From IMG/VR virus record IMGVR_UViG_3300015360_000025: 64,000 nt of DNA; one strand, given 5' to 3'. This DNA is from a virus. Below, piece after piece: positions 1-64,000 of the stretch; positions within the stretch are counted from its first letter, which is position 1, and each line of letters opens with the position of its first letter. Both the position numbers and the translations under genes were made by a program. The notes beneath the pieces were generated by a model. It had not been told where the DNA came from and made no database searches. It saw nothing but the letters and a program-made list of their open reading frames with translations.

Positions 1-204
1 GAACATGTTCGAAGGACCAATCTTCTCGAGGAAAAGATCGATGACGAACGGAAGTCGATCGAAGAGAAGGTCGAACCGTTCAAGACACAACACGTCCAAG
101 TCAAGTTGCTTATGAAGATCGGTGTGGCCATCATTGCCGCTGGTGGGCTTGGCGGCGCAGGATTTGGTATCAAACAGCTCATCTCAGCTATCTTTGGCGA
201 GTAA
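1..204 (+). CDS. 3' end of a coiled-coil + C-terminal TM protein (holin/XhlA-like), partial
   Basis: Frame 1 open from base 1: EHVRRTNLLEEKID...IGVAIIAAGGLGGAGFGIKQLISAIFGE*; hydrophobic C-terminal segment. Confidence 0.5.
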   Translation, partial: EHVRRTNLLEEKIDDERKSIEEKVEPFKTQHVQVKLLMKIGVAIIAAGGLGGAGFGIKQLISAIFGE

Positions 205-213
205 GAGGTCGGT

Positions 214-3200
214 ATGGCCAAGCAGAAATTCCGCCCGCCCAATGAAACCCAAGGACGCGGGTTCCGTGGTGGTCAGGGATTCCCCGTACCGATGGATATG
301 AAGATCGGCTTCGGGGACGAGAAGTATGGTGAATTCGATGCCAGCATCGACGAGGATTCGTTCCTTGAAGACATCGTTGTAAACGTGTCTGCCAGGGTTA
401 CCGGTGGACAGCTCAAGAAGAAGGCGAGGTCTAAGGACGTCGTCTCCAAGAAAGGTTCTCCTCTCGACATCGTGGTCAAGAATGTCCTGGGTGGCCTACT
501 GGGGGAAGCCGATGAGCAGGGCCCAAAAGGGCCACCGAATGGCATCGCCCACATCGAAGATCTAAAGCCTGAAGAGTTCCTGAGGTTCCTTGAGAAGTAC
601 AGAGACCTGCCACTGGATGGCGGACTCGAGGTATCTGAGAAGGTTGATGGCTCGGCGCATATGTCTTTCGGCGTCAAGGGTGGCCAACTCTGGACCAAGA
701 GTAAGAATGGTACCGTCAAGATGTCTGCAGACGAGTATCCAGATCAACCGATGTTCCGCGCCTTGAAGCAGGCCCACTGGGCGCTACAAGAACTGACAAC
801 AAAGCTCCCGGAAGGTGTGACGTTTGCCTCCGATGTACTTTACACTCGCATTCCGAATTCGATCGAGTACGGCGACAACAGGATCGTGGTGCACGGAGTT
901 TCTGGAGGAAATGGTGTCGAGGCCAAACAGGTCATTGATCAGCTGTCTACACAGAGTCTTTCTGACGGTGACCAGAATTGGAAGATCGAGTTCAAACGTG
1001 TCTTATCTCCAGATGAAGTTATGGTTGACGTAAAGGAGGAGTTCAACTCCATCTCCGAAATCTACGACGAGCTGAAGCGACTCACACCCAACAAGTTGAA
1101 GGCGGTTGGCAAAGGACCGTACAAAGCCGCTCTCGCCAAGTTTCAAGCAATCCAGATGGCGCTAAAGAAGAAGCTTGTAGGACAACTCCGTGGCAAGAGT
1201 TCGGCCTACGGTCCAGAGGGTGGTGACGTCGAGGGACTGGTTTTCCGTGACCTGGAATCGGGTGCGATGACGAAGTTGGTCGACAAAGAATATTTCACCA
1301 AGTTGAATAAGTTCCTCTGGCGGTACCGTGAGATGCTCTATAATGGAGTTAAGATCGGCGACCAGTGGCAATTCGGGATACTCCAACGCTTCCGGAATGC
1401 GATCGCCGACAATGTCCTCGGATCGGCCGTCGCCAAGACACCTGGTTTCGTGGGACAGTTGAAGAAGTTCGGGTATGATCTCGAGTACCCTCCTGGGGCT
1501 AACACTTCTGACAAGAGAGCAGATTTCCTTCTCTCACAGTACATTCAGAAGAATGGTCTCATGTCGGGTGACTACCTGTCTGGATTTGTGAAAGAGCTGT
1601 ACACCGTCGCCGACGACTTCAAAGATCTCAGGAAGGAATGGGATACCAAGAAGAATGGTAACCTGACTCACCATGTGAAGGATGATCTCGGACATGTCAT
1701 CAAGTCCATCACGATGGATCAGATCATCAAGGACAGAACAGAAGAGGCGTTCAAGGGTATGGAAGAATTCCTGCTCGGAACTGGGAAGGCAATCGGTGAG
1801 ATCGGCAAGATGAAGGGAGATTTAACAAAGAAGACCGCGCTGCTCAAGCTCATGATGGGACAGGGAAGATTGGAAAAGTTAGCGACAGAGGCTAGCCCAG
1901 GACTCCGCGAATCTGAGTCGCGTGTCGGATCCATCGAACCGTTGGTCCAGAAGAATATGCCGTTGCTGGCGAAGCATGGGTTTGACATAACCCGTCCGTC
2001 CGCCGATTGGCTTCCGAACGCCATCGGATCAGGAGCTTCAGGCACTGCATACAGCATGAAGGACGGTCGCGTTCTGAAGATCACTACTGACGATACTGAA
2101 GCTCGGGCTAGCAACCACCTCAAAGGAAAGAAGCTCAAGTACGCTGCGCGAATCGACAACGTCTTCAGGTTCAAAGAAGAGCACGGTATTCCGGGTCGTC
2201 CTGTGAAGATGAAGTACTACGGGATCGTCCAGGAGAAAGTTAAACCTCTTTCGTCACCTGTCAAGCAAGAGCTAACAACCATCCTTCGACTCGCAGAAGA
2301 TCTATTCGGATTCGGTTGGATCACTAATGGTCGTGAGAAGAACGAGGCGCACGCAAAAGAATCTATTGCTGGTAATCCTGATCTGACGGCAGATATCACG
2401 CGCCTTCTGAAGGGTATGAAGCAGCTCAAGCTCTGGGACATGCTGGAAGAGCTTCAGACCAATGGGGTCGAATGGCAGGACCTCCATCCCGGTAACGTCA
2501 TGATGCGCGGGAAGGACCTGGTCGCCATCGATCTTGGTGTCTCCCGCTCCCCTGGAGCAGAGCCAGATATCCTTGAATCAATCCAGTACCTAGGAGAAGC
2601 CAACACTGGCGACGTAAAGTCAATTCTCAATAAGTTTGAACCTCTCCTTGCGAAGAACGGTATTAATGCCGGTGCGGAACTGGGGTCCGGAAGTCAAGCG
2701 ATCGTCTTCGACGCCGGTGGAGGGAAGGTCCTGAAGATTACTGAGGATCAGTCGGATGCTCAGGCCGCCCTCAAGGCGAAGGAATCTAATCTAAAGTACG
2801 TCGCCAAGGTCTTCAATGTCTTCAAGTTCCCCGGGGAAGACTACTACGGAATCGTCCTCGAGAGACTGGCCCACATTCCTGGTTCTGAGAGCGCTCCTGA
2901 GAGCACGAGCGGGGAGGCGGCGATCTTGGAGGAAGCCATTGACGAGTCTTTCCTCTTCGCTGCTTCGCGGGGAAAGTTCATCCGTTCATGGCAGGAAGCT
3001 TTCAAAGCGATGAACGCCATTCTCAAGACCAGAATGTCTCTTGTCGGGACGCTCGCCGGTCAGGACATGCAGGAGAACTTCGCCGCTTCGATCGCCACAC
3101 TCAAGAAGTACAACATCGATAAGATCATCGACGACATCGGTGCAGTCGGGATTGAGTTCGGTGACTGGCACACGGGCAACATCATGAAGCGGGGATCTGA

Positions 3201-4872
3201 TTACGTTCTCGTCGATCTGGGTTACTCGAAGGTCCACGGTGGACGTGAGCCGGATGTGCTCGAAAAGAAGGTGGTCGAGGGGGTGCTGAAGACTCTCCGA
3301 GAGGCACGGGCTGACCAGGTAGGGGTTACCATCGGTCGCTTCCAACCGTTCCACAAGGGTCACGCAGAGATCATCCGTGGACTCGCCAAGAAATTCGACA
3401 AGGTCATCGTCATCGTGGCCGGGAATACCAAGGACAAGAAGAATCCGTTCTCCCTCGAGACGAGGATGCAGTTGATGCAGAAGTCTCTACCGGACGTCAT
3501 GTCCAATGTGGAGATCCACAAGGCTGAGTACGGAGGGAAGGGAAGCGGGTACATTCCGGGAGTCCTCTCAGACATCGTGAAGAACAAGAGGTCTTCGGTC
3601 GAGGCAGATACTGCCATCCACATTCTGGTCGGTCCGGATCGGTTCGCCGAGATCAAAAAGCAGTTGGACCACGCCAAATTGGCCAAGGAGCAGGGGACCG
3701 AATTGCTATTTGATCCCAACATGGCTGAGCTCAACCAACTCCCTGGGGTCAAGAATGACGACGATACGGATCGGATCTCCGGCACCAAGGTGCGTGAAGC
3801 TCTCGTTGCCGACCAGAAAGACGTCGTCCAGAGCATGATGGATCCACATCTGGTCTCGAATCCTGCCGACTTTGAGAATCTCTACGTTAAGATGCGTTCG
3901 GAACTGACGGCAGGGTTGGCGGGAAAGCGAGCACGACCGACCGATCCAAATCCCGCAGGTCTTGAAGAAGATCTGAAAGACATCGGAAGCGAAGCAGGCG
4001 TTCAGGTCGTCCTTCAGGCGAATGCCGAGAAGCTCTTGGCTTCACCGTGGAAGATCGACGTCAACAAGCTTACCCAACTCGGATCTGGACAGGAGGGGAT
4101 CGCCTACGACATCGGAGGCGGGAAGGTCATGAAGGTCTCGGCTGACGAGAAGGAAGCCGAGACCAGCTATGGCATCAAGGGCAAGACGAACCTGAAGCAC
4201 GTCGTCCATGTCTTTGATGTCTTCCGCTTCATGGACACCCCTGGCATCGTGCAGCCGGTCTACTGTCTCATCACCGAGAAGCTCATCAAACTGACTGCAC
4301 CCGAACAGAAGGAATTCGACGACGTCACCGACGAGTGTCAGGCGCAGATGGGCAAGAAGCGGTACATCGACGCCGTCTGGACCGGAGACTGGAACCACTT
4401 CGTCCAAGAAATGCGATCTGCCTTCCAGGAAGACATCGCCAAAGAGTCGCACCTGCCGCCCGACCATCCACGTCTTGTCAGGGTCCTCGAATCTCGCATG
4501 CAGAGATACCTGCCGATCATGCAGAAGTTCAAGATGTCCGACATGATGTCCGAGCTAAAGGGATTGGGGATCAAGTTCGCCGACTACCACGGTGGAAACC
4601 TGATGAAGAGGGGAGGTGACTATGTCATCAACGATCTTGGCCGTTCGGAATCTACCAGCAATAAAGTACCACCGATGATGGAAGACATAGTCTCCAAGAT
4701 CATCGAGGACTTCGGATTCGGTTCGTCTGCCGTCGGAATGAAGGCTGGTAGCTCCGCGTGGTCGACTTCCAAGAACCAAGTCGATCCTAATTCCAAGGAA
4801 CTCTGGCAGAACCAACTCAATCGTATGGAACCGTTCCACTCAGGATCGGCGGACATTAAGAGACAGAAGTGA
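214..4872 (+). CDS. Multidomain polyprotein: ligase-like nucleotidyltransferase + 3 protein-kinase-like domains + NMNAT/cytidylyltransferase-like domain
   Basis: Ligase motifs EKVDGS, EGLVFR, KLVDK; three kinase sets (GSGASG/VLKIT/DLHPGN/DLG; GSGSQA/VLKIT/DWHTGN/DLG; GSGQEG/VMKVS/DYHGGN/DLG); GRFQPFHKGH...NPFS...ISGTKVR. Confidence 0.85.
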   Translation: MAKQKFRPPNETQGRGFRGGQGFPVPMDMKIGFGDEKYGEFDASIDEDSFLEDIVVNVSARVTGGQLKKKARSKDVVSKKGSPLDIVVKNVLGGLLGEADEQGPKGPPNGIAHIEDLKPEEFLRFLEKYRDLPLDGGLEVSEKVDGSAHMSFGVKGGQLWTKSKNGTVKMSADEYPDQPMFRALKQAHWALQELTTKLPEGVTFASDVLYTRIPNSIEYGDNRIVVHGVSGGNGVEAKQVIDQLSTQSLSDGDQNWKIEFKRVLSPDEVMVDVKEEFNSISEIYDELKRLTPNKLKAVGKGPYKAALAKFQAIQMALKKKLVGQLRGKSSAYGPEGGDVEGLVFRDLESGAMTKLVDKEYFTKLNKFLWRYREMLYNGVKIGDQWQFGILQRFRNAIADNVLGSAVAKTPGFVGQLKKFGYDLEYPPGANTSDKRADFLLSQYIQKNGLMSGDYLSGFVKELYTVADDFKDLRKEWDTKKNGNLTHHVKDDLGHVIKSITMDQIIKDRTEEAFKGMEEFLLGTGKAIGEIGKMKGDLTKKTALLKLMMGQGRLEKLATEASPGLRESESRVGSIEPLVQKNMPLLAKHGFDITRPSADWLPNAIGSGASGTAYSMKDGRVLKITTDDTEARASNHLKGKKLKYAARIDNVFRFKEEHGIPGRPVKMKYYGIVQEKVKPLSSPVKQELTTILRLAEDLFGFGWITNGREKNEAHAKESIAGNPDLTADITRLLKGMKQLKLWDMLEELQTNGVEWQDLHPGNVMMRGKDLVAIDLGVSRSPGAEPDILESIQYLGEANTGDVKSILNKFEPLLAKNGINAGAELGSGSQAIVFDAGGGKVLKITEDQSDAQAALKAKESNLKYVAKVFNVFKFPGEDYYGIVLERLAHIPGSESAPESTSGEAAILEEAIDESFLFAASRGKFIRSWQEAFKAMNAILKTRMSLVGTLAGQDMQENFAASIATLKKYNIDKIIDDIGAVGIEFGDWHTGNIMKRGSDYVLVDLGYSKVHGGREPDVLEKKVVEGVLKTLREARADQVGVTIGRFQPFHKGHAEIIRGLAKKFDKVIVIVAGNTKDKKNPFSLETRMQLMQKSLPDVMSNVEIHKAEYGGKGSGYIPGVLSDIVKNKRSSVEADTAIHILVGPDRFAEIKKQLDHAKLAKEQGTELLFDPNMAELNQLPGVKNDDDTDRISGTKVREALVADQKDVVQSMMDPHLVSNPADFENLYVKMRSELTAGLAGKRARPTDPNPAGLEEDLKDIGSEAGVQVVLQANAEKLLASPWKIDVNKLTQLGSGQEGIAYDIGGGKVMKVSADEKEAETSYGIKGKTNLKHVVHVFDVFRFMDTPGIVQPVYCLITEKLIKLTAPEQKEFDDVTDECQAQMGKKRYIDAVWTGDWNHFVQEMRSAFQEDIAKESHLPPDHPRLVRVLESRMQRYLPIMQKFKMSDMMSELKGLGIKFADYHGGNLMKRGGDYVINDLGRSESTSNKVPPMMEDIVSKIIEDFGFGSSAVGMKAGSSAWSTSKNQVDPNSKELWQNQLNRMEPFHSGSADIKRQK

Positions 4873-5897
4873 CTCTCCTCCGCATCAACCTGAAAAAAGA
4901 GAAAAGGAAATTCAAGAAAGCCGTAGCTATACGCACGGCCGTTTCCCCTGATCTCATCTGGAATCCATGGTCGCTTGAAGCTTTACTTGTTTCATTCGAG
5001 AGACATGTGAGACGGGTCGGTCGCGGGCCTGGAGAAAATAGGTCCGTCGCCGAACCGACAGCTCCGACCTTCGGCGGTGAGATCCAGGGACCGAACACCC
5101 ATTATGATGTCGACAATGTCGGAGCTTTGTTCGAAGTGAAGGGTCTCTCTGGATACGAAAGAACCATCAATATCGGAGGGGAAGGGAATTCGCTTGTCAC
5201 AGACTTCACTTCTCAGATCTGTCTAGTGGTCGGAGAATTGAGAGAGTTCAAGAAGGTGCTAGACATACTCGATAGAGTGACAGCTCGCGCCGTCCTGACC
5301 GAAGGATTCAGCATCCAACGCTTCAACGATTTCTTCGAAGAGCTAGTGCCCAAGTTGGAGACCGGAGTGGAGATCGCCCGCGGTACCGTCATCCATGCCG
5401 TCGATCAGTTCGAGAGGATCACCAGGTTCATGATCAGGGCGAAAGCGGAGCTTGAAATTTCCAAGAAGAAAATAGGTAGCGTGATCTTTGACTACGAAGG
5501 AAAGACGTTACTCTTGGAACAGGCGTCTTCAGAACTGCAGCTGCAACTGTTAAGAGATGTCGGCGTACCTCCTGAAGAGATTGCTCGGAAGTTCTTCTTG
5601 ATCATCGGTCAGAAGATTACTCACCCATGGCTGACAAACTACGGTAGATTCAGAGAAGCCTGGGAGAACCTCGCCCAAGCCGCCGACGTCTTAACGGCGG
5701 CCACCGACGGGTTGCTTGTCGTGCATGAAGAGTACGGCTGGTTCCTCATACCTCTCAGCGAGGTCAATACTCGGTTGACTTTCGATTCCATCACCAGGCG
5801 ATCTCTGCGCTTTCGTCTCAATGCTCTTCCTCCGAAACCCGTAAAGAACGTTCAGAAAACGATCCTGAGGTGTATCAGTGCCGTCGTGGAATGTTGA
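4869..5897 (+). CDS. Hypothetical protein, possible PD-(D/E)xK nuclease
   Basis: 342-aa ORF coupled to the upstream stop (GTGA); YDVD...FEVKG resembles a restriction-endonuclease-like active site. Confidence 0.4.
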   Translation: MTLLRINLKKEKRKFKKAVAIRTAVSPDLIWNPWSLEALLVSFERHVRRVGRGPGENRSVAEPTAPTFGGEIQGPNTHYDVDNVGALFEVKGLSGYERTINIGGEGNSLVTDFTSQICLVVGELREFKKVLDILDRVTARAVLTEGFSIQRFNDFFEELVPKLETGVEIARGTVIHAVDQFERITRFMIRAKAELEISKKKIGSVIFDYEGKTLLLEQASSELQLQLLRDVGVPPEEIARKFFLIIGQKITHPWLTNYGRFREAWENLAQAADVLTAATDGLLVVHEEYGWFLIPLSEVNTRLTFDSITRRSLRFRLNALPPKPVKNVQKTILRCISAVVEC

Positions 5898-6402
5898 ATG
5901 GGTCCGGGCCAAAGAGTATGTGCTCCTGAATTGTGAGTGCACGCCTATCCTTCTCAGTCAATCGTCAAAGCCTGATCTCTCATGGCTGATGAGTCGGATG
6001 GAAGAGCTAAGGATCCCGATTTCGTATACTAAGAATCTGGAAAAGATCATCTTTACCAAGATTCCCAGGGGACACCACGGCGATTACCAGGGAGACATCA
6101 TTCGCCTGGCGGCAGATAAGAAGACTGCACCGATCCTAGACAAAGTTTTCGTTCACGAATTAGCTCATCATGTCGACGATCACGAAGACATCTCTTCTGA
6201 CGATCTCCTGATCAAGGAGAAAAAGGTTGCTTCCAAGTACATGGACGATGCCTATGCCAGGAAGAACACGAGTGAATATCTAGCTGTCGGGTTTGAAGTC
6301 TACTACCTCGGGACCAAGGAAGAGAAGAAGAAATTGAGGGCCAAAAACCCACGCCTCTACCGTGCGATCGCCGCTTTACACCGGAAATTCAGTCGCATGT
6401 GA
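5878..6402 (+). CDS. Zincin metallopeptidase-like protein (lethal-factor/ImmA-like)
   Basis: FVHELAHHVD (HExxH) plus downstream EYLAVGFE third-ligand motif. Confidence 0.7.
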   Translation: MPSWNVEWVRAKEYVLLNCECTPILLSQSSKPDLSWLMSRMEELRIPISYTKNLEKIIFTKIPRGHHGDYQGDIIRLAADKKTAPILDKVFVHELAHHVDDHEDISSDDLLIKEKKVASKYMDDAYARKNTSEYLAVGFEVYYLGTKEEKKKLRAKNPRLYRAIAALHRKFSRM

Positions 6403-6491
6403 AGAGGCTCACTTGGCCTCCTGATGCCTAATTAACATGTGCGCTTTCAAAGCACAAATCACTGAAGACACCAACACAAGGACACAAAGCA

Positions 6492-7379
6492 ATGGACGTC
6501 AACGCACTCCGTGAACGCCTCGCCAATATGAACCGGAAGACCTCGAAGGGAAACGACATCTGGAAGCCGAAGGATGAGCACCAGGTTCGCCTTCTCCAGT
6601 ACCCGCACGGCGACGACCCCTTCCTCGAACTGAGTTTCCACTACGAGATCGGTGATTCTCCCCCGGTCCTCTGCCCACTGCAGTTTGGCAAAGAGTGTCC
6701 GATCTGCAAGTTTGCAGATCTGCTCAAGGCCTGGAAGGACGAGAACGGCGAGGATAAGCCGGAGAAGATGCGCAAGCAGGACTTCGAGCTCTTCAAGAAG
6801 ATCCAGGCCAAGGCCCGCGTCTACGTGCCGATGGTCGAGCGTGAGAAGGAGTCTGAGGGCGCCAAGTTCTGGGGTATGACCCCGGCGCAGGCCCAGCAGG
6901 CCCTGGAAGTCTGCCTTGATGGTGACCGTCTTGAAGCGCTCGGGCTCGAGAAGGATGACGCAAAGAATGGTCTCCGCATCCTGTTCGACGTCGACAAGGG
7001 ATACGACCTGGCTGTGTCGTTCGCCAAACCGGGAGAGAAAGGGAACGCCAAGACGTTCACCCAGATAACCGTCAAGGGTCGCATCAAGGGGACGCCGCTC
7101 GCGAAGGACAAGGCGTCTGTCAAGAAGATCATGGACAGCGTGAAGAAGATCACCGACGTCTTCCCGGAGGTCTCGACTGCCGAGGTTGACAAGATCTTCA
7201 AGAAGTTCGTGGGAAGCTCGGCAGCTGAAGCCACCCCTGAGGGTGGGACCGAGAAGTACGCCAAGACCGAAGAGGTCAAGGCTCCGGCGAAGTCGAACAC
7301 GAAGGAAGATGCCAAGGTGTCAGGCACTCGTTCGATCGACGACGCCTTCGGTGACATGCTCGCCGACGACGCCACCTGA
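6492..7379 (+). CDS. T4 gp32-like single-stranded DNA-binding protein
   Basis: IWKP...VRLLQYP...HY...LCP...CPIC zinc motif, KGYDLAV, acidic C-terminal tail, position before recA. Confidence 0.8.
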   Translation: MDVNALRERLANMNRKTSKGNDIWKPKDEHQVRLLQYPHGDDPFLELSFHYEIGDSPPVLCPLQFGKECPICKFADLLKAWKDENGEDKPEKMRKQDFELFKKIQAKARVYVPMVEREKESEGAKFWGMTPAQAQQALEVCLDGDRLEALGLEKDDAKNGLRILFDVDKGYDLAVSFAKPGEKGNAKTFTQITVKGRIKGTPLAKDKASVKKIMDSVKKITDVFPEVSTAEVDKIFKKFVGSSAAEATPEGGTEKYAKTEEVKAPAKSNTKEDAKVSGTRSIDDAFGDMLADDAT

Positions 7380-7388
7380 TTCAAACGA

Positions 7389-7420
7389 GCGAGGGGACTC
7401 AACATCCCCTCGCTTTCTCT
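7389..7420 (+). terminator. Rho-independent terminator
   Basis: 9-bp stem GCGAGGGGA/TCCCCTCGC followed by TTTCTCT, just after the ssb stop. Confidence 0.7.
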
Positions 7421-7438
7421 CGTTCAAGGAGGAACGAC

Positions 7439-7921
7439 ATGCCACAGTTTTACGTCGTGAAAGGGATCGGTGGAGGATTCGACGGTCTCGTGATTGAAGG
7501 CGAGTCTCTGGCTCACGCAGATCTGATTGCCGTCCAGAAGATTATCGATCGTGATTCTGTCGTTGGTGACAGGAATGTCGCCCTCCCGATCCCGAACAAA
7601 GGTCTATTCATCGGACGGGAGTTTCTCGATGAGATCGAAGATCCTGGGATTCGTGAATTCTCGTCGACAAACCCGTACGGAAAGCTACAGCTGGAGGGGA
7701 GGATGGACTGCGGCGGATTGCAGGTTGTCTACGCTCAGTACGAGCTCACCCTGACTGTCGTCGTCACCGACATGGTGGCAAAGAGGACGGTCCTCTCACA
7801 GAACTTCTCGAAGGACTTCGACAAGGTGAAGGCGAAGATCGAGGAGTGTCTCAAACAGGCAGATGCCGAAGACTTGGTCTTCCAGCTTCGCGCCCTCAAG
7901 GAGGCCGAAGTCAATGGCTAA
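7439..7921 (+). CDS. Hypothetical protein
   Basis: 160-aa ORF with AGGAGG RBS. Confidence 0.7.
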   Translation: MPQFYVVKGIGGGFDGLVIEGESLAHADLIAVQKIIDRDSVVGDRNVALPIPNKGLFIGREFLDEIEDPGIREFSSTNPYGKLQLEGRMDCGGLQVVYAQYELTLTVVVTDMVAKRTVLSQNFSKDFDKVKAKIEECLKQADAEDLVFQLRALKEAEVNG

Positions 7922-9149
7922 GAAAGACAAGGAAGAGAAAGAGTCCAAGAAGGACCGAGCACCAGTCGAAAAAGAACTCGATTCCCTCAAGCTCAGCAAG
8001 CTTCTCATCGGGGAACTGAACAAGGACCAGGACAAGACGGGGAAGGTCGCCTGGTGTCTTGCCACTGACGAGGACAACCCGACCGAGGTGAAGGAATTCA
8101 TCAGCACAGGGTCGGTCCTTCTCGACTACATCATCTCCAACAGGAAGAACGGAGGGATCCCGGTAGGGAAGCTGACCGAGATCTCTGGTGAAGAGGCGTC
8201 TGGTAAGTCGCTCCTCGTCGCTCACCTCATCGCCGAGACCCAACGTCGTGGCGGCATTGCGGCGTACATCGACGTGGAGAACTCGGCTAACCCTGAGTTC
8301 ATGGTCCGCCTGGGGGTGAACATCAAGGAGATGATTTATCTTCAACCACAGACCGTCGAGGAGGTCGGAGAGATGATCGAGAAGATCATCATCATGACAC
8401 GTACCCGTGCTCCAGACAAGCTGGTGCTCATCGCCTGGGACTCCATCGCGGCGACCCCATGCAAGTGCGAGATCGAGGGAGACTTCGAGATAGGCATGGA
8501 TCTGCAGCTGGCCAAGTCGAAGGTGCTCGCGAAGATGATGCGGAAGATCACCGAGACGCTTGGCAAGGAGCGGATCGCTCTGGTCTTCACGAACCAGTTA
8601 AAGACCAAGATCGGCGTCATGTACGGTGACCCGATGACTACCCCGGGTGGGAAGGCTGTCCCATACCATTCGTCTGTTCGTATCCGCCTGAACGGTGGTG
8701 CAAAGCAAAAGGACGACAAGACAGAGCAGATTTACGGGGTTCACACGACCGCCAAGATCGTGAAGAACCGCATGGGCCCACCGTGGCGTAAGTGCGAGTT
8801 CGACATCCTCTTCGCCTCAGGGATCGACGACGAGAGCTCATGGTTGCAGCGCCTTCACGAGTGCGAAGAGGTGTTCAAACAGGGCGGATGGTGTTACCTT
8901 TCCTCCTTCCCATCCGGGAAGATCCAGGAGAAGGGCGTTCACGCCGGCAAGGACCTCGGCATTTCTTTCCAGGAGAGCGGCTGGACAGAGATCCTCAAGA
9001 GACCGGAGGTCAGGAAGTGCGTCCTCGGTTTGCTGGAGAAACACATGATCGTCCGCTACGGCGAGAAGCCGAAGGATGTCCTACTCGATCCGGAATCTCT
9101 AATGGATTCAGAAGCCGTGCAGGAGGCGGTCGTCAATGGCGACATTTGA
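7914..9149 (+). CDS. recA: RecA/UvsX recombinase
   Basis: FISTGS, GKLTEISGEEASGKS (Walker A), IAWDS, FTNQ, TTPGGKAVPYHSSVRI; start moved to ATG 7914 after AGGAGG. Confidence 0.95.
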   Translation: MAKKDKEEKESKKDRAPVEKELDSLKLSKLLIGELNKDQDKTGKVAWCLATDEDNPTEVKEFISTGSVLLDYIISNRKNGGIPVGKLTEISGEEASGKSLLVAHLIAETQRRGGIAAYIDVENSANPEFMVRLGVNIKEMIYLQPQTVEEVGEMIEKIIIMTRTRAPDKLVLIAWDSIAATPCKCEIEGDFEIGMDLQLAKSKVLAKMMRKITETLGKERIALVFTNQLKTKIGVMYGDPMTTPGGKAVPYHSSVRIRLNGGAKQKDDKTEQIYGVHTTAKIVKNRMGPPWRKCEFDILFASGIDDESSWLQRLHECEEVFKQGGWCYLSSFPSGKIQEKGVHAGKDLGISFQESGWTEILKRPEVRKCVLGLLEKHMIVRYGEKPKDVLLDPESLMDSEAVQEAVVNGDI

Positions 9150-9414
9150 GCTCGACAAGTACGAGTCTGACCTGTATGAGGTATGGGTTCAGAAGCACTT
9201 GGACGAGTCCCATGACGGGCAGTTTCCGTACAGCGGAGCCATCGGCGGACTCTTTTCCTTTGTCGTGACCTGGACAAGCCTGGGAACGATCGTGAGTGTC
9301 CGCTGTGGACTCTGCGAATCAAAGTTGATTGGAAAAGAGACGAGCGAGAAGATGCACGAGAGGACGAACAAAGACTCGTACTCTCACTGTCTAACCAATT
9401 TCGACGACTGGTAA
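9136..9414 (+). CDS. Hypothetical protein
   Basis: 92-aa ORF coupled to recA; TSLG...CGLC. Confidence 0.65.
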   Translation: MATFELDKYESDLYEVWVQKHLDESHDGQFPYSGAIGGLFSFVVTWTSLGTIVSVRCGLCESKLIGKETSEKMHERTNKDSYSHCLTNFDDW

Positions 9415-9417
9415 CCA

Positions 9418-9969
9418 ATGCCAATCTTCAAGCCAGCGCAGGTGATCCGATTCACCTACATCCAGAAGATAGTCGACGAAGACACCGGTGATCGTTTCAA
9501 GGAAGTATTCGTGCTCAATCCCAGCTGGCAGGGGAAGATGCACGGAATCGATCTGAAGCGCCTGACGGCTGCCGAACGGCAGGTTCTCACGGCGATCTTC
9601 GATCCAAAGACGAAGAAGGGGATGTCCCGCATCCCGATGGTGAATGACATCTTGAGGCGTATGAATCCGCGTCTTGAAGTGAAGAACCCAATGTCGTTCT
9701 ACCAGAAATTCGTGAAGGTGTTCCTCAGGAACAAGGACGCCTACCGGGTGTACGAGACACCGAAGATGCTGAATGTTACGGTCGTGAAGCAGACGGAGGT
9801 CCAGGGTGGTGTCACCAATCCGACTCCTCTGTTCCATAAGGTCGAGACAAAGGCTCCGGTCGATCAGGCGGCCCGCATGGCCCTGATCAAGAAGGTCGCC
9901 GGTGAGAAGGGTGTAGGCGTGTCCTCGAAAGCCGCGGCCCCCGGTGGCGGAGTATTCAAGAAGATATGA
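9418..9969 (+). CDS. Hypothetical protein (distant gp2 DNA end-protector similarity not established)
   Basis: 183-aa basic ORF in operon context. Confidence 0.6.
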   Translation: MPIFKPAQVIRFTYIQKIVDEDTGDRFKEVFVLNPSWQGKMHGIDLKRLTAAERQVLTAIFDPKTKKGMSRIPMVNDILRRMNPRLEVKNPMSFYQKFVKVFLRNKDAYRVYETPKMLNVTVVKQTEVQGGVTNPTPLFHKVETKAPVDQAARMALIKKVAGEKGVGVSSKAAAPGGGVFKKI

Positions 9970-10181
9970 TTCTGTCTCACCTCTCGATGAAAGCCTTCCT
10001 GCTGCTCAAGGGCAGGAAAGAAGACACGAAAGGTCCGGCGTGCGGGAACAAGATAGGTTTTAATTCGGTTATGGTAGACGATGATGGGCAGATCATCAAG
10101 ACCGCTCCTGTAAACTGTCCGACGTGTGTCTCGGTCATGAGAGGTCTCAATGTCGACAATTCCCAAGATCCTGATCATTGA
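9966..10181 (+). CDS. Small hypothetical protein
   Basis: 71 aa, ATGA coupling, CG...CPTC. Confidence 0.5.
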   Translation: MILSHLSMKAFLLLKGRKEDTKGPACGNKIGFNSVMVDDDGQIIKTAPVNCPTCVSVMRGLNVDNSQDPDH

Positions 10182-11112
10182 TGGACTCAACATCTTCATC
10201 AGGTGTTTCGTCGTCGTACCGACGATGGATACGAACGGCGATCCCATCGGTGGCATCGTCGGGTTCCTCAAGAGCATGAAGGCGCAGATCCGTGAGGTGC
10301 AACCAGACCGTGTCGTCGTGGCCTGGGACGGCGATGGTGGATCACAGCGTCGACGAGGTGTTTACTCAGATTACAAAGAGGGGCGTCGGGTACGATTAAA
10401 CCGTGAGCTTGGTACCGAGGGTGCACAGATTGAACAGGAGAACATGAGGAGCCAACTGAAACGACTCAAACAGTTCCTCGAGCTCGTTGGCGCCGTCCAG
10501 ATTGAAGTGGAAGACATCGAAGCGGATGACGTGATCGCGTTTCTCTGTAAGTTCGTCTTCGCCGACAACGAGAAGGTCGTCGTCACTTCAGATCGGGATA
10601 TGCTCCAGTTGGTTGACAATCTGACGTTGGTCTATTCTCCGACGAAGAAGATGTACTGGACCCGTGCCGAGATGATGGAAAAGATGAACGTCATGCCGGA
10701 GAACTATATCTTTGTCAAGGCCTTGATGGGCGACTGCAGCGATAACATCAAGGGGATGGGGGGGATCGGGGAGAAGACTGCTCTCAAGCTCTTCCCTTTC
10801 TTGTCTGAGCATGAATCTAGTCTCGAAGAAATTCGGACTCATGCGGAAGCAAACGTCACCAACGGGCCTAAGTACAAGAGCATACTTGATCAGTGGGATC
10901 GTCTTCTGGAGAACGTACAACTGATGCAACTCTCACATCCAATCATCAGTTCGCAGTCTGCCAGGACGGTCAGGATCTCCGCCACTGAACAGAAACCGAA
11001 GTTTAATTTTACGGAGCTAAAACTTAACTTCGCCCGTCATGGGATTCAAGTCGTCGACCAGGACATGTTCTCAGTTCTCAAGGCGTACCAACTCCGGGCG
11101 ACCGCGTCATGA
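10150..11112 (+). CDS. rnh: T4 RNase H / PolI-type 5'-3' exonuclease (FEN family)
   Basis: IIDGLN, VVAWDG, YKEGR, EADDVIA, TSDRDMLQL, LMGDCSDNIKGMGGIGEKTA. Confidence 0.93.
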   Translation: MSTIPKILIIDGLNIFIRCFVVVPTMDTNGDPIGGIVGFLKSMKAQIREVQPDRVVVAWDGDGGSQRRRGVYSDYKEGRRVRLNRELGTEGAQIEQENMRSQLKRLKQFLELVGAVQIEVEDIEADDVIAFLCKFVFADNEKVVVTSDRDMLQLVDNLTLVYSPTKKMYWTRAEMMEKMNVMPENYIFVKALMGDCSDNIKGMGGIGEKTALKLFPFLSEHESSLEEIRTHAEANVTNGPKYKSILDQWDRLLENVQLMQLSHPIISSQSARTVRISATEQKPKFNFTELKLNFARHGIQVVDQDMFSVLKAYQLRATAS

Positions 11113-11894
11113 GCATCCTCGATCAGTACTTTCAGATCTTCAGCGAAGGGGCGAGTGACCAACAGTTCCGCCAAAGGGCCATCGACATTGGTCGGAGGGT
11201 GCAGGTTGCCCTACGAAACATCCCCGTCGCCAAGTTGGGTGTATCCAAGGGGCCTGAGAAAAACATCGTGGTGAACATCGGAGAGCTTCTGACAGATCCT
11301 GAACTGACCGACCTCGATATCCATTTTGTCAAGAAGGTCGAGAATGTCGAAGCTGGCAAGAAGAATTTGGATCGACGGGCCCAGTTCAAGGGTGGGACGG
11401 TCAGTTCTCCAAACAAACGGATCGAGATCTACGTCGAGCTCCCACCCGATGTCGTCAGTAAGCTGACTCCAGAGAAGTGGAAGGGTCTTGTGGCATCACA
11501 CGGCGAGAAGATCATGGATCGGGCCAAGGAACTCTTCTGGCACGAGTTCATCCATTACATGGACTATAACCGCATCCACCCACAGGATCCAAAAAGACGG
11601 AGCCAGGTCTTTAAAAAGAAGGGCGATGACAAAAAGTCTTACTTCAACAATCCCCTGGAACTTAATGCGTTTATACAACAGGGTCTCAGTAGGGTGGAAA
11701 ACCATTTAACAAGCGTAGGCAGCAGGGCTGAGGTGATGAAGGTTATCGGGAAGTCGGCCGATGAATTCTACAAGACCATGCTCAAGCTTCTGTCCCCAGG
11801 CTTTGCCAAAAATTTGACTGACCAGAACAAGAACAAGTTGAAGAAACGGGTGGCCCAGATGTGGACGGACACAATGAAGCGGTTCGGAGGATGA
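11109..11894 (+). CDS. HExxH zincin-like protein, possibly virion-associated
   Basis: WHEFIHYMD and YFNNPLELNAF. Confidence 0.6.
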   Translation: MSILDQYFQIFSEGASDQQFRQRAIDIGRRVQVALRNIPVAKLGVSKGPEKNIVVNIGELLTDPELTDLDIHFVKKVENVEAGKKNLDRRAQFKGGTVSSPNKRIEIYVELPPDVVSKLTPEKWKGLVASHGEKIMDRAKELFWHEFIHYMDYNRIHPQDPKRRSQVFKKKGDDKKSYFNNPLELNAFIQQGLSRVENHLTSVGSRAEVMKVIGKSADEFYKTMLKLLSPGFAKNLTDQNKNKLKKRVAQMWTDTMKRFGG

Positions 11895-13300
11895 CGATGG
11901 AACCAGAGCAGACGGCAGCAGAGGTGACGGAAACTTTCTCGAAGATGGGAAAGACGTACCAAGAGAAAGTTGTGCAGGCTTTGCTGCAGGACTACCAGTT
12001 CGCCGAGCAGATGGCTGACGTCCTCCAATCGAAATACTTCGATCTCAAGTATCTCCAGGAGATCGTCCAGAGCTTTTACGATCACAAGAACAAGTACAAG
12101 ACGTACCCGTCTCCTGACATCCTGGACGTGATGCTGACCCGTCAGGACGACAGCACTGACGCCGTCGTCAACCAGCAGGTTCGGGAATACCTCGATCGTT
12201 CCAAGAAGACCCCGCTCAACGGCGACAAGGGTTTCATCGAGGAGAGTTCACTTGAGTTCTGCAAGAAGCAGAGCTTGAAAGATGGACTCATGGAAGCCAT
12301 CAACATGATGGAGAGCGGCAAGTTTGACTCCATTCAGTCCGTCATCAAGGATGCTCTCAACAAGGGTGGAGCCAGAGATCTCGGACACGACTACAATGAG
12401 GGGTTTGACTACCGTAGCAAGCGCTCCATCCGGAAGCCGATCTCGACCGGTTGGCCAACTGTCGATAAGGAGTTCAACGGTGGCTGGGAACGCCAGACTC
12501 TGACGACTTTTATTGGTGGCACCGGATCTGGCAAGTCCATGTTCCTGGTCAACTGTTCCGCCGCAGGCGTGGCACAGGGACTGAACGTTCTGTACGTAAC
12601 CCTGGAGATGGCGGACTACAAGATCGGTCTGCGTCACGACTCGTACTTCTCAGGGATCGAGATCAACAGCGTCCCTGACCACAAAGAGAAGGTCGAGGCC
12701 GACGTCCGAGGCGCAGTTAAGGGTCGGCTCATGATCAAGGAGTTCGCCACCAAGACGGCGACCGTCCAGACTCTGCGAGCCTACATCCAGCGCCTGGTGT
12801 CCACCAAAGGATTCGTTCCGGACATGGTGGTGGTGGACTACGCTGACCTCATGCGTGGATCCCGTTCGTATGGCGACCACCGTTTTGAGTTGGCTGGAGT
12901 TTACGAGGAACTTCGCGCCCTTGCCCAGGAGCTGAACGTCGTCCTCATCACGGCGGACCAGACCAACCGCGGCGGCATGAACGAAGAGATCGTCACCCTT
13001 TCGTCCATCGCGGAGAGCTTCGCCAAGGCTACCGTTTGTGATGTGATCATCACGATTAGTCGTCGGATGGAAGACAAACAGTCGAACATGGGACGGCTTT
13101 TCATTGCCAAGTCCCGCCTCGGCCGGGACGGAATCGTTCTTCCGTTTACCCTCAACACCGCGACTGTCAAGGTCACCGTGCTTCAGCATGGGGATGATCC
13201 GATCGCCATGTTCATGGAGAACAATCAGAACAGGAAGGAAGTTCTCGCCGATCGCTACAATAAACTCATCTCTGGCAAGACCGGCACAGCCGACAAGTGA
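11891..13300 (+). CDS. dnaB: Replicative DnaB/gp41-like helicase
   Basis: ISTGW, GGTGSGKS Walker A, VTLEM, VVDYADLM, TADQTNR, AKSRLG. Confidence 0.92.
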   Translation: MTMEPEQTAAEVTETFSKMGKTYQEKVVQALLQDYQFAEQMADVLQSKYFDLKYLQEIVQSFYDHKNKYKTYPSPDILDVMLTRQDDSTDAVVNQQVREYLDRSKKTPLNGDKGFIEESSLEFCKKQSLKDGLMEAINMMESGKFDSIQSVIKDALNKGGARDLGHDYNEGFDYRSKRSIRKPISTGWPTVDKEFNGGWERQTLTTFIGGTGSGKSMFLVNCSAAGVAQGLNVLYVTLEMADYKIGLRHDSYFSGIEINSVPDHKEKVEADVRGAVKGRLMIKEFATKTATVQTLRAYIQRLVSTKGFVPDMVVVDYADLMRGSRSYGDHRFELAGVYEELRALAQELNVVLITADQTNRGGMNEEIVTLSSIAESFAKATVCDVIITISRRMEDKQSNMGRLFIAKSRLGRDGIVLPFTLNTATVKVTVLQHGDDPIAMFMENNQNRKEVLADRYNKLISGKTGTADK

Positions 13301-13315
13301 AAGGAGCTCAGAAAC

Positions 13316-16036
13316 ATGACCACGGAAATCTACGAGCCGGCTGGCTTTGCGCTGGAGATATTCAAGAAGAGGTACGCCAGACACGAGAATGAAAGCTGGC
13401 AGGAGGCATGCGATCGTGTGGCTTCCCACATGGCTGCAGCCGAAACGAACGGTCACGTCGCCGAGTACAAAGAACTCTTCAGTGACATCCTGAAGAAGAA
13501 TCTCTTCTTTCCTGGCGGACGAATCTGGTACGGATCTGGCAGACCGAAAGCCCAACTCCTGAACTGTTTTGTCATACCTACGAAGGATAGTCGCGAAGGT
13601 TGGGGAAAAACACTCCACGACACTGTGGTGATTTCAGGAACTGGAGGAGGAGTCGGTTGTAACTACTCTCCCACCCGTCCGAGAAACTCAAAGATTGAAG
13701 GGACCGGAGGAATAGCGACCGGTGCCGTCAGTGAAATGCGGATGGTGAATAGCATCGGAGACGAGCTCAAGGCTGGAGGTGGTCGCCGTATCGCTCTGAT
13801 GATGGCTCTGAACCTGACGCACGGAGACATCCTAGAGTTCCTCGACGCCAAGCTCGACAAGAACCAGCTGAACAACGCCAATGTCAGTGTCATCTTCGAT
13901 GAGGATCCAGAGCGTTTCTTCAAGTTGGTCAAAGAGGAAGGTATCCTCGAACTCAAGCATAACGGCAAAGTCGTTGGCTCCGCTTCGGCCAAAGAGCTCT
14001 GGCACAAGATCGTCAGCAACGCGCTGAAGGGTGGTGAGCCAGGCCTTCTGAATGGCTACCTCGCCAACAAGATGTCAAACATCTGGTACTTCAGACCACT
14101 CATCTGTACGAATCCGTGTATCACCGGTGACACTCTTATCGCCGTCGCGGACGGGAGAAATGCCGTCAGCATCAAACAGCTCGCTGACGAAGGCAATAAC
14201 GTCCCTGTCTACTCGACGAATGTCGAGACCGGGCAGGTCGAAATCAAGACCGGGCGGAACCCTAGAAAGACCGGCGCGTCGAAAGAAGTCTGGAAACTCA
14301 CGCTTGATGACGGTTCTATTCTCCGAGCGACACCGAATCACAAGATTATGAGACTTGACAGACAGTATGTCGAGCTGAAAGACCTGAAGCCCGGAGACAG
14401 TGTGTTCCCGTTTAACACGTTCAGTTCGAACGGCTACAGACAGGTTTGTGGTACGGGTGCACAGATGTCAGGAGGAGCTCGCAGGAATCGTAGGCAGTAC
14501 AGACTGATTAACGAGTTCTTCAACGGGCCGACGGACGCGAAACGCTTCGCTATCCATCACGCCAACTTCGACTGTACTGACGATAGCATCGATAACTTGA
14601 AGATGTTGGAACACGAAGAACACCGGCGTCTTCACACCGAGAAGATGATGGGAGCGAAGAACCAATATCATCGAATGGACGAGCAGTGGAAGAATGACTT
14701 CGCTTCTCACCCCGGAGAAGAGAACGGTCGTTTTTCGGGACACACGAACGAGGAACTTGTCGTCGAAGGACGTGAGGTCTTCGAAAAGAACGGGAAGTTG
14801 ACGCAGGAACTCTGGGTCGAGCACGCGGAGAACAAGGGTCTTCCACAGTTTCTCGGCAACGACTTCCGATTTGGGTCATTCACGAATTTCAGGAACCAGG
14901 TCGTGACCAATCACCGGGTCGTCTCTGTCGAGTTTGACTGTCACGAAGATGTCTACAACATCACCGTCGATGACAATCACAACTACCATGTCGTCACTAG
15001 CGGAGACGGCGAAAAGAACGTCGTGTCTTCTGGTCTCTGCGTCAAGAATTGCGGGGAGATCTGGCTGGTCGAGTACGACTGCTGTGACCTCGGTTCGCTC
15101 GTGCTTCCTCGGTTCATCTACAATGATGGTGGTAAGCTGAAGATCGATCGTCCTCTTATGAAGAGGGTCATCAGCATCGCGATCAGATTTCTCGACAACG
15201 TCCTGACCGCGAACAACTACCCGATGCTTGAGATCAAGGAGATGTGTTCCATGATCCGTAGAATCGGTCTTGGTGTCACCGGACTTGACACGATGCTGAT
15301 GGAGTTAGGGCTGAAGTACAACTCTTCCGAAGCTCTCGAGTACGTCGACAGCTTGATGAACTTCATCAAGAACTGCGCCTACGAGGCAGGTATCGAGCTC
15401 GCCAAAGAGAAGGGAAGCTTCCCGGCATTCGACGCCGAGAAGTTCCTGCAGAGTGGATTCATGAAGACCATGAAGCCTTCTATCAGGAGTGACATCCGAA
15501 AGCACGGGATCAGGTTCTGCGCTGGCCTTACCTTACCACCTGTCGGTACAGGTTCGATGGTCTGCAACGTCGACAGCGGGATCGAGAAGGCCTTCGGTCC
15601 GGCATGGAACCGCTGCTTCCGAGATGGGGACAACCTCAAGAATGAGATCGTTATCCATCCAATCTTCAAGAGGAAGTATCTTGCTGGAGAAGATGTCTCT
15701 CACTTCCAGACCGTCTGGGACCTGAGCATGCGTGACCATTTCGAGATGCAACGGGTCTGCCAGAAGCACATCGACAACGCGGTTAGTAAGACGATCAACC
15801 TCCCTCCAGGAACGTCCATCCAGGAGCTCTCAGAACTCTACATGGAGTTCTTCCCTGATCTCAAGGGTGTGACCGTGTACCCCGAGGGCAGCCGAGAGAA
15901 CCAACCAATCACTCCACTCTCTGTTGCCGACGCAATCGCCCACATCGATGCCGAGGTAGCCGCAGGTCCAACCAGCGACGACTCGTGCCGTGGTGGGGTT
16001 TGTGATGTCCCGTGGGCCAAAGATGTGGTAAAATAA
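13316..16036 (+). CDS. nrdJ: Class II (B12-dependent) ribonucleotide reductase with intein
   Basis: PGGRI, LNCFV, TNP|CGE interrupted, GLGVTG, IDNAVSKTINLP, C-terminal CxxxxC; no small subunit nearby. Confidence 0.88.
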   Translation: MTTEIYEPAGFALEIFKKRYARHENESWQEACDRVASHMAAAETNGHVAEYKELFSDILKKNLFFPGGRIWYGSGRPKAQLLNCFVIPTKDSREGWGKTLHDTVVISGTGGGVGCNYSPTRPRNSKIEGTGGIATGAVSEMRMVNSIGDELKAGGGRRIALMMALNLTHGDILEFLDAKLDKNQLNNANVSVIFDEDPERFFKLVKEEGILELKHNGKVVGSASAKELWHKIVSNALKGGEPGLLNGYLANKMSNIWYFRPLICTNPCITGDTLIAVADGRNAVSIKQLADEGNNVPVYSTNVETGQVEIKTGRNPRKTGASKEVWKLTLDDGSILRATPNHKIMRLDRQYVELKDLKPGDSVFPFNTFSSNGYRQVCGTGAQMSGGARRNRRQYRLINEFFNGPTDAKRFAIHHANFDCTDDSIDNLKMLEHEEHRRLHTEKMMGAKNQYHRMDEQWKNDFASHPGEENGRFSGHTNEELVVEGREVFEKNGKLTQELWVEHAENKGLPQFLGNDFRFGSFTNFRNQVVTNHRVVSVEFDCHEDVYNITVDDNHNYHVVTSGDGEKNVVSSGLCVKNCGEIWLVEYDCCDLGSLVLPRFIYNDGGKLKIDRPLMKRVISIAIRFLDNVLTANNYPMLEIKEMCSMIRRIGLGVTGLDTMLMELGLKYNSSEALEYVDSLMNFIKNCAYEAGIELAKEKGSFPAFDAEKFLQSGFMKTMKPSIRSDIRKHGIRFCAGLTLPPVGTGSMVCNVDSGIEKAFGPAWNRCFRDGDNLKNEIVIHPIFKRKYLAGEDVSHFQTVWDLSMRDHFEMQRVCQKHIDNAVSKTINLPPGTSIQELSELYMEFFPDLKGVTVYPEGSRENQPITPLSVADAIAHIDAEVAAGPTSDDSCRGGVCDVPWAKDVVK
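14117..15049 (+). mobile_element. Intein (311 aa) with HNH endonuclease in nrdJ
   Basis: Starts CITGDT, block B ATPNHK, HHANFD...DNL...EHRRLH (HNH), block F DVYNITVDDNHNY, ends VKN before CGEI. Confidence 0.92.
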
Positions 16037-16042
16037 GAGCAG

Positions 16043-16243
16043 GTGTCAGCTAAACCCGGGTCAACACCATGGAACAAAGGTTTAACAAGAGAAACGGATC
16101 CTCGTTTGCGCGGAGCTTCTGAAAAGAATAAGGGGAAGAAAAGAACTGAAGAGCAGAAACGGAGAATAGGCATCGGTACTAAGTTGGCAAATGGCACGTC
16201 GATCATATCAGAGGGATTTCTACTTTTCCTGTTGGAATTCTAG
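16043..16243 (+). pseudogene. NUMOD3-type homing-endonuclease remnant
   Basis: PWNKGLTRETDPRL...KGKKRTEEQKRRI with no catalytic domain; AT-rich. Confidence 0.55.
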
Positions 16244-16311
16244 CAAGCATTGTGAATGCCCTCGATAATCTTCAACCTTTGTGGGAAGAAGAAAATTTAA
16301 GGAATGGGTGA

Positions 16312-17223
16312 TTGATGTTACCGAGACCAGATAAAATAGAAGACACGATTCTTGTGACTCACATGGGGTGTATGGATGGATCGGGGGCGATGATTATGTT
16401 CGTCCGGGCTGGTGGTAAAAAGGAAAATGTCCACTTCGTTGCCGCCGGGATGCTTGAAAGGTTCATCAAGAACGATCTCGACGGCTTCAAGGGCAAGTTC
16501 GTCATCTTCGCAGACATCGGTCTCGCTGGTGACAAGGGATCAAAATACGCAGATATTCTTGAGAAGCGCGGGAACTGTGTCCTGATTGATCATCATGTTA
16601 CCTCTACTCACATGAAGGGCAAAGAGTGGTGCGACATTAGAATGGAGTCGTGCGGTACTGAGCTCCTCCGTCAATACTTGAAGCTTGAAGACGAGAGTTC
16701 GAAGGCCATGGCCGCGCTCATCCAGGATCACGACCTCTGGCTCCGGAATGACCCACGGTCGGTCGACCTGGCCGCCTTCACCGTGTTCGTTGGGCAGGAC
16801 ATATTCGTCGAGAGGTTCATGGATCGGGACGTGACGAAGGAGTTCTTCACTCCTCTTGAGACGGAGATGATGGCGATCATGATCCGGCGACGAGACCAGT
16901 TCATCGCCGCAGCAATCAGAAAGGTGATCGTGAAGGATGTCATCTGGGGAGATACGGATGAGAAGCTTGCCAAGGTCGGATACATTATCTCTCCAGAGAT
17001 GAATGTCTCCCTTCTCCTTGACACACTCCTGATCGAGAAACCAGAGCTTGACATCGGATGTCAGATCAACTTCGAGAAGGGGTCGGTTAGTCTGCGATCT
17101 AATCGCGGGTACGATGTGTCCGAGTTCGCTGAATACTACGGCGGTGGTGGTCACAAGGCAGCGTCGGGTCACAAAATCGCAGATGAGATCATGAAAGGAA
17201 TATTCGAGGAAATCCATGGCTGA
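16312..17223 (+). CDS. DHH/DHHA1 phosphoesterase (NrnB-like oligoribonuclease)
   Basis: THMGCMDG, FADI, LIDHH, SLRS, GGGHKAASG. Confidence 0.88.
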   Translation: MMLPRPDKIEDTILVTHMGCMDGSGAMIMFVRAGGKKENVHFVAAGMLERFIKNDLDGFKGKFVIFADIGLAGDKGSKYADILEKRGNCVLIDHHVTSTHMKGKEWCDIRMESCGTELLRQYLKLEDESSKAMAALIQDHDLWLRNDPRSVDLAAFTVFVGQDIFVERFMDRDVTKEFFTPLETEMMAIMIRRRDQFIAAAIRKVIVKDVIWGDTDEKLAKVGYIISPEMNVSLLLDTLLIEKPELDIGCQINFEKGSVSLRSNRGYDVSEFAEYYGGGGHKAASGHKIADEIMKGIFEEIHG

Positions 17224-18178
17224 GCATTGCATTGTTGGTAACAACTTCGATGACATCTATCGAGACCTGCTTCACGATCTCTCCTGGTCCCCGCAGTACA
17301 TTTGCAGTCCTAGGGGGCAGAAGATAAATGAGAACCTTGCTGTCACTCTTGTTCTGAATGATCCCAGGGCCCGCCTTCTCAGTTGTCAGAAGAGGAACAC
17401 AAACTACGGGTTCGCGGTCGGCGAGTTCCTCTGGTACTGGAACGGGAAGCAGGACCTCGAGACGATGCTGTACTACAACAAGAGGATGAAGGACTACTCT
17501 GACGATGGAAAGACCCTCAACTCAGCTTATGGGTTCAGACTCAAGGGGAGATTTGTTGGAGACGGATGTCCTTACATGAGCCAATGGGATGTGGCAAAAA
17601 AGACACTTCTTAGTGATTCTGATTCACGGAGATGTGTACTTCACATCAATGAACCCGAAGACCAGCATGATGCCGTTTCCGAAGGATCGAAGGATGTCCC
17701 ATGTACCCTCTCCCTCCAGTTCTTCATTCGTAACAATCGACTCGACCTTCATGTGCATATGCGATCCAATGACGTGATGTGGGGACTGACCTACGATCTC
17801 TTCAGCTTCACTCTCTTTCAGGAATGCATGATGCTTGAACTTCGGAAGGAAGAGAAGTTCAAAGACTTGCAGCTTGGAAGGTATTATCACACCGCTGGTT
17901 CTCTCCATGTCTACGAACAACACTTTCAGCAGGCGATGGACATTGTCAACGAGTATGCCACCTCCATCGTCTACAAGATGCCAATGGAACCGTTCGAAAG
18001 CCTCGAGGACTTCGATAGATTAGGTGACATTGAACAAGCATTGAGGACTGGACTGAGTACGAAGATCGTCTCGAACAACCTCATAGCTGGATTGTGTGAA
18101 TCTGCTGAGTGGATGGGAGACAAACTTCTTGATCATCGTGAAAAACGTGACAAGGAAGCTTTGAAGAAGATTGAGTAA
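17216..18178 (+). CDS. Thymidylate-synthase-fold enzyme, probably dCMP 5-hydroxymethyl(or methyl)transferase
   Basis: GEFLWY, NSAYG, DSRR, DVPC, MRSNDVMWGLTYD with Asp at the ThyA Asn position, GSLHVY. Confidence 0.75.
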   Translation: MAEHCIVGNNFDDIYRDLLHDLSWSPQYICSPRGQKINENLAVTLVLNDPRARLLSCQKRNTNYGFAVGEFLWYWNGKQDLETMLYYNKRMKDYSDDGKTLNSAYGFRLKGRFVGDGCPYMSQWDVAKKTLLSDSDSRRCVLHINEPEDQHDAVSEGSKDVPCTLSLQFFIRNNRLDLHVHMRSNDVMWGLTYDLFSFTLFQECMMLELRKEEKFKDLQLGRYYHTAGSLHVYEQHFQQAMDIVNEYATSIVYKMPMEPFESLEDFDRLGDIEQALRTGLSTKIVSNNLIAGLCESAEWMGDKLLDHREKRDKEALKKIE

Positions 18179-18185
18179 TTAGCCC

Positions 18186-18401
18186 ATGGGTAAGAGACGG
18201 GTCTGTTACGTCGTTCACTGGTCTGACGCGACGGGATGTCCAGAGAGTAGAATATACCCAAAGCTTGGGATTGGGCTAGTCAAGTTTATCTCAGATATCG
18301 GGAAGCAGCAGACTGGCGAACCGGTCGTTGAGCGGATCGTCCTATCCGATCTGACCAAAGAAGAAAAACGAAAGCTAAAGGAGATACAAGATGGCCAATG
18401 A
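18186..18401 (+). CDS. Hypothetical protein
   Basis: 71-aa ORF in operon. Confidence 0.6.
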   Translation: MGKRRVCYVVHWSDATGCPESRIYPKLGIGLVKFISDIGKQQTGEPVVERIVLSDLTKEEKRKLKEIQDGQ

Positions 18402-18774
18402 ATTTCTTGAAACTGAGTTCCGCTGTCGGTGTCTAAAAGTCGTCGATGGAGACACGGTCGACCTTTGCGTCGACATTGGTTTCCACGTCTCTTTCACCGG
18501 TCGCTTCCGTGTTCTCGGGATTGACACGGCTGAGATGAATTCCAAGGATGTCACAGAAAGGGCCGTGGCACTACTGGCCAAGGACAAGGTAACAGAGTTA
18601 CTCAAACCATCTCCGACGACCACTGGCTGGCCTCTGATGGTGCGGACAAAGAAGGACCCCGACAGCTTTGGTAGGTGGTTGGCTGACATCAGTTACTTTC
18701 TTCTAGACGGAACGAAGTTGGGCCTCGGCCCGATGCTGATCCTCGAAAGACTGGCGAAACCTTACAAGGGGTGA
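18391..18774 (+). CDS. Thermonuclease (SNase-like)
   Basis: VVDGDTV, RFRVLGIDTAE, DSFGRWLA. Confidence 0.88.
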   Translation: MANEFLETEFRCRCLKVVDGDTVDLCVDIGFHVSFTGRFRVLGIDTAEMNSKDVTERAVALLAKDKVTELLKPSPTTTGWPLMVRTKKDPDSFGRWLADISYFLLDGTKLGLGPMLILERLAKPYKG

Positions 18775-18777
18775 CCG

Positions 18778-19149
18778 ATGGCCGACCAAGACATGTTCGA
18801 AGACATCTTCGAACGACAGACACGTTTCATGGAAGAACTGCGAACCAGCGACAAGCTTCCAGAGTACCCGGTCGACCTGACGACCAAACCGGGACAACGT
18901 CTCATCAAGGAGACGATCTTCAACATGATCGAGGAGCTGGCGGAAGCCAGCTTCACCCTGAAGAACAGGATCCACCGTGTAACCGACGTCCGCGTGCTTG
19001 ACATCCAGCACTACAAAGAGGAGCTAGGCGACGCCATGGCCTACCTCATTGAGGTGTGCATCCTCTCAGGGTTCACACCACAAGAGATCTACGAGGAGTA
19101 CAAACGCAAGAACGCAGTCGTCTCTGAACGGCTGAAGAACGGGTACTGA
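18778..19149 (+). CDS. All-alpha NTP pyrophosphatase (MazG / dimeric dUTPase / dCTPase-like)
   Basis: MIEELAEA...YKEELGDAMAY...YKRKN. Confidence 0.8.
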   Translation: MADQDMFEDIFERQTRFMEELRTSDKLPEYPVDLTTKPGQRLIKETIFNMIEELAEASFTLKNRIHRVTDVRVLDIQHYKEELGDAMAYLIEVCILSGFTPQEIYEEYKRKNAVVSERLKNGY

Positions 19150-19150
19150 G

Positions 19151-19444
19151 ATGGACTTCGAACCAAACGTCGGACGAATCGTTGTAGAGGTAGACAACGC
19201 CGATACTAAGACCGATGGTGGTCTCTACATTCCGGGCAGTGTCGAACGGAACGGTGTGGTGAGGGGCACGATCAGGGCGGTCGGTCCGACCAGACTCGTC
19301 GACGGGGCCCCTACTGCTCTTCTTCTTTTCGTCGGGGATCGGGTGATGCTCGACCCGATTGGTGCGCCGAAGTTGAAGATCGAGGGGAAGGAGATGGTCC
19401 TCCTCCGTGCAGAGGACGTGGTAGGCCGTCTTCCTAGGGTATGA
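19151..19444 (+). CDS. groES: GroES co-chaperonin
   Basis: EPNVGRIVVE, TKTDGGLYIP, GTIRAVGP, GDRV, LLRAEDVVG. Confidence 0.88.
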   Translation: MDFEPNVGRIVVEVDNADTKTDGGLYIPGSVERNGVVRGTIRAVGPTRLVDGAPTALLLFVGDRVMLDPIGAPKLKIEGKEMVLLRAEDVVGRLPRV

Positions 19445-19911
19445 TCAACGATCAGGAGGCGTACAAAGAGAGTGTGGCTCAGACCATGATGGTTACCAAT
19501 CATCTGTTCTACCACGCTATCCCGTTTGATGCCAAAGAGCTTTCTCCAAAAGAGCAGCTCACCCATGGCGATGTGCGTCTCACTGGTCTTCCCAAAGAGA
19601 TGAGTCTAGAATTGAAGAGCGACGCCTCCTCCCCCGGGAGTGTTTGCATCTCCGTTGATCAGCTTGCCTCATTCGATAAGCGGGGGAAATACGTTTGCTC
19701 TCAGCGAGCTCCAGACGGAAAGTACTCCCATAGACTGACATGGGTTTTTGATACTGAGTTCGTGCATGGATACCTCAAGTCAGTCCCTCAAGCAAATCCG
19801 ATTGAACGCGCAGTGTATTCAGGAATAAGTAGCTTCTACAGGATCTTCATTTTCAAGAATCAACTCCACAACGCTGAGACATTAGAATCATTCGCGAGGC
19901 TGGTCAGATGA
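19441..19911 (+). CDS. Hypothetical protein, possible PD-(D/E)xK nuclease
   Basis: GDVR...SLELKSD pattern. Confidence 0.4.
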   Translation: MINDQEAYKESVAQTMMVTNHLFYHAIPFDAKELSPKEQLTHGDVRLTGLPKEMSLELKSDASSPGSVCISVDQLASFDKRGKYVCSQRAPDGKYSHRLTWVFDTEFVHGYLKSVPQANPIERAVYSGISSFYRIFIFKNQLHNAETLESFARLVR

Positions 19912-20297
19912 CAACTCCAAGGCTCACCAAGGTGTTCAAATCTGTTTTCCATGGTCAGGTGTACGAACTGAATGGCAAGGGATATGATGTGCCTGAGCTG
20001 ACCTACTGGTGCGTCGAGAACCTGGATTTACGGAACATTCCTCTCGTCGATCTCACCATGTCCAAGTCGGATGAGAAGCACGCGTCAAAAGAGTTCAAGA
20101 AGCACGCCAGAAAGGTCGATCACAAGGGTTACCCGATCGTGGTCGTGGCCAGGAGCGACGGCAAGTTACAGATCGCGGACGGAAACCACCGCGCCTTCAA
20201 AGCCGCCTCCGCTGGGGAGAAGACGATCGAGGGGTACATCATCCCCGAAGATCAACTTCCAGACTCGGCCCTGGCTGGCGAAGAGGAAGAGGAGTGA
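19908..20297 (+). CDS. ParB/Srx-like domain protein
   Basis: YPIVV...QIADGNHRAFKA. Confidence 0.7.
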   Translation: MTTPRLTKVFKSVFHGQVYELNGKGYDVPELTYWCVENLDLRNIPLVDLTMSKSDEKHASKEFKKHARKVDHKGYPIVVVARSDGKLQIADGNHRAFKAASAGEKTIEGYIIPEDQLPDSALAGEEEEE

Positions 20298-20461
20298 AGA
20301 CGGTATCGTTCGTAAAGCAGTGTCCACGGGATGTCTGTCTGATTCAAAATCGTGCACTCCCTCCTGAAAAAAGACTCGAGGAATACTACGTCCGGAAAAG
20401 CAATGTCCTCTCCAGACTTCTCACTTCGTAGTAATCTGTGTTACAATAACCAAGAGGACTC

Positions 20462-23368
20462 ATGATCAAGGACTTCGCCAGCTTTCACAACCACAGTCAC
20501 TTCTCCGTAATGGATGGTATCAGCCTTCCTGAGGAGATGATCAAGACTGCTAAGGCGAAGGGGTTAAAGTCCATTGCGATTACAGACCACGGGCACTGTC
20601 ACGGTCATGCCGACTTCTTCCTGTTCGGGAAGAAGCACGGCGTCCGTACTGTGTTCGGAGTCGAGGCTTACGTTATCCACGACTTGAAGGAGTGGCAGGA
20701 CCTCAAGGACTCAGCCGGCTTCGAGGACACACAGGAACGGGACTCCAACACTGCCGGTGATGACGAGGGGAAGAAACTCTCGAAGCAACTCTACCGTAAG
20801 GGACACCTAGTCCTCCTGGCGTGCAACAGGGAGGGTTTGGCGAACCTGTACCAGCTGACTTACAAGGCCCACAAGGATGGGTTTTACGCCAAACCCAGGA
20901 TGGACAAGAAGATGCTGGCCCAACATTCTAAGGGCGTCATCGCGACGTCTGCATGCATGGGCGGTGTCATCGCCAACAAGTGCTGGGACCTGAAGAACGG
21001 ACGAGGAGACTTCCAAGACATAGTCAACGAGGCGAAGGAGTTCGACGAGATCTTTGGCCGAGGACGTTTCTTCCTGGAACTCCAGTTCAACGAACACGAC
21101 GGACAAAGGTTCATCAACGAATTGCTTGTACGAGTTCACAAAGAGACAGGGATCCCGCTGACCGTAACTACCGACTCTCACTACACTCAGCCAGAAGAGT
21201 GGAAGGCTCAAGAGCTCCTCTACATGCTCCGGTCCAATAAGACCGTGACGACGCGTGGGGACAAGTGGGACTTCCAGGTCAAGCAGCTCTACATCAAATC
21301 TCCCGAAGAGATGTGGCAGACGTTTGAGAAGTTCGGCGGGATGCTTGAACCGAAGATCGCGCTTGAAGCATTCCAGAACACGATGCTCATCGACAGTCTG
21401 GTCGACGACTACGAGCCAGACACACACAAGCGACTACCTTCCCTTCCGTACGAAGACCCGTTCATGGAGATGATGGCTCGGGCCGTGAAGGGGCTCAAGG
21501 CCCACGGTCTGGCGCAGAAGGACGAGTACAAGACCCGTCTCCTTCACGAGATGAAGATTATCAAGGAGAAGGGGTTCGCCAACTACTTCCTCATCACCCA
21601 GCAGATCATCGAAGAGGCGCGCAAGACCATGATGGTCGGAGAGGGCCGTGGTTCGTCCGCGGCGTCACTCGTCTGCTACTGCTTGGGGATAACCGACCTT
21701 GATCCCATCGAACACGACCTGCTATTCGAGCGCTTCATGGACCCATCCAGAACTGAGGAGCCCGACATCGACATTGATTTTGAGGACGTTGAAGCGACTA
21801 AGGACATGCTTCGCCGAATGTTCGGCGAACAGAATGTAGCGTGTCTTTCCTCGTATGGTACCTTTCAGATCAAGGGTCTTCTGAAAGATGTTGGCCGGGT
21901 TTATGACCTGCCTGTTAAGGTCGTCAACGACGCCAACAAGAAGATCGAGAAAGAACTAAAGGTCCTCTACCTAAACCAGGACAAGAGCACCCTCGTCATC
22001 AAGTTGGAAGACGTGCAAAGAGTCAGTCAGACATTCCGAGAGCTGGTTGAGAAGTATCCGCTGGTAGGTGAGCACCTGACCAAACTTTACGGACGCAACC
22101 GACATTGCAGTCGACACGCCGCAGGTGTCATCATCGGCGATAACCTCCCGGCCGAGACTGCATTGTGGGTCCAAAAAGACAAAGATACGGGGAAGCAGAT
22201 CGTCCAGGCGTCCTTCACTGAAGGCATCGTCAACAAGAATGTCTCGGCGATGGGCTTCACCAAGTTCGACATCCTCTCCATCGCCACACTCAAGGTGATA
22301 CACTATGCCCTCAAGCTAATCTCCGAGAGGACCGGACGTCCAATAACGGAACTCCGAGAGATGGTCCGTTCGAAGAACATGAAGTTGAATGACCCGAAGA
22401 TCATGGAGCACTGCTTCTGGAACGGGAACTTTGCCGGGGTCTTCCAGTTCACTGAAAAGGGGATTCGACGTGTGGCGAAGAACGTCCATCCCGATACCTT
22501 TGTCGACATCTCAGCCATCTCTTCCATCTACCGTCCAGGTCCATTGGCTGGCGGCTTTGACAAACTCTACGCTCACAACAAACACCATCCTGAAGATGTG
22601 ACCTACGAGCATCCGCTGCTTGAGTCAATTCTGAAGAAGACACGTGGTTGTATCGTGTTCCAAGAACAGCTGATGCAGATCTGCAACTCTCTGGGCAAGA
22701 TGTCGTGGAAAGACGTGAATGCCGTACGCAAGGTTCTACTGAAGAAGGACAAGAGCAAGACAGAAGAGTTCCTTAAGTCAGAGAACGAACGTCTCGCCGG
22801 ACTGTTCTACAAGGGGTGCGAAGAGAACGGCTACCCTCGATACATTGTGACCGGGACTGAAAAGAAGAAGGACGAGAAGGGTGAAGAGAAGGAAGTTGAG
22901 ATCAGAATTCCGAAGGCGGAGAAGCTCTGGAATGACCTGCTTGCGTTCGGTGGCTACGGATTCAACAAAAGTTTGCACTTTGCTCAACGAATTGCTATTT
23001 ATAGTAACGGGAACGTAATCTCTAAGGAAATCAAGGACGTACAAAAAGGTGATTTAGCATTTTCTCGTGATGAAAAAAGCGGCAAAATATTTTTAGAACC
23101 AATCGTTGCTCTTCATGACCACGGAGAACTTGAGTTAATAGAATTTACGATGGATGATGGGAGTACTGTGCGATGCACGGCAAATCACAAGTTCAGGACG
23201 ACGACCGGAGAGATGTCACGAATCTCAGAGATTATGGCCAGAGACTTGGAGATCGTCTCGTTTGCAGACTTTGCGCCACTAGTGTCAGATCAGCTTCTCA
23301 TTGGGAAGCAGGACGTTGTAAACAAGCTCATGTCTGTAAATGTGGAGCAGAGTTCATCGGAACGATAG
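20462..23368 (+). CDS. dnaE: DNA polymerase III alpha, N-terminal part + split intein N-half
   Basis: PHP HNHSHFSVMDG, GRGSSAAS, PDIDIDF, KFDIL, FQF, YRPGP, IVFQEQ, GYGFNK followed by intein. Confidence 0.95.
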   Translation: MIKDFASFHNHSHFSVMDGISLPEEMIKTAKAKGLKSIAITDHGHCHGHADFFLFGKKHGVRTVFGVEAYVIHDLKEWQDLKDSAGFEDTQERDSNTAGDDEGKKLSKQLYRKGHLVLLACNREGLANLYQLTYKAHKDGFYAKPRMDKKMLAQHSKGVIATSACMGGVIANKCWDLKNGRGDFQDIVNEAKEFDEIFGRGRFFLELQFNEHDGQRFINELLVRVHKETGIPLTVTTDSHYTQPEEWKAQELLYMLRSNKTVTTRGDKWDFQVKQLYIKSPEEMWQTFEKFGGMLEPKIALEAFQNTMLIDSLVDDYEPDTHKRLPSLPYEDPFMEMMARAVKGLKAHGLAQKDEYKTRLLHEMKIIKEKGFANYFLITQQIIEEARKTMMVGEGRGSSAASLVCYCLGITDLDPIEHDLLFERFMDPSRTEEPDIDIDFEDVEATKDMLRRMFGEQNVACLSSYGTFQIKGLLKDVGRVYDLPVKVVNDANKKIEKELKVLYLNQDKSTLVIKLEDVQRVSQTFRELVEKYPLVGEHLTKLYGRNRHCSRHAAGVIIGDNLPAETALWVQKDKDTGKQIVQASFTEGIVNKNVSAMGFTKFDILSIATLKVIHYALKLISERTGRPITELREMVRSKNMKLNDPKIMEHCFWNGNFAGVFQFTEKGIRRVAKNVHPDTFVDISAISSIYRPGPLAGGFDKLYAHNKHHPEDVTYEHPLLESILKKTRGCIVFQEQLMQICNSLGKMSWKDVNAVRKVLLKKDKSKTEEFLKSENERLAGLFYKGCEENGYPRYIVTGTEKKKDEKGEEKEVEIRIPKAEKLWNDLLAFGGYGFNKSLHFAQRIAIYSNGNVISKEIKDVQKGDLAFSRDEKSGKIFLEPIVALHDHGELELIEFTMDDGSTVRCTANHKFRTTTGEMSRISEIMARDLEIVSFADFAPLVSDQLLIGKQDVVNKLMSVNVEQSSSER
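22970..23365 (+). mobile_element. Split intein N-half (132 aa, Ser1)
   Basis: SLHFAQRI block A, VRCTANHKF block B, then stop codon. Confidence 0.88.
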
Positions 23369-24156
23369 GTATTAATTCTGATTTTAAGTCTCATAAGAAG
23401 ACGTGCGAAATTTACAGTTCTTGGCGAAATGAAACAAACATTAAAAACGGACGGCGCGGTTACGCTTCCATAGTCGAGCGCGGTGAAGTTGAGGTGTGGA
23501 AAGAAAAGATTGGGAAGGCTGTCAGTAAAACTATTGTCTCAAATCCACAAGAGATAATGAGGCGTCAGGAATTGAGTAAGACGACAATAACGGCTTGGGC
23601 AGTATCAAAAGAGGGACGAAGAAAATCGTCAGAGACTGCGATTAAGACATCTGCTAGACCCGAAATACAGAAAGTTAGAGCTACTGTCTTGAAAAGATGG
23701 AGAGACGAGAACCCCGAGGAATTCTACCAGAAATCAATCGTTGCTATGCACACAGTATTCGTCTCCAAGCCACAGGTAAGACTCTCAGAAGAATGTAAAA
23801 AAATTGACGATGGTTTCAAACATAACCAGCAGATTAAAAATCTTGAATTCACAAATAAAACGCACAGACGTCAATTAGATGTTTTACATGCCGAAAAGAA
23901 AATTGTCGTAGAATTTGACGGACCCGTTCACTTCAAGAAATTTAGAAAGAATCAAGATCTAGAGAAAACAAAGAGGCACGATGAAGAGATGAACGAGGTA
24001 CTTTCGCGTATTGGTTATGCCGTTGTTCGTATTTCCTACGAAGATTATGATCATCGACGTGGTGGATCTTTTTCAGCCCGCGCATTGAATGTGATAAGAT
24101 CTCTAGTGGAGAAACAAAACCCAGGCATATACAAGATTGGGGGTGCATATTCCTAA
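23173..24156 (+). CDS. Free-standing Vsr/DUF559-like homing endonuclease between the intein halves
   Basis: LDV...VVEFDGPVHF...GYAVVRI; AT-rich; different frame, overlapping both dnaE parts; true start uncertain. Confidence 0.8.
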   Translation: MHGKSQVQDDDRRDVTNLRDYGQRLGDRLVCRLCATSVRSASHWEAGRCKQAHVCKCGAEFIGTIGINSDFKSHKKTCEIYSSWRNETNIKNGRRGYASIVERGEVEVWKEKIGKAVSKTIVSNPQEIMRRQELSKTTITAWAVSKEGRRKSSETAIKTSARPEIQKVRATVLKRWRDENPEEFYQKSIVAMHTVFVSKPQVRLSEECKKIDDGFKHNQQIKNLEFTNKTHRRQLDVLHAEKKIVVEFDGPVHFKKFRKNQDLEKTKRHDEEMNEVLSRIGYAVVRISYEDYDHRRGGSFSARALNVIRSLVEKQNPGIYKIGGAYS

Positions 24157-24259
24157 GATAATTTCAGCTAAAAACATAGGCAAGCATCAGACATTCGATA
24201 TCGAGCTCGCTCACGAAGACCATCAGTTTTTTCTGGAAAACGGTTTGTTGACATCAAAC
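24137..24259 (+). mobile_element. Split intein C-half (about 41 aa)
   Basis: Blocks F/G ending TSN before Ser+1; TTG (or GTG 24143) start. Confidence 0.88.
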
Positions 24260-25258
24260 TCACACTCTGACGCATACTCAGTTATGACCATGCAGTGTGC
24301 GTTCCTGGCCACCTATTATCCTCGGGAGTTTTACGCCGCCCTACTTACCAAGGGGCAGTCCGGGGACCTTCAACAGTACGTTAGCGATATCCAACGCACG
24401 GGCATCAAAATCCTTCCGGTCAGCATCAATTCCAGCCAGGGTACACACGTGATCGACGGGAACACCATCCGGCTCGCATTGAACTCCGTACCAGGAGTTG
24501 GACAGTCGGCCGTCGAAAAGATCATGGCACACCAGCCGTATAGTGATTTCCACGACTATATCCGAAGATCTGGTGTTGGAAAGACGGCCACGGCCCCTCT
24601 CATCCTTGCTGGCGCGTTCGACTGCGTCTATCCAAACATGAAGGACCTCGACATAAACTACGCGTACTACAACGAGTTTCCAGATTACAAGAGGAAGACG
24701 CGAGCCAAAAATAAGCCAGACGCCAAGTGTTGGGACGATTGGATCAAATTCTTCGATGAGGAGAACATGAGCGAAGACTACACTCTAGCTGAGAAGGTCG
24801 GACACGAGAACGAACTTTTCGACTTTTCTCTCCGTGGTTCCCCATTTGAGATCCTCGATAGGATGGACAAGATCGAGAAGTATCTCGCCGAGAAGGCTGG
24901 TGAGCTTACCGTTATTCACTACGATCTCGACTACGTCCAGGCGATCAAGAGCAAAGTCGAAGTGATTTGTATTCCAGTGACAATCAGAAGAATCTTCGAG
25001 AAGCCACAGCGTAACGGTCAGATGTTCTCGTTCCTTACGTTCTCAACGTTTGACGAAGTGGAATTCGATGCCCCCTGCTTCTCTACAATATGGAAATGGA
25101 TCAAGCCAATCACCAAGAAGGGGACGGTGTACATGGCTGTCTTTAACAGAAAGCTTGGAGAAGAAGCGGAGAACCTGGTAGTCGGAAGACCGGGCTTCAG
25201 TCACTCTGGTGCATCATCCTTAAAGTACATGTTCGACGTGGATCAGATCAAACTTTGA
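24137..25258 (+). CDS. dnaE: Split intein C-half + DNA polymerase III alpha C-terminal part
   Basis: TFDIEL...HQFFLENGLLTSN|SHSDAY...YYPREFYAALL, ILPVSIN, VPGVG HhH. Confidence 0.92.
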   Translation: MGVHIPKIISAKNIGKHQTFDIELAHEDHQFFLENGLLTSNSHSDAYSVMTMQCAFLATYYPREFYAALLTKGQSGDLQQYVSDIQRTGIKILPVSINSSQGTHVIDGNTIRLALNSVPGVGQSAVEKIMAHQPYSDFHDYIRRSGVGKTATAPLILAGAFDCVYPNMKDLDINYAYYNEFPDYKRKTRAKNKPDAKCWDDWIKFFDEENMSEDYTLAEKVGHENELFDFSLRGSPFEILDRMDKIEKYLAEKAGELTVIHYDLDYVQAIKSKVEVICIPVTIRRIFEKPQRNGQMFSFLTFSTFDEVEFDAPCFSTIWKWIKPITKKGTVYMAVFNRKLGEEAENLVVGRPGFSHSGASSLKYMFDVDQIKL

Positions 25259-25515
25259 CAGGAGAGAACTCGATGATCAAGATCCATTGGTGGGAAGATG
25301 CGCAGGGTCGTTATACTTGTCACAAGAACGATCGTGGACTCTCATTCAAAGAGAGCTTTCTCGGCGAACTAAAACGCGGTAGTGGTGCACCCGAAACATG
25401 GTATTTCATCATCGCCAATACTGATGACGTTGTCGGTCCATTCAAACACATGGGAGCAGCGAGGCGAGCTCTCGAGGCCGCTGTGGGTGGTGAACCCATA
25501 ACTACTTGGGACTGA
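25255..25515 (+). CDS. Hypothetical protein
   Basis: Short coupled ORF. Confidence 0.55.
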   Translation: MTGENSMIKIHWWEDAQGRYTCHKNDRGLSFKESFLGELKRGSGAPETWYFIIANTDDVVGPFKHMGAARRALEAAVGGEPITTWD

Positions 25516-25523
25516 GAGGAAAC

Positions 25524-26621
25524 ATGGCCAACGATATCTGCTTAGTAATTCCGACGATCAGGGAAAATTCTTTTAACGACTTCGTGAAGCGCTGGAGCGC
25601 GATTGGTCTGTTCGAGCATACTGACCTGCTCATCATGGAGGACAATCCGACCAAGACCTTCGACATCCAGAACAGCGTCAGCAACGGGATCCCCTGTACG
25701 TTGGGTCACTTTGCCTGGGACTCCATCGCCAAGAGCCTGGGAGATGAAGAGTGGATCATCCCCCGACGGTCAGACACGGTCCGCAGCTTCGGGTACCTCG
25801 AAGCATACCGTCGAGGGTACAAGTTCATTCTTACCCTGGATGACGATTGCTACCCGACGGGGGAGGAGGATGGTGTCACCTACACTGGCGCTGGATTCCT
25901 CGGCGATCACCTCAAGCAGATCACTAAGCGTTCCCGGTGGTTCAACACACTAAATTCAGTGAAGCCACGTGGAATTCCGTTCTACAACGTCGGAGTCCAG
26001 AAAGAAGTAATCGTGAACCATGGTCTCTGGACGAAGGTTCTTGACTACGACGCTCCTTTCCAACTCGCCAATCCGATTCCTGAGCAGTATTCGTTTGACA
26101 ATCGCATCATTCCTTCAGGACTCTACTTCCCGATGTGCGGCATGAATGTCATGTGGAAGGCCGAAGCTACGGTCCTCATGTATCATCTCCTTATGGGGAG
26201 GCGGAAGGCGATGCTGGACAACGTCCCGGGAGCGGACGAGCATGACCTCGTGAAGCTGCCCTTCGATCGCTTCGGTGACATCTGGTGTGGCATCCTGATG
26301 AAGAAGGTAGCCGATCACCTCGGGAAGTTGGTGTCCACTGGCATGCCATACATTAGGCACGAGCGCGCATCCAATCCATTCACCAATCTGAAGAAAGAAG
26401 CGAATGGGATCGAGGTCAACGAAGACCTGTGGCAGTTCATAGATGACATGGATCTCACGGGGACAGAGAAGGGAGTAAGCCCATATGTGTCTGCCTACAC
26501 GAGGATCGGTCTCTATATGAAAGAGTTCACGTCTCTTTATCCAAAGTACAAGGAACATGAGGAGTACTTCAAGTTACTGAGTCTGGCGATGGTTACATGG
26601 GCAGATCTGTTTAAGGAGTGA
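25524..26621 (+). CDS. RGP / GT75 family protein (UDP-arabinopyranose mutase-like)
   Basis: VIPTIR, TLDDDC, PRGIPF (conserved Arg), NHGLW...DYDAP, FPMCGMN, RFGDIWCG, TGMPYIRHERASNPFTNLKKE. Confidence 0.88.
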   Translation: MANDICLVIPTIRENSFNDFVKRWSAIGLFEHTDLLIMEDNPTKTFDIQNSVSNGIPCTLGHFAWDSIAKSLGDEEWIIPRRSDTVRSFGYLEAYRRGYKFILTLDDDCYPTGEEDGVTYTGAGFLGDHLKQITKRSRWFNTLNSVKPRGIPFYNVGVQKEVIVNHGLWTKVLDYDAPFQLANPIPEQYSFDNRIIPSGLYFPMCGMNVMWKAEATVLMYHLLMGRRKAMLDNVPGADEHDLVKLPFDRFGDIWCGILMKKVADHLGKLVSTGMPYIRHERASNPFTNLKKEANGIEVNEDLWQFIDDMDLTGTEKGVSPYVSAYTRIGLYMKEFTSLYPKYKEHEEYFKLLSLAMVTWADLFKE

Positions 26622-27799
26622 TTGTGAACCACGTTTGTCAAATATGCGGACAAGCTTTTCGTAGGCCTGGATCACGACCTGTCGCAACATGCGGTAAATC
26701 ATGTCGTGGCATTTCGCTTTCGAGAAAAATGAGCGGAAACGGAAATCCGATGTTCGATAAGGTAGGTTCAGATCATCCGAAATTTGGAAAGAGAGGAAAT
26801 TCTCTGCCGTCTGGGTGGAAACATTCGAGTGAGACCAAGACAAAGCTTCGTGAGTCTTGGCTTAAACGTACGAAAAATGGGACCGTTCTCGGCAATTTGA
26901 AGTTCAAGATGGGAGAATACATATCTAAAAAAACTGGCCGCCGCGAAATATTCCATTCATCTTACGAGAAGACGAGGATGGAGTTTTTGGACATGTCACA
27001 AGATGTCATTGACTGGACGAAGCAACACGGCATCTCTATACCGTACGAATTTCGGGACGCAGAGCATCTATACATTCCTGATTTCCTTGTAACGTGGATG
27101 GACGGCCAAAAGACATTAGAAGAAATAAAAGGCTTCGTCAAGGATCAGAAGCAGCTTTTCGCAAAGAATATGGCTGCTGTCTCATACGCAGAAGACAACG
27201 GCTTGATATTCCGTCTTCTCCAAAAAAGAGACCTTGTCTCTCCAAAGAAGCATCGTGTATTTTTTCTCGAAGGACCAGACAATTGTGGGAAATCACATAT
27301 TGGGCGCGGACTTTCGCAACATCTGACGATTCCTTATTTCAGGTTTTCGCGACAGCACGAGATGTGGACCAAGAACCAATTTAAGACTGCACTAGAGTTT
27401 GATCAGCCTTTACTTGTTTCGTTCTTGGGACAGACGAAATCTGATGTAATTGTAGATCGCGGATATGCATCAGAATTTGTTTACTCAAAGGTCTTCGGGA
27501 GAGAGACAAATCGAAAAGTACTTGAATATGTAGACAAAAAATTTTCAGAATTGGGAGCCGTATTCCTCATCTTTCTACGTCGTGATTATTCGAAGAATGG
27601 CGGCGACGTCGTCGTCCCAGACGAGAAATTGTTGGAGCTCCACGAAGAATATCTGAAGTTTGTCGATTGGACGAGGTGCTCGTGTATCGTGATGTATGTC
27701 GATGATCTTGGTAATGACCTAAAGCTTCAAGTAGTTTCGTTGCAGTCAGCCATGGACATGGTCGATCTCTCTGTTGGAAAAAATATCATCTTCACATGA
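26618..27799 (+). CDS. Fusion: NUMOD3/TnsA-like endonuclease + dNMP (thymidylate-kinase-like) kinase
   Basis: N-terminal CxxC, GWKHSSETKTKL, FHSSYE...YIPDF...EEIKG; C-terminal EGPDNCGKS P-loop, IVDRGYASEFVY. Confidence 0.8.
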   Translation: MIVNHVCQICGQAFRRPGSRPVATCGKSCRGISLSRKMSGNGNPMFDKVGSDHPKFGKRGNSLPSGWKHSSETKTKLRESWLKRTKNGTVLGNLKFKMGEYISKKTGRREIFHSSYEKTRMEFLDMSQDVIDWTKQHGISIPYEFRDAEHLYIPDFLVTWMDGQKTLEEIKGFVKDQKQLFAKNMAAVSYAEDNGLIFRLLQKRDLVSPKKHRVFFLEGPDNCGKSHIGRGLSQHLTIPYFRFSRQHEMWTKNQFKTALEFDQPLLVSFLGQTKSDVIVDRGYASEFVYSKVFGRETNRKVLEYVDKKFSELGAVFLIFLRRDYSKNGGDVVVPDEKLLELHEEYLKFVDWTRCSCIVMYVDDLGNDLKLQVVSLQSAMDMVDLSVGKNIIFT

Positions 27800-28251
27800 A
27801 GAAAGAGAACGCCATCTACTTCCAGAGCAAGGGGTATCAAGAGTTTCGTTTCATGAGTAACTTTTACGCTGCACCGTTCAGCGTTGGACCAGCTTTGTAT
27901 CCAACTGTCGAGCACTACTACCAAGCATCGAAGGCGACCAATATGGACGACTTCAGGCATGTCATGGCTGCCACGACACCAGGCGAAGCAATGAGACGTG
28001 GGCGATCAATCCAGACTCCGCTATCCTGGGAACACATGAAGATCGAAGTCATGACACGTGCATGTCGAATGAAATTCGAGCAGAATACTGACCTCAAAGA
28101 GATGTTGCTAGCTACGGAAGGATTCGAGCTGGTGGAGTACGCTCCCTGGGGCGATACATTTTGGGGAGTAGGGAAGGACTACGTAGGACAGAACAACTTG
28201 GGAATCATCCTGATGCAAGTCAGGACCGAACTGAAAGAGAGGACAAAATGA
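27796..28251 (+). CDS. NADAR (YbiA-like) protein
   Basis: FMSNF, YPTVEHYYQA, KFEQN, LLAT, DTFWG, GQNNLG..LM.VR. Confidence 0.92.
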   Translation: MKKENAIYFQSKGYQEFRFMSNFYAAPFSVGPALYPTVEHYYQASKATNMDDFRHVMAATTPGEAMRRGRSIQTPLSWEHMKIEVMTRACRMKFEQNTDLKEMLLATEGFELVEYAPWGDTFWGVGKDYVGQNNLGIILMQVRTELKERTK

Positions 28252-28652
28252 AGAAGATTCGAACCGTAGACGTGAGCACACTGTTCAAGCTGGCGGAGGG
28301 ATTCCTGAATAACAGGACCAAGACCCACCGTGTCACTGGTAACTTCGGCCTGTTCAGGGCCATGATTTCCTTGTTCCTAGGGAGGGTCGCCTTGTATTTG
28401 ACGACTATTGCTTTCAGAATCCTTCCGAAAGAGCAACCTCTCAAGCTCCCGGATACCCTGGTCCGTCCAGCGCTCGTCGAGATGGCAACCGAAAAGCTGC
28501 CAGATCGCAAGGTCGACAACCTCGGGTCGTACGGACCAGCCATTTACGCTCCCGTCACCCCTGGACGGTATGCTGGGGTACGAACAGAAGATGTGATTCA
28601 GACAGACATAGCCGAGATGAATAAGGGCTTCGGGACCACTGGTAAGAAATGA
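28248..28652 (+). CDS. Hypothetical protein
   Basis: ATG 28248 with GAGG RBS, coupled at both ends. Confidence 0.6.
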   Translation: MKKIRTVDVSTLFKLAEGFLNNRTKTHRVTGNFGLFRAMISLFLGRVALYLTTIAFRILPKEQPLKLPDTLVRPALVEMATEKLPDRKVDNLGSYGPAIYAPVTPGRYAGVRTEDVIQTDIAEMNKGFGTTGKK

Positions 28653-29758
28653 GGATCGGCTACTCCTACTGGGGATTTCTCGGTGACCGCAAGCTGGGTG
28701 CCGATGGGAAGGAGATCTCTGCTCCAGACGGGAACGCCACATACTCGTGGAGCTTGATCTGGGAGATGCAGAGGCGTGGTCACACGGTCCTGGCAATGCA
28801 AGAGGACCGTGACTACCAGGCATGGAAGATGTGGGGGACCTTGAACTTCGAAGCATTCTCCCAGATGAAGCGGACCGAGGCGTACACAAACCTCAAGCAT
28901 ACGTTCGGCTCATCGGAGATCCTACCTAAGTTGGACATCCTGCTCGTCGAGTGGAGGTTCCCGATCCCAGGTCGAAACTGCAGTGAGTCTGATGGGACGA
29001 CGTACTCGTACAACGAGAACGAGCATCAGCCAGATTATCATCGCCAGATGCAGATGCTCCTTCACTACAAGACGAAGGGGACTAAGATTATATTCTGGGA
29101 TCTCGACCACAAGCTCACAGAGCACGATGAACGTCACTGGAATCCGGACGCCATCTTCGAAACATCCGTAACCCCTCTGAAGCTCTTCAAGGAGCGGACC
29201 AGGGTAGAACCACCCTTCATCATCTCTGATCTCATGCAGCATCCCACACTCCCTCCAGACCACAGTCGTAAGTTGGTTTACATCGGTAGCCGATACGAGA
29301 GGGACGACGTTATTGATGAATGGATCAAACCTGCTTCACTGAGATACCCGGGAGAGATTGAGTTTCACGGGAAGTGGGATGACGAGGCGAAGGCACGTTG
29401 GCCGCAGGTTAAGATGGAGAAGCGTTGCGCAGTCGTCGATTTCCGCCAGATCTATGGGACGGCCGGGGCGTGCCCACTGCTGGCGAAGAGGAGTTACCTC
29501 GAATCGGGATTCATCACGCCACGTCCTTGGGAGGCGTTGCTCTTTGGAACAATCCCCATTGGTCTGAGTTCGATGAAGGGAATCGAACAGTACGTGACAT
29601 TCGTCGCTCAGGATTCGCTAGATATGATTGACCTAGCAGATACACTGATCGATAACGGTGTCGAGTACAGGGACGAAATGCGCCGAGCCAACGTAGAAAA
29701 GCTGGAGTTCATGGATGCTCGACACTTTGTGGACAAGGTTGAAAATGTCGCTGGTTGA
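28649..29758 (+). CDS. GT-B glycosyltransferase, T4 beta-glucosyltransferase-like (candidate DNA glycosyltransferase)
   Basis: KLVYIGSR, IEFHG, SYLESGFITPRPWEA, RDEM resemble BGT DVIYGGS/IEFFG/NFITLRVWET/RKEM (BGT recalled from memory). Confidence 0.7.
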   Translation: MRIGYSYWGFLGDRKLGADGKEISAPDGNATYSWSLIWEMQRRGHTVLAMQEDRDYQAWKMWGTLNFEAFSQMKRTEAYTNLKHTFGSSEILPKLDILLVEWRFPIPGRNCSESDGTTYSYNENEHQPDYHRQMQMLLHYKTKGTKIIFWDLDHKLTEHDERHWNPDAIFETSVTPLKLFKERTRVEPPFIISDLMQHPTLPPDHSRKLVYIGSRYERDDVIDEWIKPASLRYPGEIEFHGKWDDEAKARWPQVKMEKRCAVVDFRQIYGTAGACPLLAKRSYLESGFITPRPWEALLFGTIPIGLSSMKGIEQYVTFVAQDSLDMIDLADTLIDNGVEYRDEMRRANVEKLEFMDARHFVDKVENVAG

Positions 29759-30104
29759 CACTAAAAAGGAGTTGCACGTGGCCAAGAGAATCGTGAAGTT
29801 CGCAGTGACCGACGGACGGAAGCCTTCCAGGACAGAGGAGGTCGGTAAGCCATTCGCCTTGAAGATTCCGATCGCTCTCAAACTGGCGGCGGGGCAGTCA
29901 CGTCGGGTCAAGCTGGGATTGAGCTGCAACCTTCCCACCGTGATCGTGGGGAAGCAGGGAAGTCTCCTATTCAGCCCGGGCAAGGAGCTCGAGGTCGACA
30001 TCGTCGGTGAGGGACCTGGACAAGAAGTCCTGAACATTGGTGAAGGAGAGGTCATCGCCAAGGCGTTCCCGATCGACAGTTCCGGTCTAGACTTCGCGGA
30101 GTGA
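29745..30104 (+). CDS. Degenerate dUTPase-fold-like protein
   Basis: LAAGQSRRVKLGL...GEVIA beta-strand pattern, catalytic motifs absent. Confidence 0.35.
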   Translation: MSLVDTKKELHVAKRIVKFAVTDGRKPSRTEEVGKPFALKIPIALKLAAGQSRRVKLGLSCNLPTVIVGKQGSLLFSPGKELEVDIVGEGPGQEVLNIGEGEVIAKAFPIDSSGLDFAE

Positions 30105-30310
30105 TAATGTTTGAACTCGTGGCAGCAGCTACCGCTTTCGCAGGTCTGTTAATCTTCGTCAGGCTCGTCGGTTCCGCGAGGAAGCGTCGCCGAGAACAGA
30201 CGGACGATGAGGTAGACTTCGACGATTGGAAGAAAGGTTCTCCAAACGATCCGCTTCCACCCGGCGCCGTACCCGTCAAGCAAACAGGTATCAAAGATGA
30301 ATCGTCCTAG
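30101..30310 (+). CDS. Small membrane protein
   Basis: N-terminal TM helix. Confidence 0.55.
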   Translation: MIMFELVAAATAFAGLLIFVRLVGSARKRRREQTDDEVDFDDWKKGSPNDPLPPGAVPVKQTGIKDESS

Positions 30311-30740
30311 CTTCGACAATGTCTACATGAATCTCGCTCTCATGTTGGCGGCGAGGAGCACGTGTTCCCGCCTCCATGTGGGATGTGTCGTCGTATCAGG
30401 TGACAATCAACGTGTACTCGCGATCGGTTATAACGGATCGTACCGTGGTGGACCGAACGGTTGTGACTCGTCTGAACCTGGCAACTGCGGGTGTTTACAC
30501 GCCGAGGACAACTCTCTAATAAAGATGAACTACAATGATCCCGCAGAGAAGAAACTTTACACAACGATCATGCCCTGCGTCTATTGCGCTAAACGGATCG
30601 TAAATGCCGGAGTCGGAGAAGTTATCTATCTCTATGCGTACAGGAAAACGGAAGGTCTCCAAGTCCTCGCGTCGGCGGGCGTCAAAGTCCGGCAGCTCGC
30701 GCCGGGGGACATACTGTTCGTCGAAGACCGGAAAGACTGA
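30297..30740 (+). CDS. dCMP deaminase (ComEB-like)
   Basis: STCSRLHVGCV, GYNG, HAEDN, PCVYC. Confidence 0.92.
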   Translation: MNRPSFDNVYMNLALMLAARSTCSRLHVGCVVVSGDNQRVLAIGYNGSYRGGPNGCDSSEPGNCGCLHAEDNSLIKMNYNDPAEKKLYTTIMPCVYCAKRIVNAGVGEVIYLYAYRKTEGLQVLASAGVKVRQLAPGDILFVEDRKD

Positions 30741-31044
30741 GAAGTACGACTCTTCCTATGAACTCCGGAGGTTCATAGCTCTAGATGCTTCTCCACTCGT
30801 GGAGACGTGGACAAAACAACACGGGCTGAAGATCAGGTACACCATGCTCGGAAGACGTCACAGGTATCATCCAGACATTCTTGTGATTTACCACGACGGT
30901 CGGAAATTTGTGGAAGAGATCAAAGGTAAAGTATGGGATCGATTGGCATTTGGCCTGAAGAACCTGGCCGCCATCTCCCACTGCGCCATGTACGGGATGA
31001 AATACCGAGTGGTGTTCCGGGAACAACTCGAGTTGGTCGTATAG
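30634..31044 (+). CDS. TnsA-N / gp4-like endonuclease
   Basis: YDSSYE...WTKQHG...YHPDIL...EEIKG; overlaps the deaminase 3' end; start uncertain. Confidence 0.7.
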   Translation: MRTGKRKVSKSSRRRASKSGSSRRGTYCSSKTGKTEKYDSSYELRRFIALDASPLVETWTKQHGLKIRYTMLGRRHRYHPDILVIYHDGRKFVEEIKGKVWDRLAFGLKNLAAISHCAMYGMKYRVVFREQLELVV

Positions 31045-31063
31045 TTACATTTGGAGGCCGAAA

Positions 31064-31420
31064 ATGAAGAAGACGATCACCAAGCAGGATGGCTCTGTCG
31101 AAGTCGTAGAAGGCACGGCGGAAGAGATAGCGGATTACGAGCGTAAGCTCAAGGGTCAGCCAGTTCTCGAGGCTCCCAAGCCCGGTCCTGGACTCCTAAC
31201 CGACGACCTTCGCCGTCTCCTTCAGTACAGTCCGTTTGAATCAGGATACCGTATCGATCACGGACCGACCTGCCAGCTCACCGTCGCCCAGCAGGGATGG
31301 TGGTCCATCAACCCTCCGATGTGCACCTGCGGATTGATCGCCTACCCCATCCATGGTGGTACCATTCGCTACACGACTGGGACTAACATCCCTGTCGCAG
31401 GTTTACCAGATCGGTCGTGA
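31064..31420 (+). CDS. Hypothetical protein
   Basis: GGAGG RBS; 118 aa. Confidence 0.6.
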   Translation: MKKTITKQDGSVEVVEGTAEEIADYERKLKGQPVLEAPKPGPGLLTDDLRRLLQYSPFESGYRIDHGPTCQLTVAQQGWWSINPPMCTCGLIAYPIHGGTIRYTTGTNIPVAGLPDRS

Positions 31421-31590
31421 GACGCCCACCCATCCAAGTCCCTCCGGCGCATGTGATAGAGGAACTGGAGAAACACCGCCAACCGCTCTACGAACCAGTT
31501 CCTCTTCAGCTTCCACTTCCTTTACCTCCACCCTACGAACCTTCCGAACCGAAGAAGCATGGTGGCTCAGTCATCGTGATACAATTGTGA
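31417..31590 (+). CDS. Small Pro-rich hypothetical protein (absent from the ORF track)
   Basis: GTGA-coupled at both ends: MRRPPIQVPPAHVIEELEKHRQPLYEPVPLQLPLPLPPP...GSVIVIQL*. Confidence 0.55.
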   Translation: MRRPPIQVPPAHVIEELEKHRQPLYEPVPLQLPLPLPPPYEPSEPKKHGGSVIVIQL

Positions 31591-31877
31591 CAAGATCGAA
31601 CGACCAGGCCATCACGTTCCGGATGCACATGAATGACAAGGCGCTTCTCATGAAGCTCCTGTCGGACGAGAAGCTCACGTACCAGTCATTCGCGGACGCG
31701 TGTATGCAGGCTTACCTACGTGGTGACCCGTCCATCATCAAGGTGATCAAGGACTGGCGTACCCTGAACGAAATTCCCAAGGAGCTCCAGGATCGGTATA
31801 CGCTTTCCCACAGAGAGCGTGCGAAGATCCTGGATGACATCGCTGCAGAGGACGCATTGGATCCGAATGCGAAGTAG
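31587..31877 (+). CDS. Small putative DNA-binding (RHH-like) protein
   Basis: ITFRMHMNDKALLMKLL strand-helix-helix pattern; start moved to GTG 31587. Confidence 0.45.
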   Translation: MTRSNDQAITFRMHMNDKALLMKLLSDEKLTYQSFADACMQAYLRGDPSIIKVIKDWRTLNEIPKELQDRYTLSHRERAKILDDIAAEDALDPNAK

Positions 31878-32448
31878 TCTTCTCTTCCTTCTTCTCATAC
31901 TTTCATGTGCCCCCGGATTGGTGGGCTTCAAACACGACTCTTACGGCCGGCCCCAAGTCTTCAATGACTTCCCTGTCCTCTGGTCATTTGACTGCGAATT
32001 CCCTAAGAATATGAAAGAGGACGTCCGCGACGGATTCCGTTACTGGAACGATGAGACGGAGCGTCCGATATTCTTAGAGGCCGATGACTGCGGAGTCGTC
32101 GCGCTGATCAATTACAGCAAGCCAAGAGTATTCGTGACGTCTGTCATGGGTTTCAATCCCCGTAGTCCCAATCATATTGCGACCACTTCGACCGGAATCT
32201 TTGACAACGTTCCACGCACTGCAGTAGTGAGGTTCTACAAGCCGTGGCTTGAGCACGCTAGCCACGGAGGTAGAGCATCAGTGGCACGTCATGAGGTAGG
32301 ACACGTCCTAGGATTCGAACATGCCGAGTCCATGTTTTGTCTGATGTACCATCAGATGGACATGAGATATTATAGTGGGAAACCAATGACGGCGTGCCAA
32401 CCTGAGATCGACATGGCACGCCGTCACTACCCAAGGGAAGGTCAATAA
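31867..32448 (+). CDS. Matrixin-like (M10) metalloprotease, probable lipoprotein
   Basis: HEVGHVLGFEH + CLMY Met-turn; signal MRSSLLFLLLILSC. Confidence 0.8.
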   Translation: MRSSLLFLLLILSCAPGLVGFKHDSYGRPQVFNDFPVLWSFDCEFPKNMKEDVRDGFRYWNDETERPIFLEADDCGVVALINYSKPRVFVTSVMGFNPRSPNHIATTSTGIFDNVPRTAVVRFYKPWLEHASHGGRASVARHEVGHVLGFEHAESMFCLMYHQMDMRYYSGKPMTACQPEIDMARRHYPREGQ

Positions 32449-32726
32449 TGGGATCGTTCACACGACAGTTTAGTAGGAGTCAGCTTCGCCAGGAGTTTAA
32501 TGCTTTCACAAAGCAGTGGGCGAATGCCAAGATGTTTCAACAGCAGCGGACGACCGCCGGTGAAACCATCGATCACAAGGAGAAGCTGGGGCGGAAGCCA
32601 AGCTTTGGGATGTTCCTCAAGCGGATGAAGGCGATGGCTGCGATGGAGAAGATCCAGAAAGAGCTTAAGCTCGAAGAGAAGAAAGAGGAAGAGAAGAAGA
32701 TCGACCTCGAATGGAAGGACGAGTAA
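32448..32726 (+). CDS. Hypothetical protein
   Basis: 92-aa coupled ORF. Confidence 0.6.
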   Translation: MGSFTRQFSRSQLRQEFNAFTKQWANAKMFQQQRTTAGETIDHKEKLGRKPSFGMFLKRMKAMAAMEKIQKELKLEEKKEEEKKIDLEWKDE

Positions 32727-32878
32727 CTAACCAGGAGGCTTCCCAGAGTTGCCCATAGCACATCCGCGCTTCGCCGAAATCGTATCAGGTCAGACAGTCA
32801 TAAGAAAGCGAAGGAAGTCAAAGAAGGAAAAGCGTGCAATTCGGAAGCTCCTGAGAGCCCTCCAAGAGAAGGAACGTC

Positions 32879-33625
32879 ATGAAGATCTGCCACCTGAGCG
32901 ATTGGCACGGAAATACCCGGAGACTGCCTACTGCCGACTTGTACGTCGTCACGGGGGACATGCTACCGAACTTTCCACTACTCAAAATCCAGGTGGACAA
33001 GTGGCGCCGCGACGGGATAGTGACGTACGATCCGTACGGCCATCTTATCGGCAAACCACAACGGCAGCCAGTGGGAGTATACGCCGGTAGGCAGATCATC
33101 CCTGCCCGTGAAGAGACCTTCCAGAAGCAGTGGTGTGCCGGCAAGCCGTTCAGGCAGGAGACCGGTCTCTCCGAAGATTCTCACGTTCTGGTCGTCCGGG
33201 GCAACCATGACTTCATCGACCTGAGCGATTGGATCCAGGGAGACGTCTGGGAGATCAACCTCGATCCGACCCGGACGACATCCCTTCTTGGTATGAAGTT
33301 CTGTGGGTGCCGGGGGATCAATTACATCGTGGGCGAGTGGAGTGACGAACTCCGCAAGGAACAGTTCGACCTTGTGGCGCGCCAGATCCCTGAAGACCTT
33401 GACGTGCTTCTGACACACGCCCCTCCATTAGGGATCAGGGACCTCGGTTCCCGTCACTATGGCTCTCCAGCTCTCTTCAGCTACTTCAACCGCCGAGCCT
33501 ATGGCGGGGGTAAACAGTTGAAGGCCCACCTCTTTGGCCACGTCCATGAGATGCTTGGTCAGGAAAAGAGGGATGAGACAGTCTATTCGAACGCCGCCAC
33601 TGGCGTACAGATTGTAGAAATCTAG
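32879..33625 (+). CDS. Calcineurin-like metallophosphoesterase
   Basis: SDWHG, TGDM, RGNHD, THAPP, GHVHE. Confidence 0.9.
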   Translation: MKICHLSDWHGNTRRLPTADLYVVTGDMLPNFPLLKIQVDKWRRDGIVTYDPYGHLIGKPQRQPVGVYAGRQIIPAREETFQKQWCAGKPFRQETGLSEDSHVLVVRGNHDFIDLSDWIQGDVWEINLDPTRTTSLLGMKFCGCRGINYIVGEWSDELRKEQFDLVARQIPEDLDVLLTHAPPLGIRDLGSRHYGSPALFSYFNRRAYGGGKQLKAHLFGHVHEMLGQEKRDETVYSNAATGVQIVEI

Positions 33626-33659
33626 CGCAAGGGAGGCATGTTGAACCCGGGGTGACGCT

Positions 33660-33875
33660 ATGACCAATCGAAGATGCCCGAGTTGTGAAAGTGGAACGCT
33701 TCGTCAGGTCGCAATTCCAGGCCGCACACTGAAGCACCGCAATCTCTTCGAGGTTCCGGTGCCGGCCGATTTTGAAATTCCGACGTGCGACGGCTGTGGA
33801 GCCGAGATTGTCAGCTACCAGTTGGCTGAAAGCTCGAAGAAAAGTTGGAAGAGCAGTGGCAGCTCGAACTCGTAA
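33660..33875 (+). pseudogene. MqsA/YgiT-type zinc-ribbon protein, probably frameshifted
   Basis: CPSC...EIPTCDGCG; helical continuation KLEEKLEEQWQ lies in another frame. Confidence 0.5.
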
Positions 33876-33913
33876 TGTCAGCGATCGCTGACATTGCTTC
33901 ACAAGGAGAAACA

Positions 33914-34792
33914 ATGAATGAGATCCTGAACATGTACGGGGACGGTGTCGGTTACGTGAAGCTTGTTGATAGCATGGGAGATAGCTTCACTCCTGCCGAG
34001 GATGCACGTATGTCCACCGACAAGGGACGTCTCGGTCCAGAGAAAGATAACGCTCTTCAGGAACGTCTTCTCAAGGATGCCCACACCTCTCCATTCGAAG
34101 GGGTGGTCGTGAAGTTCGAGATCTGCGCACCTCTCTTCGTCATCAGGGAACTTGACCGGCACCGGACCGTCGAGAAGAACTCGGAGGAGGACCCGTTCGA
34201 AGTAGTGTCTCCTGAAGAGGGGATGAGGAAGTTCATGTGTCGGAACGAGATGTCTGGTCGCTACATTCAGATGCCAGACCTCTACTACTACCCGGCGGTG
34301 GTACGGGCGCAATCCAAGACCAACAAGCAGGGTGGGGGCAATGACTCGATCTCTCCAGAGGTCGCTGCGGAGTTCTACAAGAGGGGGATGGAGATCACCA
34401 GGTCCGCCCGGGAACACTACACCTGGGCCGTCGAACAGGGGATTGAGAAAGGGATGGCTCGTATCTACAACACGCAGAACCAATACACGAAGATCCGTTA
34501 CACCGGGAGCCTGAAGAACTGGTGCGACGTCCTTTATCTCCGACTCCCTTCAGTGGTCCTCTGGGAGTGTAGGGTGATCGCCCAACACATCAGGACTCTC
34601 CTGAAAGAGAAGTTCCACGATCCTATGTCATCCTGGGAGAAGTTGGTGTATAATACAGTCAGGATCGACAGGAGTGAGATGCACATGATCCTCACCGCGC
34701 TCGACCTCCTCGATGAGATCGATGGGAACCTTTCGAACGAAGACATCGAAATGAAGAGCGCACTACGGAAGAAGCTGGAGACGAACAAGTGA
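33914..34792 (+). CDS. thyX: Flavin-dependent thymidylate synthase
   Basis: HTSPFE, APLFVIRELDRHR...NEMSGRY, KGMAR, LRL...WE; AGGAG RBS before ATG 33914. Confidence 0.9.
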   Translation: MNEILNMYGDGVGYVKLVDSMGDSFTPAEDARMSTDKGRLGPEKDNALQERLLKDAHTSPFEGVVVKFEICAPLFVIRELDRHRTVEKNSEEDPFEVVSPEEGMRKFMCRNEMSGRYIQMPDLYYYPAVVRAQSKTNKQGGGNDSISPEVAAEFYKRGMEITRSAREHYTWAVEQGIEKGMARIYNTQNQYTKIRYTGSLKNWCDVLYLRLPSVVLWECRVIAQHIRTLLKEKFHDPMSSWEKLVYNTVRIDRSEMHMILTALDLLDEIDGNLSNEDIEMKSALRKKLETNK

Positions 34793-35025
34793 GCAAGCGG
34801 AAGATGAAGAAGACGCCGGTTTACATCAACGGCGAACCGTATACCTCTCTTACCCCGTTGATGAACAAGCTTGATGAGACGAAGCTACTCTTCCTCCCGT
34901 CTGAAGAAGACTTAGATGAGTTGAATCGTACTCCTTCCTCGCCCCTTGATTCATACTTCCTTGGGGTGGCTGACAAACACGGGATCGACATGATGGATTC
35001 CGAAGACTACGGAGATGATGAATGA
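34789..35025 (+). CDS. Hypothetical protein
   Basis: Coupled ORF. Confidence 0.5.
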   Translation: MSKRKMKKTPVYINGEPYTSLTPLMNKLDETKLLFLPSEEDLDELNRTPSSPLDSYFLGVADKHGIDMMDSEDYGDDE

Positions 35026-35426
35026 GTGAAGAGAATCAGTTGGAACCACTGTCACCTTTGGCGCAGACACTTCTTGAAGGAATCCTCAAGAAGGATGATA
35101 TATCATTGACGTCATTGACCGGTGATTCTGAGTTCGACGCGATGTTCAGAGACTGCATCTCTACGATGTCGACCAAAGGGAAAGAGTACACAGGTGGATC
35201 ACCTGACCGGCTCAATAACTTTCGGGTTGCCGGCGAAGATGTCGGATTGCCAATGGAGAAGGTGTGGTACGTCTTCTTCAACAAGCACCTGCGAGCCATC
35301 CAGTCGTACATCAAGAACGGCTGCAAGGTTCAGTCCAACGAGACGATTCATAGCCGTATCATGGATTGCATCGTCTACCTCTTTCTTTTCCACAAGATGG
35401 CGCTGGAGATCGAGCGTTCGAGGTAA
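35022..35426 (+). CDS. All-alpha NTP-PPase-like / nucleotide-modification-associated domain protein
   Basis: KGKEY...NNF...K..R...ETI...DCIVY pattern of DUF1599-like proteins. Confidence 0.5.
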   Translation: MSEENQLEPLSPLAQTLLEGILKKDDISLTSLTGDSEFDAMFRDCISTMSTKGKEYTGGSPDRLNNFRVAGEDVGLPMEKVWYVFFNKHLRAIQSYIKNGCKVQSNETIHSRIMDCIVYLFLFHKMALEIERSR

Positions 35427-35431
35427 CAGAA

Positions 35432-35950
35432 ATGAGCAAGCAGATCCGGCAGAACTACTGGGACACGTGCAGAGCCGAAGGTCAGCGAGTCATGGATCGA
35501 TTCGGCATCGCACCTCCTCGTTGCGGATTTGGAATCGGCCTAGGTTGGATCGCTTCCGTCGAACGGGCCTTCGAGAAAATGGTCGCTGCTGGATGGAACA
35601 AGGACCTGCACCAAGTCAAGCAGAAATTTTGCGGTCTCCGCATCTACATCGGATTCGGTGGACAGGACGATGTGGATAACTTCCTGAAGAAGATTGTCCG
35701 GAAGGCCGTGCACAAGCTTGCATGCCAACAGTTGTTTCACAAGAAAATCAGACATCTTCTGTTCGATCTGCGAGACTCCAATCTACTTCGTCAATGGCGT
35801 CCCAATCGCATCGCGAAGGCCGTAGCAGAAGCTGAAGAGGAGTGCTGGAACATCTGCGAAGTATGCGGGAAAGAACGAGAGAAGAAGGGACAACGATCAG
35901 GATGGGCCCTCTGCAATGCCTGTGATCAAGACAACGGGAAGACATTTTGA
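35432..35950 (+). CDS. Hypothetical protein with C-terminal CxxC...CxxC
   Basis: GWIASVE, QVKQKFCGLRIY, ICEVCG...CNAC. Confidence 0.65.
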   Translation: MSKQIRQNYWDTCRAEGQRVMDRFGIAPPRCGFGIGLGWIASVERAFEKMVAAGWNKDLHQVKQKFCGLRIYIGFGGQDDVDNFLKKIVRKAVHKLACQQLFHKKIRHLLFDLRDSNLLRQWRPNRIAKAVAEAEEECWNICEVCGKEREKKGQRSGWALCNACDQDNGKTF

Positions 35951-36513
35951 GACTTTTACTTGACCAAGACCAGGTGATCTGCAAGTGGGTCGAGCGGATC
36001 CTTGAGTGGTACAATGAGGACTACAAGACAAACTTCACCAGAGAAGATGTGAAGGACTACTGGGCGATGGAGACGATCTTAGGTGTCCAGGGGAAACCTT
36101 ACCTCCGCGCTTGCATGAGGTACCCCGAGCTATACAGAGACCTGGATGCCGTAGAGGGGGCCATCGACGGGGTGAAGTCCCTCATTGACCGGGGACACGA
36201 CGTGGTCATCGCTACCGCGATTCCGTCCTGCGCTGGTATCGGCTATCACGGAAAACTAGAGTGGATACGAAGGAATATGCCCTTCTTCAATGTGAAGAAC
36301 TTCGTCTCCATCCAGCGAAAGGACATCTTGAACGGCGACCTACTTCTGGACGACGGGCCGCACAACATCGCCGCCTGGAACAAGACCAACCGGACGTCAG
36401 TCGTCTTCGATTGTCCATGGAACCAGGACGTCAAGGCTACCCATCGGGTGAAGAATTGGGGCGAATTTATCTCTCTTGTTGACCGACTCTCAGTCGAAGG
36501 AAAAGATATTTAG
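35947..36513 (+). CDS. 5'(3')-deoxyribonucleotidase (HAD, NT5C)
   Basis: LDQDQV, GAIDGV, KLEWI, LLDDGPHN, PWNQ. Confidence 0.9.
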   Translation: MRLLLDQDQVICKWVERILEWYNEDYKTNFTREDVKDYWAMETILGVQGKPYLRACMRYPELYRDLDAVEGAIDGVKSLIDRGHDVVIATAIPSCAGIGYHGKLEWIRRNMPFFNVKNFVSIQRKDILNGDLLLDDGPHNIAAWNKTNRTSVVFDCPWNQDVKATHRVKNWGEFISLVDRLSVEGKDI

Positions 36514-36516
36514 AGG

Positions 36517-36846
36517 ATGCTCCCTCTTATTGATCCTGAGACGTTGGGCCGAGATATCTACGATTTTTGGATCCAACTTCTTCGGACAGATAAGGCGGTC
36601 GATCAGGACTCTGCCAGTTGGGCAGATCTCGATGAGACATTCAAAGAAGATTTCGTCAAGTCAGTCAGAGCGAACGTCACCGATATCTTGCAGCCGTATC
36701 TTGAACAACAGGAAGCGGCCAAGCGTCGAACCAGACCTACTGGGAATGCAGAATGCGCATGCTATACGTGCGATCGTTACAAGGTGAGCGTGCCCGGAGA
36801 CCTATGCGCGATTTGCGCCTCCATACATCTTCCGAGGAACGAATGA
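36517..36846 (+). CDS. Hypothetical protein
   Basis: 109-aa ORF, GAGG RBS. Confidence 0.55.
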   Translation: MLPLIDPETLGRDIYDFWIQLLRTDKAVDQDSASWADLDETFKEDFVKSVRANVTDILQPYLEQQEAAKRRTRPTGNAECACYTCDRYKVSVPGDLCAICASIHLPRNE

Positions 36847-37124
36847 GTAAGAAAGAGAAGAAGCCACAACCGAAGATGAAGACGTTCCTGACCCCAGGAT
36901 ACATAAAGGAGTTGGACAATGATCTCTACGGCGTCTTCAGAAACGTGGAAGTTGAAGAGAAGGATAAGAGGACTGGTCGATGGGTGAGGGAGAAGCTTCA
37001 AGAGCTCGGTCCTCTTGGCAAACCTCTTCGTGAAGCTCGAAAAGGCGAAGAGGCAATGGTGGTATTACGCAGTCATCACCCAATCACCAACCTTCCTCTC
37101 GAACTCGTAGAGGACGACCAGTGA
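36843..37124 (+). CDS. Hypothetical protein
   Basis: ATG 36843 coupled to upstream stop. Confidence 0.6.
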   Translation: MSKKEKKPQPKMKTFLTPGYIKELDNDLYGVFRNVEVEEKDKRTGRWVREKLQELGPLGKPLREARKGEEAMVVLRSHHPITNLPLELVEDDQ

Positions 37125-37444
37125 GATTTAGTATGCCGACAAAGAGGAACATCCTCACGGCAGGAGTACTTTACTCTCTGAACCTCTTCGATATGGTCGC
37201 CACGGCATATGCAGTTTCCAAAGGTTACGCCATGGAATTGAATCCTTTCATGAGGATGCTAATGGAAGAAGGGATGATATACTTCATCGTCTTCAAGGTG
37301 GCATTCGTATTGGCGCTGGCGTCATTTCTTCTCTTCATCCCTTTCTCCAGGCGACTTAACTCAATTCTGATATTCCTAACCGGAGCGTATGCAGCGATAG
37401 GGCTCATGCACATCCTCATCTTCTTAGGACAAAATGGACGATAA
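37121..37444 (+). CDS. DUF5658-like membrane protein
   Basis: LNLFDMVAT...ELNPFM...FKVA, three TM segments. Confidence 0.7.
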   Translation: MRFSMPTKRNILTAGVLYSLNLFDMVATAYAVSKGYAMELNPFMRMLMEEGMIYFIVFKVAFVLALASFLLFIPFSRRLNSILIFLTGAYAAIGLMHILIFLGQNGR

Positions 37445-37712
37445 TCCCAAGTGCAAGCACAATCGTTATACCTCGGTCTCAAAGATGAATGTGGTGAAGA
37501 TGTCAGAGCTTGATTCCTGGCAACTGATCATGAAGGTGACCGTCTTCTGCGCCAACTGCCACAAGCCGTTTACGTTCAGAGCTCACCATGGGTTCTCGAC
37601 CATGGAACCTACCATCAGCAACGACAGCAATGAGCTCCGCATCCCTATCGACTACCCGGGAGAGGAATTGGGCGAAGTGGATACGCCTCCTCCCGGTGGT
37701 GTAATGCACTGA
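37434..37712 (+). CDS. Hypothetical protein (CxH...CxxC)
   Basis: 92-aa ORF. Confidence 0.6.
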   Translation: MDDNPKCKHNRYTSVSKMNVVKMSELDSWQLIMKVTVFCANCHKPFTFRAHHGFSTMEPTISNDSNELRIPIDYPGEELGEVDTPPPGGVMH

Positions 37713-37755
37713 AGTTCTGTGATAAAATGAATGTACACGTACGAGGAAACAAACC

Positions 37756-38148
37756 ATGTCTGACATCGAAGCAGGTATTAAAGAACAGGTAGGAGAGGAC
37801 GGACTATACGCCGACATCGACCTCGAGAAGATCGCCGCTACTTCTCTTCCTCTTACAAAAAAAGAAGTAGATGCAGCCCTCGCTGCTGAGAGCTGCCCCA
37901 TGTGTGGACAGAAATTTGAGCTGAACGGGATGTGGCAGCTTCAAGCACAGGATCCTACACGTGGTCCACGGACCTGGGACTGTGATTCACTGGCATGTGC
38001 CGCCAGGCTTTTTAAGCGGATGTACCCCGATTCAAGAGGTATCTCCTCCTCAGTGTTGTACGTGGACTACATCAAGAAGATGATCAATCATGCCGCCAAG
38101 GTGATCGTCCAAGAGTCCCACAACTTTCAAAATGTGTACGACCGCTGA
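37756..38148 (+). CDS. Hypothetical protein
   Basis: GAGG RBS; CPMC...C. Confidence 0.6.
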   Translation: MSDIEAGIKEQVGEDGLYADIDLEKIAATSLPLTKKEVDAALAAESCPMCGQKFELNGMWQLQAQDPTRGPRTWDCDSLACAARLFKRMYPDSRGISSSVLYVDYIKKMINHAAKVIVQESHNFQNVYDR

Positions 38149-38247
38149 AGAATGTGTTTCTTTTCGGAAGAGACTGTGGTAATATGTCTCTTATCAACAT
38201 GACGGATACTGCCACCGTCTAATTCTGGCAGCAAACCGAAACGGAGA

Positions 38248-38748
38248 ATGACAAAAATGGATACGAACGAGAACACCAGCACCGAGACCACCACCGACCA
38301 GGCTGCGACCCTCAAGGCCGCAGGTGAGAAGGCGGAGGCTGCGAAGAATGCTCGCCGAGAGCGCGTCGTCAAGGGCAGTCACCTGCTTCCCAGGCTCAAG
38401 GAGTTGGCCACTGCGGCTGGCCTCGAGACCAAGGAGAACAGCGGTTTCCTCAAGGTGAACGGAGGGGTCAAGGGAAAGAATGTCCTGATCGCCAAGAAGG
38501 GTGGACGGGTCGACCTGAGCGGCTTCACGGTCGATGCGGCCGCGATTACCCAGCTTTCGGAGCAGGAGGCTCGTGCCCTGCACCTCGGAAAGGTCCGTGC
38601 TCAGCTTGACTTCAACAAGTCTGATGACGAGGTCCTCGCTTCCTTCTCGGCGGCTGTCGAAGGGTTGAAGGTTCCGAACCAGGAGGCTCCCAAGAAGGCG
38701 GCCAAGGTCGAGGAGACCACCGAAGCGGCACCTGCCGCCGAGGCCTAA
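38248..38748 (+). CDS. Hypothetical protein, paralog of 63318..63824
   Basis: Shared SGF..V.G...K.GRVD.SGFTV...QLD; Ala/Glu/Lys-rich tails. Confidence 0.75.
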   Translation: MTKMDTNENTSTETTTDQAATLKAAGEKAEAAKNARRERVVKGSHLLPRLKELATAAGLETKENSGFLKVNGGVKGKNVLIAKKGGRVDLSGFTVDAAAITQLSEQEARALHLGKVRAQLDFNKSDDEVLASFSAAVEGLKVPNQEAPKKAAKVEETTEAAPAAEA

Positions 38749-38756
38749 GCAGCACT

Positions 38757-38789
38757 GGCGGAGGGTGGGTTCGATTCCCATCTCCCGCC
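38757..38789 (+). ncRNA. tRNA-like acceptor/T-arm minihelix in a 3' UTR
   Basis: GGCGGAG-G-GTGGG TTCGATT CCCAT-CTCCCGCC. Confidence 0.5.
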
Positions 38790-38834
38790 TTGTCCCTCGT
38801 GACAAATTGGACCGGTAATCCGCAAGGGCGAGGG
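38768..38834 (+). ncRNA. Candidate HDV-like (theta-type) ribozyme fold
   Basis: P1, P2, P3, L3 CCCTCGTG, GG for P1.1 and CAA before P2' occur in canonical order; P1 is atypically 9 bp. Confidence 0.3.
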
Positions 38835-38875
38835 TCCTATGAGAGTCGTCTTTGCGCCAGGCGGGCACGTCGGGC

Positions 38876-38939
38876 GCTTAAACGGTTAAGACAACCCACC
38901 TTTAACGGGTTAATGCGAGGTTCGACTCCTCGCCTCTCC
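38876..38939 (+). pseudogene. Degenerate tRNA-Lys(UUU)-like element
   Basis: D-like arm, ACCCA-CCTTTAA-CGGGT anticodon arm, CGAGG-TTCGACT-CCTCG T arm; no matching 5' acceptor strand, no CCA. Confidence 0.4.
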
Positions 38940-38951
38940 TTTGGAGGCATT

Positions 38952-39293
38952 ATGCCAAAACTACCAGATCTTTCGAATCATCGTCACCCAGACCGACCAC
39001 CGGTGAAGAAGTTGACGAGCGGAGACTACGCTTGGCTCTTCACCAAAGTGCTGCTCTTTCTTGGTACGCATGTCGCCACTCTTCTCGTCGCCGTCTGCAC
39101 GGCAACAGCCGTCGGTGGGATCACTTTGCAAGAAACCCAGAACAAGCTGTTCGGTCTCTTGACTGGGATCGGAACATTCATGGCCTGTCTGGCCGGGAGA
39201 GAACTTGTCATTGCCAAAGTCGTTCTGACCTTCTTCAATAAGAAAGACATTGAGGACATGGACAAGGTGATCAATGACGGAGAGAGGAAGTAG
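38952..39293 (+). CDS. Membrane protein (2 TM)
   Basis: ATG 38952 after GGAGG; two hydrophobic helices. Confidence 0.65.
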   Translation: MPKLPDLSNHRHPDRPPVKKLTSGDYAWLFTKVLLFLGTHVATLLVAVCTATAVGGITLQETQNKLFGLLTGIGTFMACLAGRELVIAKVVLTFFNKKDIEDMDKVINDGERK

Positions 39294-39323
39294 GTGTACC
39301 TCTCGTATGTGCTGGGGTAGAAT
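39294..39323 (+). promoter_or_regulatory. Early promoter
   Basis: GTGTAC-N18-TAGAAT. Confidence 0.6.
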
Positions 39324-39329
39324 ACCTCC

Positions 39330-40568
39330 ATGGACCTGAAAACACTAGAAGCGGTGGCAACCGTCGGCTCGAAGCTGGAGAAGGAGCGTCTTCTTAAGAC
39401 GGTCGGACCAGACACAATCAAATTCTTGAAGTGGGCATTGGACCCGATGATCACGTTCGGCGTGACCGTGGAACAGGACAGCCTCATCCGAACCAGAGGA
39501 GACAACGTCCTCTTCTCCAAGCTCTTGGGCGAAGACCAGTATTGGCATCTGGTCGACGACCTCTGTCTCAAGCTCTCCTCACGGGAGCTGACAGGGAATA
39601 GTGCTACCGGGGAGATCGAGAAGATCTTGCTTGGAGCCCCATCTACAGAACACCTTGTCTGGGCTGCCCGAATCCTCAACAAAGACCTCAGGGCCGGCTT
39701 CAGCATGAGCACCCTGAACAAGGCGCACCCGGGTTGCATTGAGAAGGAGATTCCATGCTCGTTGGCCAAGCCGTACGACCCAGAAAAGCATGAGATCCGA
39801 GGGGCCTGGTGTGTCGAACCGAAGCTGGATGGGCTACGGATGGTAGTGGTCAATGGCCTCGCATACACGAGGAACGGCAGGCCCATCGACAGCGTGGGAC
39901 ACATCTTAGAAGAGCTTAAGATCCTGGGCAACGATTACGTCTGGGACGGCGAGATCATGGGAGCCACTGGTTTCGACGAGGATTCGGGAAAGATCCGCAA
40001 GAAGGGGGAAGGCCCGAATCTCTCATTGGTCTACAACATCTTCGATTGCATTTGGAAGTCCGAGTGGGATGCCCGTAAGACCAAGCCGTACAACGACCGG
40101 CGAATGTATATGTTCGAGGCCTTAGGCACTCTCGCTCCGAAGTACAGTCGTATGGTTCCGTTGACCCTACTGACAGACCCCACGACGGAACAGCTGTTTG
40201 CCGCACGGGACGAGTACATCAAGATGGGTTTCGAAGGCGCGATGCTGAAGGACATGCAGTCTCCCTACGTTTTCAAGCGTTCGGACGCCATCCTGAAGCT
40301 CAAGACATTCGTGGATGCGGATGGAAAGATCACGGATTCCTTCGAAGGGAAGGGTCGGCATAAGGGTCGACTTGGCGGTTTCATTGTCGAATTTGACGGA
40401 GTACTGACTAGAGTTGGTGGCGGTTTCTCCGATGCGGAGAGAACATACCTTTGGAAGAACCGGGGTGAGATCGTCGGTTCGATGATAGAGGTTAAGTACC
40501 AGAACAAGACCGAGGAAGGTAGCCTCCGCTTCCCAGTCTTCGTCAAGTTCCGTCCCGACAAGGATTAA
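39330..40568 (+). CDS. ATP-dependent DNA ligase
   Basis: EPKLDGLR, WDGE, YNIFD, EGAMLK, KLK, VGGGFSD, LRFPVF. Confidence 0.95.
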   Translation: MDLKTLEAVATVGSKLEKERLLKTVGPDTIKFLKWALDPMITFGVTVEQDSLIRTRGDNVLFSKLLGEDQYWHLVDDLCLKLSSRELTGNSATGEIEKILLGAPSTEHLVWAARILNKDLRAGFSMSTLNKAHPGCIEKEIPCSLAKPYDPEKHEIRGAWCVEPKLDGLRMVVVNGLAYTRNGRPIDSVGHILEELKILGNDYVWDGEIMGATGFDEDSGKIRKKGEGPNLSLVYNIFDCIWKSEWDARKTKPYNDRRMYMFEALGTLAPKYSRMVPLTLLTDPTTEQLFAARDEYIKMGFEGAMLKDMQSPYVFKRSDAILKLKTFVDADGKITDSFEGKGRHKGRLGGFIVEFDGVLTRVGGGFSDAERTYLWKNRGEIVGSMIEVKYQNKTEEGSLRFPVFVKFRPDKD

Positions 40569-40570
40569 CG

Positions 40571-40918
40571 ATGAAAGAAAAGAAAACAGAGATTCACCGT
40601 CGCGTAGCAGGTCTTCGCGTGTCAGCTGGAGGTAAATCGACGCCTCAGTGTCGATTGATCTACGAGGTCACGTACCTCTACCAGAGCAAGGGTCTTCTTC
40701 GTACGGAGACAGCTGTTGAGAGCGGCCATGCCGTGTACACGATGCCCGGTATGGAAGAGCTCAACACCAAGAAACCTTCGCAGAAGAAATGTAGGAAGTA
40801 CGATCTACAGACACGACCTGATCTTTTCGACAACATTCACGCGGCTGCAGTTCTGATGAATGGACTGGAGAATGCGTGTCTTTCTCTCGATGAATTCCAC
40901 GGTGTTAAGTTGAAGTAG
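40571..40918 (+). CDS. Hypothetical protein
   Basis: 115-aa ORF. Confidence 0.55.
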   Translation: MKEKKTEIHRRVAGLRVSAGGKSTPQCRLIYEVTYLYQSKGLLRTETAVESGHAVYTMPGMEELNTKKPSQKKCRKYDLQTRPDLFDNIHAAAVLMNGLENACLSLDEFHGVKLK

Positions 40919-40926
40919 GAGGAGTC

Positions 40927-41274
40927 ATGCGCGAACCGACCAAGCAAGAACGCTTGACAGCCATCGTCGAGACGGTGTTGGGTAACGTTGGTAAGATGCT
41001 CTCAGGTTCCAAGAGCGACTACTCGAACAGACACCCGAAGAACATCGTCTTCTTCAACGGAAACATCTTCGACAAGGACGGAGTTAAGCTTTGGTACGGG
41101 GATATCGATCTCACCAAGGACGCTTCGAAGCTGGAGCAAATCGCTCATCTCCTTGACGAGAGCATCTACGTCACGGCCGAATTGCCCTTCCGCTGGGAAG
41201 AACAGACGACTGCTCACCTCGAGGAAGCTTGCGCTGAGACCGCGTATTCCCTGGCCAATAAGATCAATCCGTGA
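40927..41274 (+). CDS. Hypothetical protein
   Basis: AGGAGG RBS; 115 aa. Confidence 0.7.
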   Translation: MREPTKQERLTAIVETVLGNVGKMLSGSKSDYSNRHPKNIVFFNGNIFDKDGVKLWYGDIDLTKDASKLEQIAHLLDESIYVTAELPFRWEEQTTAHLEEACAETAYSLANKINP

Positions 41275-41446
41275 GCGAGCACAAGTGGAAGTCTGATGGG
41301 CTTTCCGGTGGCCACCGTGGCGAGTATTACTACGCACGCACCGTGTGTGGTTCTAGCGTCTGCCAGAGGAGCTAGTTATGGCACCGAAGACCAGCTGTAC
41401 AGCGACAAACCCTGTATCGATCCCCGGGGCAAAGGAAAAACAAGAC

Positions 41447-42723
41447 ATGAGTAATAAGACTATCAAGCTGAACTTCTACACGGAGCCCGTCCGGACCACG
41501 ACCGGTCTAAAGTATTATGGACTTTGCCGTCAGCTTTCCGCCGTGAAGTACGGACCCAAGGCGAATCGGGACACCGCCCTCAGCGGTGCGAAGCGCCAGG
41601 CAAAGAACCTGATCGTCGTCGGGTTTACACCCGGCGACACTGCGTTCCAGGCGTTCGTCCGGTACGGAGGCCAGGTCGCCAAGCAGCCGACTGGGCCTTC
41701 CAAGGTTTCCCCTGCTGCCTTCACCGTTCCTTCTAAGCGGAAGGTCAACCGCATCTGTCTGGTCATTGACCGGTCTTGTTCGATGGGTCATCTGACAGTC
41801 GCCGCTGTCAAGGCGCTGAATGACAACATCGAAACGATTCGGGCCCAGGCCCGACTGACTGGACAGACGACCTTCATCACCGTCCTCTCCTTCGATGACA
41901 CGATTACCGCCATCCGGCAGAACACGAACGTCGAGGTGATCGAGCCGATCCTGACCTCCGAGGTCATCGCCCGTGGCCAGACAGCTCTCTTCGACGCCGT
42001 TGGTGAGGCGATCAAGGGATTGCAGGGCGCCTTCACCTTCCACGACGAGGACTCTTCCTACTTGATCATGGCGATTACGGATAGCCAGGAGAACAGTTCG
42101 AGGAACTTCACGGCAGCCACCCTGCGGACGTGCATGCAGACGGTCATCGCCACGGACCGCTGGACCCTCTCCTTCCTCTTGCCGCCTGGGGCGAAGAACA
42201 ACTTCGTCAGCCAGTTCGGGATCCCGGAGGGGAATGTTGCTGAGTGGGAGGGAACTACCCGAGGAGTACAGACGTATACGCAGCAGAACACCGCTGGCAT
42301 CTCAAGCTATTACAGTGATCGCTCCCTCGGTCTGAACTCGACAAAATCATTCTACACGGACCTGAGCGGACTCACCTCCAAGCAGGTTAAGACGCAGTTG
42401 GACGATCTCTCTGCCAACGTCCGCATCCTGCCTGTCGATCGAGAGCAGTACATTCGCTCCTTTGTGGAGGCAAAGCTCGGTTCTGCATTTTACCAGCTCA
42501 CCAAGGACGAGAAGAATGTCCAAGACTACAAGAGACTTCTGGTCATGGAGAAAGGGAAGAGGGCAGTATTCGGTGGACCTGACGCCAGCTCGTCCTCGGC
42601 ATCCCTGACGGTGACTTGAAGATCAAGCCTGGCAACCATGGCAACTTCGACATCTTCGTCCAATCCACCAGCTTGAACCGAAAGCTGGTCCGTGGCACCA
42701 AGCTCCTGGTCAAGACAAACTGA
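41447..42723 (+). pseudogene. vWA-domain protein with a frameshift near 42583
   Basis: VIDRSCSM MIDAS, TALFDA, ITDSQEN; C-terminus LVLGIPDG...DIFVQSTSLNRKL...* is in another frame. Confidence 0.75.
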
Positions 42724-42902
42724 ACTCCAGTCCCGGAAGTCCACCGCATTCGGGGCAGAACGTAAGGATGGTGGTAGTCAACGGTAGTGGTCAGCATCAT
42801 GACCTATCGATTCCGTGCACGCGTGTCCCGGCGATACGGGAGGATGGCTCCTAGAGAGGCTCGCGTGGCCCCGGCGATACGGGGCATTTCTGTTTCCGGT
42901 GA

Positions 42903-42932
42903 TTGTACTTCTGGAAGTAGAGGTGTTAAAAT
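42903..42932 (+). promoter_or_regulatory. Early promoter with palindromic spacer
   Basis: TTGTAC-N18-TAAAAT; ACTTCT-N6-AGAGGT. Confidence 0.75.
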
Positions 42933-42973
42933 CTCTTCACCATTGCAGCTCACCTCTTCTCCACAGGAAAAGA

Positions 42974-43939
42974 ATGCAGACCATAATCTCCAAGAACGCC
43001 AAAGTCGAAGTATTGAAGGACATCGTCGTCCCTCCCAAGTTTTACCAGCGGATCGATCTTGGTGTGCCAATCCTTAACGAGATCTTCGGTGGCCAGGAGA
43101 TGCCGGGCATTCTGCCTGGTACGACTTTCCTGTTCACCGGGACCCCGGGCGCAGGGAAGTCCACCATGGCCCTCCAGCTCGCCGACCTCTTCTCCAAGAA
43201 TGCAGGTCGAAACGTGCTGTACAACATCGGTGAAGAGAACCGATACATGATCAAGATGCGCGCCGACCGCCTCGGAATCAACGGGAACTTCTGCATCAAC
43301 CAGATCGAACAGGTCGATGAGCTTATCAAGTTCTGCGATGACAACGGGGTCGAGGTCCTGTTCCAGGATTCGCTCCAGTCGTTGCGTGATGGGGAGCTCG
43401 ATGGCAATGCATTGCTAAAGTCCGTGGTCAAGAAGCTCCAGGCCTGGAAAGAGACCAGCGATGTCACGATGTTCATCATCGGCCACGTCACCAAAGGCGG
43501 AATCTTCGCCGGTCCCAACGAGCTCAAGCACGATGTGGATGCCCATGCCCACCTGAAGAATAACCCAGACTCCGGGAACCGAGTGTTCGAGATCCAGAAG
43601 AATCGGTTCGGGCCAGCTTGCACGCCGTACGAGTTCAGCATCTCTTCACAGGGATTGGACTTCCAGGAGTTGAAGCCGGAGACTGACGACGTTGTGGCTC
43701 AAGGGGCTGGCTCCAGCCGTACGGCTGACCGCCGCGACCGCATCATGAAGCTCATCAAGGAGCGACTCTTGGCTGGGGAGAAGATCTCGGGCTACTGCTT
43801 CGAGCGACTCGACGTGGAGTGCTCCGGCGGATTCTGGAGAGGGATGCTCGCTCGAGCATGCAAGGAACTCCAGAACGAAGGGAAGACCATCGAGGAGACC
43901 CGCGTCGATGGTCGCCTTCACAACTACGTAAATGTCTAA
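42974..43939 (+). CDS. RadA/Sms-like RecA-fold ATPase (no Zn finger or Lon domain)
   Basis: GTPGAGKST, GEE, QDSLQ, IGHVTKGG.FAGP..LKHDVDA, KNRFG. Confidence 0.85.
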   Translation: MQTIISKNAKVEVLKDIVVPPKFYQRIDLGVPILNEIFGGQEMPGILPGTTFLFTGTPGAGKSTMALQLADLFSKNAGRNVLYNIGEENRYMIKMRADRLGINGNFCINQIEQVDELIKFCDDNGVEVLFQDSLQSLRDGELDGNALLKSVVKKLQAWKETSDVTMFIIGHVTKGGIFAGPNELKHDVDAHAHLKNNPDSGNRVFEIQKNRFGPACTPYEFSISSQGLDFQELKPETDDVVAQGAGSSRTADRRDRIMKLIKERLLAGEKISGYCFERLDVECSGGFWRGMLARACKELQNEGKTIEETRVDGRLHNYVNV

Positions 43940-43942
43940 GCC

Positions 43943-44209
43943 ATGGGAAGGATCATACCATACATCTTCTTCGCCATGGGTCTGTTCTTCTTCCTGCGCG
44001 GGGTGGCAGCTCTGTTGCTCCTCCTCGTCATGGTTATCATGACCCCGCTCTTCTTGTACGCATACTACTCGGCTAAGAACAAGGAGTACAAACGTGTCAC
44101 AGCCATCCTGAGCTCGACCGAGCGGACCATCAATCAGGCCTACGAGCAGATGTACTTTGCGAAAGACGCCCCTCCAGACCTTGACGAGAGAGGGATACCG
44201 TACCTCTAA
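43943..44209 (+). CDS. Membrane protein
   Basis: Long N-terminal hydrophobic stretch. Confidence 0.6.
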   Translation: MGRIIPYIFFAMGLFFFLRGVAALLLLLVMVIMTPLFLYAYYSAKNKEYKRVTAILSSTERTINQAYEQMYFAKDAPPDLDERGIPYL

Positions 44210-44210
44210 G

Positions 44211-44240
44211 TTGTACTTCTGGAGATAGAGGTGGTAGATT
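44211..44240 (+). promoter_or_regulatory. Early promoter with palindromic spacer
   Basis: TTGTAC-N18-TAGATT; ACTTCT-N6-AGAGGT. Confidence 0.75.
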
Positions 44241-44266
44241 AGACAATCACCTCTACAGGAGTTACC

Positions 44267-44719
44267 ATGGAAGATGTCCAAGCCGAAGAGCTCCCCGCTA
44301 ACGACGGGGTGAAGTGTCTCGACTGTGAGTGCTGCCACCAGGGCGGGTACTGCTCATGCAAGTACGCTGTCACCCATTCAGTTGAGCTGAATGCGAGGTC
44401 GGGTCACAGGTATCTGATCCGTCCCGACCTCGGGCTGGGGGTTACCATGTACGGTTGGTCCGATCGTCACTCTGGGACTATCGTGTATGTCTCAGACAAC
44501 CTCAAGGAGATCATCGTTCAGGCGGATCGTGCTGTACGGACGGACAACAACGGAATGTCCGAGTGTCAGCAGTACAAGTTTTTCAGGGCACTCTCTGATG
44601 GAGGATCACGCTACACACTTCGGAAGAACGGACGCTGGATCCTGGCTGGTACAGACCTTCATAATGGTCAAGCCATTAGCCTCGGCAGCAGGGACGAGTA
44701 CTACGACTTCTCTTTCTAG
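44267..44719 (+). CDS. Conserved phage hypothetical protein
   Basis: GVTMYGWSDRH...RKNGRW...GSRDEYYDFSF; AGGAG RBS. Confidence 0.7.
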   Translation: MEDVQAEELPANDGVKCLDCECCHQGGYCSCKYAVTHSVELNARSGHRYLIRPDLGLGVTMYGWSDRHSGTIVYVSDNLKEIIVQADRAVRTDNNGMSECQQYKFFRALSDGGSRYTLRKNGRWILAGTDLHNGQAISLGSRDEYYDFSF

Positions 44720-44729
44720 GAGCACCCAC

Positions 44730-44939
44730 ATGGCGAAGCAATGGATGGGAACACCACCGATCGAGTGCGATCTTTGTCGCAGCAAGATCAAGGATAAGTT
44801 CGTTGATGGAGCTACCAGACAAGGACCGTGGGGGTGCCTGTGCCAGATATGTCACAAAACGCAGGGCGTTGGGCTCGGGATGGGGAAGGGCCAGATGTAC
44901 CAGTTGCAAGGTAAGAACTGGGTGAAGATCGGCGGATGA
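44730..44939 (+). CDS. Small Zn-binding hypothetical protein
   Basis: CDLC...DGAT..GPW..LC..C...GLGMGKGQ.Y. Confidence 0.7.
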   Translation: MAKQWMGTPPIECDLCRSKIKDKFVDGATRQGPWGCLCQICHKTQGVGLGMGKGQMYQLQGKNWVKIGG

Positions 44940-44940
44940 C

Positions 44941-45258
44941 GTGACTATCAAGTCTGGCCAGACGATGTACCGAGTACGAGGCCCTGACGGGATGTGGGTT
45001 CGCAAGGGTCCCAACATCACCAAGATCTACTGGGTTAAGAACGAGGAGATGGCCACCTTCTGGCGAAAGTTAAGCCACCTGAAAAACGCCGTGGCCCAGG
45101 GGATTTTCAGTAACAAGGACAATCTTGACGGTCTTCCTTTAGCGGCCTTACAGGTGGTAGAGTACGTGGTGACGCTGCAGCGGACGAGACGGAAGGAGCG
45201 ACTTACGGAGTTAACCGAGTTTTACAAGGAGAGTACCGATGGCTCGAAGGACATTTAA
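44941..45258 (+). CDS. Hypothetical protein
   Basis: 105-aa ORF. Confidence 0.6.
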   Translation: MTIKSGQTMYRVRGPDGMWVRKGPNITKIYWVKNEEMATFWRKLSHLKNAVAQGIFSNKDNLDGLPLAALQVVEYVVTLQRTRRKERLTELTEFYKESTDGSKDI

Positions 45259-45454
45259 CGAGTGGTTGGCAGAGCTGAAGGAAGTCGTGCGAGACCAATT
45301 CGAGATGGAGATCGACGAATTCCCCGAGTTCGATGTCGTTGACGCCCGGTCCTACTATGAGGAAGGTAGTCAACCGTCACTGTACTTCAAGGAGTGTCTG
45401 GCCGAACACGATGAGGACGGCGAAGAGATCGCAGACATCATGCGAGCGCTTTGA
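45239..45454 (+). CDS. Small acidic hypothetical protein
   Basis: AGGAG RBS. Confidence 0.65.
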   Translation: MARRTFNEWLAELKEVVRDQFEMEIDEFPEFDVVDARSYYEEGSQPSLYFKECLAEHDEDGEEIADIMRAL

Positions 45455-45882
45455 TACTGGCTGATTTCCTGGCCCAAGTCATTGTCGGTGGTTGCGTCGG
45501 GATTATCATAGAGGCTTTGTACACAGGCATTCATTCAGCTATCTTCCTCAAAGACAGGAATGCCGTCTGTCGTACATCCCTCTGGATGATTCCGATTTAC
45601 GGGCTCGGGTGCTACCTCATGACGGCTCTGCGACACGTCTGTCCCAACCAAGCAGTCTTCATCCCGGTAGGCACGCTATTTATCTTCCTGATGGAGTACA
45701 TCTCAGGGTGGTTGCTTCGTCGGATCGGTGTCAAAGCATGGGACTACAGCCAGGCGCGTTTCAACCTGCATGGCTTGATACGCGCCGACTACTTTCTCTT
45801 CTGGCTCATGGTGACAGTGGCCTTCGATCAGCTTGCTGATTACGTGTCAAGAATTTTCACTCTCATAGGGTCAATGGCATGA
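45451..45882 (+). CDS. ABC_trans_CmpB-like membrane protein
   Basis: WMIPIYG, EYISG, AWDYS..FN..G.I...Y...W. Confidence 0.75.
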   Translation: MILADFLAQVIVGGCVGIIIEALYTGIHSAIFLKDRNAVCRTSLWMIPIYGLGCYLMTALRHVCPNQAVFIPVGTLFIFLMEYISGWLLRRIGVKAWDYSQARFNLHGLIRADYFLFWLMVTVAFDQLADYVSRIFTLIGSMA

Positions 45883-45891
45883 CGCAAGATG

Positions 45892-45921
45892 GTGTCATTC
45901 TAGTTTTAGACGTGGTACAAT
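45892..45921 (+). promoter_or_regulatory. Early promoter
   Basis: GTGTCA-N18-TACAAT with TG extension. Confidence 0.6.
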
Positions 45922-45927
45922 GAAGCC

Positions 45928-46581
45928 ATGGCTAATCGTATTGTCTTCTCAGAGTTTAATGAACGTCTAGTCGGCCTGACAAAGACCGAGGTGAAAGACC
46001 TCGTCGATGTTCTCTACCGCACCGGTGATGGGAACTTCGTTATTCACGGTCATATGAGAGCCGGTGAGAAGCCGGCAATCCGTGGGCTTTGTGTCGGCGA
46101 CAACTTATTTGGCTCCGTGGAGATCTACATCGCTCCCGAACGAATCGTGAAATCGTATCATGAGGGACGTCCAGTTGGCGGGAACCGTCCGGCTCTGAGC
46201 CAGAAGATGGCGGTGGCGGCAGTGCTGGCTCACGAGCTACAGCATGCTAACCAGTATCGTGTACATAACTCTACCCACAGCTCCTTCTTCGGAAAGAAGC
46301 GTAGCAAGTACCGGGCCAGAGCTTCGGAACGTGAGGCCAGGAATTTCGCTGACGAGAATGTGGAGGTCATAGCACGTGTACTTGGAGTCGAGCTTCCAAA
46401 GAAGAAGTGCGCTGCCGTGCAGATCGATAACGTCGAGATGATAGCCAAGTGGTTAGCGGATGTCGGGGACGTGGAAGTCGTGGACATCGTGGAGGAGCTA
46501 CGCAGCATAGGCATGAACAATGCTGCCAACGTGGCCAAGGTCAAGGAACTTCTGATACTTTCAGGCGCCTTCACTTCTTGA
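45928..46581 (+). CDS. HExxH zincin-like protein
   Basis: LAHELQHANQY...EREARNFA. Confidence 0.7.
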   Translation: MANRIVFSEFNERLVGLTKTEVKDLVDVLYRTGDGNFVIHGHMRAGEKPAIRGLCVGDNLFGSVEIYIAPERIVKSYHEGRPVGGNRPALSQKMAVAAVLAHELQHANQYRVHNSTHSSFFGKKRSKYRARASEREARNFADENVEVIARVLGVELPKKKCAAVQIDNVEMIAKWLADVGDVEVVDIVEELRSIGMNNAANVAKVKELLILSGAFTS

Positions 46582-46598
46582 ATTAGAAGTGATAAAGT
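46569..46598 (+). promoter_or_regulatory. Operator/promoter copy
   Basis: Perfect IR TCACTTCT-TGAATT-AGAAGTGA followed by TAAAGT. Confidence 0.6.
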
Positions 46599-46733
46599 AT
46601 CTTTCATAGGAGAATAAACTATGCATTTATGCACCGAAGAACTTCAGATGGTACTTTTCGTTCTGAGCGCCGGGGCGGAGCACGTCGGACGATACGTCAA
46701 GGCTTACGGCATGTACGCTTGTGACTGCGCTCG

Positions 46734-47114
46734 GTGTCTGACAAGGAAATTCTTCTCGTGAAGAAGACTCTCGTATTCACGTCTCCGCATCCGTTCGACA
46801 GGATTATGGTATGGGATATCTCTGAGAAGTACATGAGGGATGCGGCATACATCCAGTTGTTCGATATCATGGACGGTGAAGTGAATGCATTCTTCGATCG
46901 TGACTCGGTAGTGTGCGCCCTCCATCCTCTAGCTCGGAAGGGAAACCCCGAAGCCTGTGAGGCGCTGCTCTGTTACACACGGAACAAGGAGCCGTGCTTC
47001 CAGGAGATCGAGGTGACTTCGGCCTTTGGTGTCCGACTCGTGGAACCTCGCAGGCCGGTGATCGTTGTTCCCGTAGACATCTCAGACCTTGATATGCTCC
47101 CGGAGCCCACGTGA
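46734..47114 (+). CDS. Hypothetical protein
   Basis: 126-aa ORF. Confidence 0.55.
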   Translation: MSDKEILLVKKTLVFTSPHPFDRIMVWDISEKYMRDAAYIQLFDIMDGEVNAFFDRDSVVCALHPLARKGNPEACEALLCYTRNKEPCFQEIEVTSAFGVRLVEPRRPVIVVPVDISDLDMLPEPT

Positions 47115-47407
47115 AGATTAAGACGCAGACTGGTTCGTTTTACGAGATAGACCTCTTAGAGAAGAAGTTCCGTCGTTTAACAGGTGATGGCACTCCGACC
47201 CCTCGGACGGGTGATGACGTGGTGTGGAAGAACTACCTGGCCGTCACATTTCCAAGGGTCGGTGATAGAGTCTTTGTGACGTGGCGCCACACTGATGAAT
47301 GCAGCCAGTGTACCACTACATCACCCGTATCCGAGATCACAGACATTACCGAGTCTGACATGGCAGTCTGCATGTCTTTCGGTAGGGACAGCCAGAACTC
47401 ATGTTAG
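47111..47407 (+). CDS. Hypothetical protein
   Basis: IKTQTGSFYEID...TTSPV..I. Confidence 0.6.
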   Translation: MKIKTQTGSFYEIDLLEKKFRRLTGDGTPTPRTGDDVVWKNYLAVTFPRVGDRVFVTWRHTDECSQCTTTSPVSEITDITESDMAVCMSFGRDSQNSC

Positions 47408-47577
47408 ATGAAACACAGAGAAAGCTGATCCTCGAGAGCTGGTCACGGGAGGTCGTGCTCATCTTGGACGATAAGCCGTACCAATGCAAGTGTGGCTGTG
47501 TCTTCCAGATGACCGCGGGCCGGGCAGATCGTGTGCGGTGCGGCAAGTGTAAGGAATTGCTCTTCATAGAGCTTTGA
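47401..47577 (+). CDS. Small Zn-ribbon protein (absent from the ORF track)
   Basis: MLDETQRK...CKCGCVF...RCGKCKE*. Confidence 0.55.
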   Translation: MLDETQRKLILESWSREVVLILDDKPYQCKCGCVFQMTAGRADRVRCGKCKELLFIEL

Positions 47578-47607
47578 TTGTACTTCCTGAAATAGACATG
47601 ATAGATT
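47578..47607 (+). promoter_or_regulatory. Early promoter
   Basis: TTGTAC-N18-TAGATT. Confidence 0.7.
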
Positions 47608-47614
47608 AGTGACT

Positions 47615-48009
47615 ATGGAAAGAAAGTGTAACATCTGCAAATCTCCCTGGCATCAGGATAGCGGACACTACATCTCGGAGACGATGGTGTGGTGCGGGCC
47701 GTGCACAAAGTCGTGGTAAAGGAAGTCTCAGGGATGCAGAAGCGGAGATGGGGAGGTGTCAAGTTTTACGACAACGCCACAGTACCACCTCCAGCCGAGG
47801 AGATGTCGTACAACTTCATGGTAGATGTCTCGACCCCAATCGAAGGGAAGCCTCACTGGTACCAGCACATGACACTGCACGCCATTGGGGTGACCTTTGA
47901 GGAAGCGTATCTAAAGATCGCTGAGCAGATTCCCAAAGGTCATCGTGTGTGGTGTACCACGACCGACGAGTATTGGACTGAACGGAAGGACGGAGACGAC
48001 AAGCCGTGA
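47615..48009 (+). pseudogene. Zn-finger protein with a frameshift near 47722
   Basis: MERKCNIC...WCGPCTKSW* continues as VKEVSGMQKRRWGG in another frame. Confidence 0.5.
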
Positions 48010-48236
48010 ACATGAGAGAATCGTTGGATGAGCTTGCCGAGAAGATGGATACCACCGAGTTTGAGAACAAGGCTCTTCGCTTTCAATGTCTGCAACAGGC
48101 ACAGATGATCACCGCATTGAAGGATGAGATTCACTTCCTCAAGCGCTTCCGTCAATTGGTGGAGCGTGCGGCAGAGATCGTCGGCAACATCCCGAAGATG
48201 AAGGAAGGCATTCTCTTCTTGAATAAAATAGAGTAG
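48006..48236 (+). CDS. Hypothetical coiled-coil protein
   Basis: 76-aa ORF. Confidence 0.55.
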   Translation: MNMRESLDELAEKMDTTEFENKALRFQCLQQAQMITALKDEIHFLKRFRQLVERAAEIVGNIPKMKEGILFLNKIE

Positions 48237-48248
48237 AATCATTCCATA

Positions 48249-48548
48249 ATGCACTACCATCGATCAACCACCTACACGCTACGGTTCATCAGGAACCGGC
48301 AGGTACTCGATGCCGAGATACATCAAAGTCTAGAATCTGTGGGAGAGTCGGCGGTAAATTATGTCATGGCTTTTGGTGCCGAGCGCTCCTACACAGATTT
48401 AGAGATGCTTCTTCTCAGTTGGGATGAAGACGAAGGCCCACTCATCTGGAATGACGATGAGTATGAGATCATAGTAGAGGCGAACCCTGCTCGCCACACG
48501 TGGCATGACAACAATATCTGCAATATCATCCCATTCAAAAGGACTTGA
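48249..48548 (+). CDS. Hypothetical protein
   Basis: 99-aa ORF. Confidence 0.55.
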   Translation: MHYHRSTTYTLRFIRNRQVLDAEIHQSLESVGESAVNYVMAFGAERSYTDLEMLLLSWDEDEGPLIWNDDEYEIIVEANPARHTWHDNNICNIIPFKRT

Positions 48549-48778
48549 ACGTGAGCGCGAGTGACTTCATGAAGCTGGCTACCGACGGTTTTGGACCAGA
48601 GTCCATCATGCGGGTAGACATGGAAACATACCGAGATCTGCGTGAACTCGCGATCCAGCTAGAGGTCGATGCTAAGGGTATGGCGCCAGTCCATAAGGAC
48701 AAACTCTACAACGCGTACGCCGCCTTGATCCAAGCCATGGACGAGGCTTACTCAGACCCAAGCACACAGGTGCCATAA
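48545..48778 (+). CDS. Hypothetical protein
   Basis: 77-aa ORF. Confidence 0.5.
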   Translation: MNVSASDFMKLATDGFGPESIMRVDMETYRDLRELAIQLEVDAKGMAPVHKDKLYNAYAALIQAMDEAYSDPSTQVP

Positions 48779-48844
48779 CCCTCGTTCTCCCGCGCCTGCC
48801 GAGATCTATCTATCTCGCGCAATACCGCGCCAAAGGAGAACGAA

Positions 48845-49252
48845 ATGCGAAAGTCTTTGCTCATCATCTGCACCTCTGTTGCCCTCTGTTTTGGCACCGT
48901 ATCATGTGGTCCCGACCTCACCGACTGCGTCACTTGTACACTGCCCCCACGGGTAGACGAGACGGAGGATAAGAACGATGTTGGTACCTCCGTCGAGGTC
49001 AATGTCATTGTCAACGTGACCGTTGAAATACCTGACGAACAGCCGGTCAATCTTGTCTGTTGCCAGGCTCAGAAGCCGGTCGTTGACGCCGGTTTTCCAG
49101 ACCAAAAGAAGAAGTGCGAGAAGGTCTGTGTCAAGAAGAAGAAGGTCCTGCGCTGTGACGGCAAGGATTACGACAATGAGAAGTCCTGCCGCCACAAGAA
49201 TGACTGCAGGAAGATCTACGTCTGCACCAATCGCGTTGAGCGGTGCAGCTAA
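48845..49252 (+). CDS. Cys/Lys-rich secreted lipoprotein
   Basis: Signal + TVSC lipobox; about 12 Cys; AGGAG RBS. Confidence 0.7.
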   Translation: MRKSLLIICTSVALCFGTVSCGPDLTDCVTCTLPPRVDETEDKNDVGTSVEVNVIVNVTVEIPDEQPVNLVCCQAQKPVVDAGFPDQKKKCEKVCVKKKKVLRCDGKDYDNEKSCRHKNDCRKIYVCTNRVERCS

Positions 49253-49956
49253 TGATCTCCCTTGCTCTCGTGGCGATGCTGGGCGCGTTCGTTCCACCCG
49301 CACCGCTTGACCTTGATACCATCCAGCTGCCGAAAATGTGTGTGGTCAAGTGCAAACCCAAAACTAAGCCGAAGCCAAAGGTTGTGGTCAAACCACCTCC
49401 TCCCGTCGCCCCAGTCTGCTGCGCCGAGAAGCAACAGCAGAAGCAGGAGCAGCAACAACGGGTCATCATCACCATTCTACCGCCGAAGCCGGAGCCACGA
49501 ACTGAGAGTGTTTCGTTTCCGATAGGTCTCGGTGTGAGGGGAGCAGTCGGCATCCATAGTTGCGCACCGTTCGTGTTAGGTCTGGTCGGTGTACGGGCTC
49601 GGTTGCTGCCAGTCCACCTCGGGCTGGAGGCCAACTACGGATTCGGTCGTGGGGTAGGGTTCATGGGACTGATTTATCCTATTCAAGGGCTGCTCGCCTG
49701 GCACCTCGATGCTGGTGTCGTTACACTTTTCCAGACTCCACTTACCTCTGCAGGCGTGGTGCGTGACCTGGACGTAGCGGTTGGCACGGGTCTAGAGCTG
49801 CAGATACTGCCGCACCTCTCCTTGACGGCAGACTACCGCTACACGTTCCCAGACCCAATGGCGCTTACCAGACCGAATGTGGTCGCCGCTAACGTGATGG
49901 GAAATGCACTCCTCAGGTCTCAGCTGTTCCTGGGAGTCATGGTTCACACCTGGTGA
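49252..49956 (+). CDS. Outer-membrane beta-barrel protein with Pro-rich N-terminus
   Basis: Signal peptide, PKPK/PPPP linker, alternating strands GLEANYG, AVGTGLEL, LSLTADYR, C-terminal W. Confidence 0.6.
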   Translation: MISLALVAMLGAFVPPAPLDLDTIQLPKMCVVKCKPKTKPKPKVVVKPPPPVAPVCCAEKQQQKQEQQQRVIITILPPKPEPRTESVSFPIGLGVRGAVGIHSCAPFVLGLVGVRARLLPVHLGLEANYGFGRGVGFMGLIYPIQGLLAWHLDAGVVTLFQTPLTSAGVVRDLDVAVGTGLELQILPHLSLTADYRYTFPDPMALTRPNVVAANVMGNALLRSQLFLGVMVHTW

Positions 49957-49982
49957 CATCTTGTAGGTGACTGTGGTATAAT
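49953..49982 (+). promoter_or_regulatory. Early promoter
   Basis: GTGACA-N18-TATAAT with TG extension. Confidence 0.65.
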
Positions 49983-50017
49983 GGATACTTCAGCCACAGC
50001 ATGACTAGGAGCAACAC

Positions 50018-50221
50018 ATGGGCGATGAAGTCAAGAAGGAAGAGCAGAAGAAGTTGACCATGAAGGAAGCGAAGCCGGCCGAGTACAAGCTGCTGAAGCT
50101 GGCTCGACGGCAGCGGCGGCATTCACGGATCACCAGTCTGAAGAAGCTCGGGTTCAAACCGAACCACAAGCTGACGAAGGACAAGAAGACTGGGGCATCT
50201 CTCAAAGAAATCGTGACCTGA
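50018..50221 (+). CDS. Small basic hypothetical protein
   Basis: AGGAG RBS. Confidence 0.6.
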   Translation: MGDEVKKEEQKKLTMKEAKPAEYKLLKLARRQRRHSRITSLKKLGFKPNHKLTKDKKTGASLKEIVT

Positions 50222-50478
50222 TGGATAGCTGGTACTCGGAGCTTGAGCTTCCGCCGCTTCCAGCAGATTTGGAGATGGCACATCGAGAGCTCCGCTACTG
50301 GCAGAAGCAAGTAGGCATCGCCCGGCAGCAGGTAGCCAAGACTGCCGAGCGTCGTGCCCAGGACAATCGGGCTCACAAGGGTGAGGTCAGTAAGATGATG
50401 GGTCAGATACTCCAGTTGCATGGGGAGATCACTAACCTCAACCTGAAGCTGAAGGATATCGAAGATGGAAAAGCCTAA
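50221..50478 (+). CDS. Coiled-coil hypothetical protein
   Basis: 85-aa coupled ORF. Confidence 0.55.
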   Translation: MDSWYSELELPPLPADLEMAHRELRYWQKQVGIARQQVAKTAERRAQDNRAHKGEVSKMMGQILQLHGEITNLNLKLKDIEDGKA

Positions 50479-51040
50479 CATCACGTTCGTAGAGTTTCCC
50501 AAGATCTCCCGGTGGTCCCGGGACGTGATCGTCACGGAGAAGATCGACGGCACTAATGCTCAGGTCTACATCGATGACCTCTGTACCAGCATTCACGCCG
50601 GGTCCCGAAACAGGTGGATCAGTACTGAGGACGACAACGCCGGCTTCGCCAAGTGGGTGGAAGCCAACCGTGAAGAGCTCCTGAAGCTCGGGCCAGGTAG
50701 TCATTTCGGCGAGTGGTGGGGGCAGGGGATCCAGCGGAACTACTGGCTCAAGGAGAAACGGTTTTCCCTGTTCAACGTCCACCGCTGGGACGTGCCGACC
50801 AGACCCGCGTGCTGTGGCGTGGTGCCGACCCTCTTCAAGGGGAACATGAACGACCTTGTCAAGGAAGCTTATCCGGATGCTACTGGGATCGAAGTCATCA
50901 TGTCGATCCTAGAACGAGATGGATCGATCGCGGCTCCTGGGTTCATGAAGCCCGAGGGGATCGTCATCTTCTGCACGGCAGGTGGGCAGCTCTTCAAGAA
51001 GACCATCGACAAGGACGAATCACCGAAATCCAAGGTGTGA
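50465..51040 (+). CDS. RNA ligase (minimal Rnl2-like)
   Basis: FPKI, TEKIDGTN, GSRNR, FGEW, FSLFN, VPTL, PEGIV. Confidence 0.88.
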   Translation: MEKPNITFVEFPKISRWSRDVIVTEKIDGTNAQVYIDDLCTSIHAGSRNRWISTEDDNAGFAKWVEANREELLKLGPGSHFGEWWGQGIQRNYWLKEKRFSLFNVHRWDVPTRPACCGVVPTLFKGNMNDLVKEAYPDATGIEVIMSILERDGSIAAPGFMKPEGIVIFCTAGGQLFKKTIDKDESPKSKV

Positions 51041-51041
51041 T

Positions 51042-52082
51042 ATGTTCCTCGAGCCGCCCCAACCAAGAGTGAGGTACCCACTCCTGACCAGGGACGCGTT
51101 CCGGAATGCGGTGTTAGGACGTGACCGACGCTGCTGTGTAGTCTGCGGCTCTGCGGCGCAAGATGCTCGCCACATCCTTGAGCGCCGTCTCTGGCCGGAT
51201 GGTGGTTACTATCTTGACAACGGCGCAAGTCTCTGCGGCGACCACCACATGCAGGCGGAGCAGACCACCCTGAGCTGTCAGGTCCTGCGGGAGGCGATCG
51301 GCATCGGGCCACCGCTCCTCCCGCCGCACCTCTACCGAGACCAGGACTACGACAAGTGGGGCAACCCCATCATGCCGAACGGGACAAGACTGAAGGGCGA
51401 TCTTTTCCACGATGAATCCGCACAGAAGGCTCTGGCTTCAGTGCTCTCTCTCTTCACAGACCATGTGAAGTATCCTCGGACGTACCACCTGCCGACTAGT
51501 CCGGGGTGTACCTCGGACGACAGGATGATGCCAGACGACTCGGTCTTCGAGGCGAAGAATGTCATCGTCACCCTGAAGATGGACGGCGAGAACACTACGA
51601 TGTACCGCGACTACGTCCACGCTCGGTCACTGGTCTTCGAGCCACACCCATCTCGGAACTGGGTCAAGGTGATCCACTCCAAAATTGCCCACGAGATCCC
51701 GGTCGGCTGGAGGATCTGTGGGGAGAATTTGACCGCCGTCCACAGCATCGAGTACAAGGCTTTGCCTGGGTACTTCCAGATGTTCAGTATCTGGAATGAG
51801 AAGAACGTCTGCCTATCTTGGACAGAGACCGTGGAGTGGGCGGAGCTTCTGGAATTACCACTCGTCCCGGTGCTGCTCAACGGGGTCTACGACAGCGTCT
51901 CCATCGCCGATTGCTTCAGATACTTTCAGAAGGACCACGAAGGGTTCGTCGTTCGCCTGGCTGAGTCCTTCCCCTACTCAGCCTTCCGTCACTCCGTTGG
52001 CAAGTACGTACGTCGAGGCCATGTCCAAACCCACGGCCATTGGATGCGGGAGCAGGTACGGTTCAATGGGCTCAAGACATGA
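51042..52082 (+). CDS. HNH-like domain + RNA ligase fusion
   Basis: CVVC...DARHILER...NGASLC..HH; KYPRT.H, KMDGEN, CGEN, FSIW, HEGFVVR, KYVR. Confidence 0.85.
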   Translation: MFLEPPQPRVRYPLLTRDAFRNAVLGRDRRCCVVCGSAAQDARHILERRLWPDGGYYLDNGASLCGDHHMQAEQTTLSCQVLREAIGIGPPLLPPHLYRDQDYDKWGNPIMPNGTRLKGDLFHDESAQKALASVLSLFTDHVKYPRTYHLPTSPGCTSDDRMMPDDSVFEAKNVIVTLKMDGENTTMYRDYVHARSLVFEPHPSRNWVKVIHSKIAHEIPVGWRICGENLTAVHSIEYKALPGYFQMFSIWNEKNVCLSWTETVEWAELLELPLVPVLLNGVYDSVSIADCFRYFQKDHEGFVVRLAESFPYSAFRHSVGKYVRRGHVQTHGHWMREQVRFNGLKT

Positions 52083-52225
52083 TTAGAGATCTCTACCAGA
52101 AGTTCCTAGTGGCGATCACGATGACCGATCAAGGCACCGCAATACCCGGCCCGAGTTGAACCGGCTTCGGGTCACAAGCCTAATGGGTCCAGGACGTGAG
52201 GCAAGTGTTGACCGTCCACTTTCCA

Positions 52226-52255
52226 CTTTACTCCTCGAATTAGAAGTGGTATAAT
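52226..52255 (+). promoter_or_regulatory. Early promoter with palindromic spacer
   Basis: CTTTAC-N18-TATAAT; ACTCCT-N6-AGAAGT. Confidence 0.7.
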
Positions 52256-52261
52256 AGCTTC

Positions 52262-53725
52262 ATGATCGACTCCACAATGGTGCCATCCCAGCAGCAGTTG
52301 GTCATCTTCGAGGAGTTCAGGACCGGGAAACGGAACGTGGTGGTCCGCGCCCGAGCCGGTTGCGCCAAGACCACCTCGATCATCCGGGGCATCGACTTCG
52401 CCCCAGAGACGAGCATCCTTCTGGCCGCCTTTGGCAAATCGATCGCGGAAGAGCTGAGGAAAAAGATCAAGAACTCCAAGGCGGAGGCCAAGACACTCCA
52501 CTCTGTGGGCGCCAGTATCGTCTACGGGAACTGGGCAGGCTGCAAGCTGGATGGGGAGCGGGGGATGAAGCTGGCCAAAAAGGCCTGTGGTGCCGCCCCA
52601 GACCAGTTTGTTAACCTCGTGTGCCGGTTGGCCGCCTTGGGCAAAGGCATGTGCCCCTTCCCGAAGGAAGGGGAGCTCGAGGATATTGCCTACGAGTTTG
52701 AGATCGTGCCGGATGAATCTCAGCAGACTCAGGGATGGACGATGCAGGTCCTCTCCACTGCGGCAGAACTGGCCATGGAGCTTGCCGCCCAGCCAGACGG
52801 GACCATCGACTTCGACGACATGATCTACGTGCCGGTGCGGAACAGCTGGCTCCGTGGCAAGTACGGCCTTGTCGTGATCGACGAGTGCCAGGACATGAAC
52901 GCTGCCCAGATCATGCTGGCCATCGGAGTTTGCAAGATGGGTGGACGGATCGTCGTGGTCGGCGACGACCGCCAGGCGATCTACAAGTTCCGCGGTGCGG
53001 ACAGCGGGAGCCTGGACCGGCTCAAGACCCAGCTCAACGCCATCGAGCTCAGCTTGACCATCACCTACCGCTGCCCCACGGTGATCGTAGACCTGGCCAA
53101 GGTGCTCGTCCCTGACTTCCAGGCAGCACCTACGGCCCCGAAGGGCGAGATCATCACCATCGACTTCGAGCGCCTCCACGAGCTGGCCGTCCCCGGAGAC
53201 TTCGTCCTCAGCCGGAAGAACGCGCCACTCGCCAAGTGCTGCCTTAGGCTGCTCCGACACGGGAAGCGTGCCATGATCGAAGGGAAGGACCTCGGCAAGG
53301 CGCTCGTGGCCGTCGTGAAGAACCTCCGAGCACGATCCATCCCAGACTTCATGGAGAAGCTGACCATCTGGGAAGACCGTACCACCAAGCGCCTCATGGC
53401 CACCAAGAAGAAGGCTGCCGAAGCGCGGTGTGAGGTGGTGAAAGACCAGGCCGAGACCCTTCGGGCGTTGGCCGAGGGCATGAAGGGGATGCAGGAACTG
53501 ACCGACCGCATCTTCACGCTCTTCACGGAGACGCCGAATGGCAAGGCGGACTACGTAGTGTGCAGCTCCGTCCACAAGGCGAAGGGCCGAGAGCGTGACA
53601 ACGTCTACGCCCTGAGGGAGACACTCTATCCGGGTGGACGGCGAGACCTGGAAGAGCAGAACATCGAGTACGTCATGATCACCAGAGCCAAGAAAAAACT
53701 TGTCTGGGTGGAGGGAATTCAATGA
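52262..53725 (+). CDS. SF1 UvrD/Rep-like helicase
   Basis: AGCAKTT (atypical Walker A), IDECQD, VGDDRQAIYKFRGA, VHKAKGRE, YV.ITRAK. Confidence 0.9.
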   Translation: MIDSTMVPSQQQLVIFEEFRTGKRNVVVRARAGCAKTTSIIRGIDFAPETSILLAAFGKSIAEELRKKIKNSKAEAKTLHSVGASIVYGNWAGCKLDGERGMKLAKKACGAAPDQFVNLVCRLAALGKGMCPFPKEGELEDIAYEFEIVPDESQQTQGWTMQVLSTAAELAMELAAQPDGTIDFDDMIYVPVRNSWLRGKYGLVVIDECQDMNAAQIMLAIGVCKMGGRIVVVGDDRQAIYKFRGADSGSLDRLKTQLNAIELSLTITYRCPTVIVDLAKVLVPDFQAAPTAPKGEIITIDFERLHELAVPGDFVLSRKNAPLAKCCLRLLRHGKRAMIEGKDLGKALVAVVKNLRARSIPDFMEKLTIWEDRTTKRLMATKKKAAEARCEVVKDQAETLRALAEGMKGMQELTDRIFTLFTETPNGKADYVVCSSVHKAKGRERDNVYALRETLYPGGRRDLEEQNIEYVMITRAKKKLVWVEGIQ

Positions 53726-54171
53726 ACAAGATAATCTTTTTGGACTTCGACGGAGTCTTGAACTGCAACACGACCAAGGATCTCGTCACCTTCCCGCCAT
53801 GGGGAGCAATCTTCCGTGGCCTTGACGACGACAAAGTTCAACTTGTCTCCAAGCTAGCGGAGGTGACTGGTGCCAAGGTTGTTATTAGCTCCACGTGGCG
53901 GCTACATTTCAGCATCGCCGAGTTGAAGGATATCCTCGCTAAGCGCGGATTCACCGCTGATGTCGTGGGGGAGACTCCACACAGTCATAAGGAGCGTGGT
54001 GACGAGATCCAAGACTGGATAGAGGAGAACGGAAAGCCTGAGGCCTTTGTGGTGCTGGACGACATCAAGACCAAATTCGTGGCGAAGGGTGTGCAGTGCC
54101 GTAGCAACGACATTGATGGTTTTACACAAAAGCTGTTTGAAAAAGGTGTCCAGATTTTGGGGGAGAAGTAA
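53722..54171 (+). CDS. HAD phosphatase (HAD_SAK_2, RNA-repair-associated)
   Basis: FLDFDGVLN, ISSTWR, RGDEI..W, VVLDD. Confidence 0.85.
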   Translation: MNKIIFLDFDGVLNCNTTKDLVTFPPWGAIFRGLDDDKVQLVSKLAEVTGAKVVISSTWRLHFSIAELKDILAKRGFTADVVGETPHSHKERGDEIQDWIEENGKPEAFVVLDDIKTKFVAKGVQCRSNDIDGFTQKLFEKGVQILGEK

Positions 54172-54464
54172 TGATCGTCGTCAAGGTCGAACTGGTACCG
54201 CACGGCATCGGTACACAGATCGAGCTCGGTCGGATGGTTATCGCCAACGACGCGACACGAGACAATGGTCCGCTCGTGGACTATGTCGTTAAGCTTGGGC
54301 GGAAGGGACAGGCAAACAGCAATGCCGTATACAGAAAGCCACAACGTTTCGGTGTAATCAAGGAACACAAACGTCTGGCACTTTCAGTCTGGGTGCTGGT
54401 GGCCAAGGCATTAGCTTCCGTGGGTTTCAATCCGGTGAGCAAGGTGATAGAATCTTCTCAATGA
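54171..54464 (+). CDS. Hypothetical protein
   Basis: 97-aa coupled ORF. Confidence 0.65.
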   Translation: MIVVKVELVPHGIGTQIELGRMVIANDATRDNGPLVDYVVKLGRKGQANSNAVYRKPQRFGVIKEHKRLALSVWVLVAKALASVGFNPVSKVIESSQ

Positions 54465-55048
54465 AAGACGTGAAACGTTTCTGGACAAGCGACACTCATT
54501 TTTACCACGCAAACGTTGTCATATACTGTAAGCGTCCATTCACTGACCCACTGCGCTACGTAACCAACCGCGACGGCATAATGGTGCCAAAGCCTGATGT
54601 CGAGATGATGAACCGGGTCATGATCGAGCGGTGGAATTCCGTAGTCGGACCACGTGATCACGTCTACCATCTTGGTGATTTCGCCATGGGGCCAAAGAAT
54701 CTGCTCGCCCCGACCATCAAGAAACTAAATGGCTACAAGTTCTTGGTTAAAGGTAACCACGATCGGAGCGCCACGGCGATGCATGAGGCGGGCTTCGACG
54801 AGGTCTACGAGAACATCCGGTGCGAGATCATGGGAGTCGACCTCTATATGCACCACCAACCAGAGCCTCGGGCCAAGTGGAGCGGGGCGGAGATCATGCT
54901 CTGCGGCCATGTCCACGAGAAGTGGCGGCGGAAGGGGGACATGATCAACGTCGGCGTGGACCAGTGGGACTTCACACCGCGTACTCTTCAGGAACTGATG
55001 GCGGCAGAAAAGCAGGGGGACTGGCTGACGCCAGAGGAAATGACATGA
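54461..55048 (+). CDS. Calcineurin-like phosphoesterase
   Basis: SDTHFYH, HLGDF, GNHD, GHVH, INVGVD. Confidence 0.9.
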   Translation: MKDVKRFWTSDTHFYHANVVIYCKRPFTDPLRYVTNRDGIMVPKPDVEMMNRVMIERWNSVVGPRDHVYHLGDFAMGPKNLLAPTIKKLNGYKFLVKGNHDRSATAMHEAGFDEVYENIRCEIMGVDLYMHHQPEPRAKWSGAEIMLCGHVHEKWRRKGDMINVGVDQWDFTPRTLQELMAAEKQGDWLTPEEMT

Positions 55049-55194
55049 AGTTTCACTACGAGTTGGAGAAGAAAGACGTCGTCGCTGGCAAGACGGTCCA
55101 AGATGAAAAGGGAAACGACCTGATGATAGGTTATCTTGCCTTGCACGGTGACAGAAGCTTAAGGATGATTACCTGCCTGGAGGGAAGGTCTTGA
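55045..55194 (+). CDS. Small hypothetical protein
   Basis: ATG 55045 coupled; 49 aa. Confidence 0.45.
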   Translation: MKFHYELEKKDVVAGKTVQDEKGNDLMIGYLALHGDRSLRMITCLEGRS

Positions 55195-55241
55195 GTTTGC
55201 TACAGTACCGCCAGAGCTTTTACATTTATTAGATTTGAGTT

Positions 55242-55271
55242 TTGTACTTCTGGAGTTAGAAGTGATAGAAT
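55242..55271 (+). promoter_or_regulatory. Early promoter with perfect palindromic spacer
   Basis: TTGTAC-N18-TAGAAT; ACTTCT-GGAGTT-AGAAGT. Confidence 0.8.
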
Positions 55272-55277
55272 GGATTC

Positions 55278-55550
55278 ATGATCGACCAATTCAAACCGTC
55301 CTCCGTCATAGGCATCGCCATCGAATTGAAGGTCCAGGACCAGACCGCCTTCATTACCAGTATGATGTATTCTGACTCGAGGATCAAGCTTGACCGAACC
55401 CGGGTCGCTGATCTTCTTCGAGAAGAAGGATCGTTCGAGAACATGGAAGACATCGAGTTGTTCTGCTTGGGCGGAGGCAATGGTGAAACTCCAACTGATC
55501 TTGTCTCCGCCCACCCGAAGCTGAGCGACTACATCGGGTCATTCTTCTAA
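55278..55550 (+). CDS. Hypothetical protein
   Basis: Directly after promoter. Confidence 0.65.
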   Translation: MIDQFKPSSVIGIAIELKVQDQTAFITSMMYSDSRIKLDRTRVADLLREEGSFENMEDIELFCLGGGNGETPTDLVSAHPKLSDYIGSFF

Positions 55551-55574
55551 GTCTAGAATTCGCGGAGGCCTAAC

Positions 55575-55801
55575 ATGAAAGAAGCACGGATCACGATAAA
55601 TGGCGTAGTCTTAGACCTCGCCCAAAGTACTACCCTCAGTGTAGCCATCGGCAGTCTCCAGATGGAGATGCAGGATCCATATGCTCTAGGGACAGACGAG
55701 ACGGGGCGATAACTGCTAGCTACAGAGCAAGACTCATGGAGATCTCGATCCTGTTACACAAGAAGAGCGGCTTCGAGCCCGATGGCAACCCCACATTCTG
55801 A
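55575..55801 (+). pseudogene. Frameshifted small phage protein
   Basis: MKEARITINGVVL...LGTDETGR* continues as TASYRARLMEI in another frame. Confidence 0.55.
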
Positions 55802-55940
55802 CTGTAAGAGCCTTCAGTCCTGATACCAGCCCCAGAGGGGATCCCCCAGGGACAAACCTCCGCGCGCGCGTAGTACGCCGGCAAGAAAGGGGCCTCTAAG
55901 TTTAGAATTTAGCAAGTATGCGTTCTATCGCTTTGCCGTC

Positions 55941-55978
55941 TACCACCCTTTACCACATCGTACCACAGTTTACCCCAG
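55941..55978 (+). repeat. 10-bp periodic TACCAC array (4 units)
   Basis: TACCAC at 55941, 55951, 55961; TACCCC at 55971. Confidence 0.75.
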
Positions 55979-55997
55979 ATTGGAAGGACTATTGGGG

Positions 55998-56027
55998 GTG
56001 TACGTCTCGCAACCACCATGATATTAT
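55998..56027 (+). promoter_or_regulatory. Early promoter
   Basis: GTGTAC-N18-TATTAT with TG extension. Confidence 0.65.
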
Positions 56028-56033
56028 AGCTAA

Positions 56034-56414
56034 ATGGACAGATCAGACCGACGCTCCCCCCGCAGCAAAGATGTAGGATTCACCAAGCCAGACCGGCCGC
56101 TCTCGGCCAGACCCATGGCTGGGGCCTTCAAGATGGTACGGAACGGGCCCTCCTGTCTGGTCTGCCAGAGGACCATCGATGCCCGGAACGGACTCTCCCT
56201 CTCCAACCCCAGAGGCGCGCGCGGAGCTCAGCGACAGGGCTTCCTCCACTCGGACTGCCAGACCGAGGAGGGGAAGAAGTTCTACGAGGAGTCCGTGCAG
56301 ACCATGCCGAACGGTCGGAAGCTCGTGACCGTGGTGCGGAATCTCTCCCTAGCTGTGCCGATGTACAGTGAAGAGGAGATCGACGAGGCGCTGTTGAAGG
56401 GTGCGGAGTCGTGA
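56034..56414 (+). CDS. Hypothetical protein (CxxC...HxxC)
   Basis: After promoter; CLVC...HSDC. Confidence 0.65.
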   Translation: MDRSDRRSPRSKDVGFTKPDRPLSARPMAGAFKMVRNGPSCLVCQRTIDARNGLSLSNPRGARGAQRQGFLHSDCQTEEGKKFYEESVQTMPNGRKLVTVVRNLSLAVPMYSEEEIDEALLKGAES

Positions 56415-56523
56415 AGGGGATCCTCGGGACAGGGTTCCCGTTCGGTATCTGATCACCTGACGGTGCTGGTGATCAAAGCATTGCTGAAGTACATCAACTC
56501 TTGACGAAGACGTAGAGGGGAAC

Positions 56524-56805
56524 ATGAGCTACTACCCAAAGAAGGGGATGCACCTGACGAAAGAGAAGGTCTCCGTCTTCGATCGACCAGGTCTTCCTCA
56601 GAACGACATCACGAAGAGGTGGTGGAAGGGCGAGGTGGTTCGGAAGGCCATGAATTCGAAGGGTGAGGTCGTCCGGAAGAACAAACAGGAGGCGGAGGTC
56701 TTCGCACGGGAAGGCGACGTGGCAGGGATGCTCTGCCGGCGGTGCCCGGACCCAGGGATGGGGGAAGGCGACGTACAGATGAACGTCTATTTCGAGCCTC
56801 TGTGA
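56524..56805 (+). CDS. Hypothetical protein
   Basis: GAGGGG RBS; 93 aa. Confidence 0.6.
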   Translation: MSYYPKKGMHLTKEKVSVFDRPGLPQNDITKRWWKGEVVRKAMNSKGEVVRKNKQEAEVFAREGDVAGMLCRRCPDPGMGEGDVQMNVYFEPL

Positions 56806-57150
56806 TAGAGGCAACAAGTCCGGCCCCGATGAGGGGCGGATGGTGGAGGGCGGAGAAACAGTCTGCCTCCAGGAATGGTCGGGTGGCACGTAGACGGAAG
56901 AGACACTCCGCCCACGAGGCTTGCCACCCGACCAGTCCTCTTCAGTCCTCTTCAGAACTCTTCAGAACTCTTCAGAACTCTTCAGAACTCTGCGGATTGC
57001 CGTGGTAGAGGTGATCGAAGGGATACTGCGCTCGGTCAGACGCTAGGATGTTTTTGTAAACCAAAGCTCTGTCACGGTGACGTGATCGTGGAGTATCTCG
57101 ACCAGACGTCCTAGTTAGTTCGCTGTCTTTCGTACACAATCTACCTCTAA
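56806..57150 (+). ncRNA. Candidate structured non-coding RNA region
   Basis: No credible CDS; 12-bp perfect IR 56877-88/56922-33 plus several 6-8 bp helices, two of them crossing. Confidence 0.4.
56933..56991 (+). repeat. 10-bp tandem repeat, about 6 units
   Basis: CAGTCCTCTT x2 then CAGAACTCTT x4 (last unit imperfect). Confidence 0.9.
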
Positions 57151-57162
57151 CGGGAGACGTGT

Positions 57163-57330
57163 ATGAAAAGACAAGAACCGAAGCCGAAGTGTTGCGATCG
57201 TTGTGGCCACCAGGGATTCCAATTCCGTGGCGGATTGTGGGGTTGTCTGGAGTGTGGACTCTGGCATCCGTCGCTGGAAGTCTTGGCCGAGTTCATGCGT
57301 GAGTGTGGCTACAAAGTGGAGAAGGGATGA
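57163..57330 (+). CDS. Small Zn-ribbon protein (absent from the ORF track)
   Basis: MKRQEPKPKCCDRCG...CLECG*; GGGAG RBS. Confidence 0.6.
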   Translation: MKRQEPKPKCCDRCGHQGFQFRGGLWGCLECGLWHPSLEVLAEFMRECGYKVEKG

Positions 57331-57656
57331 AATTCGGCGTGACCGACTCGGCCGCGGACAGGATCCTTGCGATGCAGGCCAATGGGGAGTTGTCCCCGTG
57401 CGGTGGTCTCCGGATCTCTGTCCGCGGTGGGGGCTGCTCCGGTCTGACCTACTCAATTGATTGGTATCCAGGGGCCCTGGAGGGAGACCAGACCTACGAG
57501 AATGGTGGGGTTAGGGTGTATGTGGACCGGAAGTCTGCGCTCTTCCTAGGGGGTTCGGAGCTGGTATACGAGACGAGCCTCATGACTTCTGGTTTCAAGA
57601 TCAAGAATCCAAATGCCAAGTCCACCTGCGGATGTGGCGAGAGCTTTAGCGTATGA
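57327..57656 (+). CDS. iscA: A-type Fe-S carrier (IscA/HesB)
   Basis: GGGCSGLTY, VYVD..S, NPNAKSTCGCGESF. Confidence 0.93.
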   Translation: MKFGVTDSAADRILAMQANGELSPCGGLRISVRGGGCSGLTYSIDWYPGALEGDQTYENGGVRVYVDRKSALFLGGSELVYETSLMTSGFKIKNPNAKSTCGCGESFSV

Positions 57657-57788
57657 TATCTCGGAATCGAATTAAGTGCTTGAAGTGCAAGGACGTCATT
57701 GAGTCCAAGTATCATGCTGGTATTCCTGGTGATCGGCGGTGGCGTGTGGTACGAGCTTCACCGCATCTTTCTGTTACTGAAGAGGTGA
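57653..57788 (+). pseudogene. Chimeric deletion scar
   Basis: RNRIKCLKCKDVIESKYH N-terminus joined out of frame to LVFLVIGGGVWYELHRIFLLLKR*. Confidence 0.4.
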
Positions 57789-57818
57789 GTGTATTTCTGG
57801 AAGTAGATGTGATAATAT
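57789..57818 (+). promoter_or_regulatory. Early promoter with palindromic spacer
   Basis: GTGTAT-N18-TAATAT. Confidence 0.7.
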
Positions 57819-57846
57819 CTTCTCACATTCAACCAAGGAGTTTCAG

Positions 57847-58143
57847 ATGGCGGACTCGGTGATCCTTCAGGACATGTACCAGGTGATCAAGCTCCTCGAC
57901 CGTGAGGACAAGGTCAAGCTTGGTGAGATGCTTCGGGATCACCTGAGCCGAGAAGCCGGGTTGGAGTTTAGCCCGGGTGACAAGATCAAGTTCGCCACCC
58001 GCCACGGAATTCTGATAGAGGGTGTTATCCTTCGTCTCACCGGGAAGAACATGAAGATCGCGTCCAAGCAGGACAGGAATGGGAACGCACAGCCGCGCGC
58101 CGTCAATTGGACCGTCTCTCGCCAGCTGGTCTCTCCCGCGTAA
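57847..58143 (+). CDS. Hypothetical protein (SH3-like C-terminus)
   Basis: AAGGAG RBS; PGDKIKF...G.I.R...K. Confidence 0.7.
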   Translation: MADSVILQDMYQVIKLLDREDKVKLGEMLRDHLSREAGLEFSPGDKIKFATRHGILIEGVILRLTGKNMKIASKQDRNGNAQPRAVNWTVSRQLVSPA

Positions 58144-58412
58144 TGGCCTCTCCATCTGCCAACGATCTCTTCATGAACGTCTGGGCCTCCAAGATCACCT
58201 CTGAGGATATGGCGCAGCCCGGCGATCCCGAGTGGGAGCCCGCGCGCATGCGCAAGTACTGGGGGAAGGTGTGGACGGACTGCAAGGACCTTAGCCAGCA
58301 CCTACAGGGGTTCGAGGATCTTGCTGGTCAGATTGCCGAGACGTTTAAGGAACCGGCCGATGAACAACCGTTGATGGAAATTACCATCTCGTCAGATGGC
58401 GTGGTAAGATAA
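58143..58412 (+). CDS. Hypothetical protein
   Basis: TAATG coupling. Confidence 0.6.
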   Translation: MASPSANDLFMNVWASKITSEDMAQPGDPEWEPARMRKYWGKVWTDCKDLSQHLQGFEDLAGQIAETFKEPADEQPLMEITISSDGVVR

Positions 58413-58427
58413 GAACGTCACTCCAAA

Positions 58428-58457
58428 TTGTATTTCTTGAGATAAGGGTGATATTAT
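58428..58457 (+). promoter_or_regulatory. Early promoter
   Basis: TTGTAT-N18-TATTAT. Confidence 0.7.
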
Positions 58458-58463
58458 CTTCCT

Positions 58464-58899
58464 ATGATCAATCCAACCAACCGCACTTTGAAGATCAAGA
58501 CGACCGTTGATGTCCCGATCAGCCGTGTCCAAGACATGCTTTGCTGTGCTTTCGAGGGCGGTTCAAATTACTGGTACACCATCGAGAAGTTCCACGAACC
58601 GAGGGAATTCCCCAATCAGTTCGACAAGCCGTTCAACGGCGGGAAGCCCGAGATCTTCCGGCACATCGACTTTCCGACCAATCCCGGCGGATACCTGATC
58701 GTCTCGGATGCACAGGACCCAGCGAGTGATGAGCCGCGGAAGGAAAAGCTTGACCTCGAAGCCTGTGAGCGTGGGCTCCAGGTGATGGCGGAGAAGTATC
58801 CACGTCACTTCTCCAACATGATGACTGAGAACGACGACGCCGAGACAGGAGATGTTTTTCTCCAGTGTTGTTCTGTTCGGTGAGTCGGTGTTCGGATGA
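58464..58899 (+). pseudogene. Conserved phage protein with a terminal frameshift
   Basis: AFEGGSNYW...DAETGDVFLQC; natural end VLFGESVFG* is in another frame. Confidence 0.6.
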
Positions 58900-58952
58900 A
58901 CATGATCTGATGAACGGAATTGGCTACACACTTCACCAAAGGCGGGCAGCAC

Positions 58953-59201
58953 ATGGGTTACCAGATGGTCGATGTTAATGGCGAGAGCTGGCAGTTCATC
59001 ATCGGGAACGAATTCGTTCGATTCCGCAGCCCGCAAGGGAATGACACGACGCTCAGGACCTGGGACTTCCTCGGTATGACAGAGCTGGAGTGGCGCCGCA
59101 AGCTGCGTGACGATCATAACCCGCCAGAGCTCAGCCAACGGCAGGTCGGCATCTCGCCCTCAGACGTCGCGATGTACATCAGACGCAACATGATGCCCTG
59201 A
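58953..59201 (+). CDS. Hypothetical protein
   Basis: 83-codon ORF. Confidence 0.6.
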   Translation: MGYQMVDVNGESWQFIIGNEFVRFRSPQGNDTTLRTWDFLGMTELEWRRKLRDDHNPPELSQRQVGISPSDVAMYIRRNMMP

Positions 59202-59231
59202 TTGTACCTCTGGAGTCAGAAGTGATAGGAT
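59202..59231 (+). promoter_or_regulatory. Early promoter with palindromic spacer
   Basis: TTGTAC-N18-TAGGAT; ACCTCT-N6-AGAAGT. Confidence 0.75.
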
Positions 59232-59259
59232 GTCTCTACCTTCCACCAAGGAGCATCAC

Positions 59260-59562
59260 ATGAGCAGCCGAGAGTTCACGATCGAGTTCATTCGAGAGCC
59301 AGAGACCGACGACGGTGAAGAGCGTGTGTACGAGGTCATCGGCACGGTGGGCGCCTATCGCGCGGCCCGCATCAACTGTCCGGTCGAGGACTCCTATCCA
59401 GAGGAGGGTGGTGAGGTCGAAATCTGCTCCATCACGATGGATGGGAAGATCATCGACATCGACGAGTTCTCGGCCGAGGAGATTCTCGAGATGGAAAACT
59501 CCCTGAGCGACGCGTCAGCCGACTGGGAACCCGACTACGACGACGCCCCGGATGATGACTGA
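59260..59562 (+). CDS. Acidic hypothetical protein
   Basis: AAGGAG RBS; strongly acidic. Confidence 0.7.
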   Translation: MSSREFTIEFIREPETDDGEERVYEVIGTVGAYRAARINCPVEDSYPEEGGEVEICSITMDGKIIDIDEFSAEEILEMENSLSDASADWEPDYDDAPDDD

Positions 59563-59565
59563 CCC

Positions 59566-59760
59566 ATGGCGAAGCCACTCATCCACGTCCCGCTCGATCA
59601 AGAAGATTTAGTCGAGCTGATCGAAGCCATCGGATCTCAGATACAGTGGCTCAACGGTCGGTCCGCACCTGACATCCAAATTCTGAAGCTTGACAAGCTT
59701 CGTAACCACCTTTGCCAATCGCACAGGGAGCTTGTCAATCTGACCCTTCAAGCCAGCTGA
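59566..59760 (+). CDS. Small hypothetical protein
   Basis: 64-aa ORF. Confidence 0.55.
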   Translation: MAKPLIHVPLDQEDLVELIEAIGSQIQWLNGRSAPDIQILKLDKLRNHLCQSHRELVNLTLQAS

Positions 59761-59789
59761 TGTACCTCTCGTGGGACATGGGATACAAT
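59760..59789 (+). promoter_or_regulatory. Early promoter
   Basis: ATGTAC-N18-TACAAT. Confidence 0.6.
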
Positions 59790-59795
59790 CTTCAG

Positions 59796-60005
59796 ATGCA
59801 TAACTCAAGAAAGGTAGATAAGGCTCAGACCAAGTTTCTTGCACAAACATGGGCCCGGCAGCTTCCCGCCATGCAGAATGAAGTACGAGAGGCACAGGAA
59901 ATCCTGCGCGATCCACTGGTTACTGTCGATCCGCGGATGAATCAGATCTTGGTGCAAATCTCCGATCTGCGTCTTCACTGCCTGAACAAGCTCGAAGGCA
60001 AGTAA
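59796..60005 (+). CDS. Small hypothetical protein
   Basis: After promoter. Confidence 0.55.
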   Translation: MHNSRKVDKAQTKFLAQTWARQLPAMQNEVREAQEILRDPLVTVDPRMNQILVQISDLRLHCLNKLEGK

Positions 60006-60103
60006 CCTTTCAGGGCGCCCAAGCACGGCGGTTGTCTAGCAGAAGCGAAGTGCCTCGTGCTAGCGAGACGCAGACCCTGGATTTATTCTCTCACGGAGCA
60101 GCC

Positions 60104-60340
60104 ATGAAACTGTGTGTGGTCGAGGAACACACAGTCGGAAGCAGAGACATCGCACCCGGCTGGTACAGGTTCTGGCAACCGCTGCCGTATCTCTCCGATG
60201 CAGACTTCCTGTTCCTCCGGCGGCACATGATCGGTGGCCGAGTCTTCAGGATCGTACCAGCCGAGGATAGTCAGTCACGAGACACCGGCTTCGCCCCGCC
60301 CACGAAGGAATCGGTTGACGCCTTGTTCGTCCTGTCGTGA
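60104..60340 (+). CDS. Small hypothetical protein
   Basis: GGAG RBS before ATG 60104. Confidence 0.55.
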   Translation: MKLCVVEEHTVGSRDIAPGWYRFWQPLPYLSDADFLFLRRHMIGGRVFRIVPAEDSQSRDTGFAPPTKESVDALFVLS

Positions 60341-60494
60341 ATGTCTCCGTTTTCATGCTGCTCGTGATGGTGCTGCCGTGTGATGGGAAGCGTGCGGTCG
60401 TCCCGCCGCCTCCCGACCGTACCGAGTGTACTTCTGCCAGCTGCGCCGTGTGCCACGACGATGGTGATGTCTGCCGCCGCCGCATCTACTGAGG

Positions 60495-60524
60495 GTGTAC
60501 GTCTGGAGGTGGAGGTGATATTAT
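60495..60524 (+). promoter_or_regulatory. Early promoter
   Basis: GTGTAC-N18-TATTAT. Confidence 0.7.
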
Positions 60525-60530
60525 CTTCTC

Positions 60531-60806
60531 ATGCCCAACCCCGACCCATACGACGATCTGATTGGACTTGCTGAACACGAGGAATTTGAGTGTGACGCGG
60601 AGGACCAGGAGCTTCGCACGATGCATGAGGAAGCGGAGCGTGACTACCAGCTCGAAGGCTATTGGCATTACTGCGATGGGCAGGCTTCAGCGAACGAGCT
60701 GGCACTTTCGTTTGCCGATTGGACGATGGAGAACGAACTTCGCTATACTGCAGATTTCGTCATTCCATTGCCTCCTCCGCTGGACTCAGATGACATTCCC
60801 TTCTGA
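60531..60806 (+). CDS. Acidic hypothetical protein
   Basis: After promoter; ends DDIPF. Confidence 0.65.
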   Translation: MPNPDPYDDLIGLAEHEEFECDAEDQELRTMHEEAERDYQLEGYWHYCDGQASANELALSFADWTMENELRYTADFVIPLPPPLDSDDIPF

Positions 60807-60807
60807 G

Positions 60808-60837
60808 TTGTACCTCTGGAGTTAGAGGTGATACAAT
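60808..60837 (+). promoter_or_regulatory. Early promoter with perfect palindromic spacer
   Basis: TTGTAC-N18-TACAAT; ACCTCT-GGAGTT-AGAGGT. Confidence 0.8.
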
Positions 60838-60867
60838 CATCTCACCTTCAACCAGGAGTACAAACAG

Positions 60868-61299
60868 ATGCCCGCCAAACCGAATGATACGTGGGTGGCC
60901 CAGGAAGTCTTCACCACCCTGATGGAGCTGACGCGGTCCACCGGGTATGTGTTTCGCTGGAAGAAAGCTCTTCAGGTCTACGACGCGGTGCACGGGTACC
61001 AGCCCAACTCCAAGAACTGGGGGAAGGCTGGAGGCGAGAAGAAATACCTGCACTTCACCCTCGGAAACATGCTCCGTGCCCAGCTGAAGGGTGGGACGCT
61101 CCGCCGGGTGGCCCATGGTCTCTACGCCTTCAAGGACGTGACCAGGATCGCCAAACCGCTTTACGTCAAGGCCGGTAACTACATGCGCGGTCCGTACAGC
61201 TGCGGGCAGTCTGACATGCCCACGGCGGTACTCAAGAAAGCTGTCAAGTGGCACACCGCGAACCCGGACGGCCCGAAGTTCGTCCCGATCGGAGGGTGA
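60868..61299 (+). CDS. Basic hypothetical protein (possible winged-helix)
   Basis: AGGAG RBS; LRRVAHGLY wing-like motif. Confidence 0.65.
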   Translation: MPAKPNDTWVAQEVFTTLMELTRSTGYVFRWKKALQVYDAVHGYQPNSKNWGKAGGEKKYLHFTLGNMLRAQLKGGTLRRVAHGLYAFKDVTRIAKPLYVKAGNYMRGPYSCGQSDMPTAVLKKAVKWHTANPDGPKFVPIGG

Positions 61300-61300
61300 T

Positions 61301-61531
61301 GTGACCTTTGTCAACTCTCTCGACCCGCTCAGCACACACAAGCAAGAGACCCGTGAAGAGATGTTGACACGATGGGAGAACCAAGGGTGTCTCGTACGCG
61401 ACTGCCCATCGTGCCAGGAGTTTTACCGTAGTCCTGGCATGCCCTCCAACGTCTTCGCCCCTCGTCACACCATGAGCGATCACTGCAAGTCGGGGCAGCG
61501 ACCCCACTGCACGTGCGACACCTGCTTCTGA
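61301..61531 (+). CDS. Small Cys/His-rich Zn-binding protein
   Basis: CPSC...H...HC...HCTCDTCF. Confidence 0.75.
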   Translation: MTFVNSLDPLSTHKQETREEMLTRWENQGCLVRDCPSCQEFYRSPGMPSNVFAPRHTMSDHCKSGQRPHCTCDTCF

Positions 61532-61533
61532 GT

Positions 61534-61563
61534 GTGTACCTCTGGAGTTAGAGGTGGTAGAAT
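61534..61563 (+). promoter_or_regulatory. Early promoter with perfect palindromic spacer
   Basis: GTGTAC-N18-TAGAAT; ACCTCT-GGAGTT-AGAGGT. Confidence 0.8.
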
Positions 61564-61603
61564 AGCTTCATGATCGATCAACCAAAAGACTACAAGATCC
61601 GGA

Positions 61604-61891
61604 ATGACAAGGGTGTCCGCCTCGGCCGCAAAACTAATATTTAACCTACTAACGGGAAGGACCAGAATGAGCGTCTACAGCGAAATAGAGGAGGAGGATG
61701 CGGCGTCGATGGTGCGGCTGCGGAAGGCCGAGGCTGCGCTGGAGAAGATACTGGCGGCGTGCGATTGCGCAGAGGCTGCGCCGGGGCACTCGGAGAGTCC
61801 GGCGGCCGTCGAGTGTCTGCGGGTGGTGAGGCTTTGGTGCGAGGGTAGGACGACGATTAATGAGGTCCACGCGGCGCGCACGGTGCGATAG
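61604..61891 (+). CDS. Hypothetical or chimeric ORF
   Basis: 95 aa; ACDCAE...RLWCEG...EVHAAR. Confidence 0.35.
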   Translation: MTRVSASAAKLIFNLLTGRTRMSVYSEIEEEDAASMVRLRKAEAALEKILAACDCAEAAPGHSESPAAVECLRVVRLWCEGRTTINEVHAARTVR

Positions 61892-61952
61892 CTATCATCG
61901 TGCGCAGGCGTATTCCATGGAGCACAGTCAAGGTAAAGCTGGGAGGTGGCGA

Positions 61953-62304
61953 GTGATTCCTCATTCTCTTGACCAGTTAAGCATTCATAAGCCAGAGACT
62001 CGTGACCAGATGCTGGCGGCGGCGGGAGAATCAGGGATGTCTTGTGCGTGATTGTCCGTCGTGTCAGGAATTCCACCTCAGTCCGGTAATGCCATCCGAC
62101 GTCTTCGCCACTCGTCACACCATGAGCGACCTTGGAAACGGGTCTGTGGATGCCATGGACGAGCGTGCCGGATTCACGGCCGTCGCCCTCGAGCTGCCCG
62201 ACCCGTTCGTTCGAGACTACTACTGTGACGAGTGTGGTCCGGTGGAGTGCTCACGACCAGACGGAAATTGGACAATGGTCCCTCAGTGCTCAGACTGCGG
62301 GTAG
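61953..62304 (+). pseudogene. Degenerate duplicate of 61301..61531 fused to an unrelated fragment
   Basis: NQGCLVRDCPSCQEF...RHTMSD shared; +1 frameshift near 62010. Confidence 0.7.
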
Positions 62305-62341
62305 ACGCCGCATCATGATCGCCTCGGACCAGAGGACCTCG

Positions 62342-62551
62342 TTACGATCCCTCATAGAACCCTCCGAAACGGTCGGCGACGCCGCGGCTGGCCCGGCGGG
62401 GAAGAGGCAGCGTCTCCTCGACGTGCCTCAGATCCCGTTCGATGTCTCCTCCGTCTTCCACGAAGAGTTCGAGGGCCCTCTCGAAAGAGGTGGTCTGGTA
62501 CTCCAGGAAAGCTCCTCGAGGATTGTTCATGACGACTCGGTAGGTCTTCAA
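62342..62551 (-). CDS. Small hypothetical protein
   Basis: TTG start after GGAG; start uncertain. Confidence 0.45.
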   Translation of the reverse strand: MKTYRVVMNNPRGAFLEYQTTSFERALELFVEDGGDIERDLRHVEETLPLPRRASRGVADRFGGFYEGS

Positions 62552-62586
62552 GCGTGGCTCCGTGATGATGGTTGTTGAGGGTGGAC

Positions 62587-62741
62587 TTACGAGAGGTGGC
62601 GTGAATCGATCATGAGGAGGGCCAGAAGGCACCCTGCGAAGAGGGCCATCACGATCATGTAAGCCCCGAGCCAGGATTCTTGGAGCAGATGGGGAGGCTA
62701 AGGACGACGAGGACGCTGCAGAGGAAAAGGCTGACGATCAC
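62587..62741 (-). pseudogene. Frameshifted two-TM small membrane protein
   Basis: AAGGAG RBS; MIVSLFLCSVLVVLSLP continues as QESWLGAYMIVMALF...* in another frame. Confidence 0.45.
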
Positions 62742-62884
62742 TGGTTTCTACTCCTTCGGGTGAGACAAAGAAAAGAGGCGAAGAACTAACGCCACCATCA
62801 GCCAGGGTCCCGTGCTCCCTTGGGCCGTGAACCCCTCGCTCACTGATGGTGGTGCTCTAGATCCTAAGCTCCCTTGGGCAGGTT

Positions 62885-62938
62885 GTCTAGAGAAACGGGA
62901 GGGGAGTCGAACCCCTCGTTGCTCCTCTCCGTCTAGAC
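62885..62938 (-). ncRNA. tRNA-like T-arm minihelix in a 3' UTR
   Basis: Minus strand GTCTAGACGG...GAGGGG TTCGACT CCCCTC CCGTT..TCTAGAC. Confidence 0.5.
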
Positions 62939-62940
62939 CT

Positions 62941-63186
62941 CTACTCTCCGGCTTGGTCGTGCTGCGCGGCAATGAGGAGGTCGAAGGTGGCTCGCGCCCC
63001 TCTTCCGGTCTTCCGCATCGAGGCTCCGCGGGCCAGGGAGGCTGCCTTCCGCGAGGAGGACAGGTACGAGCTGAAGGCTTTGTTCCGGCGGGTACGAAGC
63101 TTTGTAACTCCCTTCTCAGCGATGTGTCGCGCGATGAGGATGACCTCGGCGCTGCGTTGGTCGAGGTCATTCAGGTCGTCTGGCAT
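62941..63186 (-). CDS. Small basic hypothetical protein
   Basis: AGGAG RBS before ATG 63186; TG-TATAAT -10 upstream. Confidence 0.6.
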   Translation of the reverse strand: MPDDLNDLDQRSAEVILIARHIAEKGVTKLRTRRNKAFSSYLSSSRKAASLARGASMRKTGRGARATFDLLIAAQHDQAGE

Positions 63187-63269
63187 AGAGGTTAGTGCTC
63201 CTGGTGGTGCGGGTGAATGATTATACCACGAAGATGTGGTAAAGAGAAGTGGAAAGAGGCGAAGCAAAG

Positions 63270-63310
63270 AGGGGCGGGAGGAGTCGAACCTCCCCTGACC
63301 GGGCGCCCCT
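63270..63310 (-). ncRNA. tRNA-like acceptor/T-arm minihelix in a 3' UTR
   Basis: Minus strand AGGGGCG-N10-GGAGG TTCGACT CCTCC-CGCCCCT. Confidence 0.55.
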
Positions 63311-63317
63311 GTACTAC

Positions 63318-63824
63318 TTAGCTCTCGTCGGCGAGGGCGAGGGTCTTGTTCGAGACCATCATCCCGTTCTTCTCGGCGTACGCCTTGATGGCGGCCATCC
63401 GGTCCTTGATGCCCGCGTCCGGCTTGGGGGCCTCGGGAACCTCACCGGGGGCGGTCTCGACCTTGACCGCCTTCGGGGCCTTCGGCTTCGGGGGCGCCTT
63501 CTCGACCGCCGGGAGGGTGAGCATGTGCTCGATGAGGGCCCGGAAGTTGGTCACGATGCCGTCCTCGCCCAGAGAGGGGTCGAGATCGAGCTGCTGCTTG
63601 ACGTTCCCGAACTCCCCGCAGTGGGGAACCTTGGCCCCGAACTCCACCGTGAATCCCGAGATGTCGACCCGGCCCACCTTTTTCGTGGCGGCCACGTACA
63701 CCCGGCGCCCCTTGGGCCCTTCGACCCTAATGAAGCCAGACTGCACGGTGCTGGGGATGCCAAGCTCCTCGAGGGTTGCAGTGAACTTCGAGCCATCGAT
63801 GTAAAGGACATTGCCATTGGCCAT
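63318..63824 (-). CDS. Hypothetical protein, paralog of 38248..38748
   Basis: SGFIRVEG...KKVGRVDISGFTV...QQLD; AAGGAG RBS; Pro/Lys/Ala tail. Confidence 0.8.
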   Translation of the reverse strand: MANGNVLYIDGSKFTATLEELGIPSTVQSGFIRVEGPKGRRVYVAATKKVGRVDISGFTVEFGAKVPHCGEFGNVKQQLDLDPSLGEDGIVTNFRALIEHMLTLPAVEKAPPKPKAPKAVKVETAPGEVPEAPKPDAGIKDRMAAIKAYAEKNGMMVSNKTLALADES

Positions 63825-63877
63825 GTAAAACTCCTTGACTTCATTGTGTGGTTAGGATGATTCCCAACCATGAAACC

Positions 63878-63906
63878 AATATATCATGATGGTTTTTAAT
63901 GTACAT
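63878..63906 (-). promoter_or_regulatory. Early promoter (minus strand)
   Basis: ATGTAC-N17-TATATT with TG extension. Confidence 0.5.
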
Positions 63907-64000
63907 AGGCCGATAACCCTATGATATGATTAAGCAATCGGGCATTGGATATACCAGGTGCAGTGGTGCATACAGGCCGCTTCTGTGATAGAGGCAACAA

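Follow-up and report, generated by a model that had tools for sequence, protein, structure and literature searches.

A putative cytosine hypermodification module with a GT75-type sugar mutase in an uncultured phage

The uncultured phage described here, with a genome of approximately 190 kb, carries a conserved set of genes that most likely replaces cytosine by hydroxymethylcytosine and then adds an unusual five-membered-ring sugar. In the window, i.e., the stretch of 64,000 nucleotides that was analyzed (IMG/VR record IMGVR_UViG_3300015360_000025), the genes listed in Table 1 are consistent with a cytosine hypermodification module of the T4 style, with a GT75 mutase that remodels the sugar donor and with furanosyl-5-hydroxymethylcytosine (furanosyl-5hmC) DNA as the product; we put the probability of this reading at roughly 0.55. 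The chief support is comparative, and comes from the linkage of the genes in relatives. The genes named in an initial annotation are present in the list of open reading frames at or near the positions it had assigned, all on the plus strand, and the "tight run" it described is borne out by stop and start codons that overlap at 26618/26621, 27796/27799, and 28649/28652. Its interpretation of these genes was upheld in part: the cytosine- and deoxy-type hydroxymethylase, the BGT-like glycosyltransferase (GT) and the co-occurrence of the GT with an RGP protein stood, and the identity of the sugar, the plant type of the mutase, the comparison with RB69 and the novelty of the donor route did not.

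Table 1. Predicted features of the putative module and neighboring genes.
Feature	Coordinates	Strand	Evidence
DHH/DHHA1 phosphoesterase	16312..17223	+	Pfam DHHA1 E 2.7e-6
ThyA-fold dCMP 5-hydroxymethylase, predicted 5hmdCMP synthase	17216..18178	+	Pfam Thymidylat_synt E 3.9e-20; active-site residues
MazG / all-alpha NTP pyrophosphohydrolase, candidate dCTPase	18778..19149	+	Pfam dUTPase_2 E 3.8e-5; phrog_12184 E 1.9e-13
Small ORF upstream of RGP	25255..25515	+	tblastn 30-49% identity in L001-L006, L008
GT75/RGP protein, predicted NDP-pyranose to NDP-furanose mutase	25506..26621 (probable ATG 25524)	+	Pfam RGP E 9.1e-38, full length
Zinc-finger + TnsA-like endonuclease domain, in frame with kinase	26618..27229	+	Pfam Tn7_TnsA-like_N E 1.1e-9
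P-loop nucleotide kinase domain, candidate hm-dCMP kinase	27230..27799	+	profile match SPbeta YorR E 6.8e-9
NADAR domain protein, window-specific accessory gene	27796..28251	+	Pfam E 1.6e-33
ORF without family assignment, window-specific	28161..28652 (likely start near 28248)	+	no family match
GT-B glycosyltransferase, distant T4 BGT-like; predicted 5hmC-DNA glycosyltransferase	28649..29758	+	AF2 model; hhalign to T4 BGT
Small ORF, possible dUTPase/dCTP-deaminase fold	29715..30104	+	ESM Atlas structure match TM 0.68 to dUTPase clusters
dCMP deaminase	30297..30740	+	Pfam E 2.1e-18
ThyX flavin-dependent thymidylate synthase, normal dTMP supply	33845..34792	+	Pfam Thy1 E 5.7e-24

The best solved relatives of the ThyA homolog are the CMP hydroxymethylase MilA of the mildiomycin pathway (E 8e-36) and the T4 dCMP hydroxymethylase (E 1e-13). 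When aligned to both, the protein has the catalytic Cys, an Asp at the Leu143 position and an RSND motif with Ser167 and Asp169, and Arg126 is also kept. The cytidylate-type Asp reported previously indeed occupies the position of Asn177 of E. coli ThyA, so that Asp at 143 and 177 is common to MilA and the phage protein. In contrast to MilA, in which Lys133 and Ala176 favor ribo-CMP, the phage protein has Arg and Ser; this Ser/Arg pair shifts MilA from CMP to dCMP preference and defines the deoxy type (PMC5175136), and both switch residues (Ser167, Arg126) are found here. The residues thus support a cytosine-type and deoxy-type hydroxymethylase. Retention of Asp169 excludes the D169N signature of 5-hydroxycytosine (5hoC) synthases for this protein, and the hydroxymethylase signature is identical in all 14 linked ThyA homologs recovered, none of which has Asn at this position.

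Several neighboring genes could act on the nucleotide pool. The MazG/dCTPase-like gene was correctly recognized as MazG- or dimeric-dUTPase-like (24.5 bits to dUTPase_2 against a cut-off of 22.9); its PHROG label is nucleotide pyrophosphohydrolase, it has no match among PDB sequences, and relatives, some of them distant, have it beside their ThyA homolog. It is a candidate dCTPase. The dCMP deaminase, whose position 3' of the GT is kept in relatives, and the separate ThyX were also confirmed. Together with the hydroxymethylase and a nucleotide kinase, these genes form a set that, by analogy, is supported as a counterpart of the T4 hmC pathway. The DHH/DHHA1 gene overlaps the start of the ThyA homolog by 8 nt and has relatives in seven loci (L001, L002, L007, L009, L016, L018, L020), in several of them just 5' of the ThyA homolog; it may possibly encode a nucleotide-salvage nuclease. 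The modeled dUTPase/dCTP-deaminase fold of the small ORF 3' of the GT, a counterpart of which is present in some relatives, is a lead only.

The open reading frame designated a dNMP kinase (26618-27799) does contain a kinase domain, but it is not a plain kinase, as its first ~200 residues form a zinc finger and a TnsA-like endonuclease. The TnsA-like domain is missing from all relatives, where a P-loop kinase of ~190 residues stands alone, and is taken from this comparison to be a window-specific mobile insert outside the pathway. The model of the kinase domain (pLDDT 87; Z 16.0 to YorR, Z 15-16 to thymidylate kinases) has a predicted thymidylate-kinase/deoxynucleoside-kinase fold, and the kinase gene neighbors the GT or is close to it in all GT loci except four in which it was undetected (L028, L029, L030, L032), with detection in L031 by Pfam alone. 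The NADAR gene is present in the run as annotated but does not appear to belong to the pathway, as it is absent from all 9 RGP loci and 22 GT loci in which it was sought. The adjoining ORF at 28161 has no family match (Pfam and PHROG included) and no counterpart in the loci of relatives, and both genes are likewise regarded as window-specific inserts.

The assignment of the RGP/GT75 gene was borne out over its full length. Its matches in the PDB are about equal for MtdL (E 5e-16, 61.6 bits) and UDP-arabinopyranose mutase (E 5e-14, 55 bits). The protein keeps the DDD motif, Arg155, Asp180/182, Arg255, Asp258, and His285, and of the MtdL residues found essential by mutagenesis it lacks only Gln229, replaced by Met here as in 132 of 135 sequences of its branch. 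To call it plant-type was an overstatement, since that large branch of GT75, which comprises 1083 clusters at the 50% identity level, is microbial and viral. Its VIPTIR motif is one that we take to be plant-like. The residues linked to nucleotide specificity are mixed: Pro replaces MtdL Thr13, a change (T13P) that weakened GDP binding in MtdL in published mutagenesis, and Ser-Asp at MtdL Ser86/Asp87 resembles the GDP-using enzyme. GT75 enzymes are not plant-specific, as the bacterial MtdL and Hyg20 use GDP-sugars (PMC9937993). The UDP-arabino(or galacto)furanose donor proposed earlier is therefore not retained as such: the sequence does not by itself point to UDP, to arabinose or to galactose, and a ranking of UDP-D-Galf over UDP-L-Araf over a GDP-L-sugar is a guess. 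The small ORF whose counterpart sits 5' of RGP in most relatives has no match in Pfam or PHROG.

The GT has no match in Pfam (T4 glucosyltransferase families included), PHROG or the PDB sequences. Its AF2 model (pLDDT 93.8) matches GT-B structures with Z of about 22, tied among PimA, BshA, TarM, T4 BGT and T4 AGT. Many GT4 enzymes whose acceptors are not DNA match the fold equally well. In hhalign, the GT and T4 BGT share a weak sequence link (234 columns, E 1e-4, 57% probability), specific to the catalytic-base and UDP-binding motifs of BGT: TD100IRLPF pairs with VE101WRFPI, and FITLRVWE with FITPRPWE. All 19 family members examined retain these motifs; the family has 512 homologues, all unannotated. 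The description of the gene as BGT-like GT-B thus holds for a distant relative, with the fold taken from structure prediction and the link to BGT from profile alignment.

Recurrence of the gene cluster in relatives with 35-62% identity puts it far beyond what chance would give. The co-occurrence of RGP and the BGT-like GT proposed as a check was found, with RGP, kinase and GT adjacent in each of the 9 loci found with RGP. RGP is present in 14 of 22 GT loci, one of them on an independent replication-module background: L031, an unrelated PolA-type phage of 52.8 kb, has a coupled operon of deaminase, ThyA, MazG, kinase, RGP, a UDG-like gene, GT and PolA. As RGP is missing from five GT-bearing records, it is regarded as an add-on, probably altering the donor sugar. 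In divergent phages, the GT family accompanies a hydroxymethylase-type ThyA in every reasonably complete record examined. In T4, b-gt directly adjoins gene 42, and such adjacency of GT and hydroxymethylase recurs in L024, L029, and L030.

In the proposed pathway, the ThyA homolog would convert dCMP into 5-hydroxymethyl-dCMP, as its active-site residues strongly suggest, and the kinase, with host NDP kinase, would yield hm-dCTP. The MazG-like pyrophosphatase would, by analogy with gp56 of T4, remove dCTP, and the excess may be routed to dTTP via dCMP deaminase and ThyX, for which T4 Cd and Td are the models. Following incorporation of hmC, presumably by the phage DnaE polymerase, the GT would place a sugar on the hydroxymethyl group, a role suggested by its motifs and gene linkage, with Glu101 as predicted general base in place of BGT Asp100. 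The GT75 protein, judged from family and linkage, would contract the ring of a host NDP-pyranose and so provide the NDP-furanose donor, with Arg155 as likely nucleophile and with the DDD motif and His285 as ligands of Mn2+.

The logic and enzyme classes resemble those of the T4 glucosyl-hmC pathway (gp42 dCMP hydroxymethylase, gp1 dNMP kinase, gp56 dCTPase, Cd and beta-glucosyltransferase), with hydroxymethylase-type residues, a GT-B fold and BGT motif positions in common, and the GT-hydroxymethylase gene adjacency of T4 is found in distant members of the GT family. In contrast to T4, the GT aligns to BGT at the hhalign level only, without a Pfam match and with Glu for Asp100; the kinase has a thymidylate-kinase/YorR fold, with T4 gp1 absent among the matches listed; the pyrophosphatase is MazG-like, the replicase is DnaE, and a GT75 mutase is added, whereas T4 has no donor-remodeling enzyme. 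With MtdL and Hyg20 (GDP-L-Gal/GDP-L-Fuc) and plant UAM/RGP (UDP-L-Ara, UDP-D-Gal), the mutase shares the full-length Pfam RGP domain, the DXD motif, the nucleophilic Arg and equivalents of Asp195, Asp260, Arg257, and His287; it shows low identity to the bacterial and the plant enzymes alike (62 and 55 bits), its specificity residues are mixed, and it is found in a DNA-modification setting instead of one of cell wall or antibiotic synthesis. The earlier statement that no phage pathway had been described to supply a donor in this way does not hold, as a UDP-galactopyranose mutase feeding DNA glycosyltransferases was already proposed for Rhizobium phage RL38J1 and the Pootjesviridae (Lee et al., NAR 2026, PMC13326640). 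Both proposals have a phage pyranose-to-furanose mutase supplying glycosylation of modified DNA cytosine, and tll1591 (7fg9), the best structural match of one RL38J1 GT, is also among the best matches of the GT described here. The GT75 route differs: the RL38J1 mutase is of the FAD-dependent Glf/UGM type, unrelated to GT75, and its base is 5hoC, made via a D169N ThyA homolog, rather than 5hmC.

RB69, previously said to carry arabinosyl-hmC, has arabinofuranosyl-5-hydroxycytosine, and its UDP-D-Araf arises de novo with no mutase involved (PMC13326640). As in RB69/DLP3, a furanose on C5-modified cytosine is proposed here, and entry into the pathway would be by way of a ThyA homolog and a dNMP kinase; theirs is a flavin-dependent ThyA homolog acting toward 5hoC, and an isomerase, a kinase/nucleotidyltransferase and a phosphatase build their donor from ribulose-5-phosphate. 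That the window encodes such a route, with 5-hydroxy-dCMP as the product of the ThyA homolog and the sugar ether-linked straight to C5, is very improbable: although furanose on phage cytosine is so far documented only for 5hoC (PMC13326640), the Asp169-to-Asn change is missing in the window and in the 14 linked homologs recovered, the closest solved relatives are hydroxymethylases, and the ORFs scanned in the window include no arabinose-5-phosphate isomerase, kinase/nucleotidyltransferase or HAD set.

A more serious, if still unlikely, alternative is that hmC bears an ordinary host pyranose (e.g., glucose, as in T4), and that RGP feeds a separate virion or host-glycan locus or is itself a transferase. 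Five GT-bearing phage records with a ThyA homolog have RGP nowhere in the record, so the GT family needs no furanose donor. Relatives own a separate, distant and large sugar locus (GT4, GT9 and GT2 enzymes, a UDP-sugar dehydrogenase and SDRs), which could be the real user of the furanose donor, and in the 595 kb phage LR756511 a distant RGP (38% identical) lies amid sulfotransferases and a methyltransferase, a glycan context. However, RGP is never in the sugar locus but always wedged between polymerase/kinase genes and the GT, and L031 retains it within a coupled nucleotide-modification operon; RGP-linked GTs also cluster on the GT tree (2 label changes versus 5.9 expected), although kinship alone could give this. 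It is more doubtful still that the DNA has plain 5hmC and that the GT acts on a protein, lipid carrier, teichoic acid or small molecule. The equal structural matches to PimA, BshA, TarM and tll1591 and the missing Pfam match to T4 glucosyltransferases fit such an acceptor, but the tie of the GT family to hydroxymethylase-type ThyA, the specific correspondence of its motifs to those of BGT, and its location amid genes for replication, and not for structure or lysis, argue for DNA. If furanosyl-5hmC is indeed the product, the proposed module would be a new sugar variant of the T4-style escape from host nucleases.

Taken together, the genes described here point to a phage DNA in which 5-hydroxymethylcytosine (5hmC) is glycosylated: a glycosyltransferase (GT) related to T4 beta-glucosyltransferase (BGT) would make 5-(furanosyloxymethyl)cytosine, with a donor from a phage-encoded mutase of family GT75 (RGP). 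We put the probability of this full mechanism (5hmC DNA, glycosylated, with a furanose donor supplied by the RGP) at about 55%, and consider glycosylated 5hmC DNA carrying any sugar form more likely than that. The furanosyl-5hmC interpretation of the initial annotation is partly supported; all the genes that it named are present in the window, and two identities needed correction (the kinase, which is a fusion, and the GT family).

The window is part of a 187,020-base contig of an uncultured phage, with plausible genes in the window ORF list essentially all on the plus strand. A nucleotide-metabolism and replication block occupies 13-36 kb of the window and contains an intein-bearing ribonucleotide reductase, a DHH phosphoesterase, the ThyA homolog, the MazG-like gene, GroES, an endonuclease-interrupted DnaE, the RGP, the kinase, a NADAR gene, the GT, a dCMP deaminase, ThyX and an NT5C deoxyribonucleotidase. 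Among 50,697 phage records there was no DNA near-identity match to positions 17000-31000 and no tblastn match for the GT. In 16000-35000 the numbers of predicted promoters and terminators were those expected by chance, and no Rfam family was found in 13000-36000, including no group I intron in the DnaE insertion.

Coordinates of the features in the window (modification genes on the plus strand)
Feature	Coordinates	Remarks
ORF with cytidylyltransferase-like domain	214-4872	1552 residues; domain at residues 1039-1195
Ribonucleotide reductase large subunit	13316-16036	Barrel residues 83-855; intein with HNH endonuclease (Intein_splicing 276-558; HNH_3 396-438)
ThyA homolog	17216-18178	
Endonuclease	18391-18774	Homing-endonuclease-like insert
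MazG-like gene	18778-19149	
GroES (Cpn10) homolog	19151-19444	Phage-encoded; between MazG-like gene and DnaE
DnaE, interrupted	20462-25258	
DnaE N-terminal ORF	20462-23368	
DUF559-type endonuclease ORF	23173-24156	Between the DnaE halves, different frame
DnaE C-terminal ORF	24137-25258	HHH_6
RGP (GT75)	25506-26621	ATG at 25524
Fusion ORF	26618-27799	Zinc finger and TnsA-like endonuclease, residues 1-~204; P-loop kinase, residues ~205-393
TnsA-like endonuclease domain	26618-27229	In-frame fusion with kinase
Kinase domain	27230-27799	
NADAR-domain gene	27796-28251	Between kinase and GT in this phage only
GT	28649-29758	
ORF with possible dUTPase-type fold	29715-30104	Lead only
dCMP deaminase	30297-30740	
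TnsA-like endonuclease domain	30604-31044	Overlaps 3' end of dCMP deaminase gene
ThyX	33845-34792	
NT5C-type 5'(3')-deoxyribonucleotidase	35947-36513	Downstream of ThyX
RNA-repair-type cluster	50982-54171	
RNA ligase	50982-52082	
UvrD-like helicase	52262-53725	
HAD_SAK_2 phosphatase	53722-54171	

The region is rich in homing-endonuclease-like inserts, which include both TnsA-like domains. DnaE is a single continuous gene in relatives such as L001, and an insertion is found at a similar site in the related locus L021; the interruption in the window may be due to an intron or an intein, or the gene may be truly split.

The strongest line of support for the proposed pathway is comparative. An RGP search of IMG/VR recovered nine loci (48-62% identity) with the same RGP-kinase-GT order throughout; eight have a dCMP deaminase downstream, eight have MazG, and a ThyA homolog is present in all five that extend far enough upstream. 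A GT profile search yielded 22 loci (28-62% identity), with a ThyA homolog within 10 kb of the GT in 14 and just beyond that distance in two more. The two genes are direct neighbours in three of these loci (L024, L029 and L030), and in the T4 record gene 42 likewise adjoins b-gt. Every GT-linked ThyA homolog recovered (n = 14) has the hydroxymethylase signature. RGP and BGT-like genes co-occur in relatives, with an RGP in 14 of the 22 GT loci and a GT in all nine RGP loci.

The ThyA homolog matches Pfam PF00303 (E 3.9e-20) and has the equivalent of the catalytic Cys146. Its closest solved relative is MilA (E 8e-36), followed by T4 dCMP hydroxymethylase (E 1e-13; pairwise BLASTP 9e-18), and its DVPC motif aligns with both. 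Asp occupies the positions of E. coli Asn177 and Leu143 (window motifs RSNDVMWGLTYD and DVPC); the exchange of Asn177 for Asp marks cytosine specificity, and an acidic replacement of Leu143 admits water and marks the hydroxymethylating type (PMC13326640). The pocket reads DSRRCV and RSND in the window versus DSKRAV and RAND in MilA, with Ser167 and Arg126 equivalents that form the deoxyribose-type pair. MilA has the ribose-preferring Lys133 and Ala176, and swapping in the deoxy-type Arg/Ser pair reverses its preference (PMC5175136). The alternative that the enzyme is a 5-hydroxy-dCMP synthase of the RB69 gp48 type, giving 5-hydroxycytosine (5hoC), was rejected on the basis of Asp169, which neither the window enzyme nor any of the 14 recovered linked homologs has lost; an Asp169-to-Asn exchange is present in every 5-hydroxy-dCMP synthase tested (Lee et al. 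2026, PMC13326640). These active-site residues (Cys, Asp143, Asp177, the Arg/Ser pair and Asp169) lead us to predict a dCMP hydroxymethylase of the T4 gp42 type, making 5hm-dCMP and not 5ho-dCMP. The initial annotation had cited RB69 as a carrier of arabinosyl-5hmC, an analogy that is outdated, as the RB69 base is arabinofuranosyl-5-hydroxycytosine; it is shared with DLP3, and its UDP-D-Araf donor is built from ribulose-5-phosphate without a mutase (PMC13326640).

The GT belongs to no recognisable sequence family. It has no Pfam T4 glucosyltransferase match, comparison with PDB sequences gave nothing or noise with the single sequence and a 30-sequence profile alike, and every named protein among its 512 homologues is labelled hypothetical. 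Its identification comes from structure prediction and profile alignment. The AlphaFold model (mean pLDDT 93.8, built with 30 aligned sequences out of the 512 homologues) has a GT-B fold with two Rossmann domains according to Foldseek and VIA-align, and matches T4 BGT (1qkj; Z 21.8, rmsd 3.4 over 304 residues, 16% identity) and T4 AGT (Z 21.1). These scores are statistically tied with those of PimA, BshA, TarM and tll1591, GT4 enzymes among them, and therefore the fold by itself does not name the acceptor. Sequence homology to BGT receives modest statistical support: hhalign of the GT family profile against T4 b-gt covers 234 columns with E 1e-4 and a probability of 57%. It pairs TD100IRLPF of BGT with VE101WRFPI of the GT family, YGGSFRSGQR with YIGSRYER, and FITLRVWE with FITPRPWE. 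When 19 family members were aligned with BGT using MAFFT, these motifs lined up with little variation; all 19 members have Glu101 where BGT has Asp100, and all share the Arg and Glu of the FITxRxxE motif. From established structural work on BGT, we take Asp100 to be the carboxylate general base and FITxRxWE the diphosphate-binding motif. Asp100 is also the position altered in the D100A mutant structure (entry 1nzd). The GT family is probably a distant relative of BGT with the same inverting mechanism, and its linkage to hydroxymethylase-type ThyA genes makes 5hmC in duplex DNA the predicted candidate acceptor.

The RGP matches PF03214 over its full length (residues 9-370; 130.7 bits versus a cut-off of 23.8). 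Its solved relatives in the PDB are MtdL (61.6 bits), a bacterial GDP-L-Gal/GDP-L-Fuc pyranose mutase (PMC9937993), and UDP-arabinopyranose mutase (55 bits). Of 135 branch sequences, at least 119 keep each of the residues DDD112-114, Arg155, Asp180/182, Arg255, Asp258 and His285; with Asp182 set aside, this minimum rises to 127. In MtdL, the DXD motif and His bind Mn2+ and the Arg is the nucleophile, which becomes autoglycosylated (PMC9937993). The MtdL residues found essential by mutagenesis have equivalents in the window (Asp87, Asp109-111, Arg159, Asp195, Arg257 and Asp260), with the exception of Gln229, which is Met in the window and in 132 of the 135 branch sequences; across these sequences the equivalent of the Mn2+ ligand His287 is likewise conserved. 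The RGP is therefore predicted from its sequence to be an NDP-pyranose mutase of GT75. In this family the nucleotide carrier is UDP in plant class 1 and GDP in MtdL and Hyg20 (PMC9937993). The specificity positions of the RGP are mixed, with Pro at MtdL Thr13 as in plants and Ser-Asp at 86/87, a position that varies within the branch, as in the GDP-using MtdL. The motifs VIPTIR, CGMN and HERASNPFxNLKKE look plant-like, and in combination with the MtdL-like pair they leave a nucleotide carrier that may be either UDP or GDP. UDP-Galf, which could be made from UDP-Gal, a common metabolite of the host, is at least as plausible a donor as UDP-L-Araf; no GDP-mannose 3,5-epimerase was found among the window ORFs scanned. 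The mutase had been called plant-type, a label that goes too far, since the family is not confined to plants: a full HMMER scan (E up to 0.001) gave 1083 clusters at 50% identity, and the bacterial MtdL is among the solved relatives.

The ORF at 26618 had been read as a dNMP kinase; the kinase domain is there, but as part of an in-frame fusion with a TnsA-like endonuclease rather than as a plain kinase. In 12 relatives it is free-standing, with roughly 160-190 residues. The domain has a P-loop (GPDNCGKS) and a DR motif, its profile leads to YorR of the SPbeta prophage (E 6.8e-9), and its model (pLDDT 87) matches YorR (Z 16.0), thymidylate kinases (Z 15-16) and a deoxynucleoside kinase (Z 15.5). 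This fold fits a dNMP kinase role with hm-dCMP as a candidate substrate; the fold matches do not show kinship to T4 gp1, structures of which were absent from the matches listed for the model. The MazG-like protein, for which no PDB sequence match was found, is from its position a plausible candidate dCTPase. The NADAR gene and ORF 28161, for which an atlas search returned nothing usable, were rejected as pathway members because both are absent from all relatives. As a counter-defence, the NADAR product may undo the ADP-ribosylation of DNA.

Several observations bear on whether the RGP serves DNA modification or another sugar pathway. Five GT loci come from records that have no RGP anywhere, and two of these records are at least 90% complete. 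On the GT tree the RGP-linked GTs cluster (2 label changes versus a shuffled mean of 5.9), a pattern that kinship alone could produce. The only RGP match among the 50,697 phage records is in LR756511 (38% identity), a 595 kb phage in which the gene (LR756511.1, region 204-209 kb) has no adjoining GT-B or ThyA gene; its neighbours on either side encode two sulfotransferases, a methyltransferase and an F5/8-type-C domain protein. Such a context hints at a furanoside glycan, sulfated or methylated, that is not linked to DNA, and an RGP therefore does not serve DNA modification in every case. In two relatives' genomes (G001 and G002) there is also a large sugar locus that lies apart from the module, at a distance of about 90 kb. 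It encodes a UDP-sugar dehydrogenase, two SDRs (one UGE/UXS-like, one HldD-like), enzymes of the GT4, GT9 and GT2 families, and an HldE-like PfkB kinase and nucleotidyltransferase. This locus could use the furanose donor made by the RGP, or it could instead supply the pyranose precursor. In G001 the route from UDP-Glc to UDP-L-Arap is not demonstrably complete: there is a single UDP-sugar dehydrogenase, and of the two SDRs one is UGE/UXS-like and the other is of the HldD (heptose epimerase) type. The G001 locus (~21-39 kb of the record) lies next to a PD-(D/E)XK nuclease and further holds a 1055-residue multi-GT protein, two methyltransferases, a cupin and a second NT5C family copy.

A role of the RGP in DNA modification is favoured by a 52.8 kb contig (L031) whose replicase is a family-A polymerase. 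Overlapping ORFs there encode, in order, a dCMP deaminase, a ThyA homolog, MazG, a dNK/TMPK-like kinase, the RGP (35% identity to the window protein), a UDG-superfamily protein, the GT (41%) and the polymerase. As this PolA-type operon keeps the whole module, the module has moved or been retained as a unit across replication backgrounds, which argues that the RGP serves the DNA-modification pathway. The UDG-superfamily gene of this contig (9252-10004) lies inside the modification operon.

Glucosyl-5hmC in T4 is textbook knowledge. A UGM-fed galactofuranosyl pathway was proposed for RL38J1 in 2026, and furanosyl-5hoC was published in the same year (PMC13326640), such that glycosyl-5hmC, furanosyl-5hoC and a mutase-fed pathway are already published. 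A full-text literature search found no paper linking GT75 or RGP to phage DNA modification; the three elements predicted here, namely the furanosyl-5hmC base, its GT family and a donor step by GT75, are so far undescribed. That 5-(furanosyloxymethyl)cytosine is an undescribed, GT75-fed base widespread in environmental phages of ~190-200 kb and in at least one unrelated PolA-type phage is a more tentative proposal, to which we give slightly less than an even chance.

If true, furanosyl-5hmC would be a new hypermodified base among phage DNA chemistries, with the first furanose on 5hmC and the first role of GT75 in nucleic-acid modification, and would provide a physiological role for the large microbial and viral GT75 branch. 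It would also define a large unannotated family of BGT-related DNA glycosyltransferases (512 homologues), which could serve 5hmC labelling. Phages would then vary the sugar on 5hmC modularly, through an added donor-remodelling gene, a change that would bear on how they escape type IV restriction, glycosylase-based defences and CRISPR.

Follow-up and report, generated by a model that had tools for sequence, protein, structure and literature searches.

A gene of an uncultured phage of ~190 kb, here called P0001 (25524..26621 on the + strand of the window, the 64,000-nucleotide stretch of IMG/VR record IMGVR_UViG_3300015360_000025 that was analyzed), encodes a 365-residue protein of the GT75/RGP family. 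We consider it probable that this protein is a metal-dependent (predicted Mn2+), flavin-independent mutase that converts an NDP-sugar from the pyranose to the furanose form within a T4-style pathway of cytosine hypermodification, and that it feeds a neighbouring DNA glycosyltransferase of the GT-B type. The family, the fold, the conservation of residues, the synteny and a replacement by the mutase Glf in a sister lineage are observed; what we infer is that the protein is active as an enzyme, which molecule accepts the sugar and which sugar this is.

The P0001 reading frame opens with an ATG at 25524, which is preceded at a distance of 5 nt by the Shine-Dalgarno sequence GAGGA, and it closes with a TGA at 26619-26621. 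The reverse strand across this region is stop-rich. A longer form starting from TTG 25506 is unlikely because it would overlap the stop codon of the preceding ORF. When the protein was searched with the Pfam RGP profile PF03214, as the first-pass annotation had suggested, it gave a full-length match (model positions 4-338 of 342) with a score of 130.6 bits (E 9.9e-38), compared with a curated gathering threshold of 23.8 bits. This is far above chance and confirms membership in GT75/RGP, the family proposed in that annotation, which is further borne out by a sequence search of the PDB, a fold search and the mapping of residues. The motifs that had been quoted are all found in the translation; DDD is located at 106-108, PRGIPF at 148-153, FPMCGMN at 202-208 and DIWCG at 252-256, while residues 166-178 read HGLWTKVLDYDAP and residues 272-292 read TGMPYIRHERASNPFTNLKKE. 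The only sequence matches in the PDB are MtdL and UAM (OsUAM2), and neither PHROGs nor NCBIfam contains a model that matches P0001. At the DNA level no match was found among 50,697 phage records. In a protein search for relatives the sole phage match was in LR756511, an uncultured 595-kb phage (37.7% identity), where the GT75 gene lies in a genomic context unrelated to that of P0001, and no cultured relatives were recovered. The family had been described as mainly a plant one, and this does not hold, since the relatives of P0001 comprise about 800 metagenomic sequences plus homologues in the genomes of 60 prokaryotic species.

The AlphaFold model of P0001 (pLDDT 83.6, pTM 0.86) displays the N-terminal GT-A-like domain, the GT75-specific core and the C-terminal helical domain that define the GT75 fold. 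Its loop 141-155, bearing R149, is poorly modelled (pLDDT <50). The only strong Foldseek matches are to MtdL (E 1e-16 to 1e-17, TM 0.66) and OsUAM2, and generic GT-A matches begin only at E 1e-5 with TM 0.35. MtdL, from the A201A pathway of Marinactinospora thermotolerans, and Hyg20 are bacterial GT75 mutases acting between the pyranose and furanose forms of GDP-L-galactose/GDP-L-fucose (PDB 7XPR, 7YUA; PMC9937993). With MtdL, P0001 shares the family, the fold, the Ser-Asp pair (S86-D87 in MtdL), the RFGDI(W/F) motif, the DDD and the catalytic residues, although the identity is only about 21-22%. The HMMER alignment places R149, within PRGIPF, opposite the catalytic, autoglycosylated Arg159 of MtdL, and this residue is invariant across the phage and cellular homologues, so that the catalytic Arg is indeed retained, as had been claimed from the sequence. 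The DDD corresponds to D109-111 of MtdL and is invariant in 33/33 phage sequences. Further equivalents (P0001 residue first) are D84=D87, R87=R90, D174=D195, R249=R257, D252=D260, H279=H287 and R281=R289. Residues whose mutation abolishes mutase activity are known from MtdL or AtRGP2 (PMC9937993); all of these are present in P0001 and invariant in the 33 phage homologues. P0001 is most likely a catalytically competent GT75 enzyme. A transglycosylase handing the Arg-bound sugar to another acceptor could, however, show the same conservation of catalytic residues, a point to which we return below.

By TM-score alone, the best structural match is to OsUAM2 (8cid, TM 0.70-0.74), a class-2 RGP, and the plant class-2 proteins are without activity (PMC9937993). 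P0001 might accordingly be an inactive regulatory or scaffold RGP that, like AtRGP5 and OsUAM2, modulates some other enzyme. However, the residues lost in class 2, equivalent to H287 and R257 of MtdL (PMC9937993), as well as the full DDD, have all been kept throughout the phage clade, whereas in the alignment 8cid reads IDDN and lacks the equivalent His and Arg. More generally, the residues typical of active class-1 enzymes (H279, R249, D174 and D252) are all found in P0001 without variation among its phage homologues, and a second, active GT75 paralogue to be regulated was not found. A scaffold role is therefore very improbable.

The genes that surround P0001, all on the + strand, suggest the pathway in which the mutase might act. 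The ThyA homologue P0004 (17216..18178) has as its best PDB match the CMP hydroxymethylase MilA (E 8e-36). When aligned with E. coli ThyA, T4 gp42, SPO1 gp29 and the Mosigvirus HX01 protein, it retains C146 and D169 and carries Asp in place of both L143 and N177. According to the published rule, Asp at N177 denotes cytosine as the substrate and an acidic residue at L143 denotes a hydroxymethyl product, with D169 not replaced by Asn (PMC13326640). P0004 thus bears the dCMP-hydroxymethylase signature and is predicted to make 5-hydroxymethyl-dCMP, which would provide the acceptor hydroxyl. D169 is kept in all the ThyA homologues of this lineage and its relatives, and 5-hydroxymethyl-C is therefore the predicted base. 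A MazG-like NTP pyrophosphohydrolase (18778..19149; phrog_12184, phrog_173), conserved in all the relatives, may serve as a dCTPase that clears canonical dCTP from the pool, on the model of the T4 dCTPase, gp56. The block also encodes PolIII-alpha. Directly 5' of P0001 is a small ORF of 86 aa (25255..25515) with no Pfam or PHROG match, homologues of which are placed likewise in L001, L003-L006 and L100. On the other side, the start of the next gene (26618..27799) overlaps the stop of P0001, and stop-start overlaps of this kind join several genes of the block. This next gene is an in-frame fusion of a TnsA-like endonuclease (~aa 1-205; Pfam Tn7_TnsA-like_N and a PHROG endonuclease match) with a P-loop dNMP kinase (~aa 206-393, roughly 27233-27799; a PHROG thymidylate kinase match at 208-302), and at this position the relatives encode a kinase alone, of 174-221 aa. 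It is followed by a NADAR-domain protein (27796..28251; Pfam NADAR, E 1.6e-33), which in L100 also sits between the kinase and GT-B genes, is not at this spot in most relatives and probably stands outside the glycosylation chemistry. A dCMP deaminase (30297..30740; Pfam dCMP_cyt_deam_1, E 2e-18), syntenic in the relatives, is the predicted nucleotide-pool partner, in the role of T4 Cd.

Between the NADAR and deaminase genes lies P0002 (28649..29758, 369 aa), the only glycosyltransferase gene near P0001. Its model (pLDDT 93.3) has T4 alpha-glucosyltransferase (1ya6/1xv5/1y8z) and T4 beta-glucosyltransferase (1qkj) as top Foldseek matches, with E about 1e-9, and the modelled GT-B fold thus appears related to that of AGT/BGT. 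PF13524 matches 5/27 of its homologues. We predict that P0002 glycosylates 5hmC in DNA, using a furanosyl donor. The ThyA homologue with its cytosine-type Asp, the dNMP kinase, the pyrophosphohydrolase, the dCMP deaminase and the AGT/BGT-like GT-B have T4 counterparts, the T4 parts being gp42, gp1, gp56, Cd and the alpha- and beta-glucosyltransferases. The likeness has limits. Sequence identity is very low (11-14% between P0002 and the T4 transferases in the fold alignment), and the replicase here is PolIII-alpha. In T4 the host's UDP-glucose serves as donor without any remodelling enzyme, whereas here a ring-contracting mutase would be added. In the pathway that we propose, 5-hydroxymethyl-dCMP would be formed from the dC pool by the joint action of the ThyA homologue and the MazG-like enzyme. 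Host NDP kinase and the dNMP kinase encoded next to P0001 would phosphorylate it to hm-dCTP, which the phage PolIII-alpha would build into DNA. P0001 would meanwhile convert a host NDP-pyranose to the NDP-furanose by ring contraction through a covalent Arg149-sugar intermediate, with Asp252 serving as the base and with D108 and H279 holding Mn2+. P0002 would then move the furanose onto 5hmC in DNA, and the furanosylated base would shield the genome against host nucleases.

The first-pass annotation had remarked that an RGP is unexpected in a phage replication region. The location is as stated, and it is explained by the gene's membership of a conserved module for cytosine hypermodification. 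The order ThyA homologue, MazG, PolIII-alpha, small ORF, GT75, kinase, GT-B, deaminase is kept in 13 IMG/VR contigs and one NCBI contig, with identities of 48-62%. A distant PolA-type phage (L088) has another arrangement, namely deaminase, ThyA homologue, kinase, GT75, UDG and GT-B. An independent acquisition of GT75 by L088 was considered and set aside; in a tree built without plant sequences L088 falls outside the phage clade when placement is free, and an AU test did not reject monophyly (p 0.61). In a sister lineage (L086, L095, L097/L098 and L099) the orthologous GT-B gene is directly followed by a gene for the UDP-galactopyranose mutase Glf (PF03275, E 2.9e-68), with the kinase and ThyA-homologue genes coming next. 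The L086 GT-B is 46% identical to P0002, and those of the other sister contigs are 48-59% identical to that of L086. GT75 and Glf never occurred in one record among those searched: Glf is absent from the GT75-bearing records, two of which are 96% and 91% complete, and GT75 is absent from the Glf record. GT75 has thus been replaced by Glf in the sister lineage, a non-orthologous displacement. Furthermore, in G005, a relative that is 91% complete, the GT-B and the ThyA homologue are found but neither mutase is, and in general the P0002-type GT-B always accompanies the ThyA homologue, whether or not a mutase is present. The G005 arrangement implies that the DNA transferase at the core of the system is the GT-B, with the mutase as an accessory. 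Taken together with the displacement, it makes P0001 most likely a mutase that supplies the DNA glycosyltransferase.

Glf is unrelated to P0001 in fold and uses FAD, in contrast to the Mn2+ and Arg nucleophile predicted for P0001. The inferred job is nevertheless the same, and so is the neighbourhood of GT-B, mutase, kinase and ThyA homologue. A comparable cluster for DNA hypermodification, with a ThyA homologue, DNA glycosyltransferases and a Glf mutase, was published in 2026 for Rhizobium phage RL38J1, and the DNA of RB69 and DLP3 bears arabinofuranose (PMC13326640). RL38J1 differs in that it starts from 5-hydroxy-C, its ThyA homologue having the substitution D169N, whereas D169 is kept here and 5-hydroxymethyl-C is predicted.

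These comparisons bear on the question of whether P0001 might itself be a DNA glycosyltransferase, handing over its Arg149-bound sugar either as the first sugar on 5hmC or as a second addition that forms a disaccharide. The latter role, which had been offered as an alternative in the first-pass annotation, has a precedent in T2 and T6, where a second transferase extends the sugar on hmC to a disaccharide. GT75 proteins do possess a GT-A-type N-domain and genuine (auto)glycosyltransferase chemistry (PMC9937993), and the PDB depositors labelled MtdL a 'transglycosylase'. The P0001 gene lies among DNA-precursor genes, its stop overlapping the next start, and RB69, DLP3 and RL38J1 build DNA oligosaccharides with several glycosyltransferases (PMC13326640). 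However, the second-transferase reading is disfavoured because the sister lineage fills the same slot with Glf, a pure isomerase without transferase activity. GT75 proteins are not known to glycosylate targets beyond themselves, and a simple transferase would not need the mutase-specific residues D174 and D252, both of which are fully retained. A transferase role for P0001 is therefore unlikely. Also doubtful, and slightly more so, is a combined activity in which P0001 would contract the ring and deliver the furanose from Arg149 directly to hmC in DNA or to a sugar installed by the GT-B; if this were true, an acceptor outside the protein would be documented for GT75 for the first time, and P0001 would define a mechanistically novel class of DNA glycosyltransferases. 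P0001 has a pI of 5.6, and the clade medians are 5.7 for GT75 and 5.9 for GT-B. Both clades are acidic, and charge is therefore no discriminator of DNA binding.

A furanose that P0001 supplies, or itself transfers, could in principle be meant not for DNA but, for example, for virion proteins, host surface glycans or the arginines of host proteins, with the position in the block reflecting early expression only. A more distant GT75 (30-40% identity) occurs in at least 19 further IMG/VR contigs as part of glycan cassettes, where it is found with GT2, methyltransferases and SDRs beside portal, capsid and terminase genes, and the Arg-glycosyltransferases EarP and NleB use related chemistry. In the window block, however, there is neither a GT2 nor a membrane component, the sole nearby glycosyltransferase is the T4-AGT/BGT-like GT-B, and even in a PolA-type phage the four genes for ThyA homologue, kinase, GT75 and GT-B are kept as a set. 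We judge a non-DNA target to be quite improbable. Cellular and other viral GT75 homologues adjoin separate glycosyltransferases (GT2, GT1) and NDP-sugar enzymes, as expected if GT75 is a donor supplier. MtdL has the same relationship to a separate glycosyltransferase that we propose for P0001, with the differences that P0001 is phage-encoded and that its inferred acceptor is DNA, while that of MtdL is an antibiotic.

Which sugar P0001 would act upon can be approached from the residues near the sugar and the base. The annotation made from the sequence had called the protein UDP-arabinopyranose mutase-like, and this holds at the level of the family. P0001 shares with the plant class-1 RGPs (OsUAM1, AtRGP1-3) the full-length Pfam RGP match and the motifs IPTIR, DDDC, RG(Y/I)PF, DYDAP, FPMCGMN and PYIxHxxASNPFxNLKKE. 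At the level of the substrate it does not hold, since the Asp-Ser pair of active plant enzymes (D90-S91 in AtRGP2) is replaced by the MtdL-like S83-D84 in 33/33 sequences of the phage clade. In AtRGP2 the S91D mutation causes the loss of UDP-Galf formation, and the class-1 RGPs normally also turn UDP-Galp into UDP-Galf (PMC9937993). The plant enzymes differ also in being cytosolic and serving the cell wall. Where the phage protein has RFGDIW, the plant motif is, we presume, RYDDMW. The guanine selectors of MtdL are partly kept in P0001, S86 being retained as S83 and T13 becoming P10, and the sugar-binding S228-Q229 of MtdL becomes G206-M207. P10, placed by its match to the plant IPTIR motif as the N-terminus was left unaligned by HMMER, and G206-M207 are plant-like. 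The specificity positions thus form a mosaic of MtdL-like and plant-like residues, so that the substrate of P0001 cannot be copied from plants, and the changes of T13 to Pro and of S228-Q229 to Gly-Met mean that GDP specificity is not implied either. Our leading guess for the product is UDP-D-Galf, with UDP-L-Araf second; a GDP-L-hexofuranose is a more remote candidate.

Gene neighbourhoods add to this picture. No enzyme for a pyranose precursor was found within the 64-kb window, and genes for GDP-mannose 3,5-epimerase and NTP_transferase are absent from the closest relatives, so the sugar donor would have to come from the host. In one relative (G001), three SDRs and GT4-like genes lie far from the GT75 locus and are not conserved. 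We also attempted to infer the substrate from the gene neighbours of the 60 cellular homologues. The apparent 'cluster' of neighbouring SDRs is heterogeneous, and one of these SDRs has no strong PDB match. GDP-mannose 3,5-epimerase (GME) does not emerge as the usual GT75 partner, its true orthologues being found in two loci only (L038 and L043); UDP-glucose-4-epimerase-like genes adjoin some other cellular loci. Residues 83-84 did not track with the type of neighbouring gene in the cellular homologues, and no clean substrate code emerged.

Our literature search found no paper that links GT75 to phages, and the ring-contracting GT75 enzymes had been described in connection with the plant cell wall and with two antibiotic pathways. 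Glycosylated cytosines are a major means of phage protection against restriction enzymes and CRISPR, and they also make the engineering and sequencing of phages harder. The published routes to the sugar donor use host UDP-glucose (T4), a dedicated arabinofuranose pathway (RB69 and DLP3) or the flavoenzyme Glf (RL38J1). If our interpretation is correct, widespread environmental phages of ~200 kb have recruited a metal-dependent, ring-contracting enzyme to make the furanosyl donor for 5hmC, and a new DNA modification, furanosyl-hydroxymethylcytosine, is predicted. Such enzymes would be a possible flavin-independent source of scarce NDP-furanoses, and the presence of either GT75 or Glf beside orthologous transferases would constitute a clean natural experiment on donor specificity. 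The finding would also provide the first functional context for a large branch of GT75, so far uncharacterised, that comprises bacterial and viral members.

The interval 25524-26621 on the plus strand is a clean 365-codon ORF, opposite a reverse strand crowded with stops. A GAGGA ribosome-binding site stands 5 nt before the ATG at 25524, which lies 9 nt past the stop of a preceding 86-codon ORF, and the TGA (26619-26621) shares bases with the GTG at which the next gene begins. The first-pass annotation had placed the product (P0001) in the RGP/GT75 family on the strength of a series of motifs, every one of which was found in the translation, and the observation is confirmed by a search with the Pfam RGP model (PF03214). 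This search returned 130.6 bits (E 9.9e-38) over positions 4-338 of the 342 in the model, compared with a cut-off of 23.8 bits. Among PDB sequences, significant similarity was confined to the bacterial GT75 mutase MtdL and a rice UAM. An AlphaFold model computed with 25 homologues (pLDDT 83.6) matched MtdL (E ~1e-17, TM 0.66) and OsUAM2 (TM 0.70-0.74) in a fold search, and the next matches were generic GT-A enzymes with an E-value of 1e-5 and a TM of 0.35.

The structural study of MtdL names residues whose mutation abolishes mutase activity (PMC9937993), and these were transferred to P0001 by HMMER alignments. The autoglycosylated nucleophile R159 aligns to R149, in agreement with the earlier claim that the catalytic Arg is retained. 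D87 of MtdL, in the sugar-binding site (D87N and D87S inactivate the enzyme), corresponds to D84. R90, which contacts the ribose via water, corresponds to R87. The DDD metal and nucleotide motif D109-D111 is D106-D108 in P0001, the catalytic D195 is D174, and the general base D260 is D252. R257 (beta-phosphate and sugar), H287 (Mn2+ ligand) and R289 (diphosphate) are matched by R249, H279 and R281 (roles as in PMC9937993). The mapped catalytic residues are invariant across 33 phage homologues and near-invariant across 55 cellular ones. Inactive plant class-2 RGPs have lost the equivalents of H287 and R257 (PMC9937993), and in our alignment the class-2 structure 8cid is without both. Since all of the mapped residues are present, P0001 carries the complete known GT75 catalytic set, and it is predicted to be active. 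Its S83-D84 pair is that of MtdL (S86-D87), whereas active plant RGPs have D-S there; conversely, plants share P10 and G206-M207 with P0001, and MtdL differs (T13, S228-Q229). The substrate-selecting positions are therefore a mosaic, from which neither nucleotide nor sugar specificity can be read.

The window covers a part of the phage genome given over to replication and nucleotide metabolism, with genes for RecA, a 5'-3' exonuclease, DnaB, an intein-containing RNR, a DHH protein, a ThyA homologue, MazG, PolIII-alpha, dCMP deaminase, ThyX, NT5C, DNA ligase, RNA ligases and UvrD. The ThyA homologue (17216-18178) has as its nearest PDB relative MilA, a CMP hydroxymethylase (E 8e-36). When it was aligned with E. 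coli ThyA, T4 gp42, SPO1 gp29 and the protein of Mosigvirus HX01, C146 and D169 were found to be kept, with Asp at the positions of L143 and N177. By an experimentally derived rule for ThyA homologues (PMC13326640) this combination of residues is that of a dCMP hydroxymethylase. The same rule assigns D169N to 5-hydroxy-dCMP synthases and a retained Asn at 177 to dUMP enzymes (PMC13326640); in our alignment HX01 shows D169N and SPO1 keeps the Asn. The gene 3' of GT75 specifies a P-loop dNMP kinase, here fused to a TnsA-like endonuclease. P0002 (369 aa), encoded at 28649-29758, has no Pfam match, and a Glyco_trans_1_2 match was obtained for 5 of its 27 homologues. Its model (pLDDT 93.3) has a GT-B fold, with T4 alpha-glucosyltransferase, including DNA complexes, and T4 beta-glucosyltransferase as the best PDB matches. 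The ThyA homologue, the kinase, the GT-B enzyme, a MazG-like pyrophosphohydrolase and dCMP deaminase make up the same set of components as the T4 hmC system, with GT75 as the sole addition.

Several other features of the region were recorded. In the kinase fusion (26618-27799), a Zn-finger/TnsA-like module (approximately residues 1-205) runs in frame and without a stop into the kinase; relatives have a kinase-only counterpart of 174-221 aa, and in the contig L086 a NUMOD3 endonuclease is encoded separately, immediately 5' of the kinase. Between the kinase and the GT-B gene, 27796-28251 encodes a NADAR-domain protein (Pfam E 1.6e-33), which is present at the same position in the NCBI contig L100 and missing there in most relatives; in our view it may be an anti-defence gene directed against DNA ADP-ribosylation. 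PolIII-alpha (20462-25258) is split into 20462-23368 and 24137-25258, and between them is a DUF559/Vsr-like endonuclease ORF (23173-24156) that overlaps both halves. L085 has the same arrangement, with an endonuclease 62% identical, and in L001-L009 the polymerase is one intact gene of 1126-1175 aa. The RNR large subunit (13316-16036) contains an intein, itself bearing an HNH endonuclease domain, and several relatives have a shorter, intein-free RNR. A 1552-aa ORF (214-4872) has a single Pfam match, to a cytidylyltransferase-like nucleotidyltransferase domain at residues 1039-1195. In an RNA-repair-like set (50465-54171), two RNA ligase genes (50465-51040 and 50982-52082) are accompanied by a UvrD-type helicase and by a HAD domain of the RNA-repair 'Swiss army knife' type.

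Metagenomic clusters hold about 800 relatives of P0001 and about 500 of P0002, many of which share contigs, the largest of these being 185-207 kb. The order ThyA homologue, MazG, PolIII-alpha, small ORF, GT75, kinase, GT-B, deaminase is conserved in 13 IMG/VR contigs and one NCBI contig, at 48-62% protein identity. In L088, a distant phage whose polymerase is of family A, the arrangement differs: deaminase, ThyA homologue, kinase, GT75, UDG, GT-B. The relative G001 (L010-L012) also encodes GalE-like, dTDP-glucose-dehydratase-like and heptose-epimerase-like SDR enzymes together with GT4-like and heptosyltransferase-like genes, 20-100 kb away from its GT75 locus; searches of other relatives turned up none of these.

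Comparison with more distant GT-B relatives bears on the function of P0001. The L086 protein is 46% identical to P0002, and those of L095, L097/L098 and L099 are 48-59% identical to the L086 protein. GLF, the flavin UDP-galactopyranose mutase, which is unrelated to GT75, comes after the GT-B gene in these four independent contigs (PF03275 E 2.9e-68 in L086; precomputed PF03275 assignments in the others). The GT-B gene and GLF share 4 nt in L095, L097/L098 and L099, and a 155-codon ORF separates them in L086; 3' of GLF are a kinase of about 170 aa and then a ThyA homologue. GT75 is present and GLF absent in G001 (196.5 kb, 96% complete), which has the P0002-type GT-B and the ThyA homologue, and in G009 (185.5 kb, 91%), which has the GT-B and lacks a ThyA homologue in the flank examined. 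GLF is also absent from the other, less complete GT75 records. Both the GT-B and the ThyA homologue occur in G004 (L086; 61 kb, 29%), with GLF and no GT75, and in G005 (L087; 45 kb, 91%), with neither mutase. The hydroxymethylase signature is the same in all ThyA homologues of the GT75 and GLF lineages. This distribution implies that the GT-B and the ThyA homologue form the core, to which a pyranose-furanose mutase may or may not be added. In sister lineages that role falls to two unrelated mutase families, a classical non-orthologous displacement, and of the available evidence this speaks most strongly for P0001 acting as a donor-remodelling mutase. The alternative raised in the first-pass annotation, that P0001 is a second transferase, is less likely, since the displacement speaks against it. 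The gene order in the GLF lineage (L086 9989-15636; L095; L097/L098; L099) is PolIII-alpha, a protein of about 380 aa (with a weak Glyco_trans_1_2 match in L095), a UDG or RNase T gene, GT-B, GLF, kinase and ThyA homologue, and L095 encodes a UDP-glucose dehydrogenase-like protein nearby. For this lineage our reading predicts galactofuranosyl-5hmC DNA.

GT75 homologues with 30-43% identity occur in 60 species-level prokaryotic genomes (Planctomycetota, Chloroflexota, Acidobacteriota, Patescibacteria and others), some on megabase contigs, and none of the 60 has adjoining phage genes. The neighbours of GT75 are GT2 transferases (in 34 of the 60 loci), assorted SDR nucleotide-sugar enzymes, DegT aminotransferases and the exporters Wzx and Wzt. 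Such neighbours locate the cellular enzymes in clusters for surface glycans, a setting in which a mutase that supplies the donor is to be expected. The SDR partners are of several kinds, with true GDP-mannose 3,5-epimerase orthologues in two loci (E 2e-92 to Arabidopsis GME) and UDP-glucose-4-epimerase-like genes in others, and the cellular clade probably spans several substrates. The Paceibacterota (Patescibacteria) contig L037 has two paralogues on opposite strands within 4 kb (3545-4564 and 7393-8439), which differ at positions 83-84 (T-S vs N-A). In an unrooted maximum-likelihood tree, calculated without plant or MtdL sequences, 33 phage proteins group in a single long-stemmed clade (SH-aLRT 100), whose sister, at a weakly supported node (87), is a cellular clade of 44 sequences. 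The huge-phage LR756511 protein groups with a Pirellulales sequence, and monophyly of L088 with the phage clade was not rejected by an AU test (p 0.61). At least 19 further IMG/VR contigs (among L104-L127) have more distant GT75 genes (30-40% identity), located within glycan cassettes that adjoin genes for portal, capsid and terminase. These cassettes hold GT2 (17 hits), GT1-like and Glyco_trans_1_2 proteins, methyltransferases, SDR epimerases and radical SAM/B12 proteins, a content that suggests virion proteins or something else other than DNA as the target of glycosylation. Taken with the DNA module, they indicate that phages use GT75 in at least two settings, always with separate transferases.

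For P0001 as a mutase, we propose steps that mirror the mechanism put forward for MtdL (PMC9937993). A host NDP-pyranose would bind with Mn2+, the metal being held by D108 and H279. D252 would deprotonate R149, which would attack C1 and displace the NDP. The ring would then open and reclose via O4, assisted by D252 and D174, and renewed attack by the NDP would release the NDP-furanose. This thermodynamically disfavoured donor would be consumed by the GT-B enzyme, which would place the furanose on the 5hmC hydroxymethyl in DNA. UDP-D-Galf is our leading guess for the donor, because of the displacement by Glf and because UDP-Galp mutase activity is reported for OsUAM1 and AtRGP2 (PMC9937993). 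We would rank its C6-less analogue UDP-L-Araf next, and the MtdL-like S-D pair makes GDP-L-Galf or GDP-L-Fucf possible.

A literature search found no paper linking RGP, GT75 or UDP-arabinopyranose mutase to phages. A connection between a pyranose mutase and hypermodified phage DNA is made in only one of the papers found, a 2026 NAR study that describes Glf in RL38J1 (PMC13326640), so that in kind both a mutase encoded by a phage and furanosyl sugars on DNA are already known. What is new here, as a variant, is a GT75 enzyme in the predicted role of donor mutase, with 5hmC as the base.
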